A stretch of DNA of 64,000 nucleotides from Candidatus Poribacteria bacterium (GCA_965261435.1 CBDHDL010000008.1:1207987-1271986); one strand, 5' to 3'. Shown: positions 1 through 64,000, numbered from the stretch's first letter. Made by a program: numbers and translations. Notes: a model not told the origin generated them from the letters alone.

Positions 1-815
1 TTGAAGATGAATTCGGTGACATTATTGGTAAAGCAAGACGTGGGCAAAATATGTCACAGAGTGAGACAGCGGCAGCTGTCGGTATTACTGAATCTGATAT
101 TTCTCGTATGGAACAGTATACATTAAAACCCACCGAAGCGCAAGTTTATAAAATAGCTGAAGTCCTGAATTTAGATGGAGCAAAACTCCTTGACATTGCT
201 AATGAAACTTGGGAACCTTCGCCAATTGAAGCACATGATAACACAGTCCTTAAGGTAATCACTGTGAGTGCACCTGTTGGTAGTTGGCCTGTCAATGCTT
301 ATATCTTAGTCTGCAAATCCACCGAAGAAGCCGCAATCATTGATACCGCTGCACATCCTGAACTCATCTTGAAACAACTTGATGAAAACAAGGTGAATCC
401 TACTGCTATACTCTTGACACATTCTCATAGCGACCACGCTGATGGTTTGCCTAAACTACAAACCGATACTGGTTGTGATACATACATTCACAAGAATGAA
501 CCCAAACCACAGAGCGATGCAGAACTGAAAGAACTTGTTCATTCTGATGTTGTTGAAATAGGAAAGTTAATGGTAACTGTTCTTGACACACCCGGACATA
601 CACCAGGTGGATGTAGTTTTCTGACCCATTCTGCTGCTTTCGTTGGTGATGCTATTTTCGCTGGCTCCGTTGGAGGACCAAACATCTCTTATGAAGATGA
701 AATAAATAGTGTTCGTGATAATCTACTCTCACTTCCTGATGATGTAAGACTATTCCCAGGACACGGCCCCTCTACAACCGTAGGTGAAGAAAAACTACAC
801 AATCCGTTTTTCTAA
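1..815 (+). CDS. XRE-HTH + MBL-fold metallo-hydrolase (glyoxalase II/YcbL-like); 5' end probably lies upstream of the window
   Basis: The frame is open from nt 3 (EDEFGDIIGKARRGQNMSQSETAAAVGITESDISRMEQ, HTH-like). MBL motifs: THSHSDHADG, TPGHTPG, VGDAIF, PGHGPSTT..EEK..NPF. Confidence 0.85.
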   Translation, partial: EDEFGDIIGKARRGQNMSQSETAAAVGITESDISRMEQYTLKPTEAQVYKIAEVLNLDGAKLLDIANETWEPSPIEAHDNTVLKVITVSAPVGSWPVNAYILVCKSTEEAAIIDTAAHPELILKQLDENKVNPTAILLTHSHSDHADGLPKLQTDTGCDTYIHKNEPKPQSDAELKELVHSDVVEIGKLMVTVLDTPGHTPGGCSFLTHSAAFVGDAIFAGSVGGPNISYEDEINSVRDNLLSLPDDVRLFPGHGPSTTVGEEKLHNPFF

Positions 816-869
816 TCTTATGCTTCACCGAAGGTTTTACTGCTATCTTTGCAGTGTGAGGTATGATTA

Positions 870-1892
870 TTGCTCTCATATTTGCTACAACGATTCCTCT
901 CAATATGTTTATCCCTCCTTGGCGTATCGCTTCTTGTATTTTTTATGGTGCATCTGATTCCAGGTGATGTCGCACTTACCATTGCAGGCGAACGTGCAAC
1001 GCAAGAAGTTCTCAAACAGATCCGTGAAGACATCGGTTTGGATAAACCTCTGTATCATCAATACGCCATATTTCTTTGGGACCTTATTCATCTTGACTTA
1101 GGTCGTTCCTTTAAGTCAAAACAACCGGTCCTTGAAGAAATAAAGCGTTATTTTCCGGCAACAGCAGAGTTAACACTTGCCGCAATGGCTTTTTCTATTT
1201 TCTTCGGAATAATGGCAGGAATCATTGCTGCAGTGTATCGTGGAAGATTCTTGGACTATTTCTCCATGTCAACTTCGCTTGCCGGTATTTCTATGCCGAT
1301 ATTCTGGCTCGGTCTGATGCTGATTCTCCTCTTCTCACATTATCTGAATATTTTTCCAACTTCAGGACGGATGGATGTTATATTGAGCTTAGATGTTGAA
1401 ACTCGGACAGGTTTCTACTTGATTGATACATTACTTATGGGAGATTTGACTGCTTTTAAGAACGCTATTTCTCATCTCATACTTCCTGCTGTTACATTGG
1501 GAACCATCCCTTTAGCAATAATAGCGCGGATGACCCGCTCAAGTCTGCTTGAAGTGTTAAATCAACCCTATATCACGACTGCTTATGCAAAGGGTTTGTC
1601 TCGGTGGAGAGTAATCATCAAACATGCCTTGAAGAATAGTATGGTTCCCGTTTTGACAGTTATTGGATTGGAATTTGGGTATCTCATGGGAGGTGCCATT
1701 CTAACTGAGCATATTTTCTCGTGGCCTGGTCTGGGTTCATGGTTACGCGCTTCAGTTGAAGCACGGGATGTTCGTGCTGTTCAAGGTGGCGTTCTATTTG
1801 TGTCCGCGTTATTTATGTTTGTCAATCTAATTGTAGATCTGCTGTATGCTTACTTTGATCCGCGAATAAGAGTAGGAGATGAGGCGATATGA
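870..1892 (+). CDS. dppB: Peptide/nickel ABC transporter permease (DppB/OppB family)
   Basis: N-terminal LIPGD, GLDKPLY.QY and DLG.S segments; EAA loop (ARMTRSSLLEVL.QPYITTAYAKGL); TEHIFSWPGLG. TTG start. Confidence 0.9.
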   Translation: MLSYLLQRFLSICLSLLGVSLLVFFMVHLIPGDVALTIAGERATQEVLKQIREDIGLDKPLYHQYAIFLWDLIHLDLGRSFKSKQPVLEEIKRYFPATAELTLAAMAFSIFFGIMAGIIAAVYRGRFLDYFSMSTSLAGISMPIFWLGLMLILLFSHYLNIFPTSGRMDVILSLDVETRTGFYLIDTLLMGDLTAFKNAISHLILPAVTLGTIPLAIIARMTRSSLLEVLNQPYITTAYAKGLSRWRVIIKHALKNSMVPVLTVIGLEFGYLMGGAILTEHIFSWPGLGSWLRASVEARDVRAVQGGVLFVSALFMFVNLIVDLLYAYFDPRIRVGDEAI

Positions 1893-2743
1893 ACACGGAT
1901 GTTGCGGCAACAAGCCAACAGCACGTAATTCGTAAACTGATGCGTCATCCATCCGCAGTTATCGGCGCATCCATTATACTCTTTTTTGTATTCATTGCCA
2001 TTTTGGCACCACTCTTAGCGACACATGAACCGATGACAGCAAAAGTCGAAAACCGACTTGCAGGTCAGTCTTTTGACCATCTGCTTGGTACTGATGGAAC
2101 TGGTCGTGACATATTTAGCCGTATTCTATATGGCGCGCGAATTTCTTTGAAAGTCGGATTAATAGCAATGACCTTTTCTCTCGGACTCGGGACACTCTTC
2201 GGTGCATTTGCCGGGTATTACGGTGGTTGGTTAGACAATGTGATTATGCGAGTGATGGATATGATGCTCGCAATGCCAAGTATTCTACTTGCGATGGTAA
2301 TTGTCACTATATTGGGGCAAAGTCTTACGAATGCTATAATCGCAGTCTCAATTGTCTATATACCGCAATATGCAAGGATTTTACGCGCGTCCGTTCTTAA
2401 GGTGCGTGAGTTAGATTACGTAACTGCTGCAAAGGTTATAGGAGCAAGCGACATGCGTATACTGGTCACCACTGTCCTTCCCAACTGTCTTGCTCCGTTG
2501 ATTGTTCAAGCGACTTTAGGCATAGGCGCGGCGATTTTAGATGCCGCTGGACTCAGTTTCCTCGGACTCGGTGCAGAGATCGGTGTTCCCGAGTGGGGAG
2601 CAATGCTCAATGAGAATACGAAATTTATACGCAAAGCACCCTTATCCGTATTTTCACCCGGTATGGCGATCTTTCTCATCGTCTTAGGGTTTAATCTTCT
2701 CGGTGATGCCTTACGTGATGCACTTGATCCGCAGATAGATTGA
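1889..2743 (+). CDS. dppC: Peptide/nickel ABC transporter permease (DppC/OppC family)
   Basis: HLLGTDGTGRDIFSRILYGARISL, DYVTAAKVIGAS, LSFLGLG...PEWGAML, FNLLGDALRDALDP. ATGA overlap with dppB. Confidence 0.9.
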   Translation: MNTDVAATSQQHVIRKLMRHPSAVIGASIILFFVFIAILAPLLATHEPMTAKVENRLAGQSFDHLLGTDGTGRDIFSRILYGARISLKVGLIAMTFSLGLGTLFGAFAGYYGGWLDNVIMRVMDMMLAMPSILLAMVIVTILGQSLTNAIIAVSIVYIPQYARILRASVLKVRELDYVTAAKVIGASDMRILVTTVLPNCLAPLIVQATLGIGAAILDAAGLSFLGLGAEIGVPEWGAMLNENTKFIRKAPLSVFSPGMAIFLIVLGFNLLGDALRDALDPQID

Positions 2744-2769
2744 GTTGATTTGCGATTTTTGACTAGTTC

Positions 2770-5700
2770 CTACTTCAGAATAAGCATCTTCCGCGTCGCA
2801 GTGAAATCACCCGCAGTGAAATTACAAATATAGATACCTGCCGCAACCTGTTCACCAAAAGCGTTCTTACCATCCCAGTACGCAGCACGTCTACGGTTAG
2901 AATAGATACCCGTAGCCTTGTTTCCTAACGCAATCTGTCGGACAACTATACCTCTAACGTTGTAGATAGACAGCGTGACCTCTGCAGGTTTAGACAACTG
3001 ATACGGAATCCACGTTTCAGGATTGAATGGGTTCGGGTAGTTTTGTAGCAATGCGGTTGTATTTGGATTTGCTGGAGTTGGTTGAACAGACGGTGCAGCA
3101 CCTTCTAATTTGGTGACATTGATCGTAACAGATATGCTATCACCCCCACTATTCCCATCATAAACCGTGATCGTGACCAAATAGGAGGTCTTTGATTCAT
3201 AGTCAAGTTCAGTTTTCGTTTGTAATTGACCGTTTGTACTAACAAGACTGAATGAGGATGCATCAGTGCCACTGAGTGTGTAGGTCAATGTATCACTCGT
3301 ATCAGAATCCGTTGCGGAAAAGGGTTCACCGATGTTTTCACCAGCTGTGGTTTTCTCATATACAGAACGCGTCGCGCTATCTCCATCTGCAAATATAGGG
3401 ATATTGTTGTTCAAATTAATGTCGATGGTAATCTGAGGTTTTGATGTCTTTAGACTACGAAGCGGTCCGTAATCAGAAATCGGATTGCCGCTGAGATATA
3501 AACTGTTTAATGAAGTCAAACCTTCAAGTTCGGAAACATCACGGATCTGATTCCTGTTCAGACTCAATTCTATCAGTACTGTGTTATTGTCAAACACATT
3601 CGCTGGAAGTGAACTCAGATTGTTACTTGACATGTAGAGATATTCCAATTGTCTATTATTGTCAAACACATTTGCTGGTAGCGAAGTCAGTTTGTTCCTG
3701 AAAATGAAAAGGTCTGTCAGGTTTGTGTTATTATCAAACACATTTGCAGGTAAATCAGTCAGACTGTTACCGTTGAGTATGAGCTTTGTCAGATTTGTGT
3801 TATTGTCAAACACATTTGCTGGCAAGACGGTCAGTCTGTTTCTCGCGAAAAATAGTTCTATCAAAGCAGTGTTATTATCAAACACCTCTGCGGGTAATGA
3901 AGAAACTTGGTTATTGCTAAAATCTAATAATGTAAGTTTTGTGTTATTGTTGAACACTCCAGTAGATAACGAAGTCAGTTCGTTGTCATGCAGAGTAAGT
4001 CTTCTCAACTCAGTGTTATTGTCGAACACATTCGACGGTAACGAAGTCAGTTTGTTGTTATTCAGATAAAGCCACTTCAGTTCTGTGTTATTGTCAAACA
4101 CATTCGCTGGCAATGCGGTCAGACCGTTGTCGTCCAGGAAAAGTTGTAGCAATTTTGTGTTATTGTCAAACACACCAGTGGGTAGCGAGGTGAGATCGTT
4201 ACTATACAAGTAAAGATCACACAGTTTTGTGTTATTGTCAAACACACCCGGTCGCAATGATTTCAGCTTGTTCTTGTTCAGTGTAAGCTCACGCAGTTTT
4301 GTGTTATTGTCAAACACACCAGCGGGTAACGAGGTGAGATCGTTACTATACAGATTGATCCGTGTCAGTTCTGTGAGATTGGAAAACACATCAGACCGCA
4401 ACCAGGTCAGTCCGCCACCACCAAACGATAGGTTTGTCAGTTTTGTGTTATTATCAAACACACCAGCGGGTAACATTTTAAAGTAACATGCACCCAGTTC
4501 AATGGATCTTAGTTCAGTGTTCTCAGCAAAAACACCTGCGGGTAACGACTTTAGACCGGTGTAGTAAAGGCTAAGATTTCTCAGTCCAGACATACCAGAG
4601 AAATCCCCTACTTTTAATGTGTTCATTTTTTTATTATAAAGACTAAGGTCTGTAATTTGTGCAAGGTGTTCCGGTGTCACATCGTCAGCAGAATCCACAC
4701 CAGCAGCGGCAACGATTGCATCACGTATATACGCTGTACGTTCACTGACAGGTGTAATTTCTATCATGTCAGTGACACTGATAGTGACTGCGATACTATC
4801 ACTTCCACTATTTCCGTCGGTGACAGAGATTCTGATGGAGTAGGAGTTCTGTGTTTCAAAATCAAGAGCAGCGCTTGTCTGCAGCTTGCCCTGTATTCCT
4901 AACAATCCTGAACGATGACGCATCTGTACCACCAAGTGTATATATGAGTATATCTTTGTCTGAATCTGTCGCAGCGATAGGTTCACCGATGTTTTGACCT
5001 GGTGAAGTATTCTCAGCCACTTCGCGTGTTGTGCTGTCACCCTCGGTGAACACAGGTGCGCGGTTCTCGTCTATATCCGTCACATTAATTGTGACTTTGA
5101 TACTATCCTCACCACCATTATTATCAAACACAGCAATCTTGACCGAGTAAGAGTTCTTTTTTTCAAAATCAAGTGGAGATTTCGTAAGCAGCTGACCATT
5201 GCTGCTATTGATTTCAAAAGAAGTTTCATCAGTACCACTGAGACGGTAGGTCAAATCGTCATCGTCTGCATCAGTCGCAGAAACTGCTGCCCCGATTTCT
5301 ACACCCGAGCTAGCATTTTCTGCTATTGATCGCGTCGTGACATCACCTTCAGAAAATTTAGGTGCGCGGTTCTCGTCTACATTAGTTACGTTGATTATCA
5401 TGTCAATCGTATCCTCTAATGCGCCATCAGAAACAGTGATTGTGATTGAGAAGGATTTCTTTGTTTCATAGTCCAAAACAGCTTTGGTTTGCAGTTGTCC
5501 TGAAGTGGTAACGATACTAAATGATGCAGCATCCGGACCACCAAGCGTATATGTCAAAGTATCACCCTCATCTGGGTCAGTTGCGGAGAGTATACCACCG
5601 ATATTGGTTCCCGTTTCAGTGTTTTCAGCGATAAATAAGGTTGTGAGAGTATTCGGTGCAATGATGGGAGCTTCATTGACATCTGTGACACTAATTGTTA

Positions 5701-8700
5701 TCCTAATAGTGTCTGTTTTACTGCCATCTGATACCGTCGCAGTGACACTGTAAGAGGATTTATCTTCGTGATTAAGTGCAGCATCTGTCTTCAACTGTCC
5801 TGTTTTCCTGTCAATACTGAATGCTGCGGCATCCGTACCACTGAGCAGGTATGTAAGTAAGTCATTATCCACATCTGTCGCTGCAATAGGAGTACCGATA
5901 TTTTTATCTTTTGCAGTATTTTCAACAACCGATCGGGTTGTACTTGAGCCTTCAGTGAAAATGGGTGAATTGTTGGATGGTGTTTCGTCAAGATTACTGA
6001 CATTGATTGTTACCGTGATCGTATCTGTGAGGTTTCCATCAGTCACTATGATGGTTACAGAATAGGTAGGATTTTTCTCATAGTCAAGGGATGCTTTTGT
6101 TTTCAATTGCCCAGTCGCATTGTCAATACTAAACGAACTTGCATCAGATCCGGAAAGTGTATAGGTTAAGTTGTTCAAATCTGGATCCGTAGCAGAAACG
6201 GCACTTCCGATATTGCTGTTTACAGGTGCATTCTCAGCGGTCTCGCGTGTTGTGCTTGCACCATCAGAAAACACTGGTGCTTCGTTGACATCAGTTACAT
6301 TTATCGTGACGGAGATGCTATCACTGTCCCCGTTGCTATCGGACACAGTGATTGTCACAGAATAGGATGATTTCGTTTCGTAATCCAGTGCAGCACTTGT
6401 TCGCAACTGTCCAGTCGTACTGTCAATACTAAATGAGGAAGCATCCGTGCCACTCAGACCGTACGTTAATGTATCTCTATCCGGATCTGTAGCAGAAACA
6501 GTAGAACCTATATCTACACCGGAACCTATATTCTCATCAACAGATCGTGTTGCACTATGACCATCAGTGAACTCAGGGGCATTGTTTGTTAAAGTGTTAT
6601 CGGTTAACGGTATGATAACAGTGTCCTCTGTTGTAGCTTGGAGCTCATCTATATTTATGACATTAATTGTAACCGTGATGGTATCTGTGAATGTACCATC
6701 AGAGACAGTGACTGTGACTGCATAAGATGTCTTGGTTTCATAGTCTAACGTGGAACTTGTGCGTAACTGACCGGAACTACTATCAATACTAAATGAGGTA
6801 GCATCGCTCCCACCGATCATATAGGTGAGAACATCATCCTCCTCATCTGTGGCAGACACTGGTGTACCGATGTCTTCACCAAGTCCTATGTTTTCAGGAA
6901 CAGTTCTTGTAGTACTATCTCCATCCGTAAACTTGGGTGCGTTGTTTGTTACCGTGGTTTCGGTCTTCGTTGCATCGCCTTCTGTCGTGGGATCAGTCTG
7001 TTTTAGATCGGTTTCTGTCTTTGCAGTCGCAGCTTCCTCTTTTGTAACTGGGGTCTCAGCTACGTCTGTGATATTGATAGTGACCGCGATGGTATCTGTG
7101 AGGTTGCCATCAGTGACCGTGATTGTCACAAAATAAGAATTATTCCTCTCATAATCTAATGCTGCCCTTGTTTTCAACTGCCCAGATTTGGTGTCAATGG
7201 AGAACACGCTTGCATCTGTGCCACCAAGACTATACGTAAGGGTATTATTATCCGCATCAGTTGCAGCAACGGGTATACCGATGTTTTCTCCTGATTCTGT
7301 ATTCTCCGATACTTTTCGTGTTGTACTATCACCATCAGAGAACTCAGGAGCACTGTTTGTTAAGGTGTTATCGGTTTCCGGTATTATAACAGTGTCCTCC
7401 GTTGTAGCTTGGAGCTCATCTATATCTGTGACATTGATTGTAACCGTGATGGTATCTATGAATGTACCATCAGAGACAGTGACTGTGACTGCATAAGATG
7501 TCTTGGTTTCATAGTCTAACGTGGAACTTGTGCGTAACTGACCGGAACTACTATCAATACTAAATGAGGTAGCATCGCTCCCACTGATCATATAGGTGAG
7601 AACATCATCATCATCCGCATCCGTTGCGACAACAGGTTTGCCGATATTTTCTCTTGCTTCTGTATTCTCGGTAACTTCGCGTGTTGTGCTGTCGCCATCC
7701 ATGAACACCGGGGCGCGGTTTTCGTCTAAATCGTTAACGTTTATCGTCACACTGATCATATCAGTAAGTGTACCATCAGAAACCGTTATCGTCACCGAGT
7801 AGGATGTCTTTGCTTCATAATCCAACGCGGATTTAGTTTTCAATTGTCCCGTTTTGCTATCAATGTCAAACGATGACGCATCTGTACCGGTCAACGTATA
7901 TGTTAGTGAATCGTTATTGTCGTCAGTGGCTGTTATTGCTTCACCGATATTTTCACCAGATGGAGTATTCTCTGCAATAGTGCGTGTAGTAGCAGCATCA
8001 GTGTACACTGGCGCAACATTGATACGACCATGGATTTCAAGAGGGTAACCTTGCGGTTTTACAAGTGTGTACCCACTGTGCATTGAAGGCAAATTCGGTA
8101 AAGCTGCAAAATCTACCGTGACTTCCTCAATCGTATTCTGAGAGCGTAATAATGTGAGTGGTATACTATACATACTACCTTTCGGGATCGTGATGTTATC
8201 AGCATCAAGAAACCCGTTTTTGACGGAGATCTGTAAGACTATATCAAAAGGAGCACCTGTTTGTACTACTGCTCTTATCTGGTTTTCTCCGACCTTTTCT
8301 AAGGCGATTGTAAGCGGTAAAGGTGCAACCGAATTCCCGCTCAAATTCAGTTGATTCAACGATGTCAATCCTTCAAATATCCCAACGGGGAGGCTACTGA
8401 GTTGGTTATTTTGCAGGTTCAACGATCTGAGTGAAAGCATGCCAGCAAAATCAGCACTATTGAGTAATCGGATTTTCTTATTGTTCAAGTCAAGGTTTGT
8501 GATTGTTGCAAGATGGATTTCACTGATATTCCAGCAATCAGTTACCCCTGACACCACAGCGGTAATCGCTTCAATAACTTGGTGAGTGCGGTTGCAGACT
8601 GTTGATCTGGAAAGAACGTAACCGTAATGGTTAGTTGGCACACTCGGTAAAATACCGATATCCACAATTGCTGCGTTCATGACCGTGAAAGATGTACTAT

Positions 8701-10222
8701 TGACGCTGCCTTTTGGTATAGTGACCATAGTCGTGTTACCTGCTCCATCTATTGGTACAACAACATGAAACGGAGCACCTGCGGGTATCACCACACGGTA
8801 TTCATTTGTTGCTACTTGCTGCAAGGAAACAATAAGCGGCATCGGGTCAGTAAGGTTACCTCCTAAGCGTAGTGTTGTGAGTGAGGTGAGTCCTTTAAAG
8901 ATACCTTCGGGCAAACTGCTGAGTAAATTACCATTAAGATTAAGACGCGTCAGTTCAGATAAACCAGAAAAATCACCAGTTTTGAGTTTAGAAATTCCGG
9001 TGTTTCGTAGATTGAGCTGTGTAATTGTAGTAAGTTGCGATGTGGTCACATCTGCGGGATAATCAACATTTGGCAACACCTGCACAATCACATCTCGCAC
9101 GTGTGGTGTACGTTCATTGACGGGGACTATCACTGAATCCGTTCGGATATCATTAACGTTAACGATGCCTATGATAACTGTAATTGTGTCTGTAAGGATT
9201 CCATCAGAAGCAGTGATTGTCACAGAATAGACACGTTTCGTTTCATAGTCTAATGCTGCTTTTGTTTGCAACTGCCCTGTCGTGCTATCAATATTAAACG
9301 AATCGGCATTTGTCCCACTCAAGATGTATGTTATTTCATCGTTGTTCGGATCTGTTGCAACAACTGCTGCACCGATATTGACATCTGCTGCCGAATTTTC
9401 TGCAACTGTTCGGAGGGTGATTGTTCCATCAGCAAAAATAGGGGCACTGTTTCCGTTTATTTTAGACATTATCGGTACTGGGACGATCTGTTCATCAGGA
9501 ACAACTGTCGTTATCCCTATATTCTCAGTAGCAACAGCAACGATAACTTCAAGTGGTAGTAAATCATTTTTTGATAACACATAACCGTAATGGTTAGACG
9601 GCAAATTCGGTAATGTACCGATGTCCATAGTAACAGAATCGGTTGTGTTTGCAGTGCGGGTTACCGTTAGCGGGAGGCTTTCAATGCTGCCCTTTTCAAT
9701 AGTGATAGTGGATGCATCGTCTGATATGCTGCCGTGGGTCACACTGATTGGTAACACAATAGAAAATGGAGCACCTGTTGGTACCACTGCTTTGAATTGA
9801 TTGTCCGTAATCTTTTCAAGTAAAACTGTGATAGGTAACGGATCAACTGTGTTGTTTCCCAATCGGAGTGTTGTTAAGGCTGTTAAACCTAAGAAAATGC
9901 CATTTGGAAGACTATTTAGCTGATTGCCATAAAGATTGAGATGTGTCAGTCCTGACAACCCGGAAAAATCACCAGATTTTAGGTTATTAATTTCTTTTGA
10001 TCGTAGGTTGAGGTCTGTAATTGAAGCGAGGTGTCCTTTAGTTACATCGCTCGCATCGTTTATGTTCGGTATGGCATTAACAATTGCATCGCGCACTGTG
10101 GAAGTTCGTTCGTCTAACGCGGTGAACTCGGCATAACTTGATACTGTCCCAAAAATTATCAAATAAGTTAATAAAATCGATACGATAGCTTTATGATTTA
10201 AGTAGATTAAATATAGTTTCAT
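2770..10222 (-). CDS. Giant secreted LRR-cadherin protein E (~2483 aa once the 1-nt insertion at ~4883-4890 is removed); ~12 cadherin domains, ~16 24-aa LRRs near the C-terminus, T9SS-A/FlgD-Ig-like CTD
   Basis: ORFs 4862..10222 and 2770..5040 join inside one cadherin domain (...SFRIVRNTGQ|LQTSAALDFE...). (7453-1)/3 is an integer. Signal peptide ending GTVSSYA; CTD NYPNPFNPETWIPYQL. Confidence 0.85.
3480..4640 (-). repeat. 72-bp (24-aa) LRR-coding repeats of gene E
   Basis: GTGTTATT(G/A)TCAAACAC recurs every 72 nt and encodes LP.xVFDNNTxLxxLxLxxNxL. Confidence 0.9.
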
Positions 10223-10587
10223 ATAAATTTCCCTGCTGTTTTACAGTTTGTTTTTCGAATCAATACCAAATGCAAGAAAGGTCATACGCTTTTTTGTTCA
10301 CGTATGTTTAGCATTGATATAATAAGTCATTATATTATAAGTTGTATTACGCAATTAAAATTGACCTATTATGGCTATTTGTTTAAACAGCAAGTTGTCG
10401 TAGAATGAGAAATCTCGAAGAACTTACTGTTTTAGGAGAAATTGAGAGTAAACACTGTTCTTACATAAGAGACAAGTGTAAATTAAGAATATCCTGCGAT
10501 TCGTGGAAATCCTGGTTATGACGTACTATTTAGTCTGCGATTCCGACTAAAGAAGCGGATATTTCTTGTTGGAGAGTGTCAACACAC

Positions 10588-10684
10588 TATTGCTTTGTCA
10601 AGTCATGAATGTTTGTATATCGGACGGGGAAACCCCGTCCCTACGAACGGTTCTAATCATCATTTGAGTATTGACAGAACACTA
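10588..10684 (+). mobile_element. ~97-bp MITE-like element with internal GTAG-type REP hairpin (copy 1)
   Basis: Ends TATTGCTTTGTCAA...TTGACAGAACACTA form imperfect TIRs bounded by TA. Core is GGACGGGGAAACCCCGTCC-CTAC. Near-identical to 63412-63509 (reverse) and 37190-37271. Confidence 0.75.
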
Positions 10685-10823
10685 TGACCATTTGACATTC
10701 ACTGTTTTTTGAACGGCACTGCAAGAATATATACTGGGTTTAGAAAGTCCTCCCATAGTGTAAAAATAAGATACAACAGACAGATATGCAGAATACAGAA
10801 ACTGTATCATACAAGTCTGTTTG

Positions 10824-13800
10824 TTACTTCAATATAACCATCTTCCGCAGGGGAGACTGGATGTCCGCTTGCAGATGATAATAGTAGACACCATTTGCCA
10901 CTCGTTCACCTAAGTTATTCCTTCCATCCCAATGTCCAGCAAGTCTTCGATTTGTATAGTATCCAGGCGTTTGATGTCCAAGGTCTAAGTGCCGCACAAT
11001 GGTACCGCGAATACTGTAGATCGTGATGCTAACATCACTCGGTTTCGCTAATTGATACGGTATCCACGTCTCAGGATTGAACGGGTTAGGATAGTTTGTC
11101 AACAGTGCTGTCGTATCAGGCAGTGAATTCATTTGGATGTCAACCTGTGTAGGAGCACCTCCCACTGCCGGGATAACTTCCAACGGTAGCCTGCCCGATT
11201 TGGCGAAGGCGTAACCATTATGGTAACCGATACTAAAAATCCCATTTGGTATTGAAGGTAGTCTCGGTAACGTTCCGATATCTACTGTGACAGCACCAGT
11301 TGTGTCAGCGGTGCGGGTCACTGAGATAGTTTCACTTTCTACGCTACCAGCAGGAATATAGACGCTGCTTTCTCCATTACTGAGACTTCCATTGGTAACT
11401 TTGAGATTCAAGTTGATATTAAGGGGGGTACCCACAGGTATTTTCACCTTTAACTGACCTTCCGCAATTTTCTCAAGTGAAATGTTGAAAGGCATATACT
11501 CCTCCGATTCATCGTAGTTTTCAACTACGAGTATATGCATTGGCGGCACCCCTGCAAACAGACCATCAGGTAAACTTGTTAGTTTATTTGCATACAACCA
11601 GAGTATATTCAGAGATGAAAGGCCATTAAGTAAACCTGCAGGTAAACTTGTTAGTTGATTCCTATGAAGGGCGATGTATTCCAAGGATGATAAACCATCA
11701 AACACATCCTCCGGTAGACTTGTTAGACTATTACGATGCATCCAGAGGTTTTCCAGGGACGATAGTCCACCAAACACATTCTCCGGTAGACTTGATAGTT
11801 GATTTTTACTCAACCAGAGGTCTTCCAGGGACGATAGTCCATCAAACACATCCTCGGACAGACTTGCTATTTTATTAACAGACAGAAAGATTCCATCCAG
11901 AGACGATAGTCCATCAAATACATTCTCTGGTAGACTTGTTAGCTCATTAAATCTCAGGTCTATGTCCTCCAGTGACGACAACCCATCAAACACATTTTCT
12001 GGCAGACTTGCTATTTTGTTATGATCCAGTCCAATGCTTTCGATAGACGATAGTCCAACAAATACATTCTCAGAAAGACTTGCTATTTCATTGTAAGCCA
12101 AATAGAGAGTTGTCAGGGATAATAATCCATCAAACACTTCCCCTGGTAGACTTGTTAATTCGTTATGATCCAGTTCAATGCTGATCACATACGATAGTCC
12201 ATTGAAATCACCCTTTTTCAGTGAGGTGATACCTCTCTCAGATAGATTAAGAGATGTAATTGTTGTGAGGTGCGCTTCAGTTACATCAGCTGCTGAATCT
12301 ATACCACTTAGTGCGGCAACGATAGCATCTTGCACTTGTGATGTGCGATCACTAACAGGAAATATAGTTGCGTCCGTTACATTGATCGTAACGGTGATGC
12401 CATCGGTACCACCCTTGCCATCAAAAACCATGACAATGACGGTATATGAGTTCTTCGTTTCATAATCAAGCGCAGCACTTGTCTGTAACTGCCCGGATGT
12501 GCTAACAATTCCGAATGATGCTGCATCCGCACCGTCAAGTATATAGCGGAGTCTATCACGGTTGTCCGTATCGGTTGCTGCAACGGGATTACCAATATTT
12601 ACTCCAGATGGTGTATTCTCTTCAATAGAACGCGTGGCTATATGTCCCTCAGTGAATGTTGGTGCACTATTCGTTTGTTGCTGTAGCGTGCGACCAGCAG
12701 CTCGAACCGTCACATCAACGCTGTCTGTCCCTCCATTCCCATCATCCGCGATAACGGTTATTGCGTAGGTGATTTTCGTATCACTCAAGAATGCTGCGGT
12801 AGTTTGCAATTGTCCTGTTGTGCTGACGATGCTAATGAAAGTCACGTCAGTGCCGCCAACAGAATATGTTAAGGTGTCATCTTCATCAGGATCTGTTGCA
12901 GTAACTGGTGTCCCAATATTGTCACCGACAGCTGTATTGCTCTCTATCAATATGCTTCTGCTGAGACTATCTTGTGCAAACACTGGTGGTCGGTTTTCGT
13001 CTACATCCGTGACGTTAATGGTTACATTTATGGTATCTGTGAGTTTTCCATCGGACACGGTAATTATGACCGAGTAAGATGTTTTCGTTTCATAATCAAG
13101 TGGTGTCTTTGTATGAAGCTGCCCGTTTGTACTGTTGATGCTAAACGACGCAGCATCCGTTCCACCGAGTGTATACGTGAGGTCATCCATGTCCGCATCT
13201 GTCGCAGATACCGCAGTGCCGATGTCCACACCGGAGTCAGTATTTTCCGCAACTTCGCGTGTTGTGCTATCACCATCCGAGAATACGGGGGCGCGGTTTT
13301 CGTCAACATCCGTCACATTGATCGTGACAGTAATCGTATCTTTGCGTTTTCCATCAGAGACAGAGATTGTGACGGAATATGAGCTCTTTGTTTCAAAATC
13401 AAGTGGGGACTTCGTTCGCAGCTGTCCGTTTGTACTGTTGATGCTAAACGACGCAGCATCCGTTCCACCGAGTGTATATGTCAGGTCATCCTCGTCCGCA
13501 TCTGTCGCAGATACCGCAGTGCCGATGTCCACACCGGAGTCAGTATTCTCCGCAACTTCGCGCGTTGTGCTATCACCATCCGAGAATACGGGGGCGCGGT
13601 TTTCGTCAACATCCGTCACATTGATCGTGACAGTAATCGTATCTTTGCGTTTTCCATCAGAGACAGAGACTGTGACGGAATATGAGCTCTTTGTTTCAAA
13701 ATCAAGTGGGGACTTCGTTCGCAGCTTGCCCGTTTGTACTGTTGATGCTAAACGACGCAGCATCCGTACCACCGAGTGTATATGTCAGGTCATCCTCGTC

Positions 13801-16800
13801 CGCATCTGTCGCAGATACCGCAGTGCCGATGTCCACACCAGAGCTGGTATTCTCCGCAACTTCAAGTGTTGTGCTATCACCATCCGAGAAAACGGGGGCA
13901 CGGTTTTCGTCAACATCCGTCACATTGATCGTGACAGTAATCGTATCTTTGCGTTTTCCATCAGAGACAGAGATTGTGACGGAATATGAGCTCTTTGTTT
14001 CAAAATCAAGTGGGGACTTCGTTCGCAGCTGCCCGTTTGTACTGTTGATGCTAAACGACGCAGCATCCGTACCACCGAGTGTATATGTCAGGTCATCCTC
14101 GTCCGCATCTGTCGCAGATACCGCAGTGCCGATGTCCACACCAGAGCTGGTATTCTCCGCAACTTCAAGTGTTGTGCTATCACCATCCGAGAAAACGGGG
14201 GCACGGTTTTCGTCAACATCCGTCACATTGATCGTGACAGTAATCGTATCTTTGCGTTTTCCATCAGAGACAGAGATTGTGACGGAATATGAGCTCTTTG
14301 TTTCAAAATCAAGTGGGGACTTCGTTCGCAGCTTGCCCGTTTGTACTGTTGATGCTAAACGACGCAGCATCCGTACCACCGAGTGTATATGTCAGGTCAT
14401 CCTCGTCCGCATCTGTCGCAGATACCGCAGTGCCGATGTCCACACCGGAACCGGTATTCTCCGCAACTTCGAGTGTTGTACTATCACCATCCGAGAACGC
14501 GGGAGAGCGGTTTTCGTCTACATCCGCCACATTGATGGTAATGTCAATCGTATCTTTGAGTTTTCCATCGGACACGGTAATCCTTACTGCGTAGGATTTC
14601 TTTGTTTCATAATCCAACGCTGCTTTGGTTTGCAGCTGTCCAGAAGTGCTGACAATGTCAAACGTTGCAGCATCTGTACCACCAAGCGTAAATGTCAAAA
14701 TATCACCATCATCTTGATCAGATACGGAGAGTGTGCCACCGATATTGACTCCCGCTGCGGCGTTCTCTAAAACAGACAACGTTCTTTGTGTATTCGCTGC
14801 GATAACAGGTGCTTCATTGACATCAGTGACGTTGATTGTAACGCTAATCGTATCTCTACCACTGCCATCGGACACGATGACGTTAACCGTATAGGCGGCT
14901 TTCGTTTCGTGGTTAAGCGCGGCACTTGTTTTCAGTTGTCCTGAAGTGCTATCAATTGCAAACGATGAAGCATCAGAGCCACTCAGTAGGTAAGCAAGCG
15001 TATTTTTATCCGCATCTTTAGCAGCAATAGGTGCGCCAATGTTCTCGTCTGCATCAGTATTTTCTGCAATAGTCCGAGTTGTGCTTGTACCCTCTGTGAA
15101 CACAGGCGGGTTGTTGGTTCGTCTTTCGTCAAGGTTCGTAACATTGATTGTGACTGTGATGGTATCTGTAAGGATGCCGTCTGAGACAGTGATTGTCACC
15201 GTATAAGATGCTTTGGCTTCATGGTCAAGCGTTGCTCTTGTCTTCAACTGCCCAGTTTTACTATCAATACCAAATGACGAAGCATCTGCGCCTCCGAGTG
15301 TGTAGGTTAACGTATTTCCTTCTGGGTCGGTAGCGGAAACCGCACTACCGATGTTTATCTCCGCACCAACGTTTTCAGCAATCGCGCGGGTTGTACTTGT
15401 GTCATCAGAAAACGAGGGTGCCTCGTTGACGTCTGTGACGTTAATTGTAACAGTAATGCTATCCATCAAACTACCGTCGGAGACGTTAACGGATGCCGAA
15501 TACAATGACTTTGTTTCAAAATTGAGCGACGCGCTTGTTTTCAGTTGCCCAGTATCACTATCAATGTCAAATGAGGAGGCATCTGTACCACTAAGGGTAT
15601 AAGTAAGCGTATCGTCATCTGCATCTGTTGCTGTTATTGCCGCACCGATATTGATATCAGGGTCAGTGTTTTCTTGAACGAAGCGCGTTGTGCTATCAGA
15701 TGCAAACTCAGGTGCGTTGTTTGTTGGTGATTCGTCTACATCTGTAATAATTATCGTGACAGAGATACTATCACTCCCACCATTGCCATCAGATACGGTG
15801 ATAGTAACGGAATAGGATGGCTTGGTTTCATAATCTAAATCGTCGCTCGTGCGCAGCTGCCCGTTTGTGCTATCAATGCTAAACGATGTTGCATCCGTGC
15901 CAATCAGACCGTAGGCTAACGTGTCATTATCCACATCTGTGGCAGAAACCGCAGGACCGATGTCTACACCAGAACCAGTGTTCTCAGCAACAGACCTTGT
16001 TGTTCCATCGCCATCTGTGAACTCAGGTGCGGTATTCACAGGGCTTTCATCCACATCAACGATATTAATCGTTACATCAATTGTATCTGTGAGATTGCCA
16101 TCCGAAACAGTGATTATTAATGAGTAAGATGACTTCGCTTCGTAGTCTAAAGCATCCTTCGTGTGCAACTGACCAGTACGACTATTAATACTAAACGATG
16201 ATGCGTTTGTGCCTCCGAGTTCATAGGTCAATGTGTGTCCATCCGCATCCGTGGCAGAAACTGCAGCACCGATGTCTACACCAGAGCCGGTATTCTCATC
16301 AACAGATCTTGTTGTGTTATCGCCATCTATGAACTCAGGGGGATTGTTTGTCGGAGTGGAATCAGTTTCCCTCGTGGTAACCGTATCACCTGTTGTGGGG
16401 TTCTCATCTATGTCTGTGATATTGATAGTAACAGTGATTGTTTTTGTGATTTTACCATCATAGACAGAAACAGTAACCGAGTAAGTGCTTTTTGTTTCGT
16501 AGTCTAAAGCAGCACTTGTTTTCAATTGCCCAGATTTGGTATCAATTGCGAACACGTTTGCATTTGTGCCACCAAGACTATAGGTAAGGGGATCGTCATC
16601 GGCATCTGTTGCATCAACGGGTTCACCAATATTTTCACCCGATGCGGTGTTTTCTGCGGTAGTCCGTGTGGTGCTGTTACCCTCTGTGAAAACTGGGGCG
16701 CTGTTCTCGTCTACATCGATAACATTGATTGTAATGTCAATCGTATCGGTCAGAGTACCGTCAGAAACCGTTATCGTTACGGTGTAGGATTTCTTTTCTT

Positions 16801-18769
16801 CATAATCCAACGTTGTTTTTGTTTTCAATTGTCCTGTGTTGCTATCAATGTCAAAGGAAGTTGCATCTGTGCCGCCCAATGTATACATAAGTTTATCGTT
16901 ATTAGCATCTGTAGCTGCTATCACTTCACCGATATTTTCTCCGGATGCAGTGTTTTCTGCAATAGTCCGCGTGGCAGTAATACCTTCTGTGAATATAGGG
17001 ACAACATTTATGCGACTATAGATTTCAAGAGGGAAACCTTCCGGTTTTACAAGTGTATATCCACTGTGCATTGAAGGTAAACTTGGCACCGTTTCAATAT
17101 CTACCGTGACTGCCTCAATCGTATTGGCAGTGCGAATTAAGGGGAGATATTGACTGCTTACACTGCCTTTTGGGATCGTGATGTTATCGGCATCAATAAA
17201 CCCATTTTCGACGGTGATCTGTAAGGTTATATTAAAGGGGGCACCTGTTGGTACGAACGCTCTAATCTGCTTTTCACCGACCTTTTGAAGTGTTACTGGC
17301 AGCGGTAAAGGTGAAACCGAATTCCCGCTCAAATTCAGATGATTCAGACTTGTTAATCCTTTAAAGATGCCTTCGGGGAGGCTACTGAGTTGGTTATTCC
17401 GCAAATCAAGATTTGTAAGTGATAACATTCCTGAAAAATCGTCACTTTTTAAAGACGTGATTGCTTTATTGCTCAAATTGAGACTTGTGATTCCTGCAAG
17501 CTGGATTTCACTCACATTACGGCAATGGGTAACACCAGGGACAGATGCTGTAATCATTTCAACAACTTGGGTTGAGCGGGTACAAAGTGTCGATTTAGCA
17601 AGCACATAACCGAAATGATTCACTGGAATACTGGGTAAAGTGCCGATATTCACGATTGCACCGTCCATTTCTGTGAAAGACACACTATTGACGGATCCTT
17701 TCGGGATAGTTACCATTGTTGTGCTACTTGCACCATCAATCGGCACGACAATATCAAAGGGGGCACCAGTGGGTATTACTGTTTGGTATTGATTTGCCGA
17801 AACTTGCTGCAGAGAGACGATAAGGGTAATCGGCTCAACAGAATTACCACCTAAACGGAGTGAGGTCAGTGAGGTGAGTCCTTCAAAGATATTATTTGGC
17901 AAACTGCTCAACACGTTACCGTATAGGTTCAGGTTTGTGAGTCCATTCATTCCTGTAAAATCACCTGAGTACAATGATGTGATACCAGTAGAACGCAGAT
18001 TAAGACTTGTGATAGCAGCAAGGTGTACATCGGTTACATTTGCTGCATCCGTTACATCTGGAACAGCAGCGACAATTGCATCGCGTACTGACGCTGTGCG
18101 TTCACTCACAGGAATAAACGCAGAAACCGAATCTGTGTCTTCTACATCAATGACACTGATGATGACTGTGATAGAATTTGTCAGGTTGCCATCAGACGCA
18201 GTAATTGTCACTCCATAGACCCGTTTCATTTCATAGTCTAACGGCACTTCTGTCTTTAACTGTCCTGTTGTGGTCTCAATGTCAAACGAATCGGAATCTG
18301 TCCCTCCGAGTGTATATGTTAAGTCGTCATTATTTGCATCTGTTGCAGCCACTGGTCTACCGATGTCCACATCTGCATTGGTGTTCTCTGCCACTACGCG
18401 GATGGTGAATTTGCCATCGGTGAATATAGGTGGAGCAGCCGTATCAATAGGATTCACAACGGGCGGATCTTCTGGGACGCCAGGTGTGTCTCCTGAAACA
18501 CGTGCTGTCAAAACCACTTCACCAATTACTTCAAGCGGAAGATTGTCAGACTTAGAAATCCTATAACCGTAATGATTTTGAGGTAGACTTGGGTCGGTTA
18601 CATCGTTTGCATTATTTACACCGGATATTGCCGCAATAATAGCATCTCGTACTTCTGCTGTACAGTCACTCACAGCAGCAATTTCCGCAATACCAAAGGT
18701 ATGAACCCAAAGAATTGTAAGTAAAACCAGTAAAATAGATTTGATAGATTTTTGAATTATAGATGACAT
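10824..18769 (-). CDS. Giant secreted LRR-cadherin protein D (~2647 aa after removing two 1-nt insertions at ~13723-13730 and ~14330-14337); ~16 cadherin domains, terminal 24-aa LRR block + Ig, CTD
   Basis: ORFs 14309..18805, 13702..14379 and 10824..13772 join at STNGQ|LRTKSPLDFE. The ATG at 18769 is preceded by GAGGAG. (7946-2)/3 is an integer. Confidence 0.85.
13040..14530 (-). repeat. ~5 near-identical 303-bp tandem cadherin-coding repeats in gene D
   Basis: The unit DENRAPVFSDGDSTT...AENT.SGVDIGTAVSATDADEDDLTYTLGGTDAASFSINSTNGQLRTKSPLDFETKSSYSVTISVSDGKRKDTITVTINVT repeats with a 303/304-nt period. Confidence 0.9.
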
Positions 18770-18858
18770 TTTAAAACTCCTCGTCAAATCCGAATACTTT
18801 AACATGCGGGATGTAGAGTACTACGCGGATAATATAAAAAAAAAGCATGTTTTTATTA

Positions 18859-21800
18859 TTACTTCAGAATCACCATCTTGCGCAGTGGTGAAACAATGTT
18901 CGCCTGTAATTGATAGAAATATAAACCATTCGCCACGCGTTCACCTAAGTTATTCCTTCCATCCCAATGTCCAGCAAGTCTTCGGTTTGTATAGTAGCCA
19001 GCCTTTTTATATCCAAGGTCCAAGTGCCGCACTATGGTACCGCGAATACTGTAGATCGTGATGCTAACATCACTCGGTTTCGCTAATTGATAGGGTATCC
19101 ACGTCTCAGGATTGAACGGGTTAGGATAGTTTGACAGAAGTGCTGTCGTATCAGGTAATGCTTTTGTGGTTGGTGCGTTATTTTGAGACTCTTCAGGAAT
19201 AGTAATATCAAGTGTTAAACTTGAACTATCCTCAATTTCATCAATTGCGGCAATGAGGGTACGAAGCGGACCGTAATCTGATATCGTGTTGCCTGCAAGA
19301 TATAAGATTGATAGTGATGTCAGATTTTCCAGAGCGGACACATCAGTGATAGAATTGTTTCTAAGGTCAAGAATTGTGATGTCTGACAAGTCATCAAAGA
19401 CACCTGTAGGCAAACTTGCTATTTCATTGTCAGCAAGATTAAGATACCACAACATTGACAACCCATCAAATATATCTGCAGGTAAACTCGTGAGATCATT
19501 TTCTTGTAAATGGAGTTGCAGCAGTGAGGACATCCCATCAAATAAATTTTCATGTAAACTCGTGAGATCATTTTCAGATATCCAGAGATTATCTACAGTA
19601 GACAAACCATCAAATACATCCTCAGGTAAACTCGTGAGATCGTTATTTTCAAGATAGAGTTTTTGCAGGGAAGATAACCCTTCAAATACAGCTTCAGGCA
19701 GACTGGTCAGGTTGTTGTTCTGAAGATGTAGGTGAGACAATTTGGACAACCCATCAAACACATCTTCTTCAAGACTCGTTATCGAATTCTTTTGAAGGTT
19801 TATATTTAATAGTGAAGGTAACCCCTGAAATAAATCTTCTGGTAAGCTGGATAGAGAATTGGTGGCCAAATTGATATGTGTCAGTCCAGTCATCCCTGCA
19901 AAATCACCAACCTTCAGTGAACTGATTGATTTACCGGACAGTGGAAGTCTGACAATTTTTGCAAGTTGAGTGTCGAGTACATCATCAGCAGAATCAACGC
20001 CATCTATTGCGGCAATTATAGCATTTCGTACTTGTGAAGTACGTTCACTAATTGCTGGACTGATTTCACTAACGTTAGTCACAGTAATGTGGACAGTGAT
20101 AGTATCAGTACCACCATTCCCATCTGAAACTGAGACTGTTACCACATATAATTGCTTTGATTCATAATCCAACGCTGCTTTCGTCTTAATTTGTGCAGTC
20201 TCACTTTCAAAAGTGAATGAGTCTGCATCTTTTCCACCAAACGTATAGGTCAGATCATCTCCATCAGCATCCGTTGCTGTTATCGTGCCGACTAAAACAC
20301 CCGCTTCTGTATTCTCTGCAATCAAGCGACCGACGATAGGTCTACCAGTAAATAAAGGTTCTTGGTTGCCTTCAGGTGGAATAGTAATATCGATGGCTAC
20401 TTGACTATTCGCTATGAGTCGACGGAGAGGTCCATAATCTGATATAGAGTTACCTGCAAGAAACAGAAGTACCAATGTGGTCAAATCTTCAAGCTCAGAT
20501 ACATCACTGATGGAGTTGTTTATCAGATTTAGGTTGAAGATTGATGACAGGTCATCAAACACACCTACTGGTAGACTGGAAATGGAATTACCGCTTAGGT
20601 CAAGATATCTCAGTGAAGACATTCCGGCAAAATCACCTTCTTGGAGCGAGCTGATTGATTTATTGCTTAAAAACAAATGGGTAATTGCGGCGAGTTGTGC
20701 TTCTGTTACCTCGTCAGCAGAATCTACGTCTTCTATTGCAGCAATGATAGCAGTCATCACTTGTGATGTGCGGGCACTAATGGCTGGTGTAATATCCTCT
20801 ACGTTAGTGACGTTAATCGTAACCCTGATGGTATCTTTCTTACTTGTCAGATCCGTAACGGTAATCGTTATTAAATGAGACTTCTTTGTCTCATAATCTA
20901 AGGCAAGCTTTGGTTTGCAATTGTCCGGACGTGCTAACAATACTGAATGAATCTGCATCTGTGCCACCGAGTGTGTATGTCAATTTATCATCAGCAGTGG
21001 AATCGGTTGCATCGACTGCGGCACCGATATTTTGTCCGGCTGGTGTATTTTCAACCACAGACAACGTTGTCGTTGCACCATCGCTGAACACAGGGGCATC
21101 AGGGTCAACAGGAATGGTAATATCAATGGTTATATTGGTATTTGCTTCTTTAAGATTGCGCAGTGGTGTATAATCTGAAATCATGTTGCCATTAAGATAT
21201 AAGATTGATAGTGATGTCAGACTTTCAACGGCGGATACATCAGTGATAGAATTGTTTCTAAGGTCAAGAAGTAGGAGGTCTGTCAAGTCATCAAAGACGC
21301 CAGTAGGTAGGTTCGATATATTATTATCAGCAATATCAAGATCCCACACCAATGACAACCCATCAAATATGTTTTCAGGTAAACTCGTGAGATCATTGTC
21401 TTCAATATGGAGAAATTCAAGAGCGGTCATACCATCAAATAAATTTTCAGGTAAACTCGTGAGATCATTTTCAGATATCCAGAGATTATCTACAGAAGAT
21501 AACCCATCAAATACATCCTCAGGTAAACTCGTGAGAGCGTTATTTTCAAGATAGAGTTTTACCAGGGAAGATAACCCGTTAAATATATCTTCAGGTAAAC
21601 TCGTGAGACTGTTATTTTGAAGATGGAGAATGTTGAGTGAGGTCATTCCAGAGAAATCACCTGAGTTCAGTGAACTGATGGATTTATTCTTTAAATTCAT
21701 CACTGTAATTCCCGCGAGGTGTTTTTCAGTGATATCGGCTGCAGCATCCACCCCTTTTACTGCATTGACAATAGCATCTTTCACCTGTTGCGTGCGATCA

Positions 21801-24800
21801 CTAACTGGAGTAATACTCGTACCATCGTCTACTTCAGTGACATTGATCGTGACATTAATAGTATCATTGCCGTCGTGTCCATCAGATACAGATACCGTCA
21901 CAGAATAAGTGCTCTTTATATCATAATCCAGAGCAGCACTGGTCTGTAGTTGTCCGTTTGTACTGTCGATGCTAAACGATGAAGCATCCGTACCTCCGAG
22001 CGTGTAGGTCAAAGTATCACCACTATCGTTATCCGTTGCGGTAACAGGATCACCGATGTTCTGTCCAGTTTCCGTATTTTCCGCGATGGAGCGCGTAGTA
22101 GAATCTCCTTCCGTGAAGGATGGCGGACTGTTGACGGTTTGCTGTAGTGTTCTGCCAGCAGCACGAACTGCTACGTTGACACTATCTGACCCTCCATTCC
22201 CATCCTCGGCAATAACGGTTATTGAATAGTTTATTTTCGTATCACTTAAGAATGCTTCGGTAGTTTGCAACTGTCCTGTTGTGCTGACTATACTAAAGAA
22301 AGACGCGTCAGTACCGCCCACAGAATATGTTAGGGTGTCATCCTCATCCGGATCTGTTGCAGTAACTGGTGCCCCAATATTTGTACCGATAGCTGTATTG
22401 CTATCTATCAATATGCTTCTGCTGAGACTATCTTGTGCAAACACGGGTGGTCGGTTTTCGTAGACATCCGTGACGTTAATGGTTACTCTTATGGTATCAG
22501 TGAGTTTTCCATCGGATACGATAATTGTGACCGAGTAGGAACCTTTGGCATCATAATCAAGGGGAACTTTTGTTTGAAGCTGTCCAGAATTGCTAACGAT
22601 ATCAAATGATGATGCATCTGTACCACCCAACGTATAGGTAAGTTGATCTTCGTCCGCATCTGTCGCAGATACCGCAGTCCCGATATTCTCACCTGCATCC
22701 GTATTCTCAGGGACTTCACGTGTTGTGCTATCACCATCCGCGAACGTGGGAGCACGGTTTTCGTCTACGTCCGTGACATTGATGGTCACAGCAATCGTAT
22801 CTGTGAGTTTGCCATCCGACACCGTAATTGTGACCGAGTAGGTGCCTTTACCTTCATAATCAAGGAGAACTTTTGTTTGAAGCTGCCCAGATGTGCTAAC
22901 AATGTCAAACGATGCAGCATCTGAGCCACCAAGCGTATAGGTGAGGTCATCATTATCCTCGTCTGTCGCACTAACCGCACTGCCGATATCTTCACCTGAA
23001 CCTGTGTTCTCAGCGACTTCGCGTGTTGTGCTATCACCATCCGTGAACACGGGTGCGCGGTTCTCATCTACATCCGTCACATTGATGGTCACAGAAATCG
23101 TATCTGTGAGTTTGCCGTCAGAGGCAGTAATTGTGACCGAATAGGATGGCTTAGCTTCAAAATCAAGTGTGGACTTTGTACGTAGCTGCCCAGATGTGCT
23201 AACAATGTCAAACGATGCAGCATCTGAGCCACCAAGCGTATAGGTGAGGTCATCATTGTCCTCGTCTGTCGCACTAACCGCACTGCCGATATCTACACCA
23301 GAACCGGTATTCTCAGCGACTTCGCGTGTTGTGCTATCACCATCCGCGAACGTGGGAGCACGGTTTTCGTCAACATCTGTGACATTGATGGTCACAGAAA
23401 TCGTATCTGTGAGTTTGCCATCAGAAACAGTAATTGTGACCGAATATGAGTTTTTTGTTTCAAAATCAAGTGCGGACTTTGTACGTAGCTGCCCAGATGT
23501 GCTGTTGATACTAAACGACGCAGCATCTGAGCCACCAAGTGTATAGGTAAGGTCATCATTGTCCTCGTCTGACGCACTCACCGCACTGCCGATATCTACA
23601 CCAGAACCGGTATTCTCAGCGACTTCGCGTGTTGTGCTATCACCATCCGCGAACGCAGGTGCGCGGTTTTCGTCAACATCTGCGACATTGATGTTCACAG
23701 AAATCGTATCTGTGAGTTTGCCATCGGACACGCTAATCGTCACTACGTATGATTTCTTTGTTTCATAATCCAACGCGGCTTTGGTTTGCAACTGCCCAGA
23801 TGTGCTAACAATGTCAAACGATGCAGCATCTGTACCACCAAGTGAATATGTTAAAGTATCACCATCATCTTGATCAGTTGCGGAGAGTGTGCCGCCGATA
23901 TTGACTCCCGCTGCGGTGTTCTCTGGAATAGAAAGAGTAGTTTTAATATTAAGCGCGATGACGGGTGCTTCATTGACATCTGTAACGTTGATTGTAACGC
24001 TAATCGTATCTCTACCACTGCCATCGGACACGATGACGGTAACCGTATAGGAGGCTTTCGCTTCGTGGTTCAGCACTGCACTTGTTTTGAGTTGTCCTGA
24101 AGTGCTATCAATCGCAAACGATGAAGCATCAGAGCCACTCAGTAGGTAAGCGAGCGTATTTTTATCCGCATCTTTAGCAGCAATAGGTGCACCAATGTTC
24201 TCGTCTGCATCAGTATTTTCTGCAACAGACCGAGTTGTGCTTGCACCCTCTGTGAACACAGGCGGATTATTAGATGGTGTTTCGTCAAGGTCAGTAACGT
24301 TGATTGTAACTGTGATGGTATCTGTAAAAGTTCCATCTGAGACAGTGATTGACACCGTATAGGATGCCTGGATTTCATAGTCAAGTAATGCTTTTGTCTT
24401 CAGTTGGCCTGTATTATCATCAATACTAAACAATGCAGCATGCGTACCACCTAACGTGTAAGTTAAGTCGTCATTATCTGGATCAGTAGCTGAAACTGTT
24501 CTGTCAATATTTATGTTTTCAGGGGCATTCTCAGCAATCGCCCGCGTTGTGCTACTACCATCAGAAAACACAGGTGCTTCATTGACGTTGGTTACATTTA
24601 TCGTAACGGAGATGCTATCACTACCACCTTTGTTATCAGAAGCTATGACGGATACTGAATAGGTTGACTTTGATTCAAAATTGAGTGCTGCACTTGTTTT
24701 GAGTTGTCCTGTGTCACTATCAATGCTAAATGATGACGCATCCGTACCGTTGAGTCTATACGACAATTTATCGTCATCTGCATCTGTTGCAGTTATTCTC

Positions 24801-27800
24801 TCTCCAATATTTGCCTCAGTGTCAGTGTTTTCTTGAACGGAGCGCGTAATGTCATCACTTGCAAATTCAGGCGCGTTGTTTATCTTTGTTTCGTCAACAT
24901 CGGTAACATTAGTCGTAACGGAAATACTATCGCTTCCGCCATTCCCATCGTTGACGGTGATAATCACGGAATATGATGACTTCCCTTCATAGTCCAAAAA
25001 AGCACTCGTTCGCAACTGACCCGTTGTGCTATTGATGCTAAACGACGACGCATCTATCCCACCGAGTATATAGGTTAATTTGTCCTCGTCTACATCCGTT
25101 GCCGATACAGCATCACCGATGTCTACACCAGAACCAGTATTTTCCGCGACTTCGCGTGTTGTGCTATCACCCTCCGTGAACACCGGGTCATTGTTTGTTG
25201 GGGGTGCCTCGGATTCTCTTGTGGTAGCCGTCTCATCTTCTGTGGGTTTCTCTTCTACATCTGTGATTCTAATAGTGACATTAATTGTATCTTTGAGTTT
25301 GCCATCAGACACGGTGATCGTAACGGAATATGTGGATTTGCTTTCAAAATCCAAAGCAGTACTTGTTTTTAACTGTCCAGATTCGGTATCAAGGGTGAAC
25401 ACGCTTGCATCTGTGCCACCAAGGCTATAGGTAAGGGTATCGTCATCTGCATCCGTCGCGACAACGGGTATGCCGATATTTTCTCCTGCTGCTGTATTTT
25501 CCGTGACTTCGCGTGTTGTGCTATCACCCTCCGTGAACACCGGGTCATTGTTTGTTGGGGGTGCCTCGGATTCTCTTGTGGTAGCCGTCTCATCTTCTGT
25601 GGGTTTCTCTTCTACATCTGTGATTCCAATAGTGACGTTAATTGTATCTTTGAGTTTGCCATCAGACACGGTGATCGTAACGAAATATGTGGATTTGCTT
25701 TCAAAATCCAAAGCAGTACTTGTTTTTAACTGTCCAGATTCGGTATCAAGGGTGAACACGTTTGCATCTGTGCCACCAAGGCTATAGGTAAGGGGATCGT
25801 CATCTGCATCCGTCGCGACAACGGGTATGCCGATATTTTCTCCTGCTGCTGTATTCTCCGCGACTTCGCGTGTTGTGCTGTCACCATCCGTGAACACCGG
25901 GGCGCGGTTTTCGTCTACATCTATCACATTTATTGTCACGTTGATTGTATCAGTAAGCGTGCCGTCAGAAACCGTTATCATCACCGAATAGGTTTGCTTT
26001 GTTTCATAATCTAACGTAGATTTAGTTTTCAATTGTCCCGTTTTGCTATCAATGTCAAACGATGTTGCATCTGTGCCGCTCAATGTATACGTTAATGAAT
26101 CGTTATTTGCATCAGTGGCTCCTATGACTTCACCGATATTTTTATCAGATGGAGTATTCTCTGCAATAGTGCGTGTCGCAGCAGTTTCCGTGAACACTGG
26201 AGCAACATTGATGCGACTATAGATTTCAAAGGGGAAACCTTGCGGTTTTACAAGCGTGTACCCACTGTGCATTGAAGGCAGACGCGGTAAAGCTGCAAAA
26301 TCTACCGTGACTGCCTCCGTCGTATTGGTAGTGCGTAATAAGGGGAGTGAAGTGCTAAACACACTACCTATTGGGATTGTGATGTTATTAGCATCAAGAA
26401 ACCCATTTTCGACGGAGATCTGTAAGACTATATTAAAGGGGGCACCTGTTGGTACGACTGCTCTTATACGGTTTTCACCGACTTTCTCTATAGTGACCGT
26501 AAGCGGCAAGGGTGAAACCGTATTCCCGCTCAAGTTCAATTGATTCAATCTTGTCAGTCCTTTAAAGACACCATCAGGGAGGCTGCTAAGTTGGTTATTC
26601 TGCAGGTCAAGTGATGTGAGAGTCAACATTCCAGCGAAATCGTCACCGCTTAAAGATGAGATGCCTTTATCGCTGAGATTGAGTGTCGTGATTGTTGCAA
26701 GATGAAGTTCACTTAAATTACGACAATCAGTGATACCTGGCACTGCATTTGAAATCGCTTCTGTTACTTGAAGGGTCCGGTTGCATACTGTTGATTTGGA
26801 TAATACATACCCGAAGTGATTAGCAGGTAGATTTGGCAAAACTCCAATACCTACAGATGTTGATGCTGTAAAGGGTATACTGTAGACATGCCCTTTTGGG
26901 ATAGTTATCATTGTTGTCGGATCTGCACCATCTATTGGTAATTCAACATCAAATGGAGCACCAGTTGATATTACTGCTCTGTATTCATTAGCATCAATCT
27001 GCTGCAAAGAGACAATAATCGGTAGCGGATCAACAAAGTTGCCACTTATTCGGAGTGTCGTGAGTGAAGTTAAGCCTGAAAAGATACTATAAGGCAAACT
27101 ACTTAGCATGTTGCCATATAAGTTTAGATTGACAAGTCCGCTCAAACCGGAAAAATCACCAGATTTCAGTGCGGTTATACCAGCAGAACGCAGATTAAGA
27201 CTCGTGATAGCAGCAAGGTGAGTATCGGTAACATTCGCAGCATCCACAATATTCGGTACTGCATTGACAATTGCATCCCGCACTTGTGGTGTGCGTTCAC
27301 TCACAGGAAGAAATACAGAGACTAAATCAGTATCAGATACATCAATAATACTGACTATGACTGAGATGGAATCTGTCAAGCTACCATCAGATGCCATGAT
27401 TGTCACGACATAAATCTTGTTCATTTCATAGTCTAATGCTGCTTTTGTCTTTAACTGTCCTGATGTACTATCAATATCAAATGATGATGCATCCGTGCCG
27501 TTTATTGTATAGGTTAGTGTGTCGTCATTTGCATCTGTTGCAGCCACTGGTGTGCCGATATTCGTACCAGCTGTTGTATTCTCAGCGATGAAACGGATCG
27601 CAATAGACCCATCGTTAAAAGTTGGTGGGTTGTTTTCAGGTTCGTCCGGTGGTGTTGGGGTTTCTGGTGGGGTGAGTGTCTCTAATTCAGATTGTGTGTC
27701 ATCAGGATCGGCCGGTGTTTCACTAATAGTGTTGAGCACTTCAATTGGCAGCGTGTCGGATTTAGAAAGGATATAACCGTAGTGATGACTCGGTAATCCC

Positions 27801-28411
27801 GGTATAGTGTCAATATTCACTGACACTGCATCGGTTGTGCCAGCAGTGCGCGTGACGGTTAACGTTTCGCTTTCTACACTGCCTTGTGCTACTGTCAGAG
27901 TCATTACATCCCCAGATATACTGCCATTGGTGACACTAATCGGCAACACAATAGTGAACGGTGCCCCTGTCTGTATTACTACTTTAAATTGCCCCTCACT
28001 GGCACTGACTTTTTCAAGTGATACCGATATCTGCATCGGATCAACTGTGTTGTCCCCTAAGCGGAGCGTAGTCAATGCTGTCAAACCCTTAAAAATACCA
28101 TCAGGTAGGCTGCTAAGTTCGTTGTTATGCAGATTGAGATTCATCAGACCTGTCATCCCTGAAAAATCACCAGATTTCATTTCCGTAATGCCTTTTGCAC
28201 GTAAATTTAAGTTTGTAATTGCAGCGAGATGTGCTTCAGTTATTTCGCTTGCAGTGTCTATCCCCGATACAGCGGCGACAATTGCATCCCGCACTGCTGG
28301 TGTACGTTCACTCACTGCGGTAAGATGTGCACTGCTAATTGTGTGCATACTCAAAACTGTTAGGAAAACCGATAAAATAGATATGACAGTCTTTAGTTTT
28401 ATAGATATCAT
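18859..28411 (-). CDS. Giant secreted LRR-cadherin protein C (~3183 aa after removing the insertion at ~20902-20909); ~17 cadherin domains, three distal LRR blocks, CTD
   Basis: ORFs 20891..28411 and 18859..20967 join at GQLQTKA|ALDYETKK. GAGGAG RBS precedes the ATG at 28411; signal peptide present. (9553-1)/3 is an integer. Confidence 0.85.
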
Positions 28412-28513
28412 TTTAAATCTCCTCTTTCTTTTGACAACCAGGAATCAGTCGTCAAATTACATATAAATTGATATAACAGAGCATAGAAACTCCGACATAT
28501 TAAACTATTTTTG

Positions 28514-31500
28514 CTATTTCAAAATTATCATTTTTCGTAAAGACGATATCGTATCCGTCTGCAGTTGATAGAAAAAGATACCGTTCGCCATGCGTTCTCC
28601 CAACTCATTCCTCCCATCCCATTGTGCAGCCCGGTTTTGCCTCAGGTAATAACCCGCCTTTTGATGTCCAAGGTTTAAGTGCCGCACAACAGAACCGCGA
28701 ATATCGTAGATCGTGATTTTCACAACACCCGGTTTCGCCAACTGATACGGTATCCATGTATCCGGATTGAACGGGTTTGGGTAGTTTGACAGGAGTGCTG
28801 TTGAAACAGGAGATACTTGAGCGGATGGGGCAGAATTCGCCACCTCGGTGACATTGATAGTAACACTGATATGAGCATACGCACCAAGATTATCTAATAC
28901 AAATAGTATTACCTCATAAGTTGACTTCGTATCATAGTCAAGTGCAGCTTGGGTGTATAACGTCCCTGTCTTGCTACGAACACCGAACGAATCAGCATCT
29001 GTGCCACGCAGGTAATAGGTTAAAGGTTGCTCTACATTTGTCGGTACATCTTCGTCCCTTGCTACAATTGCCAGTCCAAAGTTTGTATTGGTTGCAGTAT
29101 TCTCAGCGACTTCACGCGTCGTGCTATTCCCTTCATTGAAAGAGGGGGATCTGTTGGATTCAAAAAGATACATATTGATGTTTGGATTATTTATTGCGAT
29201 TGGGAAGACCTGAGTATAATCTGAAAGGGTATTGCCAGCAAGCGAGAGAAATGTTAGTGAGGTTAATTCAGCAAGGGATGATATATCAGTAACAGAGTTT
29301 CCGAACAGATTGAGACGTGAGAGATTTGTCAAACCATCAAGAGCGGAAATATCTATAATACTGTTTGAAGCCAGACTAAGACTTGTCAGATTTGTCAAAC
29401 CATCAAGAGCGGAAATATCTTCAATACTGTTTCCGACCAGATTGAGGTTTATCAGTGCATTCAGATTTGAAAGAACGGATATATCGCTGATGCTGTTATC
29501 CGTTAAATCGAGGTCTGTCAGTGCTGTCATATCTGAAAGTGCAGATATATCCTCAACCTTGTTATCCCATAGATAGAGACGTGTAAGAGGTGTCAGTTTC
29601 CTAAGTTTGGATATATCGCTGATACTGTTCTCCGAAATATTCAGCGTTCTAAGTGCTGTCAGATTTTCAAGTTTGGATATATCGCTGATGCTGTTCTTTG
29701 ATATATTGAGATGTGTAAGTGCTGTCAGATTTGAAAGAACGGATATATCGCTGATGCTGTTATACGATAGGTTGATGTGATCGAGTGCTGTCAGATTTGA
29801 AAGAACGGATATATCGCTGATGTTGTTTTCATTCACAAAGAGCCTTTTCAGATCTGTTAGATTTTGCAGCGGTGAGATATCGGTGACTTGGTTATCGTTC
29901 AACCAGAGTTTTTCCAGATTGGTCATATTTTCAAGCGGAGAAATATCATTGACTCTATTGTGGTACAGATCGAGGGATGTGAGTTTCGTTAAGCCTGCAA
30001 GGGGAGAAATATCGCTTATTCCGGTAGAATCATCAAGAATATCGTCATTCCTAAAACTAAGGATTCTCAGTTCTATGAGTCCACTAAAATCACCTGCTTT
30101 CAGCGAGTTAATTGTTTCTCCTGCCAGACTGAGACTCCTAATTGTCGCGAGATGATCATAAGTAACATCGTTTGCAGAATCCACATCATCTATTTTATCA
30201 ACGATTGCATCACGGATTGCTTGTGTACGATCACTTACAAGTATCTCGGTAATATCAGTGACATTGATGGTTACTGTGATACTGTCCTGTCCACCTCTTT
30301 CATCCGAAACTGAGAGAGTAACCGTATAAGAGGGCTTCACCTCATAATCAAGTGCTGCTTTCGTTTTCAACTGTCCACTTGTGTTAACAATACTGAAAAA
30401 AACTGCATCTGTTCCAGCGAGCGTATAGGTTAACGTGTCATTTTCATTTGCATCTGTTGCATTGACAGGATTACCAATGTTTCTATTCTTTGGCGTATGC
30501 TCTTCAACGGATCGCGTTGTGCTATCACCTTCAATAAACACAGGTGGTGCGTTAACAGCAGGTATAACTTCAAGCGGAAAACCGGTGCTGGCGTTGACCA
30601 GTTTGTAGCCGGTATGTGCGCTTGGACGCGCTGGTAACGGTGTGTTGATAGCCACGGTGACCGCAGATGTCGTGCCAGTGGTTCTGGCAACGGTCAACGT
30701 CGGGCTTTTCACACTTCCTTTGAGTATGGTGATAGTTGCTGTTCCCCCACTAATGCTTCCATTGGTCACATTCACCGGTACTGCCATTTCAAATGGTGCA
30801 CCAGCGTGGACCTGGACTTTGAACTGTCCTTCTGCAACCTGCTTTAAGGAAACATTCAACGAGAGCGGATCTGTCGAGTTACCACGCAAAGAAAGCCGTG
30901 TCAGTGAGGTCAAACCGTCAAACACCTCATCGGGTAGACTCGTCAGTAAGTTTTCCTCAACACTTAGGTTTGTCAGGTTTGTCAAGCCATCAAACAGATC
31001 TGATGGTAGGCTGGCTAACGAGTTGTCATCAAGAATGAGCATTGTCAGGGCGGTGAGACCATCAAAATCGTTATCCAACAACGCAGAAATTGATTTACTC
31101 CTTAAATCAAGTTCGGTTATTGTAGATAGGTGAGCATCCGCAACATCTGCGGCAGCATCCACACCATCAATTGCAGCTATAATCGCGTCTTGGACTTCCT
31201 GTGTGCGACTACCGATTGGAGTGAATTCAAACACGTCTGTGACATTTATAGTAATAGTGATAGTATCATTACTATTTTTCGTATCAGAAACAGTGATTGT
31301 AATCGAATAGGATGGTTTTGTCTCATAATCAAGCGCAGCACTTGTCTGTAGCTGCCCGTTTGTGCTGACGATTCTAAACGATGAAGCATCCGTACCTCCG
31401 AGCGTGTAGATGAGATCATCATTGTCCTCATCTGTAGCACTAACCACACTGCCGATATCTACTCCTGAACCTGTGTTTTCAGGAACTTCGCGCGTTGTAC

Positions 31501-34500
31501 TTGCGCCTTCCGTGAAAACAGGGACGTGGTTCTCATCTACATCCGTCACATTGATGGTCACAGAAATCGTATCTGTGAGTTTGCCATCAGAAACAGTAAT
31601 TGTGACCGAATAGGATGGCTTAGCTTCAAAATCAAGTGCGGACTTTGTACGTAGCTGCCCAGATGTGCTAACAATGTCAAACGCTGCAGCATCTGACCCA
31701 CCAATCGTATAGGTGAGGTCATCATTGTCCTCGTCTGTCGCACTAACTGCACTGCCGATATCTACACCTGAACCTATGTTCTCAGCAACTTCGCGTGTAG
31801 TGCTATCACCATCCGCGAACGTGGGAGCACGGTTTTCGTCTACATCTGTGACATTGATGGTCACAGCAATCGTATCTGTGAGTTTGCCATCAGAAACAGT
31901 AATCGTGACCGAATAGGATGGCTTAGCTTCAAAATCAAGTGCGGACTTAGTGCGCAGCTGTCCGTTTGTACTGTTGATACTAAACGACGCACCATCCGTA
32001 CCACCGAGTGTATAAGTGAGGTCATCCTCGTCCGCATCTGTCGCAGATACCGCAGTGCCGATGTCCACACCTGAGCCGGTATTCTCCGCAACTTCGCGTG
32101 TAGTGCTATCACCATCCGCGAACGTGGGAGCACGGTTTTCGTCTACATCTGTCACATTGATGGTCACAGAAATCGTATCTGTGAGTTTGCCATCAGAAAC
32201 AGTAATTGTGACCGAATAGGATGCCTTACCTTCAAAATCAAGTGCGGACTTAGTACGCAGCTTGCCCAGATGTGCTGTTAATGCTAAACGACGCAGCATC
32301 TGAACCACCAAGCGTATAGGTGAGGTCATCATTGTCCTCATCTGTCGCACTAACCGCACTGCCGATATCTACACCTGAACCTGTGTTCTCAGGAACTGCG
32401 CGCGTTGTACTTACGCCTTCCGTGAATACAGGTGCTTGGTTCTCATCTACATCCGTGACGGTAATGGTAATGTCAATCGTATCTGTGAGTTTGCCATCAG
32501 AGACAGTAATTGTTACCGAATAGGATGCCTTACCTTCAAAATCAAGTGCGGACTTAGTACGCAGCTTGCCCAGATGTGCTAACAATGTCAAACGATGCCG
32601 CATCTGTGCCACCAAGTGTGTATGTTAAAGTATCACCATCATCTTGATCAGTTGCGGAGAGTGTGCCGCCGATATTGACTCCCGCTGCGGTGTTCTCTGG
32701 AATAGAAAGAGTAGTTTTGGTATTAAGCGCGATGGCGGGTGCTTCATTGACATCTGTGACGTTGATTGTAACGCTAATCGTATCTCTACCACTGCCATCG
32801 GACACGATGACAGTAACCGTATAGGCGGCCTTCGTTTCGTGGTTAAGCGCGGCACTTGTTTTCAGTTGTCCTGAAGTGCTATCAATTGCAAACGATGAAG
32901 CATCAGAGCCACTCAGTAGGTAAGCAAGCGTATTTTTATCCGCATCTTTAGCAGCAATAGGTGCGCCAATGTTCTCGTCTGCATCAGTATTTTCTGCAAT
33001 AGTCCGAGTTGTGTTTGTACCCTCTGTGAACACAGGCGGGTTGTTGGTTCGTCTTTCGTCAAGGTTCGTAACATTGATTGTGACTGTGATGGTATCTGTA
33101 AGGATGCCGTCTGAGACAGTGATTGTCACCGTATAAGATGCTTTGGCTTCATGGTCAAGCGTTGCTCTTGTCTTCAACTGCCCAGTTTTACTATCAATAC
33201 CAAATGATGATGCATCTGCGCCTCCGAGTGTGTAGGTTAATGTATTTCCCTCTGGGTCGGTGGCGGCAACCGCACTACCGATGTTTATCTCCGCACCAAC
33301 GTTTTCAGCGATCTCGCGGGTTGTACTTGTACCATCAGAAAACGAGGGTGTCTCGTTGACATTTGTGACGTTAATAATAACAGTAATGCTATCCGTGAAA
33401 CTACCATCGGAGACGATAACGGATACCGAATAAAATGATTTTGTTTCAAAATTGAGCGACGCGCTTGTTTTCAGTTGCCCGGTATCACTATCAATGTCAA
33501 ATGAGGAGGAATCTGTCCCACTAAGGATATAAGTAAGCGTATCGTCATCTGCATCTGTTGCAGTAATTACCTCACCAATATTGGCATCAGGGTCAGTGTT
33601 TTCTTGAACGGAGCGCGTTGTGCTATCAGTTGCAAACTCAGGTGCGTTGTTTATGGGTGCTTCGTCCACATCAGTAACATTAATCGTGACGGAAATATTA
33701 TCGCTTCCACCATTCCCATCAGAGACGGTGATTGTCACTGAATAGGTAGACTCTGTTTCATAGTCCAAGGACACATCTGTTCGCAGCTGCCCGGTAGTAC
33801 TATCAATACCAAAGGATGATGCGTCAGTACCACCGAGCGTATAGGTCAATTTGTCCTCGTCTTCATCTGTTGCAGATACAGCATCACCGATGTCTACTCC
33901 AGAACCAGTATTTTCCGCGACATCGCGTGTTGTGTTATCACCCTCCGTGAACACTGGGTCGTTGTTTGTTGGGGTCGTCTCGGTTTCTCTTGTGGTAACC
34001 GTCTCATCTATTCTTGGTTTCTCTTCTACATCTGTGATTCCAATAGTGACGTTAATTTTATCTTTGAGTTTGCCATCAGACACCGTGATCGTAACGTAAT
34101 ATGAGGATTTTCTTTCAAAATCCAAAGCAGTCTTTGTTTTTAACTGCCCAGATTCAGTATCAATGGTAAACACGCTTGCATCTGTACCACCAAGACTATA
34201 GGTAAGGGGATCGTCATCCGCATCCGTTGCGACAACGGGTTTGCCAATATTTTCTCCTGCTTCTGTATTTTCCGCGACTTCGCGTGTTGTGCTATCGCCA
34301 TCCGTGAACACCGGGTCATTGTTTGTTGGGGTCGTCTCGGTTTCTCTTGTGGTAACCGTCTCATCTATTTTTGGTTTCTCTTCAATATCTGTGATTCCAA
34401 TAGTGACATTGATTGTATCTTTGAGTTTGCCATCAGACACGGTGATTGTAACGTAATATGAGGATTTGCTATCATAATCCAAAGCAGTCCTTGTTTTTAA

Positions 34501-37185
34501 CTGCCCAGAATCGGTATCAATGGTGAAAACGCTTGCATCTGTACCACCAAGACTATAGGTGAGGGGATCGTCATCCACATCCGTTGCGACAACGGGTTTA
34601 CCGATATTTTCACCTGCTTCTGTATTCTCCGCGACTTCGCGTGTTGTGCTATCACCCTCCGTGAACAACGGGGCGCGGTTTTCATCTACATCTATCACAT
34701 TTATTGTCACGTTGATTGTATCAGTATGCGTACCGTCAGAAACCGTTATCGTCACCGAATAGGATGTCTTGGCTTCATAATCCAACGTGGATTTAGTTTT
34801 CAATTGTCCCGTATTGCTATCAATGTCAAACGATGACGCATCTGTACCGCTCAATGTATACGTTAATGAATCGTTATTTGCATCAGTGGCTCCTATGACT
34901 TCACCGATATTTTCATCAGATGGAGTATTCTCTGCAATAGTGCGTGTCGCAGCAGTTTCCGTGAACACTGGAGCAACATTGATGCGACTATAGATTTCAA
35001 AGGGGAAACCTTGCGGTTTTACAAGCGTGTACCCACTGTGCATTGAAGGCAGACGCGGTAAAGCTGCAAAATCTACCGTGACTGCCTCCGTCGTATTGGT
35101 AGTGCGTAATAAGGGGAGTGAAGTGCTAAACACACTACCTATTGGGATTGTGATGTTATTAGCATCAAGAAACCCATTTTCGACGGAGATCTGTAAGACT
35201 ATATTAAAGGGGGCACCTGTTGGTACGACTGCTCTTATACGGTTTTCACCGACTTTCTCTATAGTGACCGTAAGCGGCAAGGGTGAAACCGTATTCCCGC
35301 TCAAGTTCAATTGATTCAATCTTGTCAGTCCTTTAAAGACACCATCAGGGAGGCTGCTAAGTTGGTTATTCTGCAGGTCAAGTGATGTGAGAGTCAACAT
35401 TCCAGCGAAATCGTCACCGCTTAAAGATGAGATGCCTTTATCGCTGAGATTGAGTGTCGTGATTGTTGCAAGATGAAGTTCACTTAAATTACGACAATCA
35501 GTGATACCTGGCACTGCATTTGAAATCGCTTCTGTTACTTGAAGGGTCCGGTTGCATACTGTTGATTTGGATAATACATACCCGAAGTGATTAGCAGGTA
35601 GATTTGGCAAAACTCCAATACCTACAGATGTTGATGCTGTAAAGGGTATACTGTAGACATGCCCTTTTGGGATAGTTATCATTGTTGTCGGATCTGCACC
35701 ATCTATTGGTAATTCAACATCAAATGGAGCACCAGTTGATATTACTGCTCTGTATTCATTAGCATCAATCTGCTGCAAAGAGACAATAGTCGGTAGCGGA
35801 TCAACAAAGTTGCCACTTATTCGGAGTGTCGTGAGTGAAGTTAAGCCTGAAAAGATACTATAAGGCAAACTACTTAGCATGTTGCCATATAAGTTTAGAT
35901 TGACAAGTCCGCTCAAACCGGAAAAATCACCAGATTTCAGTGCGGTTATACCAGCAGAACGCAGATTAAGACTGGTGATAGCAGCAAGGTGTGCATCTGT
36001 TACATTCGCTGCATCCAGAACATTCGGTACTGTGTTGACAATCGCATCACGCACTTGCGGTGTGCGTTCACTCACTGGATGAAATACAGAGACCAAATCA
36101 GTATCAGCAACATCAATGATACTGACTATGACTGAGATAGAATCGGTCAAGCTGCCATCAGATGCAGTGATTGTCACGACATAGATCTTTTTCATTTCAT
36201 AGTCTAACGGTGCTTTTGTCTTTAACTGACCTGTTGTGTTATCAATACCAAATGATGATGCATCTGGTCCATTTAGTGTATAGGTTAGTGTATCGTTATT
36301 TGCATCCGTTGCAGCAATTGCCGCACCGATATTCGTACCTGCTGTTGTATTCTCAGCAATGAAACGGATCGTATTAGACCCATCGGTAAAATTCGGCACA
36401 CTGTTTTCAGGTTCGTCCGGTGGGGTTGGGATTTCTGGTGGGGTGAGTGTCTCTAATTCAGATTGTGTGTCATCGGGATCGGCCGGTGTTTCACTAATAG
36501 TGTTGAGCACTTCAATTGGCAGCGTGTCGGATTTAGAAAGGATATAACCGTAGTGATGACTCGGTAATCCCGGTATAGTGTCAATATTCACTGACACTGC
36601 ATCGGTTGTGCCAGCAGTGCGCGTGACGGTTAACGTTTCGCTTTCTACACTGCCTTGTGCTACTGTCAGAGTCATTGCATCCCCAGATATACTGCCATTG
36701 GTGACACTAATCGGCAATGCAATAGCGAACGGTGCACCTGTCGGTATTACTGCTTTGAATTGCCCCTCACTGACACTGGCACTGGCACTGACTTTTTCAA
36801 GTGATACCGATATCTGCATCGGATCAACTGTGTTCCCACCTAAGCGGAGCGTAGTCAATGCTGTCAAACCTTTAAAAATACCATCAGGTAGGCCGTTAAG
36901 TTCGTTGCTATACAGATTGAGATTCGTCAGACCTGTCATCCCTGAAAAATCACCTGATTTCAGTTCCGTAATGCCTTTTGCACGTAAATTTAGGTTTGTA
37001 ATTGTAGCGAGATGTGCTTCAGTTATTTCGCTTGCATTGTCTACACCCAATACAGCGGCGACAATTGCATCGCGCACGGATGGTGTACGATCACTAACTA
37101 CGGTAACATCCGCACGACTAACGGTGGACATACTGAGAATTGTTAGGAAAACCGATAAGATAGATATGATAACGTTATAATTCAT
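28514..37185 (-). CDS. Giant secreted LRR-cadherin protein B (~2889 aa after removing insertions at ~32259-32266 and ~32563-32570); ~15 cadherin domains, internal LRR-Ig module, 22-aa internalin-type LRR block, CTD
   Basis: ORFs 32554..37185, 32250..32615 and 28514..32359 join at STSGQ|LRTKSALDFE. (8672-2)/3 is an integer. Signal peptide ends STVSRA. Confidence 0.85.
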
Positions 37186-37189
37186 AGAT

Positions 37190-37271
37190 TCATAATGATT
37201 TGTATATCGGACGGGGAAACCCCGCCCCTACGAACGGATCTACTCATCATTTGAGTGTAGACAGAACACTA
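37190..37271 (+). mobile_element. Same MITE/REP element, copy 2 (one TIR missing), between genes A and B
   Basis: AATGATTTGTATATCGGACGGGGAAACCCCGCCCCTACGAACGGATCTACTCATCATTTGAGTGTAGACAGAACACTA matches copies 1 and 3. Confidence 0.75.
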
Positions 37272-37282
37272 TACTAATTCTA

Positions 37283-40200
37283 CTATTTCAAAATGACCAT
37301 TTTACGTAGCGGTGATGTCGTAACCGCTTGTAACTGATAGAAATACACACCTGCCGCGACCTTTTCACCTAATTGATTCTTACCATCCCAATGTGCCGCA
37401 TGTCTCCGACTCGTATAGAACCCCGTCTTTTGATGTCCAAGGTCTAAGTGCCGTACAACATTGCCGCGAATATCGTAGATCGTGATGCTCACATCACTCG
37501 GTTTTGCTAACTGATACGGTATCCATGTTTCCGGGTTGAACGGATTGGGGTAGTTAGACAGTAGTGCTGTTATATCAGGAGATGGTTGAGCAGATGGGGG
37601 AGAACTCGCTACCTGGGTGACATTGATAGTAACATCGATTTTATCGTACGCACCAAGATCATCTAATACAAATAGTATTACCTCATAAGTTGACTTCGTG
37701 TCAAAGTCAAGTGCAGCTACGGTGTACAACGTCCCTGTGTAGATGCGAACACCGAACGAATCGGCATCTGTGCCACGTATGTAATAGGTCAAAGGTGGCT
37801 GTCCATTTGGTGGTGCATCACTGTCCCTTGCTCCAATTGCCTGTCCAAAGTTTGTATTAGTAGCAGTATTCTCAGCGACTTCAACCGTAGTGTCTTCCCC
37901 TGCTGTGAAAACTGGGGATCTGTTAGTTAAAAAAAGGTTTATTTCTATATCTGGATTATTTATCACGATTGGGAAGATCTGAGTATAATCTGAAAGCGGA
38001 TTTTCAGAGAGCGTGAGAGATGTCAGTGAGGTGAATTCAGAAAGGGCTGATATATCAGTGATGGAGTTACCGAACACATTAAGTTTTGTGAGTTGCGTCA
38101 AATTCTCAAGTGCGGATATATCTACAATACGATTTAAGTACAAATAGAGGGTTGTGAGTTGCGTCAAATCCTCAAGTGCAGATATATCTACAATACTGTT
38201 TTGACCCAGATCGAGGGTTGTTAGTGCTGTCAGATCTTCAAGGGCAGATATATCGCTGATGCTGTTTTTCAATAGATCAAGGTTTGTCAGTGCTGTGAGC
38301 CCATCAAGGTCAGATATATCGCTGAGGCTGTTTTCCCGTAGATTGAGGCTTGTCAGTGCTGTGAGCCCATCAAGGGCAGATATATCACTGATGCTGTTTT
38401 TCCGTAGATCAAGGCTTGTCAATGCTGTGAGTCCATCAAGGGCAGATATATCGCTGAGGCTGTTTTCCGATACAGTAAGGTTTGTCAGTGCTGTGAGTCC
38501 ATCAAGGGCAGATATATCGCTGAGGCTGTTTTTCCGTAGATTTAGGGTTGTCAGTGCTGTCAAACCTTCAAGTGCGGATATATCGCTGATGTTATTGTTG
38601 TTTGATAGATCAAGGGTTGTCAGTGCTGTCAAACCTCCAAGTGCGGATATATCGCTGATTCTATTGTTCGCTAAATTGAGCCATGTGAGTGCAGTGAGTC
38701 CATGAAAATCACCTGCTTGCAGTGATGTAATTGACTCACTGATCAGATTGAGACGCGTAATTGTCGCGAGATGTTCATAAGTAACATCGTCCGCAGAATT
38801 CACATCGCTTATTGCAGCAACGATAGCCTCACGTATTGCCTGTGTGCGATCACTTACGGGTACTTCGGTAGCATCAGTGACATTGATGGTAACGGTGATA
38901 GTATCCGTGCCAGTATTCCCATCCGAAACAGTAATAGTGACTGTGTAAGTTGTTTTCGTGTCATAATTAAGTGCTGCTTTGGTTTGCAGCTGCCCGGTAG
39001 TGCTAACAATACCAAACGAATCTACATCTGTGCCACTGAGCGTATATGTTAATGTGTCGTCGGTATCCGCATCTGTGGCATTGACAGGTGTGCCGATGTT
39101 TGTATTCGCTGGCGTATGTTCTTCAATGGATCGTGTCGCGCTATCACCTTCAGTAAACGTAGGTGCATTGTTAACAGAAACCATTGTATTTTCAACAACT
39201 TCTGTCACATTGATTGTTACATTGATGGTATCCGTACCACCATTGCTTTCCGCAACGGTGATAATGATCGAATAGGATGTCTTTTCATCATAATCAAGTG
39301 CGGCTTTGGTTTGCAGCTGCCCGGTAGTACTAACAATACTGAACGATGCCGCATCTGTGCCACCGAGCGTATATGTAAGTGAATCTCCATCCGCATCTGT
39401 GGCACTGACAGGCGTGCCAATATTTGTATTTGCTGCCGTATTCTCTGCAACTTCTCGCGTTGTGCTTTCGCCTTCCGTGAACGTAGGGTTGTTATTTTCT
39501 GTTTCTGCTACATTGGTTACATTGATTGTAACGGTGATGAGATCAAGACCGTCATTTCCATCAGAGACAGAAACCGTGACTGTGTAAGAACCCTTTCCCT
39601 CATGGTTAAGTACAGCTTTGGTTTGCAGCTGCCCTGAAGTGCTAACAATACTGAACGAATCGGCATCTGTGCCACCGAGCGTATAGGTTAATGTGTCGCC
39701 ATCATCATCTGTGGCATTGACTGGTGTGCCGATATTTGTATTCGCTGGCGTATTTTCAGCGATGGACCGTGTTGTGCTATCACCATCCGCGAATACGGGC
39801 GGGTTGTTATCAATGTCTATGTCTATGGATACGGTTGGATTGTTCTCCTTGAGTGTGCGGAGTGGGCCGTAATCCGAAATTGGATTCCCACCGACAGTTA
39901 ACGTTTTGAGAGCAGTCATATTTTCAACCGCTGAGACATCCCGAACGAGGTTGTTAGACATGGAAAGTATTTGCAATGCAGTCATATTTTCAAGTGGTGA
40001 AATATCACTGATATTGTTATTTCTCATATAAAGTTTTTTCAATCCGGTCATATTTTCAAGTGGTGAAATATCACTGATCGCATTACTGTGCATATATAGG
40101 TTTATCATTGAGGTCATATTTTCGAGCGGTGAAATGTCACTGACACTGTTCAGATCCAGATTTAGATCCTTCATTGCGGTTAAATTTTCAAGTGGTGAAA

Positions 40201-43200
40201 TATCACTGACATTGTTATTTTTCAAATGAAGATTCGTTAGTGAAGTCATATTTCTAAGGGGTGTAAGATCACTGACGTTATTATTCAACAGAATGAGCTC
40301 TTGCAGTGTAGTCAAATCTTCTATCGGTGTAATATCGGTGAAAAAGTTCTCTTCCAGATCCAACTTTGTAAGAGCCGTGAGTCCATCAAAATCACCCTCT
40401 TTCATAGTTGTGAGAGGAGTCTCATTCTCAGGTAACTGGTCTACATCAAGGGTGGTAATCCTCGCGAGAAGTTCTTCTGTCACTGCTTCCAAAGTAGTAA
40501 CTCCTACTGCAAACATGAGAGCCTTAGCGATTGGAAGTGTGCGCTCGTTGACTGGCGTTATCGTAGCTATCTCTTCGGTGACATTGATGGTAACTGTGAT
40601 GGTATCCTCTCCATTATTACCGTCCGAAACGGTGATTATGACTGTGTAAGAAGTTTTCTCATCATAAATAAGTTCTGCTTTAGTTTGCAGTTGACCGGTA
40701 GTGCTAACTATACTGAACGAATCGGCATCCGTGCCACTGAGCGTATAGGTTAGTGTGTCACCTTTATCATCGTCTGTGGCACTAACAGGTGTACCGATAT
40801 TTGTATTTGCTGCAGTATTCTCAACAACCTCACGTGTCGTACTTTCCCCCTCAGTAAATACGGGTAGTGCGTTATCAGAAGCGATAACTTCGAGTGGAAG
40901 ACCTGTGCTCGCTTTGGCAAGTTGATAGCCAGAATGTGAACTTGGACGGGTCGGTAACGGTGTGCCGATATCCACGGTGACCGCTGCTGTCGTGCCAGTG
41001 GTTCGGGTCACTGTCAACGTCGTGGTGCTTTCCACGCTTCCTTTAGGGATCGTGATGGTCGTCGCATTCCCGCTGATGCTCCCATTGGTCGCACTCACTG
41101 GTATAGCCATAGCAAAAGGTGCGCCAGTGTGGACTTTAGCTTTGAACTGTCCCTCTGCTACCTTCTCCAATGAAACAGTCAACAAGAGTGGATCCGTGGA
41201 GTTACCACTCAGAAGAAGCGTCGTCAGTGAAGTCAAACCGTCAAATACGGCTGCGGGGAGACTTGTCAGAGAGTTGTTACTTATAGTAAGGCTTGTCAGA
41301 GTTGTCAAACCACTAAACACGGCTGCGGGGAGGCTTGACAAAGAGTTGCCATCAAGATCGATGTTTGTCAATGCGGTGAAACCGTCAAAATCGTTAGCAG
41401 TCAAACCAGTAATTGATTTATCACTTAAATCAAGTGCGGTCATTGCGGCGAGGTGTGCATCGGTAACATCTGCAGCATCTTCTACACCCTCAATTGCATC
41501 TAAAATCGCATCTTGGACTTGCTGTGTACGACTCCCAATTGGAGTGGATTCAAATACGTCTGTAACGTTTATAGTGACAGTGATACTATCAGTTCCACTA
41601 TTGCCATCCGAAACGGTGATGGTGACCGAATAGGATTTCTTTGACTCATAGTCGAGCTCAGCTTTCGTCCGTAGCTGACCAGTGGTGCTGACGAAACTAA
41701 ATGACGCATGATCTGTGCCACCGAGTGTATAGGTTAGTGTGTCACCGCTATCATCGTCTGTCGCACTAATAGGTGTGCCGATATTTGTACTTGCTGCCGT
41801 ATTCTCTGCAACTTCTCGCGTTGTGCTTGCACCCTCAGTAAATTCGGGTAGTGCGTTATCAGCAGGGATAACTTCAAGTGGAAGACCTGTGCTCGCTTTG
41901 GCAAGTTGATAGCCAGAATGTGAAGTTGGACGGGTCGGTAATGGTGTACCGATATCCACGGTGACCGCAGCTGTTGTGCCAGCGGTTCGGGTCACGGTCA
42001 GCGTCGTTGTGCTTTCCACGCTTCCTTTAGGGATCGTTATGGTTGTCGCACCCCCGCTGATGCTACCATTGGTCGCACTCACCGGTATAGCCATTTCAAA
42101 AGGCGCGCCAGTGTGGACTTTAGCTTTGAACTGTCCCTCTGCCACCTTCTCCAATGAAACAGTCAACAAGAGTGGATCCGTGGAGTTACCACTCAGAAGA
42201 AGCGTCGTCAGTGAAGTCAAACCGTCAAATACGGCTGCAGGGAGATTTGTCAGAGAATTGTTACTTATAGTGAGGTTTGTCAGAGTTGTCAAACCGCTAA
42301 AAACGGCTGCAGGGAGACTTGCCAAAGAGTTGCCATCAAGATTGATGTTTGTCAATGCGGTGAAACCGTCAAAATCGTTAGCAGTCAAACCAGTAATTGA
42401 TTTATCACTTAAATCAAGTGCGGTCATTTCAGCAAGGTGTGCATCGGTAACATCTGCAGCATCTTCTACACCCTCAATTGCATCTAAAATCGCATCTTGG
42501 ACTTGCTGTGTACGACTTGCAATTGGAGTGGATTCAAATACGTCTGTAACGTTTATAGTGATAGTGATACTATCAGTTCCACTATTACCATCCGAAACGG
42601 TGATGGTGACCGAATAGGATTTCTTTGACTCATAGTCGAGCTCAGCTTTTGTCCGCAGCTGACCAGTGGTGCTGTTGATGCTAAACGATGCCCTATCCGT
42701 ATCACCAAGAGTGTAGGTCAATTCATCATTATCCAAATCAGTTGCAGATACTGCATCGCCGATATCCACGCCTGTTCCTGTATTCTCAGCAACTTCCCGT
42801 GTTGTGCTTGCACCCTCAGTAAATTCGGGTAGTGCGTTATCAGAAGCGATAACTTCGAGTGGAAGACCTGTGCTCGCTTTGGCAAGTTGATAGCCAGAAT
42901 GTGCACTTGGACGGGACGGTAATGGTGTGCCGATATCCACGGTGACCGCAGCTCTTGTCCCAGCGGTTCGGGTCACGGTCAGCGTCGTTGTGCTTTCCAC
43001 ACTTCCTTGGGGGATCGTTATCGTTGTCGCACCACCGCTGATGCTCCCATTGGTCGCACTCACCGGTATAGCCATAGCAAAAGGTGCGCCAGTGTGGACT
43101 TTAGCTTTGAACTGTCCCTCTGCCACCTTCTCCAATGAAACAGTCAACAAGAGTGGATTCGTGGAGTTATTATCCAAATGAAGGTGTGTCAGTGAGGTCA

Positions 43201-46200
43201 AACCGACAAATACCTCATCGGGCAGACTCGTCAGCAAGTTGTCCTCAAGACTGAGTCGTGTTAGGTTTGTCAAGCCGCTAAAAACGTCTGCGGGGATATT
43301 CGCCAGAGAGTTTTTACCAAAAGTGAGTCTTGTCAGAGTTGTCAAACCGCTAAAAACGTCTGCGGGGAGACTTGCCAAAGAGTTGCCATCAAGATCGATG
43401 TTTGTCAATGCGGTGAAGCCATCAAAATCGTTAGCTGTTAACGAAGTAATTGATGCTTCAGTTAAATCAAGTGCGGTCATTTCGGCGAGGTGTGCATCAG
43501 TAACATCTGCAGCATCAGCTACACCGTCAATTGCAGCTAAAATTGCATCTTGGACTTGCTGTGTACGACTCCCAATTGGAGTGGATTCAAATACGTCTGT
43601 AACGTTTATAGTGACAGTGATACTATCAGTGCCACTATTGCCATCCGAAACGGTGATGCTGACCGAATAGGATTTCTTTGACTCATAGTCGAGTGCAGCT
43701 TTCGTTTGTAGCTGCCCAGTCGTGCTGACAATACTAAATGACGCACGATCTGTACCACCGAGCGTATAGGTTAGTGTGTCGTTGGTATCCGTATCTGTGG
43801 CATTAACAGGCGTACCGATATTTGTATTTGCTGCCGTATTCTCATCAACTTCCCGTGTCGTACTTTCCCCCTCAGTAAATACGGGTAGTGCGTTATCAGC
43901 AGGGATAACTTCAAGTGGAAGACCTGTGATCGCTTTGGCAAGTTGATAGCCAGAATGTGAACTTGGACGGGTCGGTAATGGTGTACCCATATCCACGGTG
44001 ACCGCTGCTGTCGTGCCAGAGGTTCGGGTCACGGTCAGCGTCGTTGTGCTTTCCACGCTTCCTTTAGGGATCGTTATGGCAGTCGCACCCCCGCTGATGC
44101 TCCCATTGGTCGCACTCACCGGTATAGCCATGGCAAAAGGTGCGCCAGTGTGGACTTTAGCTTTGAACTGTCCCTCTGCTACCTTCTCCAATGAAACAGT
44201 CAACAAGAGTGGATCCGTGGAGTTACCACTCAGAAGAAGCGTCGTCAGTGAAGTCAAACCGTCAAATACGGCTGCGGGGAGACTTGTCAAAGAGTTGTTA
44301 CTTATAGTGAGGCTTGTCAGAGTTGTCAAACCGCTAAATACGGCTGCAGGGAGACTTGCCAAAGAGTTGTCCGCAAGATTGATGTTTGTCAATGCGGTGA
44401 AACCGTCAAAATCGTTAGCAGTCAAACTAGTAATTGATTTATCACTTAAATCAAGTTCGGTCATTGCGGCGAGGTGTGCATCAGTAACATCTGCAGCATC
44501 ATTTACACCCTCAATTGCATCTAAAATCGCGTCTTGGACTTGCTGTGTACGATCCCCAATTGGAGTGGATTCAAATACGTCTGTAACGTTTATCGTGATA
44601 GTGATACTATCAGTACCACTTTTGCCATCCGAAACGGTAATGCTGACCGAATAGGATTTCTTTGTCTCATAGTCCAGTGCTGCTTTTGTCCGAAGCTGAC
44701 CAGTGGTGCTGTTGATGCTAAACGATGCCATATCCGTGCCACCAAGTGTGTAGGTCAACTCATCATTATCCAAATCAGTTGCAGATACTGCATCACCGAT
44801 ATCCACGCCTGTTCCTGTATTCTCAGCAACTTCGCGTGTTGTGCTTGCACCATCTGTGAACTCAGGTACATTGTTCTCATCTACATCTGTCACATTGATG
44901 GTAACAGAGATAGTGTCCTCACCTTCATTCCCATCCGAAACGGTGATAGTAACCGAATAGGATTTCTTTCCCTCATAGTCGAGCGGAGCTTTCGTCCGAA
45001 TTTGACCAGTGGTGCTGTTGATGCTAAACGATGCTGCATCCGTGCCACTAAGTCTGTATGTCAATTCATCATTATCCAAATCAGTTGCAGATACTGCATC
45101 GCCGATATCCACGCCGGTTCCTGTATCCTCAGCAACTTCGCGCGTTGTGCTTGCCCCATCAGTGAACACAGGTGGCCTATTATCATCTAAATCTGTCACA
45201 TTGATGGTAACAGTGATGGTGTCCTCACCATCATTGTCATCCGAAACGGTGATTATGACTGTGTAAACTTTTTTCCCTTCATAATCAAGCGCATCTTTGG
45301 TTTGCAGCTGACCCGAAGTGCTAACAATGCCGAAAGAATCGGCATCCGTTCCACCCAGCGTATAAGTGAGCGTATCGTTATTAATATCCGTGGCACCGAC
45401 TGGATCACCGATGTTAGTCCCTGTTCCTGTGTTCTCAGCGACTTCTCGTGTCGTGGTATCGCCATCAGTGAACTCAGGTGCAGTGTTTTCATTTCCGCTT
45501 AAATCTTTCACATTGATTGTAACCGTGATGGTGTCAGTGCCACCCTTCTCATCCGAGACAGTGATAGAAACTGTGTAAGTTGGTTTCGACTCATAATCAA
45601 GCGCAGCTTTGCTTTGCAGCTGCCCGGTAGTGCTGACGATACTAAAGGATGCCGCATCCGCGCCACTGAGCGTATAGGTTAGTGTGTCGCTGCTATCATC
45701 ATCTGTGGCAGCGACCGGGTCACCGATGTCCCACCCGGCTGCCGTATTCTCAACAACTTCCCGTGTCGTGCTTGCACCCTCAGTAAATTCAGGTAGTGCG
45801 TTAACAGCAGGGATAACTTCGAGTGGAAGACCTGTACTCGCCTTGACAAGTTGATAACCAGAATGTGAATTTGGACGGGTCGGTAATGGTGTACCGATAT
45901 CCACCGTGACCGCAGCTTTTGTGCCAGCGGTTCGGGTCACTGTCAGCGTCGTGGTGCTTTCCACGCTTCCTTTAGGGATCGTGATGGTTGTCGCATCCCC
46001 GCTGATGCTACCATTGGTCGCACTCACAGGTATAGCCATTTCAAAAGGTGCACCAGTGTGGACTTTGGCTTTGAACTGTCCCTCTGCTACTTTCTCTAAG
46101 GAAACAGTCAACAAGAGTGGATCCGTGGAGTTACCACTCAGAAGAAGTGTCGCCAGTGAAGTCAAACCGTCAAATACGTCTGCAGGGAGATTTGTCAAAG

Positions 46201-49200
46201 AGTTGTTACTAATAGTGAGACTTGTCAGCGTTGTCAAACCGCTAAACACGGCTGCAGGGAGGTTTGACAAAGAGTTGCCATCAAGATTGATGTTTGTCAA
46301 TGCGGTGAAACCGTCAAAATCGTTAGCTGTTAACGCAGTAATTGATACATCACTTAAATCAAGTGTGGTCATTGCGGCGAGGTGTGCATCGGTAACATCT
46401 GCAGCATCATTTACACCCTCAATTGCATCTAAAATCGCGTCTTGGACTTGCTGTGTACGATCCCCAATTGGAGTGGATTCAAATACGTCTGTAACGTTTA
46501 TCGTGATAGTGATACTATCAGTACCACTTTTGCCATCCGAAACGGTAATGCTGACCGAATAGGATTTCTTTGTCTCATAGTCCAGTGCTGCTTTTGTCCG
46601 AAGCTGACCAGTGGTGCTGTTGATGCTAAACGATGCCATATCCGTGCCACCAAGTGTGTAGGTCAACTCATCATTATCCAAATCAGTTGCAGATACTGCA
46701 TCACCGATATCCACGCCTGTTCCTGTATTCTCAGCAACTTCGCGTGTTGTGCTTGCACCATCTGTGAACTCAGGTACATTGTTCTCATCTACATCTGTCA
46801 CATTGATGGTAACAGAGATAGTGTCCTCACCTTCATTCCCATCCGAAACGGTGATAGTAACCGAATAGGATTTCTTTCCCTCATAGTCGAGCGGAGCTTT
46901 CGTCCGAATTTGACCAGTGGTGCTGTTGATGCTAAACGATGCTGCATCCGTGCCACTAAGTCTGTATGTCAATTCATCATTATCCAAATCAGTTGCAGAT
47001 ACTGCATCGCCGATATCCACGCCGGTTCCTGTATCCTCAGCAACTTCGCGCGTTGTGCTTGCCCCATCAGTGAACACAGGTGGCCTATTATCATCTAAAT
47101 CTGTCACATTGATGGTAACAGTGATGGTGTCCTCACCATCATTGTCATCCGAAACGGTGATTATGACTGTGTAAACTTTTTTCCCTTCATAATCAAGCGC
47201 ATCTTTGGTTTGCAGCTGACCCGAAGTGCTAACAATGCCGAAAGAATCGGCATCCGTTCCACCCAGCGTATAAGTGAGCGTGTCGTTATTAATATCCGTG
47301 GCACCGACTGGATCACCGATGTTAGTCCCTGTTCCTGTGTTCTCAGCGACTTCTCGTGTCGTGGTATCGCCATCAGTGAACTCAGGTGCAGTGTTTTCAT
47401 TTCCGCTTAAATCTTTCACATTGATTGTAACCGTGATGGTGTCAGTGCCACCCTTCTCATCCGAGACAGTGATAGAAACTGTGTAAGTTGGTTTCGACTC
47501 ATAATCAAGCGCAGCTTTGCTTTGCAGCTGCCCGGTAGTGCTGACGATACTAAAGGATGCCGCATCCGCGCCACTGAGCGTATAGGTTAGTGTGTCGCTG
47601 CTATCATCATCTGTGGCAGCGACCGGGTCACCGATGTCCCACCCGGCTGCCGTATTCTCAACAACTTCCCGTGTCGTGCTTGCACCCTCAGTAAATTCAG
47701 GTAGTGCGTTAACAGCAGGGATAACTTCGAGTGGAAGACCTGTACTCGCCTTGACAAGTTGATAACCAGAATGTGAATTTGGACGGGTCGGTAATGGTGT
47801 ACCGATATCCACCGTGACCGCAGCTTTTGTGCCAGCGGTTCGGGTCACTGTCAGCGTCGTGGTGCTTTCCACGCTTCCTTTAGGGATCGTTATGGTTGTC
47901 GCACTCCCGCTGATGCTACCATGGGTCACACTCACAGGTAAAGCGATTTCAAAAGGTGCACCAGTGTGGACTTTAGCTTTGAACTGTCCCTCTGCCACCT
48001 TCTCCAATGAAACAGTCAACAAGAGTGGATCCGTGGAGTTGCCACTCAGAAGAAGCGTCGTCAGTGAAGTCAAACCGTCAAATACGTCTGCGGGAAGATT
48101 TGTCAGAGAATTGTTACTAATAGTGAGACTTGTCAGCGTTGTCAAACCGCTAAACACGGCTGCAGGGAGGTTTGACAAAGAGTTGCCATCAAGATTGATG
48201 TTTTTCAATGCGGTGAAACCGTCAAAATCGTTAGCTGTTAACGCAGTAATTGATACATCACTTAAATCAAGTGCGGTCATTGCAGCGAGGTGTGTATCGG
48301 TAACATCTGCAGCATCATCTACACCGTCAATTGCATCTAAAATCGCATCTTGGACTTGCTGTGTACGACTTCCAATTGGAGTGGATTCAAGTACGTCTGT
48401 AACGTTTATAGTGACAGTGATACTATCAGTTCCATTATTGCCATCCGAAACGGTGATGATGACCGAATAGGAAGACTTTTCCTCATGGTTGAGCGCAGCT
48501 TTCGTCCGAAGCTGACCTGTGGTGCTGTTGATGCTAAACAATGCCATATCCGTACCACCAAGTGTGTAGGTCAACTCATCATTATCCAAATCAGTTGCAG
48601 ATACTGCATCGCCGATATCCACGCCGGTTCCTGTATTCTCAGCAACTTCGCGTGTTGTGCTTGCACCATCTGTGAACTCGGGATCCCTGTTCTCATCTAC
48701 ATCCGTGACGTTGATTGTAATGTCAATCGTATCTGTTAGTGTGCCATCAGACACGGTAATTGTTACGGAGTAGGATTTTTTTCCTTCATAATCCAAAGCA
48801 GCTTTTGTTTTTAGCTGCCCAGATGTGCTATCAATGTCGAACGATGCAGCATCCGTGCCACCGAGTGTATATGTCAATGTATCACCATCGTCCTGATCGG
48901 TTGCAGAGAGTGTTGAGCCGATATTGACATTTGATGCGGTGTTCTCTGCTACGGATAGGGTTTTCTCCGCGTCAGATGCGATGACGGGTGCCTCATTGAC
49001 ATCCGTGACGTTGATTGTCACTGAAATTGTATCGGTATCACTTCCATCGGACACGGTGACGGTAACCTCGTAAGCGTCTTTAGTTTCGTGATCAAGGGCA
49101 GCACTCGTTTTGAGCTGCCCTGTTGTGCTATCAATTGCAAATGAAGCCCCATCTGTGCCACTGAGCAGAAACGCGAGTGTGTTATTATCTTCGTCTGTAG

Positions 49201-52200
49201 CAGTGATCGGATCTCCAATATCGGCATCCGCTGCGGTATTCTCATCAACTTCTCGGGTTGTGCTCTCACCTTCTGTGAATTCAGGTGCAATGTTTGATGG
49301 TGCCTCGTCAAGGTCCGTGACATTAATTGTAACCGTGATCGTGTCGCTGAGCGTCCCGTCAGAAACGGTGATATTGACCGAAAATGTGTTCTTTGATTCA
49401 TAGTCCAATGTCGCTTTGGTCTTCAATTGTCCTGTTGTACTATCAATACTGAATGAGGCAGCATCTGTTCCTCCAAGTATATAGGTTAGAACTTCTTCTT
49501 CAGGGTCAGTAGCAGAAACGGCACTCCCAATATTAATGTTCGCTGCTACATTTTCAGCAATAGAACGCGTCGTACTTTCGCCATCAGAAAACGTAGGTGC
49601 TTCATTGATATTCGCGACGTTAATCGTAACAGAGATAATGTCTGTGTCCGTTCCATCGGAAACGGTGACAGTTACCGAGTAAGAGGGTTTTAATTCATAA
49701 TTCAACGCAGTACTGGTTTTGAGTTGTCCTGAACTTGTCTCAATACTAAATGATGCTGCATCGGTACCGCCAAGGGTATAGGTCAATGCATCATCATCTA
49801 AATCTGTGGCAGATACCGAATCACCGATGTTGACACCAGTGCTGGTATTTTCATCAACGGACCGTGTTGTGCTATTACCCTCAGTGAACACAGGTGCACT
49901 GTTCGAACGTATTTCGTTTACATTCGTAACATTTATCGTGACTGTAATACTATCATTACCACCATTCCCATCAGAGACAGTGATTATCACTGAATAGGTA
50001 GGTTTTGTTTCATAGTCCAAGGGTGCATTTGTTCGCAGCTGTCCGGATGTGCTATCAATGCCAAATGAGGAGGCATCCGTACCACTGAGTAAATATGTTA
50101 AGTCATCTTCATCTAAATCTGTAGCAGAAACCGCATCACCTATATCCAAACCAGAACTAGTATTCTCAACAACAGACCGCGTTGTACTTTCACCCTCAGT
50201 GAACATAGGTGGGTTGTTCGCGGGGTTTTCGTTTACTTCAGTAACATAAATTGTGACGGAAATGCTATCACTGCCATCATTCCCATCAGAAACGGTAATT
50301 GTTACTGAATAAGTAGACTTCGTTTCAAAGTCCAAGGGTGCCTTTGTTTGCAACTGTCCGTTTGTGCTATTGATGCTGAACGATTCTGCATCCGTGCCAC
50401 CAAGCGTATAAGTCAATGTTTGGTCTTTGTCTACATCTGTGGCACTGACAGGCGTGCCGATACTTGTATTCGCTGCTGCATTTTCAGCGATAGAACGAGT
50501 GGTGCTATTACCATCAATAAATACGGGAGCACTATTTTCATCCGATCTTGTAGCCAAGTTTTCTTCTACATCGATGATATTTATAGTAACAGAGATACTA
50601 TCACTTCCCCCATTTCCATCTAATACGGTAATCGTCACTGAATAAGATGACTTCGCGTCATAGTCTAAGGATACCTCTGTTCGTAACTGCCCGGATGTGC
50701 TATCAATACCAAATGAGGAGGCATCAGTGCCACCAAGTGAATAGGTGAGCGTATCGGCGTCTTCATCTATAGCAGAAACAGCATCGCCGATGTCTATCCC
50801 AGTGCCGGTGTCTTCAGCAACTTCGCGTGTTGTGCTATCACCCTCAGTGAACACAGGTGGGTTGTTCACGGGGTCTTCGAATACATCAATAACAATAATT
50901 GTGACTGAAATGCTATCACTTCCCCCATTTCCATCAGATACGGTAATCGTCACTGAATAAGATGACTTCGCCTCATAGTCTAAGGATACCTCTGTTCGTA
51001 ACTGACCGGATGTGCTATCAATACCAAATGAGGAGGCATCCGTACCACTGAGTGAATATGTCAAGTCATGTTCATCTAAATCTGTGGCAGAAACCGCATC
51101 ACCGATATCCAGACCAGAACCGGTATTCTCATAGACAGACCGCGTTGTGCTATCACCCTCAGTGAACACAGGCGGGTTGTTTGTGGGGTTTTCGTTAACA
51201 TCAATTACATTAATTGTTACGGAAATGCTATCACTGCCACTATGCCCATCAGATACGGTAATTGTTACTGAATAAGATGACTTCGTTTCAAAGTCCAAGG
51301 GTGCATTTGTTTGCAACTGTCCGTTTGTGCTATTAATGCTGAACAATTCTGCATCCGTGCCACCAAGCGTATATGTCAATGTTTGGTTTTTGTCGGAATC
51401 TGTGGCACTAACAGGCGTGCCGATATTTGTATTCGCTGCTGAATTTTCAGTAATCGAACGAGTGGTGTTATTACCATCAATAAATTCGGGGGCATTATTT
51501 TCCTCCGATTTAGTAGCCAAGTTTTCTTCTACATCGGTGACATTTATAGTAACAGAGATACTATCACTACCTCCATTTCCATCAGATACGGTAATCGTCA
51601 CTGAATAAGATGGCTTCGTCTCATAGTCTAAGGATACCTCTGTTCGTAACTGCCCGGATGTGCTATCAATACCAAAGGATGATGCGTCAGTGCCACGAAG
51701 TGAATAGGTGAGCCTATCGGCGTCTTGATCTATAGCAGAAACAGCATCGCCAATGTCTATCCCAGTGCCGGTGTTTTCAGCAACTTCGCGTGTTGTGCTA
51801 TCCCCATCTTTAAACACAGGTAGGTTATTCGCGGGGTCTTCGTATACATCAATAACGTTAACCGTAACAGAAATTTTATCACTACCACCATTACCATCAG
51901 CGACGGTGATCGTCACTGAATATGATGACTTCGTTTCATAATCCAAGGGTGCGTCTGTGTGCAACTGTCCAGTTGTGCTATTGATGCTAAAAGATGACGA
52001 ATCTGTGCCACCCAGGGTATAGGTCAAGATGTCTTCGTCTGCATCAGTCGCAGATACTGCCTCACCGATGTCTACACCGGTGCCAGTATTCTCATCAACA
52101 GATCGGGTGGTGCTATTGCCATCAGTGAACTCTGGAGCGTTGTTTGTAGTTGCGTCATCAGGTTCTCTCGTGGTAACTGTGCCATCCGCAGCAGGTTTCT

Positions 52201-55018
52201 CATCCACGTCTGTGACATTGATTGTTACGTTGATCTTATCAGTGAGGTTGCCATCAGTCACGGTGATAGTCACAAAATAGGAGGATTTGCTTTCGTAGTC
52301 TAATGCTGCACTTGTTTTCAACTGCCCAGAGTCGGTATCAATTGCGAACGCGCTTGCATTTGTGCCACCAAGACCATAAGTAAGGTTATCGTTATCCGCA
52401 TCCGTTGCAGCAACAGGTTGACCGATATTTTTTCCTGCTTCTGTATTCTCTGCGACTTCGCGTGTCGTGCTCTCTCCATCCGTGAACATTGGGGTGCGAT
52501 TTTCGTCTACATCTATCACATTTAATGTCACGTTAATTGTATCAGTAAGTGTGCCATCAGAAACCGTTATCATCACAGAGTAGGATTTCTCTGTTTCATA
52601 ATCCAACGCTGCTTTTGTTATTAATTGTCCTGTTTTGCTATTAATGTCAAATGAAGTTGCATCTGTACCGCTCAATGTAAACGTAAGTGTATCGTTATTT
52701 TCGTCAGTTGCTCCTATAGCTTCACCGATATTTTCTCCGGCAGGAGTGTTCTCTAAAATGTTGAACGTTTTACTTGCACCATCAGAGAAAACCGGAGCTG
52801 AGTTGAGTGCTTTAACAATTTCAAGCGGGACAGTGCCAGTTATGGAAAGAGCATAGCCAGTATGTGTTGCGGGTAACGTAGGAAACACACCAAATTCTAC
52901 GGTGACCGCAGCTTTTGTTCCATCGGGACGGGTAACCGTAGCAGCTTGGCTCTTAACATGACCTTGTGGAATTGAAAGAGTGATTGTGTTTTTGACAACG
53001 TTCCCAACCTTAACGGAAACAGGTAAGACGATATCAGAAGGTGCACCAGTTGGTATCATCGCTCTGATCTGATTGGTCCCAACTCTTTCAAGTGATACCA
53101 ATATAGGGAAAGGATCAACTGTGTTTCCACCCAATTTGAGTGTTGTCAACGTTGTAAATCCTTCAAATATACCATCAGGGAGACTACTGAGTTTATTATT
53201 ACTTAGATCAAGTATTGTAAGTGAAAGAATGCCTTTGAAATCATCACGACTTAGCGCAGCAATCCCCTTGTTGCTTAAGTCAAGGTTGGTAATCAATGCA
53301 AGTTGGACTTCGCTGACATCACTGCAATTGACTACACCCGGCACAGCAGCAGCAATTGCTTCGGTGACTTCCGTTGTCCTATTACACACAGCGGATTTAG
53401 AAAGCGTATATCCGAAATGGTTAACAGGCGATTTCGGTAAATTGCCAATACTCACGTTTACGTCGTTCATCACTGTGAAAGAGGCACTATTGACGTTTCC
53501 TGTTGATATGGTCACCATCGTTGTACTACCAGCACTTTTAATCGGCAAGACAATATCAAAAGGTGCACCGGTAGGTATTACTGCTTGATATTGATTTGAC
53601 GAAATCTGCTGAAGTGAAACGATAATTGGAATTGGATCGACAGAATTACCCCCTAACCGTATTGAGGTAAGTGAGGTAAGTCCTTCAAATATACCATCGG
53701 GCAATCTGCTTAGCATATTTCCGTATAAGTTCAAACTGGCAAGTGCGGTCAGACCGAAGAAATCACCAGATTTCAGTTCGGTTATACCAGCAGAACGAAG
53801 ATTAAGATTTGTTATGGCAGCAAGGTTTGCCTCCGTTACATTGGCTGCCGAGGAAACATTCGGAACTGCGTTAACAATTGCATCACGCACTTGCGGTGTA
53901 CGTTCGCTCACAGGAAGTGATACTGAGACCAAATCAGTATCTGCAACATCAATGACACTGATGATGACTGAGATGGTATCGGTCAAGGTACCATCGGATG
54001 CAGTGATCTTCACTGCATATAAACGTTTGGCTTCATAATCCAATGCTGCTTTTGTCTTTAACTGTCCTGTTGCGCTATCAATACTAAATGATGCTGCATC
54101 TTTGCCACGAAGTGTATAGGTTAATATGTCGTCATTTGCATCATTTGCGGCAATTGCTGTCCCGATATTCGTCCCTGCTGTTGTATTCTCAGTGATGAAA
54201 CGGATCGTCATTGACCCATCGTTAAAAGTCGGTGCTTTGTTTTCCGGTACATCTGGTGCTGTCGTAGTTTCTTGTGCTGTCGTAGTTTCTGGTTCAGATC
54301 GGGTATCAGCGGTATCGTCAGGCGTTTCACTAATACTATTGATCACTTCAATCGGCAGCGCGTCCGATTTAGAAAGAATATAACCGTAGTGTTTTTTTGG
54401 CAAACTCGGTAAAGATCCGATATTTACAGAGACGGCATCAGTTGTTCCTATAGTGCGAGTGATCGTTAATAGGTTACTATCTATGCTGCCTTGTGCCACT
54501 GTCAAAGTCGTTGCATCTCCAGATATAATGGCGTTTATCGGATTGATTGGCAAAACAAGATCAAACGGTGCGCCAGTCGGTATGACCGCTTTCAACTGAT
54601 TGCTGCCTACTTTTTCAAGCGAAACAGTAATTGGCAACGGATTAACTGTGTTCCGACCTAACCTTAACGTTGTCAATGCAGTCAAACCTGAAAATATACC
54701 ATCAGGAAGGCTGCTCAGTTGGTTTCCATACAGATTGAGATTTGTCAATCCTGTCATACCAGAAAAATCACCTGCTTTGAGTGATGTAATACCTTTAGTT
54801 CGCAAGTTCAGGCTCGTAATTTTTGCAAGATGTTCTTCAGTTATATCGCTTGCATCGTCTACACCTGCGACAGTGGCGACAATTGCATCACGCACTTCTG
54901 CTGTACGTTTATTCACAAGTGTAACATCTGCGAAACTTACCATATTGGAGATAAAACATAATTTCAAAACAAAATAAATAAACAAAATGTACTTTCTATT
55001 AGCGTAATTCATGCACAA
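37283..55018 (-). CDS. Giant secreted LRR-cadherin protein A (5911 aa, intact; start probably ATG 55012); ~31 cadherin domains, six internal LRR-Ig modules, two 22-aa LRR blocks, CTD
   Basis: Single 17.7-kb ORF. AGGAGG at ~55022-55027 (minus). Cadherin motifs AEN / DxDxD / LDYE / DVDENxxPxF; C-terminal NYPNPFNPETWIPYQL...RKMVILK. Confidence 0.93.
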   Translation of the reverse strand: MCMNYANRKYILFIYFVLKLCFISNMVSFADVTLVNKRTAEVRDAIVATVAGVDDASDITEEHLAKITSLNLRTKGITSLKAGDFSGMTGLTNLNLYGNQLSSLPDGIFSGLTALTTLRLGRNTVNPLPITVSLEKVGSNQLKAVIPTGAPFDLVLPINPINAIISGDATTLTVAQGSIDSNLLTITRTIGTTDAVSVNIGSLPSLPKKHYGYILSKSDALPIEVINSISETPDDTADTRSEPETTTAQETTTAPDVPENKAPTFNDGSMTIRFITENTTAGTNIGTAIAANDANDDILTYTLRGKDAASFSIDSATGQLKTKAALDYEAKRLYAVKITASDGTLTDTISVIISVIDVADTDLVSVSLPVSERTPQVRDAIVNAVPNVSSAANVTEANLAAITNLNLRSAGITELKSGDFFGLTALASLNLYGNMLSRLPDGIFEGLTSLTSIRLGGNSVDPIPIIVSLQQISSNQYQAVIPTGAPFDIVLPIKSAGSTTMVTISTGNVNSASFTVMNDVNVSIGNLPKSPVNHFGYTLSKSAVCNRTTEVTEAIAAAVPGVVNCSDVSEVQLALITNLDLSNKGIAALSRDDFKGILSLTILDLSNNKLSSLPDGIFEGFTTLTTLKLGGNTVDPFPILVSLERVGTNQIRAMIPTGAPSDIVLPVSVKVGNVVKNTITLSIPQGHVKSQAATVTRPDGTKAAVTVEFGVFPTLPATHTGYALSITGTVPLEIVKALNSAPVFSDGASKTFNILENTPAGENIGEAIGATDENNDTLTFTLSGTDATSFDINSKTGQLITKAALDYETEKSYSVMITVSDGTLTDTINVTLNVIDVDENRTPMFTDGESTTREVAENTEAGKNIGQPVAATDADNDNLTYGLGGTNASAFAIDTDSGQLKTSAALDYESKSSYFVTITVTDGNLTDKINVTINVTDVDEKPAADGTVTTREPDDATTNNAPEFTDGNSTTRSVDENTGTGVDIGEAVSATDADEDILTYTLGGTDSSSFSINSTTGQLHTDAPLDYETKSSYSVTITVADGNGGSDKISVTVNVIDVYEDPANNLPVFKDGDSTTREVAENTGTGIDIGDAVSAIDQDADRLTYSLRGTDASSFGIDSTSGQLRTEVSLDYETKPSYSVTITVSDGNGGSDSISVTINVTDVEENLATKSEENNAPEFIDGNNTTRSITENSAANTNIGTPVSATDSDKNQTLTYTLGGTDAELFSINSTNGQLQTNAPLDFETKSSYSVTITVSDGHSGSDSISVTINVIDVNENPTNNPPVFTEGDSTTRSVYENTGSGLDIGDAVSATDLDEHDLTYSLSGTDASSFGIDSTSGQLRTEVSLDYEAKSSYSVTITVSDGNGGSDSISVTIIVIDVFEDPVNNPPVFTEGDSTTREVAEDTGTGIDIGDAVSAIDEDADTLTYSLGGTDASSFGIDSTSGQLRTEVSLDYDAKSSYSVTITVLDGNGGSDSISVTINIIDVEENLATRSDENSAPVFIDGNSTTRSIAENAAANTSIGTPVSATDVDKDQTLTYTLGGTDAESFSINSTNGQLQTKAPLDFETKSTYSVTITVSDGNDGSDSISVTIYVTEVNENPANNPPMFTEGESTTRSVVENTSSGLDIGDAVSATDLDEDDLTYLLSGTDASSFGIDSTSGQLRTNAPLDYETKPTYSVIITVSDGNGGNDSITVTINVTNVNEIRSNSAPVFTEGNSTTRSVDENTSTGVNIGDSVSATDLDDDALTYTLGGTDAASFSIETSSGQLKTSTALNYELKPSYSVTVTVSDGTDTDIISVTINVANINEAPTFSDGESTTRSIAENVAANINIGSAVSATDPEEEVLTYILGGTDAASFSIDSTTGQLKTKATLDYESKNTFSVNITVSDGTLSDTITVTINVTDLDEAPSNIAPEFTEGESTTREVDENTAADADIGDPITATDEDNNTLAFLLSGTDGASFAIDSTTGQLKTSAALDHETKDAYEVTVTVSDGSDTDTISVTINVTDVNEAPVIASDAEKTLSVAENTASNVNIGSTLSATDQDDGDTLTYTLGGTDAASFDIDSTSGQLKTKAALDYEGKKSYSVTITVSDGTLTDTIDITINVTDVDENRDPEFTDGASTTREVAENTGTGVDIGDAVSATDLDNDELTYTLGGTDMALFSINSTTGQLRTKAALNHEEKSSYSVIITVSDGNNGTDSITVTINVTDVLESTPIGSRTQQVQDAILDAIDGVDDAADVTDTHLAAMTALDLSDVSITALTANDFDGFTALKNINLDGNSLSNLPAAVFSGLTTLTSLTISNNSLTNLPADVFDGLTSLTTLLLSGNSTDPLLLTVSLEKVAEGQFKAKVHTGAPFEIALPVSVTHGSISGSATTITIPKGSVESTTTLTVTRTAGTKAAVTVDIGTPLPTRPNSHSGYQLVKASTGLPLEVIPAVNALPEFTEGASTTREVVENTAAGWDIGDPVAATDDDSSDTLTYTLSGADAASFSIVSTTGQLQSKAALDYESKPTYTVSITVSDEKGGTDTITVTINVKDLSGNENTAPEFTDGDTTTREVAENTGTGTNIGDPVGATDINNDTLTYTLGGTDADSFGIVSTSGQLQTKDALDYEGKKVYTVIITVSDDNDGEDTITVTINVTDLDDNRPPVFTDGASTTREVAEDTGTGVDIGDAVSATDLDNDELTYRLSGTDAASFSINSTTGQIRTKAPLDYEGKKSYSVTITVSDGNEGEDTISVTINVTDVDENNVPEFTDGASTTREVAENTGTGVDIGDAVSATDLDNDELTYTLGGTDMASFSINSTTGQLRTKAALDYETKKSYSVSITVSDGKSGTDSITITINVTDVFESTPIGDRTQQVQDAILDAIEGVNDAADVTDAHLAAMTTLDLSDVSITALTANDFDGFTALTNINLDGNSLSNLPAAVFSGLTTLTSLTISNNSLTNLPADVFDGLTSLATLLLSGNSTDPLLLTVSLEKVAEGQFKAKVHTGAPFEMAIPVSATNGSISGDATTITIPKGSVESTTTLTVTRTAGTKAAVTVDIGTPLPTRPNSHSGYQLVKASTGLPLEVIPAVNALPEFTEGASTTREVVENTAAGWDIGDPVAATDDDSSDTLTYTLSGADAASFSIVSTTGQLQSKAALDYESKPTYTVSITVSDEKGGTDTITVTINVKDLSGNENTAPEFTDGDTTTREVAENTGTGTNIGDPVGATDINNDTLTYTLGGTDADSFGIVSTSGQLQTKDALDYEGKKVYTVIITVSDDNDGEDTITVTINVTDLDDNRPPVFTDGASTTREVAEDTGTGVDIGDAVSATDLDNDELTYRLSGTDAASFSINSTTGQIRTKAPLDYEGKKSYSVTITVSDGNEGEDTISVTINVTDVDENNVPEFTDGASTTREVAENTGTGVDIGDAVSATDLDNDELTYTLGGTDMASFSINSTTGQLRTKAALDYETKKSYSVSITVSDGKSGTDSITITINVTDVFESTPIGDRTQQVQDAILDAIEGVNDAADVTDAHLAAMTELDLSDKSITSLTANDFDGFTALTNINLADNSLASLPAAVFSGLTTLTSLTISNNSLTSLPAAVFDGLTSLTTLLLSGNSTDPLLLTVSLEKVAEGQFKAKVHTGAPFAMAIPVSATNGSISGGATAITIPKGSVESTTTLTVTRTSGTTAAVTVDMGTPLPTRPSSHSGYQLAKAITGLPLEVIPADNALPVFTEGESTTREVDENTAANTNIGTPVNATDTDTNDTLTYTLGGTDRASFSIVSTTGQLQTKAALDYESKKSYSVSITVSDGNSGTDSITVTINVTDVFESTPIGSRTQQVQDAILAAIDGVADAADVTDAHLAEMTALDLTEASITSLTANDFDGFTALTNIDLDGNSLASLPADVFSGLTTLTRLTFGKNSLANIPADVFSGLTNLTRLSLEDNLLTSLPDEVFVGLTSLTHLHLDNNSTNPLLLTVSLEKVAEGQFKAKVHTGAPFAMAIPVSATNGSISGGATTITIPQGSVESTTTLTVTRTAGTRAAVTVDIGTPLPSRPSAHSGYQLAKASTGLPLEVIASDNALPEFTEGASTTREVAENTGTGVDIGDAVSATDLDNDELTYTLGDTDRASFSINSTTGQLRTKAELDYESKKSYSVTITVSDGNSGTDSITITINVTDVFESTPIASRTQQVQDAILDAIEGVEDAADVTDAHLAEMTALDLSDKSITGLTANDFDGFTALTNINLDGNSLASLPAAVFSGLTTLTNLTISNNSLTNLPAAVFDGLTSLTTLLLSGNSTDPLLLTVSLEKVAEGQFKAKVHTGAPFEMAIPVSATNGSISGGATTITIPKGSVESTTTLTVTRTAGTTAAVTVDIGTPLPTRPTSHSGYQLAKASTGLPLEVIPADNALPEFTEGASTTREVAENTAASTNIGTPISATDDDSGDTLTYTLGGTDHASFSFVSTTGQLRTKAELDYESKKSYSVTITVSDGNSGTDSITVTINVTDVFESTPIGSRTQQVQDAILDAIEGVEDAADVTDAHLAAMTALDLSDKSITGLTANDFDGFTALTNIDLDGNSLSSLPAAVFSGLTTLTSLTISNNSLTSLPAAVFDGLTSLTTLLLSGNSTDPLLLTVSLEKVAEGQFKAKVHTGAPFAMAIPVSATNGSISGNATTITIPKGSVESTTTLTVTRTTGTTAAVTVDIGTPLPTRPSSHSGYQLAKASTGLPLEVIASDNALPVFTEGESTTREVVENTAANTNIGTPVSATDDDKGDTLTYTLSGTDADSFSIVSTTGQLQTKAELIYDEKTSYTVIITVSDGNNGEDTITVTINVTEEIATITPVNERTLPIAKALMFAVGVTTLEAVTEELLARITTLDVDQLPENETPLTTMKEGDFDGLTALTKLDLEENFFTDITPIEDLTTLQELILLNNNVSDLTPLRNMTSLTNLHLKNNNVSDISPLENLTAMKDLNLDLNSVSDISPLENMTSMINLYMHSNAISDISPLENMTGLKKLYMRNNNISDISPLENMTALQILSMSNNLVRDVSAVENMTALKTLTVGGNPISDYGPLRTLKENNPTVSIDIDIDNNPPVFADGDSTTRSIAENTPANTNIGTPVNATDDDGDTLTYTLGGTDADSFSIVSTSGQLQTKAVLNHEGKGSYTVTVSVSDGNDGLDLITVTINVTNVAETENNNPTFTEGESTTREVAENTAANTNIGTPVSATDADGDSLTYTLGGTDAASFSIVSTTGQLQTKAALDYDEKTSYSIIITVAESNGGTDTINVTINVTEVVENTMVSVNNAPTFTEGDSATRSIEEHTPANTNIGTPVNATDADTDDTLTYTLSGTDVDSFGIVSTTGQLQTKAALNYDTKTTYTVTITVSDGNTGTDTITVTINVTDATEVPVSDRTQAIREAIVAAISDVNSADDVTYEHLATITRLNLISESITSLQAGDFHGLTALTWLNLANNRISDISALGGLTALTTLDLSNNNNISDISALEGLTALTTLNLRKNSLSDISALDGLTALTNLTVSENSLSDISALDGLTALTSLDLRKNSISDISALDGLTALTSLNLRENSLSDISDLDGLTALTNLDLLKNSISDISALEDLTALTTLDLGQNSIVDISALEDLTQLTTLYLYLNRIVDISALENLTQLTKLNVFGNSITDISALSEFTSLTSLTLSENPLSDYTQIFPIVINNPDIEINLFLTNRSPVFTAGEDTTVEVAENTATNTNFGQAIGARDSDAPPNGQPPLTYYIRGTDADSFGVRIYTGTLYTVAALDFDTKSTYEVILFVLDDLGAYDKIDVTINVTQVASSPPSAQPSPDITALLSNYPNPFNPETWIPYQLAKPSDVSITIYDIRGNVVRHLDLGHQKTGFYTSRRHAAHWDGKNQLGEKVAAGVYFYQLQAVTTSPLRKMVILK
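44461..48280 (-). repeat. Near-perfect 1908-bp tandem duplication in gene A (4 cadherins + 1 LRR-Ig module = 636 aa)
   Basis: Identical antisense ORFs at 44534/46442, 45009/46917 and 45366/47274, all offset by exactly 1908 nt. Confidence 0.9.
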
Positions 55019-55161
55019 TGTCCTCCTATATTTTCAACTAATCAAATCTTCCTCTGTCTTTTCTTGTTATGGCTTTTAAGCTTTAAATAACTCAAATAAT
55101 CCATTATAAATCAATTATTATGTTATATATTAAAGTTATAATCAATATGTGTATATATGGA

Positions 55162-55190
55162 ATTATAATTTCTTAGCATATATTTGTCAA
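55162..55190 (-). promoter_or_regulatory. Consensus sigma70 promoter upstream of the giant-gene array
   Basis: The minus strand reads TTGACA (55190-55185), a 17-nt spacer, then TATAAT (55167-55162), in a very AT-rich region ~150 nt upstream of gene A. Confidence 0.8.
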
Positions 55191-55297
55191 ATTAAATATT
55201 GCTAATTCTTGACTCAATTATGTGTAGAGAAGCAAAATTATGCGGTTATTTAGTTTTAAGAATTATCAGTTGATGTGTGTTACTGATAGTTTATTTC

Positions 55298-55633
55298 GTA
55301 GGTCGGGTAGAGCGAAGCGAAACATATAAGTGTAAACTTAAAAAGACTTAGAAGCTCTTATGAATCACTCCGAGTCCTTATGGTTATAGGGGTTGTCTTC
55401 TCTTCAGTCCCGCCAAATCATGCAGAATACCACACGCGTATTCTGCCAAGCGCATTTGGCGTTGATGTTGGTAGGGACGATATGTTTATAGAAAAATGTG
55501 TACCCCGCCACTCTTCATACGGGACTAAAGAGGGTTTCTGGCATCGAATATTTCTTAAGTCTACACCCGACGAATGCCATACGTGCATTCACATCGTTGA
55601 TTTATAGGTAGAGCGAAGCGAAACCCGACCTAC
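55298..55633. repeat. GTAG REP palindrome (GTAGGTCGGG...CCCGACCTAC) split by a ~280-bp insert, with an 18-bp direct repeat
   Basis: GGTAGAGCGAAGCGAAAC occurs at 55306-55323 and 55607-55624. Outer arms at 55298-55307 and 55624-55633 are perfect reverse complements. Confidence 0.7.
55330..55566. mobile_element. Putative MITE with 12-bp TIRs nested inside the REP
   Basis: GTGTAAACTTAA (55330-55341) pairs with TTAAGTCTACAC (55555-55566), one mismatch. Internal stems CTCTTCAGTCCCG/CGGGACTAAAGAG, CGCCAAAT/ATTTGGCG, GCAGAATAC/GTATTCTGC. Confidence 0.5.
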
Positions 55634-55708
55634 ACAAGGTGTTCATATATGAGAAAATAATCGCCAAAAAACTGAAAACTAAATAGTCCTACCAAGATGA
55701 TCAATATC

Positions 55709-55737
55709 TTGAAATAATTAAGGAATTTTGATACTAT
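55709..55737 (+). promoter_or_regulatory. Sigma70-like promoter with extended -10 for the 1135-aa gene
   Basis: TTGAAA (55709-55714), 17 nt, TACTAT (55732-55737) preceded by TGn; GAGGT RBS before the ATG at 55773. Confidence 0.6.
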
Positions 55738-55772
55738 GTATTACCTAAATTTCGCTGAGGTATAACATCATA

Positions 55773-58700
55773 ATGCTCTCACTAAAAGAAATAATTCAAA
55801 GATGCCACCAACGACATAATAGACAGTTTCGGCAGCGCAAAACAGTCTTAACACCTGCAATCTACAAAGGGCTGCTATACCATTTCACTGTGTATTGTGC
55901 ACACAGAAGTCCTATAAGGTTATACGATTTGGAGCAGGCAGAGATATCCTTTATGCCAACAGGTTATGCTGCAGAACATGACCGTATTCCACAATCTTTC
56001 GCGGGTGAAAGATTCTTGAAACGTCAAAAAATAGAAGACTGGAGTATTGCACAAATTGAAACTTCTTGGGGAATCCAGGTGTATACTGGCATTCCTTCAC
56101 AACGCGACGGTGCCCCATGGCACGACTTAGAATTTACCTATCATGCGATCTGTAACGCGCCAGAGGCTGTAATTGCTTGTATTGAAACACTCGTTAGCCT
56201 AGTTTCAAACCCATTATTGACAATCACCAAGTCCGGTGGATTACGTTTTTCCTGCAGAGTGCCGAATTATCTCCATCCAAATTCTGATATAGAAAGGTAT
56301 TATATATACAAGGACGTTGAAATGCCTGATAATCATTTACAACGAAACTTATTTCTTGAAATCATTGGAGAAAAGGGACACAGTCCGTGGGATGCACGCT
56401 TTGAGATTCTAATGGGGAACCTGTTAGATCCGCCAATCATTGTGAAAGAGGTCCTTATTGCAGCTATTGATGAACTCCGGGAACTACTTCACGGACCTCA
56501 ACTGATACCAACAGACAAACTTCAACCAACATCCGAAGTGACCACTGTTTCACTGCCATCACTCGGTTCTTATAAATTGGATCTTGCAAAAGAAGCATTT
56601 TTAAAGCGCGGATTTTCTTATCTCCGACAAGAAAATGACCTGCACTATTGGATACAGCACGGTGAAGAAAACAATAACACAGAAACGATTCTATTTGAAA
56701 ACGACAACACTATATGGATACGCGCAACAAACAACAATTCTGGTTTACCCCTGGAGAACACATCCATTACTGCAATATGGGATGATACTGGTATCCTCCC
56801 ACCGATACACGATACCGGAATACAAGTATCTGATCAGTTGCTAGCTGTCCGCGAAGGAAAGCTTAGTCCATTAGCAATAAAACGCCCCGAGGCAGTGTTG
56901 CAGAAACCAGAAAAGATTAATAAAGATTATGAGACACCTGCCGACAATATTGAGTGGATACAACATATTATTCACGACGAAAACCGTATTATAGCACCCA
57001 TCAATGCTGATATAGGTGGAGGGAATAATTATGCGATAGAAACGCAACTTCTCAAACAAGGAAAAGTCAGTTTGAGTGCTCATAGACCGATCGTAAATGG
57101 AGTATTAAAAAATATTGAGAGACATGACCCTACATCGGTCATAATCTGGCGACGACATAATCACTTGTGGGATAAGGTGAAAGATATCCCCACTGATGTC
57201 CGCATGGCAAATCCTTTTCAACATGGAAATATGTGTGAGGATGCTGAACGGTGCATGTCTTTAATTAGTAAAGGTGTTGACCCCAGTGAAACGATATGTC
57301 CGCAGTGTCCGGTTTATAAAGAATGCCAGGAGCGTGGTTATCTATCGCAATCCGTAACACTTCAACGTGCAAAAACGCAGCTAATACCGCATTCAAAGAT
57401 GTTTTTGCACCCAGGTTTATCAACATTTGTTGAACATATTCTCATACCAGGGACCGATTCAGAACGTCTTTGCATTATTGATGACGTGAGAGCGGACGAG
57501 CTATTTATAGATTGTTATATAGATAAAAATACATTAGAGAGATGGAATAAAGATTGGGATGGTCATGTGTTAGGTAGTTTCGCACAAGCTTTGCTCAACA
57601 CATTAGAAGTTGACAGTGGACCTGAAGACTTGCTTGTAAAACGGATACGGACAATAATGCAAGCTTTTCAACACCACGAAGTTGAAATCATTAAACAGAT
57701 GTGTGAAGTTAGTATCAATTGCAGAATCGTGCCGGAAAAAACAATTGATAACGAAACTGATATTGAATTATCTCACTATACAATCCTATTCGATAAAAGT
57801 GTTTCTGCTTATATCCCGATTGACCGCATCGCCGCAGATAGGCTCACAGCGAAAGGACTACCGGTTCTTCAACTTGAAACATTTATGCCTAACAAGGAAA
57901 CGAAAATTCGCATGCCAATTGAACAAGCGATCCAACTTAGCATCTTTGACATATCTACAACCGAAAAAATAAATTTATTACCGTTAACCTATCCAAATGC
58001 TGATTGGACCTTCTGGCATGAACTCAAAAGCTTTCTTTTACATTATACTCGCGATGCAGACGCACCGATATTATGGTATGACAATTTCCTTAAATTCTGG
58101 GTGCCGCCGGTGATGCATCCGAATGTGAAGAAGCTTTTATATATGTCCACAACAATGTCCGAGCAAGATCTACTTAGAACATTTCCAGATGAAAAGATTA
58201 AAGTGATGCATACTAAGTATGCACCTTGGGTAGAGGGAAACCAAGTCTTCCAAATACGCACAGGTATTTATTCACTCAAAACAATATTAGACTACGACAG
58301 CACATGGGATGTCATCGGGTTGTCTAAAATTGGTAAACGTATTGTCCAAGGTATCTGTGCGGAAATTCAGAGAGACACGAACATTAAACATGCCATCATA
58401 ACATACGATCGAATCATAATGCAGCTGGGAGACTTAAAAGAAAAAGGGAACGTCTGTTTACAAACAGACTTTGAATACCTACGCAATTTTGAGGAAGAGT
58501 TTGAAGCAGCCCAAGTCTTATGGATAATTGGAACACCATTTTGGCAACCCGGTGTAATGTGGAGGCGCGCACAAATACTTTATGGAAATGACGAAAAACC
58601 GCTTTGCTATGAGTCTGATACCAAATTCCAACACTACAAGGATCCTCGTGTTCAGCGTATTCATATACAGGCAGTTACTGGTATGATCACAGAGATAATT

Positions 58701-59180
58701 GGCAGGGCAGGTTTGAACCGGTTACCAGATAAAAAAGTTGTGTTGATCAGTAGTCTACAATTACCAAACATCACAGATAGACCTGAAACACTACTCTTCG
58801 ACTGGGAAGATTTTGAGGTTGCAGGTAATCTCGACAAGCTCGCTGAAACAATTGCAAAACGCCAAAAATTTGAAATTGAACGTGAAAATTTAACCGCAGA
58901 GTCCGGAAGAGAAAAAGTTGAACAGGTGTTAGGATGCTCATCAAGTCATGCTAACCGTATCTTACAGAAACTTCGCGGTGGGAATATTCCAAGTATGACT
59001 TTCCGAGAACAGATCCTCACACTTCTCGCAGACGGTGAGAAAAAAGTCTCGGAAGTAACTGAGGCTATTGAAGGAAACCCAAAAGGGATACATAATGAAC
59101 TTGTCCGCCTTACCGAACTTGGTGAAATTGTAAAACTGCGATGGGGTGTATATGCACTACCAGATACAAAAAACAGCTAA
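55773..59180 (+). CDS. 1135-aa hypothetical protein: degenerate AEP primase-polymerase-like N-terminus, Cys-cluster helicase-like core, C-terminal HTH + winged-HTH
   Basis: WGIQVYTGIPS...WHDLEF and LTITKSGGLRF resemble AEP motifs I/II. Other motifs: NADIGGGNNY (decayed Walker A), C-x5-C...CPQCPVYKEC..RGY, LCIIDD (Walker B-like), and C-terminal ELVRLTELGEIVKLRWGVYALP (wHTH). The ORF is certain; the domain calls are inferred by eye. Confidence 0.55.
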   Translation: MLSLKEIIQRCHQRHNRQFRQRKTVLTPAIYKGLLYHFTVYCAHRSPIRLYDLEQAEISFMPTGYAAEHDRIPQSFAGERFLKRQKIEDWSIAQIETSWGIQVYTGIPSQRDGAPWHDLEFTYHAICNAPEAVIACIETLVSLVSNPLLTITKSGGLRFSCRVPNYLHPNSDIERYYIYKDVEMPDNHLQRNLFLEIIGEKGHSPWDARFEILMGNLLDPPIIVKEVLIAAIDELRELLHGPQLIPTDKLQPTSEVTTVSLPSLGSYKLDLAKEAFLKRGFSYLRQENDLHYWIQHGEENNNTETILFENDNTIWIRATNNNSGLPLENTSITAIWDDTGILPPIHDTGIQVSDQLLAVREGKLSPLAIKRPEAVLQKPEKINKDYETPADNIEWIQHIIHDENRIIAPINADIGGGNNYAIETQLLKQGKVSLSAHRPIVNGVLKNIERHDPTSVIIWRRHNHLWDKVKDIPTDVRMANPFQHGNMCEDAERCMSLISKGVDPSETICPQCPVYKECQERGYLSQSVTLQRAKTQLIPHSKMFLHPGLSTFVEHILIPGTDSERLCIIDDVRADELFIDCYIDKNTLERWNKDWDGHVLGSFAQALLNTLEVDSGPEDLLVKRIRTIMQAFQHHEVEIIKQMCEVSINCRIVPEKTIDNETDIELSHYTILFDKSVSAYIPIDRIAADRLTAKGLPVLQLETFMPNKETKIRMPIEQAIQLSIFDISTTEKINLLPLTYPNADWTFWHELKSFLLHYTRDADAPILWYDNFLKFWVPPVMHPNVKKLLYMSTTMSEQDLLRTFPDEKIKVMHTKYAPWVEGNQVFQIRTGIYSLKTILDYDSTWDVIGLSKIGKRIVQGICAEIQRDTNIKHAIITYDRIIMQLGDLKEKGNVCLQTDFEYLRNFEEEFEAAQVLWIIGTPFWQPGVMWRRAQILYGNDEKPLCYESDTKFQHYKDPRVQRIHIQAVTGMITEIIGRAGLNRLPDKKVVLISSLQLPNITDRPETLLFDWEDFEVAGNLDKLAETIAKRQKFEIERENLTAESGREKVEQVLGCSSSHANRILQKLRGGNIPSMTFREQILTLLADGEKKVSEVTEAIEGNPKGIHNELVRLTELGEIVKLRWGVYALPDTKNS

Positions 59181-59267
59181 CACGATGAAACACAGACATA
59201 ACTGTACATAACACAACGAAACGAATTCATTCATAACTTTTCTCACGAACTTATATCGGAGGAAATT

Positions 59268-59483
59268 ATGTTAGATTTTTTTTTCAATGAACAACGAGGA
59301 ATTTGCATCAAGAATATTCTGACTATTCTGCGTCATCGGTTCGAGCGTAGTGATCTGCAACCCGTGGAACAGGCATTGGAAACAATTCATAAACTTGATA
59401 ATTTGAAAATGTTAGTCCATGAAGCAATCTATACATCAAGTGTTGAGGCGTTTTTACAGAAAATAGACGCAACGGAATCATAA
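59268..59483 (+). CDS. Small protein resembling the C-terminal domain of Rpn/DUF4351-type proteins
   Basis: Strong RBS GGAGG. Pattern ILTILRHRFE...VEQALETIHKLDNLKMLVHEAIYTSSVEAFLQKI. Confidence 0.55.
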   Translation: MLDFFFNEQRGICIKNILTILRHRFERSDLQPVEQALETIHKLDNLKMLVHEAIYTSSVEAFLQKIDATES

Positions 59484-59559
59484 GTTGTCAGGACAATTCC
59501 TTACATTCCATAAAATATTACCAACAAAACACTTTTACCATATAGGATAAGATTCACCG

Positions 59560-60496
59560 ATGCATCACCCTAAAGTCACCGTCGTTGGTAGTGCTAATGT
59601 TGACCTTGTGATACGCGCTGAACGGATGCCGGATAAAGGTGAGACTCTCATCGGAGATGCATTTGACATCTTTACTGGTGGGAAAGGTTTCAATCAGGCA
59701 ACGGCCGCGGCGCGATTAGGTGCAGATGTTACACTCATCGGGAGGATTGGTGATGACCCGTTTGCTGATATACTCCTCTCCGCTATAGAAACCGAACAGA
59801 TAAACAGCCAATATGTCAAATCTGATGCAGATAGTGGCACTGGTGTTGCTTCTATTGTCGTTGAACCGGATGGTGATAATAGCATTATCGTTGTTCCGCG
59901 TGCTAATATGCGTCTCACTCCCAGTGACATTGATACTGCTGCAAATAGCATTGCAAATACGAGCGTTTTACTGTTACAATTGGAAACACCGATTGATGCG
60001 TCAGTGCGCGCGATAGAGATTGCTAAGGTAAACAATACGACGGTGATACTTGATCCGGCACCAGCGCGTCCGTTACCATCCAGTCTGTTATCACAGGTGG
60101 ATATTTTGAAACCTAATGAAACTGAAGCTGCGTTGTTGTCAGGTCATACTGTTAAGACACTTGATGAGGGGATGGCAAGCTGCTAAAGTATTACAGTTGC
60201 AGATAGCAAGTAAAGGGATTTCTACTGTGGTGCTAACGCTTGGAGATCAAGGTGTTTTGGTTTATACACCAACGCAGTCTACACATATTCCTGCATTAGC
60301 TGCAGCAGCAGTGGATACAACTGGTGCGGGAGATGCGTTCAGTGGTGCGTTGGCGACTGCACTTGCAGAAGGTAAGGAATTTATTGAAGCGGTAAATTTT
60401 GCCAATGCTGCGGGGGCAGCGGCTGTAACAGTGCTTGGCGCGACTCCGTCAATGCCAACAAGAGAAAAAGTTGAAGAAATCCTTTCTAATAGCTAA
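59560..60496 (+). CDS. rbsK: Ribokinase (PfkB family), ~311 aa; apparent 1-nt insertion at 60174-60181
   Basis: VVGSANVDL, GGKGFNQATAAARLG, LLLQLETP, LDPAPA, PNETEA, then in the shifted frame TLGDQG and AVDTTGAGDAFSGAL. (937-1)/3 is an integer. Confidence 0.9.
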
Positions 60497-60540
60497 CGAA
60501 AACCTGATAGAAAATTGTGGAACTACTGAAGGAGAATATA

Positions 60541-63414
60541 ATGAAAAGAATAACAGCATTATTCATAATCTCGCTCTCACTGTTTACTGTTGTTTTGACA
60601 TCCGTATCCCAAGAGGAATGGGAACAGGATATGAAGAAGGATTTTGGAAAGGTCTTGTCATCAAAAAACGATCTTGTGAATAGACATCGTGAATTGATCG
60701 CTGATTGGCGTGAAAAGGGACACCTTAATGAACTAATACAATTATATGAAGTGGAGAAAACCAATCGGACTGATGACGCAGCCTTTATTTATGGATTGGG
60801 ATATGCTTACGCGTTGACTGAAGAGAATGAAAACAGAGAAGCATTGGCAAATGCGGAAACCAATTTTGCAGCTGCGATTGCGCTTGATCCTTCAATGTTT
60901 TGGGCGCATTATAGTCTTGGTGCAATCTATCAGAGACAACAGAAATATGAAGAAGCACTTACGAAATTCCAAACAAGTCTCTCACTTAATCCGAAGTATT
61001 ATCCTGCCTACTACTACATTGGCGAAATCCAGCTTAAACAGGGAAAACATGATGAAGCTTTAGCGTCTTTTGATATGGCACAAACTATCAATCCGAAGTG
61101 GGTATACCCTGTCTATGGTAGAGGTTTAGTCTATCTTGACCAAGGGAATTTGAATTTGGCACGTGAGACTTTTGAACGTGCTATCCAGAATAATCGTAAG
61201 TTTGCGCCTGCTTATATAAAACTGGGTCAAGTGTTGGCAAAAGAGAAGTTTTTTGATGATGCGTTGATGGAATATCAGAAAGCTGCTGAATATCAACCTT
61301 ATACCGCAACAGATGTGTTTGAACTTGCTGTGATTTTTGCTGAAGCAGACAACGCTGATGGTGCTGTTCAACTGTATCATCGGACGCTTGAGATTGACCC
61401 GAAGCACGGAGAAGCACACCTTGCTGTTGCTGATATGCTGTACACTCAAGGTGACACTGATACTGCTGTGGTTCACTATCGGCAAGCAATTGAGAATGAT
61501 CCTAAACTAAAGGAAACTTTCTTTGATGTCTTGAAACCGTATTTCGCTGGAAGTATCGGTTTAGATGAGGCGCGTGGTATGTTAGAAAAAGCAATGGCTG
61601 TGTTGCCCGATGACCCACGTTCATATTTCTATTTGGGGAAAATTGAGGCGGAATCAGGAAATATTGAGAACGCGATTGAACACTATAATAAGACGCTTGA
61701 GATTGTTGAAGTAGATCACGACTATTTTGAGATGGAATTGCCCCATGGGAATTTTAACGATTCTCATCTCCAATTAGGAAATTTATACCGTAAACAGGGT
61801 AATATGGAGAAAGCAGCAGAAAGTTATCGCCGCGCACTTGAACTGGATCCAGCATTAGCTAATCACTTCTTAGATGAAGGAAAGAATGCCTATGAAACTG
61901 CCAATTACGATCAAGTGATTGAACCTTTAAACATTCATCTGATACTATTTCCAAAGGATGTTCAAGCAACTTACCTATTAGGTCAGACTTACGATGCGAA
62001 AGATGATAAAGACACCGCTCTGATCTATTATCAAAGAACTTTGCAGTTAGATGCGAATCGTTCTGATGTGCTTTACAAGATGGTTGATATCTATAAGGAG
62101 AGGGAATCACATCAGTTGGTGATAGATACTTTGAAGAAAGTCATTGCTCTTGATGCTGATGATGCGGAGGCGCACTATCAGTCATCCCAATCTTACATTG
62201 CTTTGGAAAAGCCGGATTTAGCTCGATCATCACTGATTGAAACAGTCCGCATTCAACCAGACAATGTTGAGGCGCAATATTCGATTGGGGTATTATATCA
62301 GAATAGTGATGATATTGACGAAGCTATAGCGTATTTTGAGAAAACTATTGAATTAAATCCTGAAAATCCTGAACCGTTTTTCCGTCTCGGTGGTATCTAT
62401 AAAGATCGCAAAGACGAAAACAACATGATCCGTGTTTATCAAACCGCGCTAATAATGGAACCGAATCATCCAGATATACACCATACACTTGCTGTAGTTT
62501 TTGAGAAACGAATCAAGGGAGGACCTGAGGACAAAAGAGAAGACAATCTCCTACAAGCATTGCATCATTACGGATTGGCGAACGAACATGACCCAGAACA
62601 CTTTGAGTGGCACTATAGTTATGCGCTGTTGTTAGATGGTCATGCTGCGACGCTTGAGAATTATCATAAACATGCTGCATTGGCAGTGAAACAATATACA
62701 GATGCAATTGCTCTGAAACCGGATTTTGTTGATGCATACTTTAAGCGCGCCATGATTACAAACCGATATAAACGGATTGGTGAGGATTTATATCTAAGTA
62801 GTCAGATATTGGAAGACTTCAAACAGGTTGTCATGCTAAAGCCTGATTACGTTGATGCATATTTCTATATGGGAACGCTCCACGTCTGGACAGATAAGTT
62901 CGACCAGGCAAAGGAGAACTTTCAAAAAGTTTTGCAGCTAAATCCAAAATATAAAGGTGTTCACACCGAACTTGGTAAACTGGCGGAGCGGGATAAGGAT
63001 TGGAAGAAGGCGATAAAACTTTATGAGAAAGAGATTGCACTTGATGAAAAAGCAACGACAGCATATCAACGTCTCGGGGATCTCTACTACAATTCTGATT
63101 ATCAACTCAATAAATCAAAGGCAATGCTGGAAAAGGCACTGAAGTTGAATGATAAACATGTTAATACCATCATCGTGTATGCCAATGTTTTATACAGTAT
63201 GGACATGTTAGGTGCAGCATCAGAACAATTTGAGCGTGCATTACAATTGGAGTCAAGCAATCTGACCGCGAACTTCAATCTTGCGTTGATGTATGAATAC
63301 ACCGAGAGAAACGAACTTGCAAAAGCGCAGTGGAAGACATTCCTTAAATTGAATCCACCAGAACAGTGGAAACTTGAAGCTGAAAAACATCTTAAGAAAC
63401 TTGGTGGAAAATAG
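60541..63414 (+). CDS. Secreted/periplasmic multi-TPR protein (~957 aa)
   Basis: GAAGGAG RBS precedes the ATG at 60541; signal peptide MKRITALFIISLSLFTVVLTSVSQ; about 20 TPR-like units (e.g. AHYSLGAIYQRQQKYEEALTKFQTSLSLNP). Confidence 0.85.
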   Translation: MKRITALFIISLSLFTVVLTSVSQEEWEQDMKKDFGKVLSSKNDLVNRHRELIADWREKGHLNELIQLYEVEKTNRTDDAAFIYGLGYAYALTEENENREALANAETNFAAAIALDPSMFWAHYSLGAIYQRQQKYEEALTKFQTSLSLNPKYYPAYYYIGEIQLKQGKHDEALASFDMAQTINPKWVYPVYGRGLVYLDQGNLNLARETFERAIQNNRKFAPAYIKLGQVLAKEKFFDDALMEYQKAAEYQPYTATDVFELAVIFAEADNADGAVQLYHRTLEIDPKHGEAHLAVADMLYTQGDTDTAVVHYRQAIENDPKLKETFFDVLKPYFAGSIGLDEARGMLEKAMAVLPDDPRSYFYLGKIEAESGNIENAIEHYNKTLEIVEVDHDYFEMELPHGNFNDSHLQLGNLYRKQGNMEKAAESYRRALELDPALANHFLDEGKNAYETANYDQVIEPLNIHLILFPKDVQATYLLGQTYDAKDDKDTALIYYQRTLQLDANRSDVLYKMVDIYKERESHQLVIDTLKKVIALDADDAEAHYQSSQSYIALEKPDLARSSLIETVRIQPDNVEAQYSIGVLYQNSDDIDEAIAYFEKTIELNPENPEPFFRLGGIYKDRKDENNMIRVYQTALIMEPNHPDIHHTLAVVFEKRIKGGPEDKREDNLLQALHHYGLANEHDPEHFEWHYSYALLLDGHAATLENYHKHAALAVKQYTDAIALKPDFVDAYFKRAMITNRYKRIGEDLYLSSQILEDFKQVVMLKPDYVDAYFYMGTLHVWTDKFDQAKENFQKVLQLNPKYKGVHTELGKLAERDKDWKKAIKLYEKEIALDEKATTAYQRLGDLYYNSDYQLNKSKAMLEKALKLNDKHVNTIIVYANVLYSMDMLGAASEQFERALQLESSNLTANFNLALMYEYTERNELAKAQWKTFLKLNPPEQWKLEAEKHLKKLGGK

Positions 63415-63509
63415 TCGTCTGTCAATACTCAAATGATGAGTAGAACCGTTCGTAGGGACGGGGTTTCCCCGTCCGATATACAAATCATTCATGACTTGAC
63501 AAAGCAATA
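63412..63509 (-). mobile_element. Same MITE/REP element, copy 3 (inverted), overlapping the TPR-gene stop codon
   Basis: TAGTCGTCTGTCAATACTCAAATGATGAGTAGAACCGTTCGTAGGGACGGGGTTTCCCCGTCCGATATACAAATCATTCATGACTTGACAAAGCAATA is the reverse complement of copy 1 with few changes. Confidence 0.75.
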
Positions 63510-63559
63510 GTCGTCTGTTTGAAAAGTATTTGAAGGTAGTTGTGGTGAGTGGTTATATT

Positions 63560-64000
63560 TTGTTCAATATTAGATATTTTCGGGATAGACTCAACACAAA
63601 TATAATCGGTAAGCCGCATATTATACACTATTCAGAAGTTACATCAACAAACGACGCGGCTGTTAAACAAGGTAAGGTTGGAGAAGTAAAAGAAGGAACT
63701 TTATATCTTGCAGAACATCAAACGGCAGGTCGTGGTAGGTATGGGAGAGTATGGGAAGCACCGAGAGGTAAGTGTATATTAGCATCAGTCGTATTCAGAC
63801 AAAGGCTGAAACCGGATCAAGTGCATCTCCCAAATTTAATCGGAGCACTCTCAATTGCTCAAGGTATAAAAGACTGTACTGGACTTGAAGCACTTATTAA
63901 ACACCCGAATGATGTGAGAATTGAAGGCAAGAAAGTTGCGGGTGTTCTCACAGAGATACATTATGATGTGAACGGTCGTCCGTTTTTTGTCTTAGGATTC
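63560..64000 (+). CDS. birA: Biotin--protein ligase (no N-terminal HTH), truncated by the window end; missing from the ORF track
   Basis: Manual translation: MFNIRYFRDRLNTNIIGKPHIIHYSEVTSTND...AEHQTAGRGRYGRVWEAP...IKHPNDVRIEGKKVAGVLTE. Start codon uncertain (TTG 63560 or GTG 63542/63545). Confidence 0.88.
   Translation, partial: MFNIRYFRDRLNTNIIGKPHIIHYSEVTSTNDAAVKQGKVGEVKEGTLYLAEHQTAGRGRYGRVWEAPRGKCILASVVFRQRLKPDQVHLPNLIGALSIAQGIKDCTGLEALIKHPNDVRIEGKKVAGVLTEIHYDVNGRPFFVLGF

Follow-up and report, generated by a model that had tools for sequence, protein, structure and literature searches.

A tandem array of five giant cadherin and LRR proteins, probably surface-exposed, in a Candidatus Poribacteria genome

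Sponge symbionts carry many 'eukaryote-like' genes encoding LRR and cadherin domains. In the RTX adhesins LapA, MpIBP and SiiE a rod of tandem calcium-binding beta-sandwich domains holds binding modules off the cell, and the T9SS LRR proteins of the Bacteroidota, such as BspA of Tannerella forsythia and InlJ of Porphyromonas gingivalis, reportedly combine LRRs with Ig-like domains and a C-terminal sorting domain. For the Poribacteria themselves, the available text of a 2014 report (PMC3909097) describes eukaryote-like proteins with LRR and cadherin domains and TIGR04183 tails.

The locus considered here lies in a window of 64,000 nucleotides from Candidatus Poribacteria bacterium (GCA_965261435.1 CBDHDL010000008.1:1207987-1271986), for which an initial annotation had proposed five co-oriented paralogs encoding giant proteins with a constant head, a cadherin stalk, variable LRRs and the same CTD. 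Co-orientation and a shared plan were borne out: g1 to g5 all lie on the minus strand, and each encodes a putative signal peptide, a three-module head containing one cadherin, a stalk, LRR blocks near the C-terminus and a CTD (Table 1). The array is real, but only g5 is a continuous open reading frame, g1 to g4 being cut by single extra bases. The Pfam families matched were Cadherin, LRR_8, LRR_4, LRR_5 and FlgD_ig.

Table 1. Coordinates of the features discussed, counted from the first letter of the window; lengths of g1 to g4 are with the extra bases omitted
Feature	Position	Strand	Frames and extra bases	Description
g1	10222->2770	-	2 frames in assembly (ORFs 4862-10222, 2770-5040); extra base 4887	2483 aa, no internal stop; head, 12 cadherins, one 24-residue LRR block, one cadherin, CTD
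g2	18805->10824	-	3 frames; extra bases 14334, 13727	2659 aa; head module 1 internally deleted, 16 cadherins, 24-residue LRR block, Ig-like domain, CTD
g3	28411->18859	-	2 frames; extra base 20906	3183 aa; 17 cadherins, three 24-residue LRR blocks, CTD
g4	37185->28514	-	3 frames; extra bases 32567, 32263	2889 aa; 15 cadherins, one additional head-type module, 22-residue LRR block, one cadherin, CTD
g5	55018->37283	-	uninterrupted ORF	5911 aa; 31 cadherins, six additional cap-LRR-Ig modules within stalk, two 22-residue LRR blocks, CTD
g5 head	52799..55018	-		740 aa; putative signal peptide, module 1, one cadherin, modules 2 and 3
g1 break site	4882..4892	-		GGGCAAGCTGC where intact repeats read GGGCAGCTGC (Gly-Gln-Leu codons, cadherin repeat)
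g3 head tract	26144..27017	-		874 nt identical to 34915-35788 in g4; gene-conversion tract
g2 tract	15085-15277			second tract, identical to 33015-33207 in g4
CTD g1	2779..3039	-		TIGR04183, 36.4 bits
CTD g2	10833-11093	-		TIGR04183, 24.7 bits
CTD g3	18868-19128	-		TIGR04183, 25.1 bits
CTD g4	28523-28783	-		TIGR04183, 29.8 bits
CTD g5	37292-37552	-		TIGR04183, 32.3 bits
P0001	55773..59180	+		1135-aa gene, divergent from g5

HMMs built from the window found the head in one order in every gene, a cap-LRR-Ig module, one cadherin and then two further cap-LRR-Ig modules. The three-module head that had been called the same in all five paralogs is the same in architecture but not in sequence, with 56-66% protein identity to the g5 head, and only HMM positions 1-30 and 68-95 are left of module 1 in g2. 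Module 1 of the g5 head (54341-54916) is predicted to comprise two helices (the cap), three short LRR strands and a beta-sandwich; the AlphaFold model of the module reached pLDDT 92.5 and pTM 0.84, the other four of the five models being not confident at ~60. Its best PDB matches were Listeria internalins, which covered the cap and LRR only: InlH (Z 8.6, 112 aligned), InlC2 (Z 8.6) and InlB (Z 8.5) with VIA, for which ~8.6 is near the noise level for LRR-type repeats, and InlF with Foldseek (E 3e-4, 85 columns, rmsd 2.0). Judged by eye, the N-termini of g1 to g5 are basic, then hydrophobic, then carry A-x-A-like sites (SYA/E, GIA/E, SSA/H, SRA/D and SFA/D), and they look like Sec signal peptides.

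The stalk lengths first counted by hand, 12, 16, 17, 15 and 31 cadherins, were reproduced exactly with window-built HMMs once split hits were joined, and the core cadherins do for the most part follow the same order from paralog to paralog, interrupted in places by tandem expansions. Matches to PF00028 Cadherin, at 381.5 and 312.3 bits, exceed the cut-off of 28.8. In the consensus, which was drawn from 83 full repeats out of 97 hits, E16-N17, D32xD34xD36, L-D66-Y-E68, D81-G and D96xxE99 are kept at 93-100%; we take these conserved acidic columns (E/N, D) to be the Ca-binding motifs of cadherins. An internal tandem duplication with an offset of 1908 nt and ~96% identity occupies 43830-48720 within g5.

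The distal LRR blocks differ between paralogs in number and class, as had been proposed, with 24-residue units in g1 (13 motif hits), g2 (9) and g3 (7+3+9) and 22-residue units in g4 (12) and g5 (8+9). The related proposal of a clustered family with exchange between copies is supported by long identical tracts, the 874-nt perfect run of g3 and g4 sitting inside 87% identity and a 193-nt run of g2 and g4 inside 77% identity. The paralogs evolve by tandem repeat duplication and gene conversion between copies, and stalk length and LRR content also vary across the arrays of related genomes. Rapid diversification of the VLR kind is not supported by g1, the sole gene compared: contigs from three further samples, belonging to three studies, carry it almost unchanged, and fast strain-level change is therefore unsupported as far as g1 goes. 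Pieces of g1 in run X3 had 0 differing letters over 497-1307 nt, those in X4 were mostly likewise, and in X5 15 letters differed in 737.

All six extra bases that break g1 to g4 lie in GCWGC read as GCWWGC. The 11-mer at the g1 break recurs at the breaks of g2 and g4, and the g3 break carries the reverse-complement form AAGCTTGCC; ten copies of the 11-mer occur here versus 0-4 in relatives, none of them within the relatives' arrays. An unbiased 7-mer scan of the genome, in which contexts were ranked by frame-fusing single-base deletions, placed GCAAGC/GCTTGC variants among the top eight (1-3.5% versus a background of 0.12%), and GGCAAGCT was frame-fusing at 11/81 sites, with 0/180, 1/129, 1/54, 0/48 and 0/262 for five control 8-mers. 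We are fairly confident that the breaks are methylation-linked long-read consensus errors at GCWGC. Nanopore errors at methylated GCWGC have been published, and in the parts of these reports available to us they are mainly mismatches, not insertions (PMC10687267; bioRxiv 10.1101/2024.07.12.603236). If the breaks are errors, all five genes would be intact in nature; and since the assembly holds dozens of GCWGC insertions, broken genes in it should not be taken for pseudogenes without checking.

Were the breaks real, four of the five genes would be recent pseudogenes in this strain and the array would be decaying. The read-level comparison, which covers one of the six break sites (g1, scored at 4886), gives this reading some footing, as run X1, which probably represents the source sample, reads as the window does (0/13.8 without the base), and the extra base is therefore present in the X1 data and in its contigs; the head of g2 has a true in-frame deletion besides. 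We nevertheless regard decay as improbable. The base is absent in three other samples that are otherwise near-identical, namely X3 (36.2/36.2), X4 (4.4/4.4) and X5 (6.9/6.9), no second lesion is seen in the 2483-3183 codons that stand open without a stop once the six bases are omitted, and related closed genomes have intact genes. Moreover, many unrelated genes genome-wide are broken by the same motif, among them pfkB (in the window), an EF-G paralog, an ABC-type ATPase and a SprA-like gene. Runs X4 and X1 belong to one study, yet X4 is without the extra base, for which real polymorphism would also account.

It is also conceivable, although very improbable, that the insertions are both real and functional, GCWGC scars or switches turning paralogs off so that this population expresses g5 alone from a phase-variable repertoire; one route would be, for example, the filling in of a one-base overhang after a GC^WGC-type nuclease cut. 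The base that is doubled is precisely the W at the centre of a palindrome of the restriction-site type, 5/13 GGGCAGCTGC sites in the window carry it, and g1 would be switched 'on' in three samples but 'off' in the sample that is probably the source. Against this, the insertions are not specific to adhesin genes, the break sites have none of the homopolymers, short tandem repeat tracts or invertible elements of known switches, and some 60 or more such events are implausible in a lineage that, apart from them, matches X3 letter for letter across kilobases; for this very motif there is, in addition, the sequencing-error precedent. If the insertions were real, the array would be an on/off adhesin repertoire resting on a mutational mechanism that is not known from phase variation, in which the 1135-aa primase-polymerase-like neighbour, P0001, might take part.

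With consensus error as the preferred account of the breaks, there remains the order of the genes themselves. The region is very rich in repeats, containing tandem units of 303-357 nt that are as much as 97% alike as well as the 1.9-kb duplication, and none of the contigs from the public runs reaches across the whole of g1, as might be expected if the array were a chimera assembled from collapsed or mis-joined repeats. Such a chimera is nonetheless extremely unlikely: X1 contigs tile window positions 1500-10932 with zero differing letters, the frames remain open across thousands of codons, and closed single-contig relatives have the same array layout, including the divergent 1135-aa neighbour.

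The array belongs to a large family whose members have already been sequenced, and it is one of several such tandem clusters. Among 7998 scored candidates the head matched at least 1803 database proteins of 1378-4386 aa (E<=1e-10), one of which is the NCBI entry 'cadherin domain-containing protein [Candidatus Poribacteria bacterium]'. Of 24 genomes from the same genus, 19 had it at E<=1e-20 and 12 at E<1e-50, and in the closed genomes G003 and G020 of that genus, genes that follow this plan, intact and 3100-4273 aa long, stand in arrays. The initial statement that no description of this architecture was known was too strong, given these homologs and the LRR, cadherin and TIGR04183 proteins already on record from 2014; a literature search that took in the available text of PMC3909097 found no published account of the head-stalk-LRR plan or of the arrays. 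P0001 looks cytoplasmic and has a weak C-terminal HTH match, with no Pfam family above cut-off; its family is multi-copy and often adjoins such arrays in several genomes.

All five tails scored above the TIGR04183 cut-off of 23 bits in a genome-wide profile search, as T9SS type A CTDs do, and FlgD_ig matches, at 32.7 and 29.1 bits, exceeded theirs of 27. The CTD is the same throughout in architecture but not in sequence (51-90% identical). TIGR04183 matches number 90 in the genome, in proteins of many kinds. Candidate parts of an export apparatus comprise three PorU-like proteins (E 2e-86 to 6e-73, 246-290 bits, below the cut-off of 420), a PorV-like protein (100 bits, below 250) and collinear SprA-like matches (best 70 bits, below 200); GldM and GldN had no match in the genome, and the same models matched no control genome either. 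Kamke et al. 2014 report no Por structural genes in Poribacteria, in the text available (PMC3909097). The initial annotation had called the variable LRR blocks distal. For proteins that lose an N-terminal signal and end in a CTD of the T9SS type, however, the C-terminus would be cell-proximal; if the proteins are anchored by the CTD, as in the T9SS of the Bacteroidota, the conserved head would be distal, at varying distances, and the variable LRR blocks would lie near the cell.

Taken as a whole, the locus probably represents, in a sponge-associated Candidatus Poribacteria, an array of giant surface repeat proteins, likely used in attachment, whose breaks are errors. Each protein would leave the cytoplasm by the Sec signal peptide seen by eye and cross the outer membrane with its TIGR04183-type CTD through a divergent T9SS-like apparatus; by analogy with the Bacteroidota, the CTD would probably be cleaved and the protein tethered at its C-terminus. 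The cadherin rod, presumably stiffened by calcium in seawater, would project outward with the conserved triple internalin-like LRR head at its tip and the gene-specific LRR blocks near its base, LRR modules in g5 also lying along the rod. The five paralogs would therefore present LRR surfaces that are related without being the same, carried on rods that vary greatly in length.

The proteins are likely to attach the bacterium either to the sponge, at its cells or matrix, or to other bacteria. It is possible, though rather doubtful, that no host recognition is involved and that the proteins serve aggregation between bacteria or biofilm formation, or help the cell to feed by catching particles or polysaccharides. 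Cadherin-type and LRR domains have a wide variety of ligands, the CTD proteins of this genome are diverse, and Robbins et al. 2021, in the part available, discuss cadherin and fibronectin genes of sponge MAGs in terms of host-tissue attachment or biofilm (PMC8163846); but the internalin-like head and the concentration of the family in one genus fit host contact equally well. Under either role, LRR and cadherin domains are organised in one Poribacteria genus into a defined protein plan, in arrays that exchange sequence, and the head and LRR blocks are concrete, expressible modules for binding tests with sponge cells and matrix.

The closest described proteins are those of Kamke 2014, probably from the same phylum, which likewise combine LRR and cadherin domains with TIGR04183 tails and, by prediction, with signal peptides or membrane helices, canonical Por machinery being found in neither case; that report, in the text available, counts domains per genome, without the three-module head, the rod, the LRR blocks before the CTD, the arrays or gene conversion (PMC3909097). 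The Listeria internalins (InlA, InlB, InlC, InlF and InlH) have a helical cap and LRR followed by a beta-sandwich, as is predicted for the modelled head module, of which they are the best structural matches, and the distal blocks of g4 and g5 have 22-residue LRR units as internalins do. They differ in that the head modules of the array have only ~3-5 LRR units, which repeat every 24 residues, the sequences are 18-32% identical over 85-112 residues, and the array proteins belong to a host with an outer membrane and end in TIGR04183 domains, with no LPXTG or GW anchor among the Pfam matches. The BspA-type family LRR_5 matches g1 and g2; BspA and InlJ are, however, far smaller, are not known to have a cadherin rod, a conserved N-terminal head or an arrangement in arrays, and belong to another phylum with a complete T9SS. 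A long calcium-type rod holding modules away from the cell is shared with the RTX adhesins, which use type I secretion, an N-terminal anchor and a binding region at the C-terminal tip; the polarity of the array proteins is probably the reverse, and their rod consists of true cadherin-family domains (PF00028). The VLRs of jawless vertebrates also present LRR surfaces, and a hagfish VLR was among the structural matches (Z 8.2). The array shows no sign of somatic or rapid assembly of the VLR kind, g1 recurring almost unchanged between samples, and its diversity is instead that of germline paralogs shaped by duplication and gene conversion.

The array consists of five consecutive, co-oriented genes (g1 to g5; coordinates of these and other features are collected in the table) that encode giant proteins built to one plan. 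Pfam searches returned many cadherin domains (381 and 312 bits, cut-off 28.8), together with LRR_8, LRR_4 and LRR_5 matches and FlgD_ig or Por_Secre_tail at the tail, and in a whole-genome search all five tails passed the curated TIGR04183 cut-off of 23 bits (24.7-36.4 bits). Four HMMs made from the window sequence, representing the cadherin repeat, the helical cap plus short LRR, the beta-sandwich that follows and the tail, were placed on all three minus-strand frames. This mapping gave the same head order in all five genes, [cap-LRR-Ig] cadherin [cap-LRR-Ig][cap-LRR-Ig], after which come a run of cadherins, the LRR blocks and the tail. When split hits were joined the numbers of cadherins were 12, 16, 17, 15 and 31 in g1 to g5, identical to the counts in the initial annotation. 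Best-match mapping revealed that approximately the first ten cadherins are collinear among the paralogs, with local tandem expansions. The LRR blocks ahead of the tail fall into two classes, with 24-residue units in g1, g2 and g3 and 22-residue units in g4 and g5; the stalk of g5 contains six additional head-type modules and the first head module of g2 has an internal deletion. E16-N17, DxDxD, LDYE, DG and DxxE, which we take to be the calcium-binding motifs of cadherins, were kept at 93-100% in 83 full repeats. The array has no second copy at >=94% identity on the other contigs of the genome. Between window positions 10000 and 29000 there were 25 promoter-like sites vs. 41.8 expected and 12 terminator-like sites vs. 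13.7. The element between g1 and g2 matches its own genome 266 times by BLAST, its contig depth is very high in each of the four sequencing runs compared (866-1082 in X1, the probable source sample, and X3), and it probably represents a REP- or MITE-like repeat.

Locations of features in the window and of related loci (C8, contig containing the window; C21, another contig of the same genome, G000; G003, G007 and G020, related genomes)
Feature	Location	Strand	Remarks
HTH_3 / metallo-beta-lactamase-fold ORF	window 3-815		DNA-binding domain fusion, upstream of two peptide-permease genes
g1-g5	window 2770-55018	minus	five-gene array
Frame breaks in g1-g4	window 4887, 13727, 14334, 20906, 32263, 32567		single extra bases
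Repeat element	window 10591-10682		~90 nt, between g1 and g2
Words of GGTAGAGCGAAGCGAAAC type	window 55290-55330, 55598-55640		two, in 750-nt spacer between g5 and 1135-aa gene; flanks partly complementary
1135-aa gene	window 55773-59180	plus	divergent from g5
Other loci of 1135-aa family	G000 C21:1240760; G003:C1:784416 and 5421427; G007:C1:2917333 and 4584533; G020:C1:781009		
pfkB-family sugar kinase	window 59560-60186		broken at 60177
PorU-like proteins	C21:1313685-1318136, C21:895772-900898, C21:3333305-3336550		1747-2548 aa
Other apparent +1 frameshifts	C21:1073442, C21:513619, C21:1364830, C8:878821-881892		GCWGC read as GCWWGC

Sixteen head-type modules of the window were aligned as input for AlphaFold, which yielded one confident model (pLDDT 92.5, pTM 0.84), the remaining four models being at about 60. 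The predicted module combines two helices with three short parallel strands and a beta-sandwich. The top Foldseek match was Listeria InlF (E 3e-4, 85 columns, rmsd 2.0), with further internalins and VLR-based repebodies ranked below it. When 48,161 chains were searched independently of Foldseek, InlH (Z 8.6), InlC2 (Z 8.6) and InlB (Z 8.5) came out on top, with a hagfish VLR next (Z 8.2). The beta-sandwich by itself matched the C-terminal domains of GH2 glycosidases (Z about 7). With match scores this modest, the head module appears to be internalin-like in plan and not a member of the internalin family.

The observation of a five-gene array was sound, but it had passed over the fact that only g5 (5911 aa) is a single open frame, g1 to g4 being split into 2, 3, 2 and 3 frames. 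The DNA reads as one surplus base at each of six places, and with these six bases omitted g1 to g4 read for 2483, 2659, 3183 and 2889 codons with no stop. Five of the six sites are GGGCAAGCTGC where intact repeats have GGGCAGCTGC, coding for Gly-Gln-Leu, and the sixth, in g3, is AAGCTTGCC, the same change on the opposite strand and in a different codon of the repeat. What all six sites share is therefore a DNA motif, GCWGC becoming GCWWGC (W is A or T), and its presence on either strand disfavours ribosomal frameshifting as the explanation. The 11-mer GGGCAAGCTGC, common to g1, g2 and g4, has 10 copies in 6.63 Mb, nine of which lie at the Gly-Gln-Leu codon site of cadherin repeats at three loci. 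The genome was then scanned for all positions where removal of one base fuses two open frames, each of at least 450 nt. The top eight 7-mers enriched at such positions were all GCAAGC/GCTTGC variants (1-3.5% vs. a background of 0.12%), and GGCAAGCT was frame-fusing at 11 of 81 sites, whereas five control 8-mers gave 0/180, 1/129, 1/54, 0/48 and 0/262 and the un-inserted GGCAGCT 1/596. Across the whole genome 79 of 5370 strand-counted GCWWGC sites were flagged, which is an upper bound since several are probably true gene junctions, e.g. TIR-TPR beside TaqI_C.

Unrelated genes are also broken at the motif, namely the pfkB-family kinase, an EF-G paralog, an ABC-type ATPase and a SprA-like gene. 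In the kinase gene, whose Pfam match spans positions 3-209 of 302, the frame ends after 208 aa at GGCAAGCTGC, where the extra-base motif of the giant genes recurs; omission of the base gives a fused 942-nt frame. EF-G is not decisive as proof of a broken essential gene, one of its three copies being broken and two intact. Apparent frameshifts of this kind number dozens in the genome and include another giant-adhesin cluster. In five relatives with many such cadherin genes the 11-mer has 0-4 copies, none within arrays, and the effect is therefore specific to the present assembly or strain.

Part of window 1500-11000 is contained in six public runs from four studies, none of them listed as RNA, and four of these (X1, X3, X4 and X5) were compared, a check that covers one of the six break sites (g1). 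The extra letter at 4886 was absent in X3 (36.2/36.2), X4 (4.4/4.4) and X5 (6.9/6.9), so that three other samples have g1 in frame. Exact-pattern scans of metagenome contigs beside the g3 and g1 break sites gave 0 matches each. Two reports describe consensus errors, mostly mismatches, that Nanopore assemblies show at a small share of methylated GCWGC sites (PMC10687267; bioRxiv 10.1101/2024.07.12.603236). Sequencing or assembly error is the probable origin of the breaks in g1 to g4, although X1 agrees with the window at the g1 site (letter absent in 0/13.8). It is unlikely that they are real recent lesions, and that they act as a functional switch is very improbable. The GCWWGC breaks provide a useful caution about this assembly, in which genes that look broken or decaying may be intact.

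Sliding identity among the paralogs was strongly mosaic. An identical tract of 874 bases is shared by g3 and g4, the rest of their alignment being 87% identical, and one of 193 bases lies within 77% identity between g2 and g4, with simple run-length estimates of about 1e-48 and 1e-18, respectively. Constraint does not account for these tracts, since over the same columns the other paralog pairs reach only about 60% identity; gene conversion explains both, and g5 was lengthened through a 1.9-kb internal duplication. Pieces of g1 in X3 were identical over 497-1307 bases and X5 was about 2% different in one piece. Joints reported in the g1 runs are no evidence of variants, since their sides are short (under 30) or they also occur in X1, and with the X3 pieces identical fast diversification is therefore unsupported for g1. 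What survives of the proposed variable-receptor or adhesin repertoire is a clustered, recombining family, which is not new and, for g1, is not seen to vary quickly.

The family is large. Among 7998 candidates scored, 1803 proteins of 1378-4386 aa match the g3 head at E<=1e-10, the best 120 being mostly 55-63% identical over nearly the whole head, and one match is titled 'cadherin domain-containing protein [Candidatus Poribacteria bacterium]'. Of 24 same-genus genomes, 19 carry the head at E<=1e-20 and 12 at E<1e-50; elsewhere in the order, 4 of 16 genomes from other families have it. At least 15 genes of the genome that contains the window carry the head, and they lie in several clusters. A search of genome contigs with the g5 head gave 37 pattern matches, 0 confirmed. 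Two closed genomes, G003 and G020, possess arrays of four to five co-oriented genes of the same plan with intact frames of 3100-4273 aa, in which cadherin numbers and LRR blocks vary. The G003 array ends at a divergently oriented homolog of the 1135-aa gene, as in the window; dppC lies away from such arrays in all five relatives tested and a syntenic locus between these two genes, as originally envisaged, is absent as such. The 1135-aa protein had no Pfam match above cut-off and no NCBIfam, PHROG or PDB sequence match, the only lead being primase-polymerase clusters among its language-model neighbours, which are mostly from Poribacteria. With 4-10 matches per genome at about 50% identity, these proteins make up a multi-copy family; they are cytoplasmic-looking and have a weak C-terminal HTH match. 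Of 28 loci in five genomes, about 7 have a copy lying divergently within 4 kb of the first array gene.

The available text of Kamke et al. 2014 (PMC3909097) records TIGR04183 tails in Poribacteria, with no Por structural genes found. In the present genome there are 90 TIGR04183 matches, three large PorU-like proteins (E 2e-86 to 6e-73), one PorV-like protein (100 bits) and collinear weak SprA-like matches across about 4 kb (best 70 bits), all of these PorU-, PorV- and SprA-like scores being under curated cut-offs. GldM and GldN had no match in the genome, and their models matched no control genome either. Each PorU-like protein has a PorU-like peptidase region and its own TIGR04183 tail. The three are candidate sortases for the 90 proteins with this C-terminal tail, in a phylum said to be without Por machinery, and on these sequence matches a divergent T9SS-like export route is plausible. 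If it holds, the tail end would sit beside the cell with the N-terminal head as the far tip, and the polarity implied by a 'variable distal LRR' is probably reversed. A cadherin domain is about 4.5 nm long and at that length the rods of g1 to g5 would span roughly 55 to 140 nm.

No published account of the head-stalk-LRR plan or of such arrays was found in the available text of the literature, in which supplementary tables may list such genes. The parts available of Kamke 2014 (PMC3909097) and Robbins 2021 (PMC8163846) report at the level of domains, and those of a 2026 study describe a cadherin / FG-GAP eukaryote-like protein tested among other single ELPs (PMC13747020). The suggestion that the architecture is new does not stand beside the 1803 head matches in databases and the domain-level reports in print, the family being already known. 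The array adds one more example, a well-resolved one, to a known class of symbiont surface proteins.
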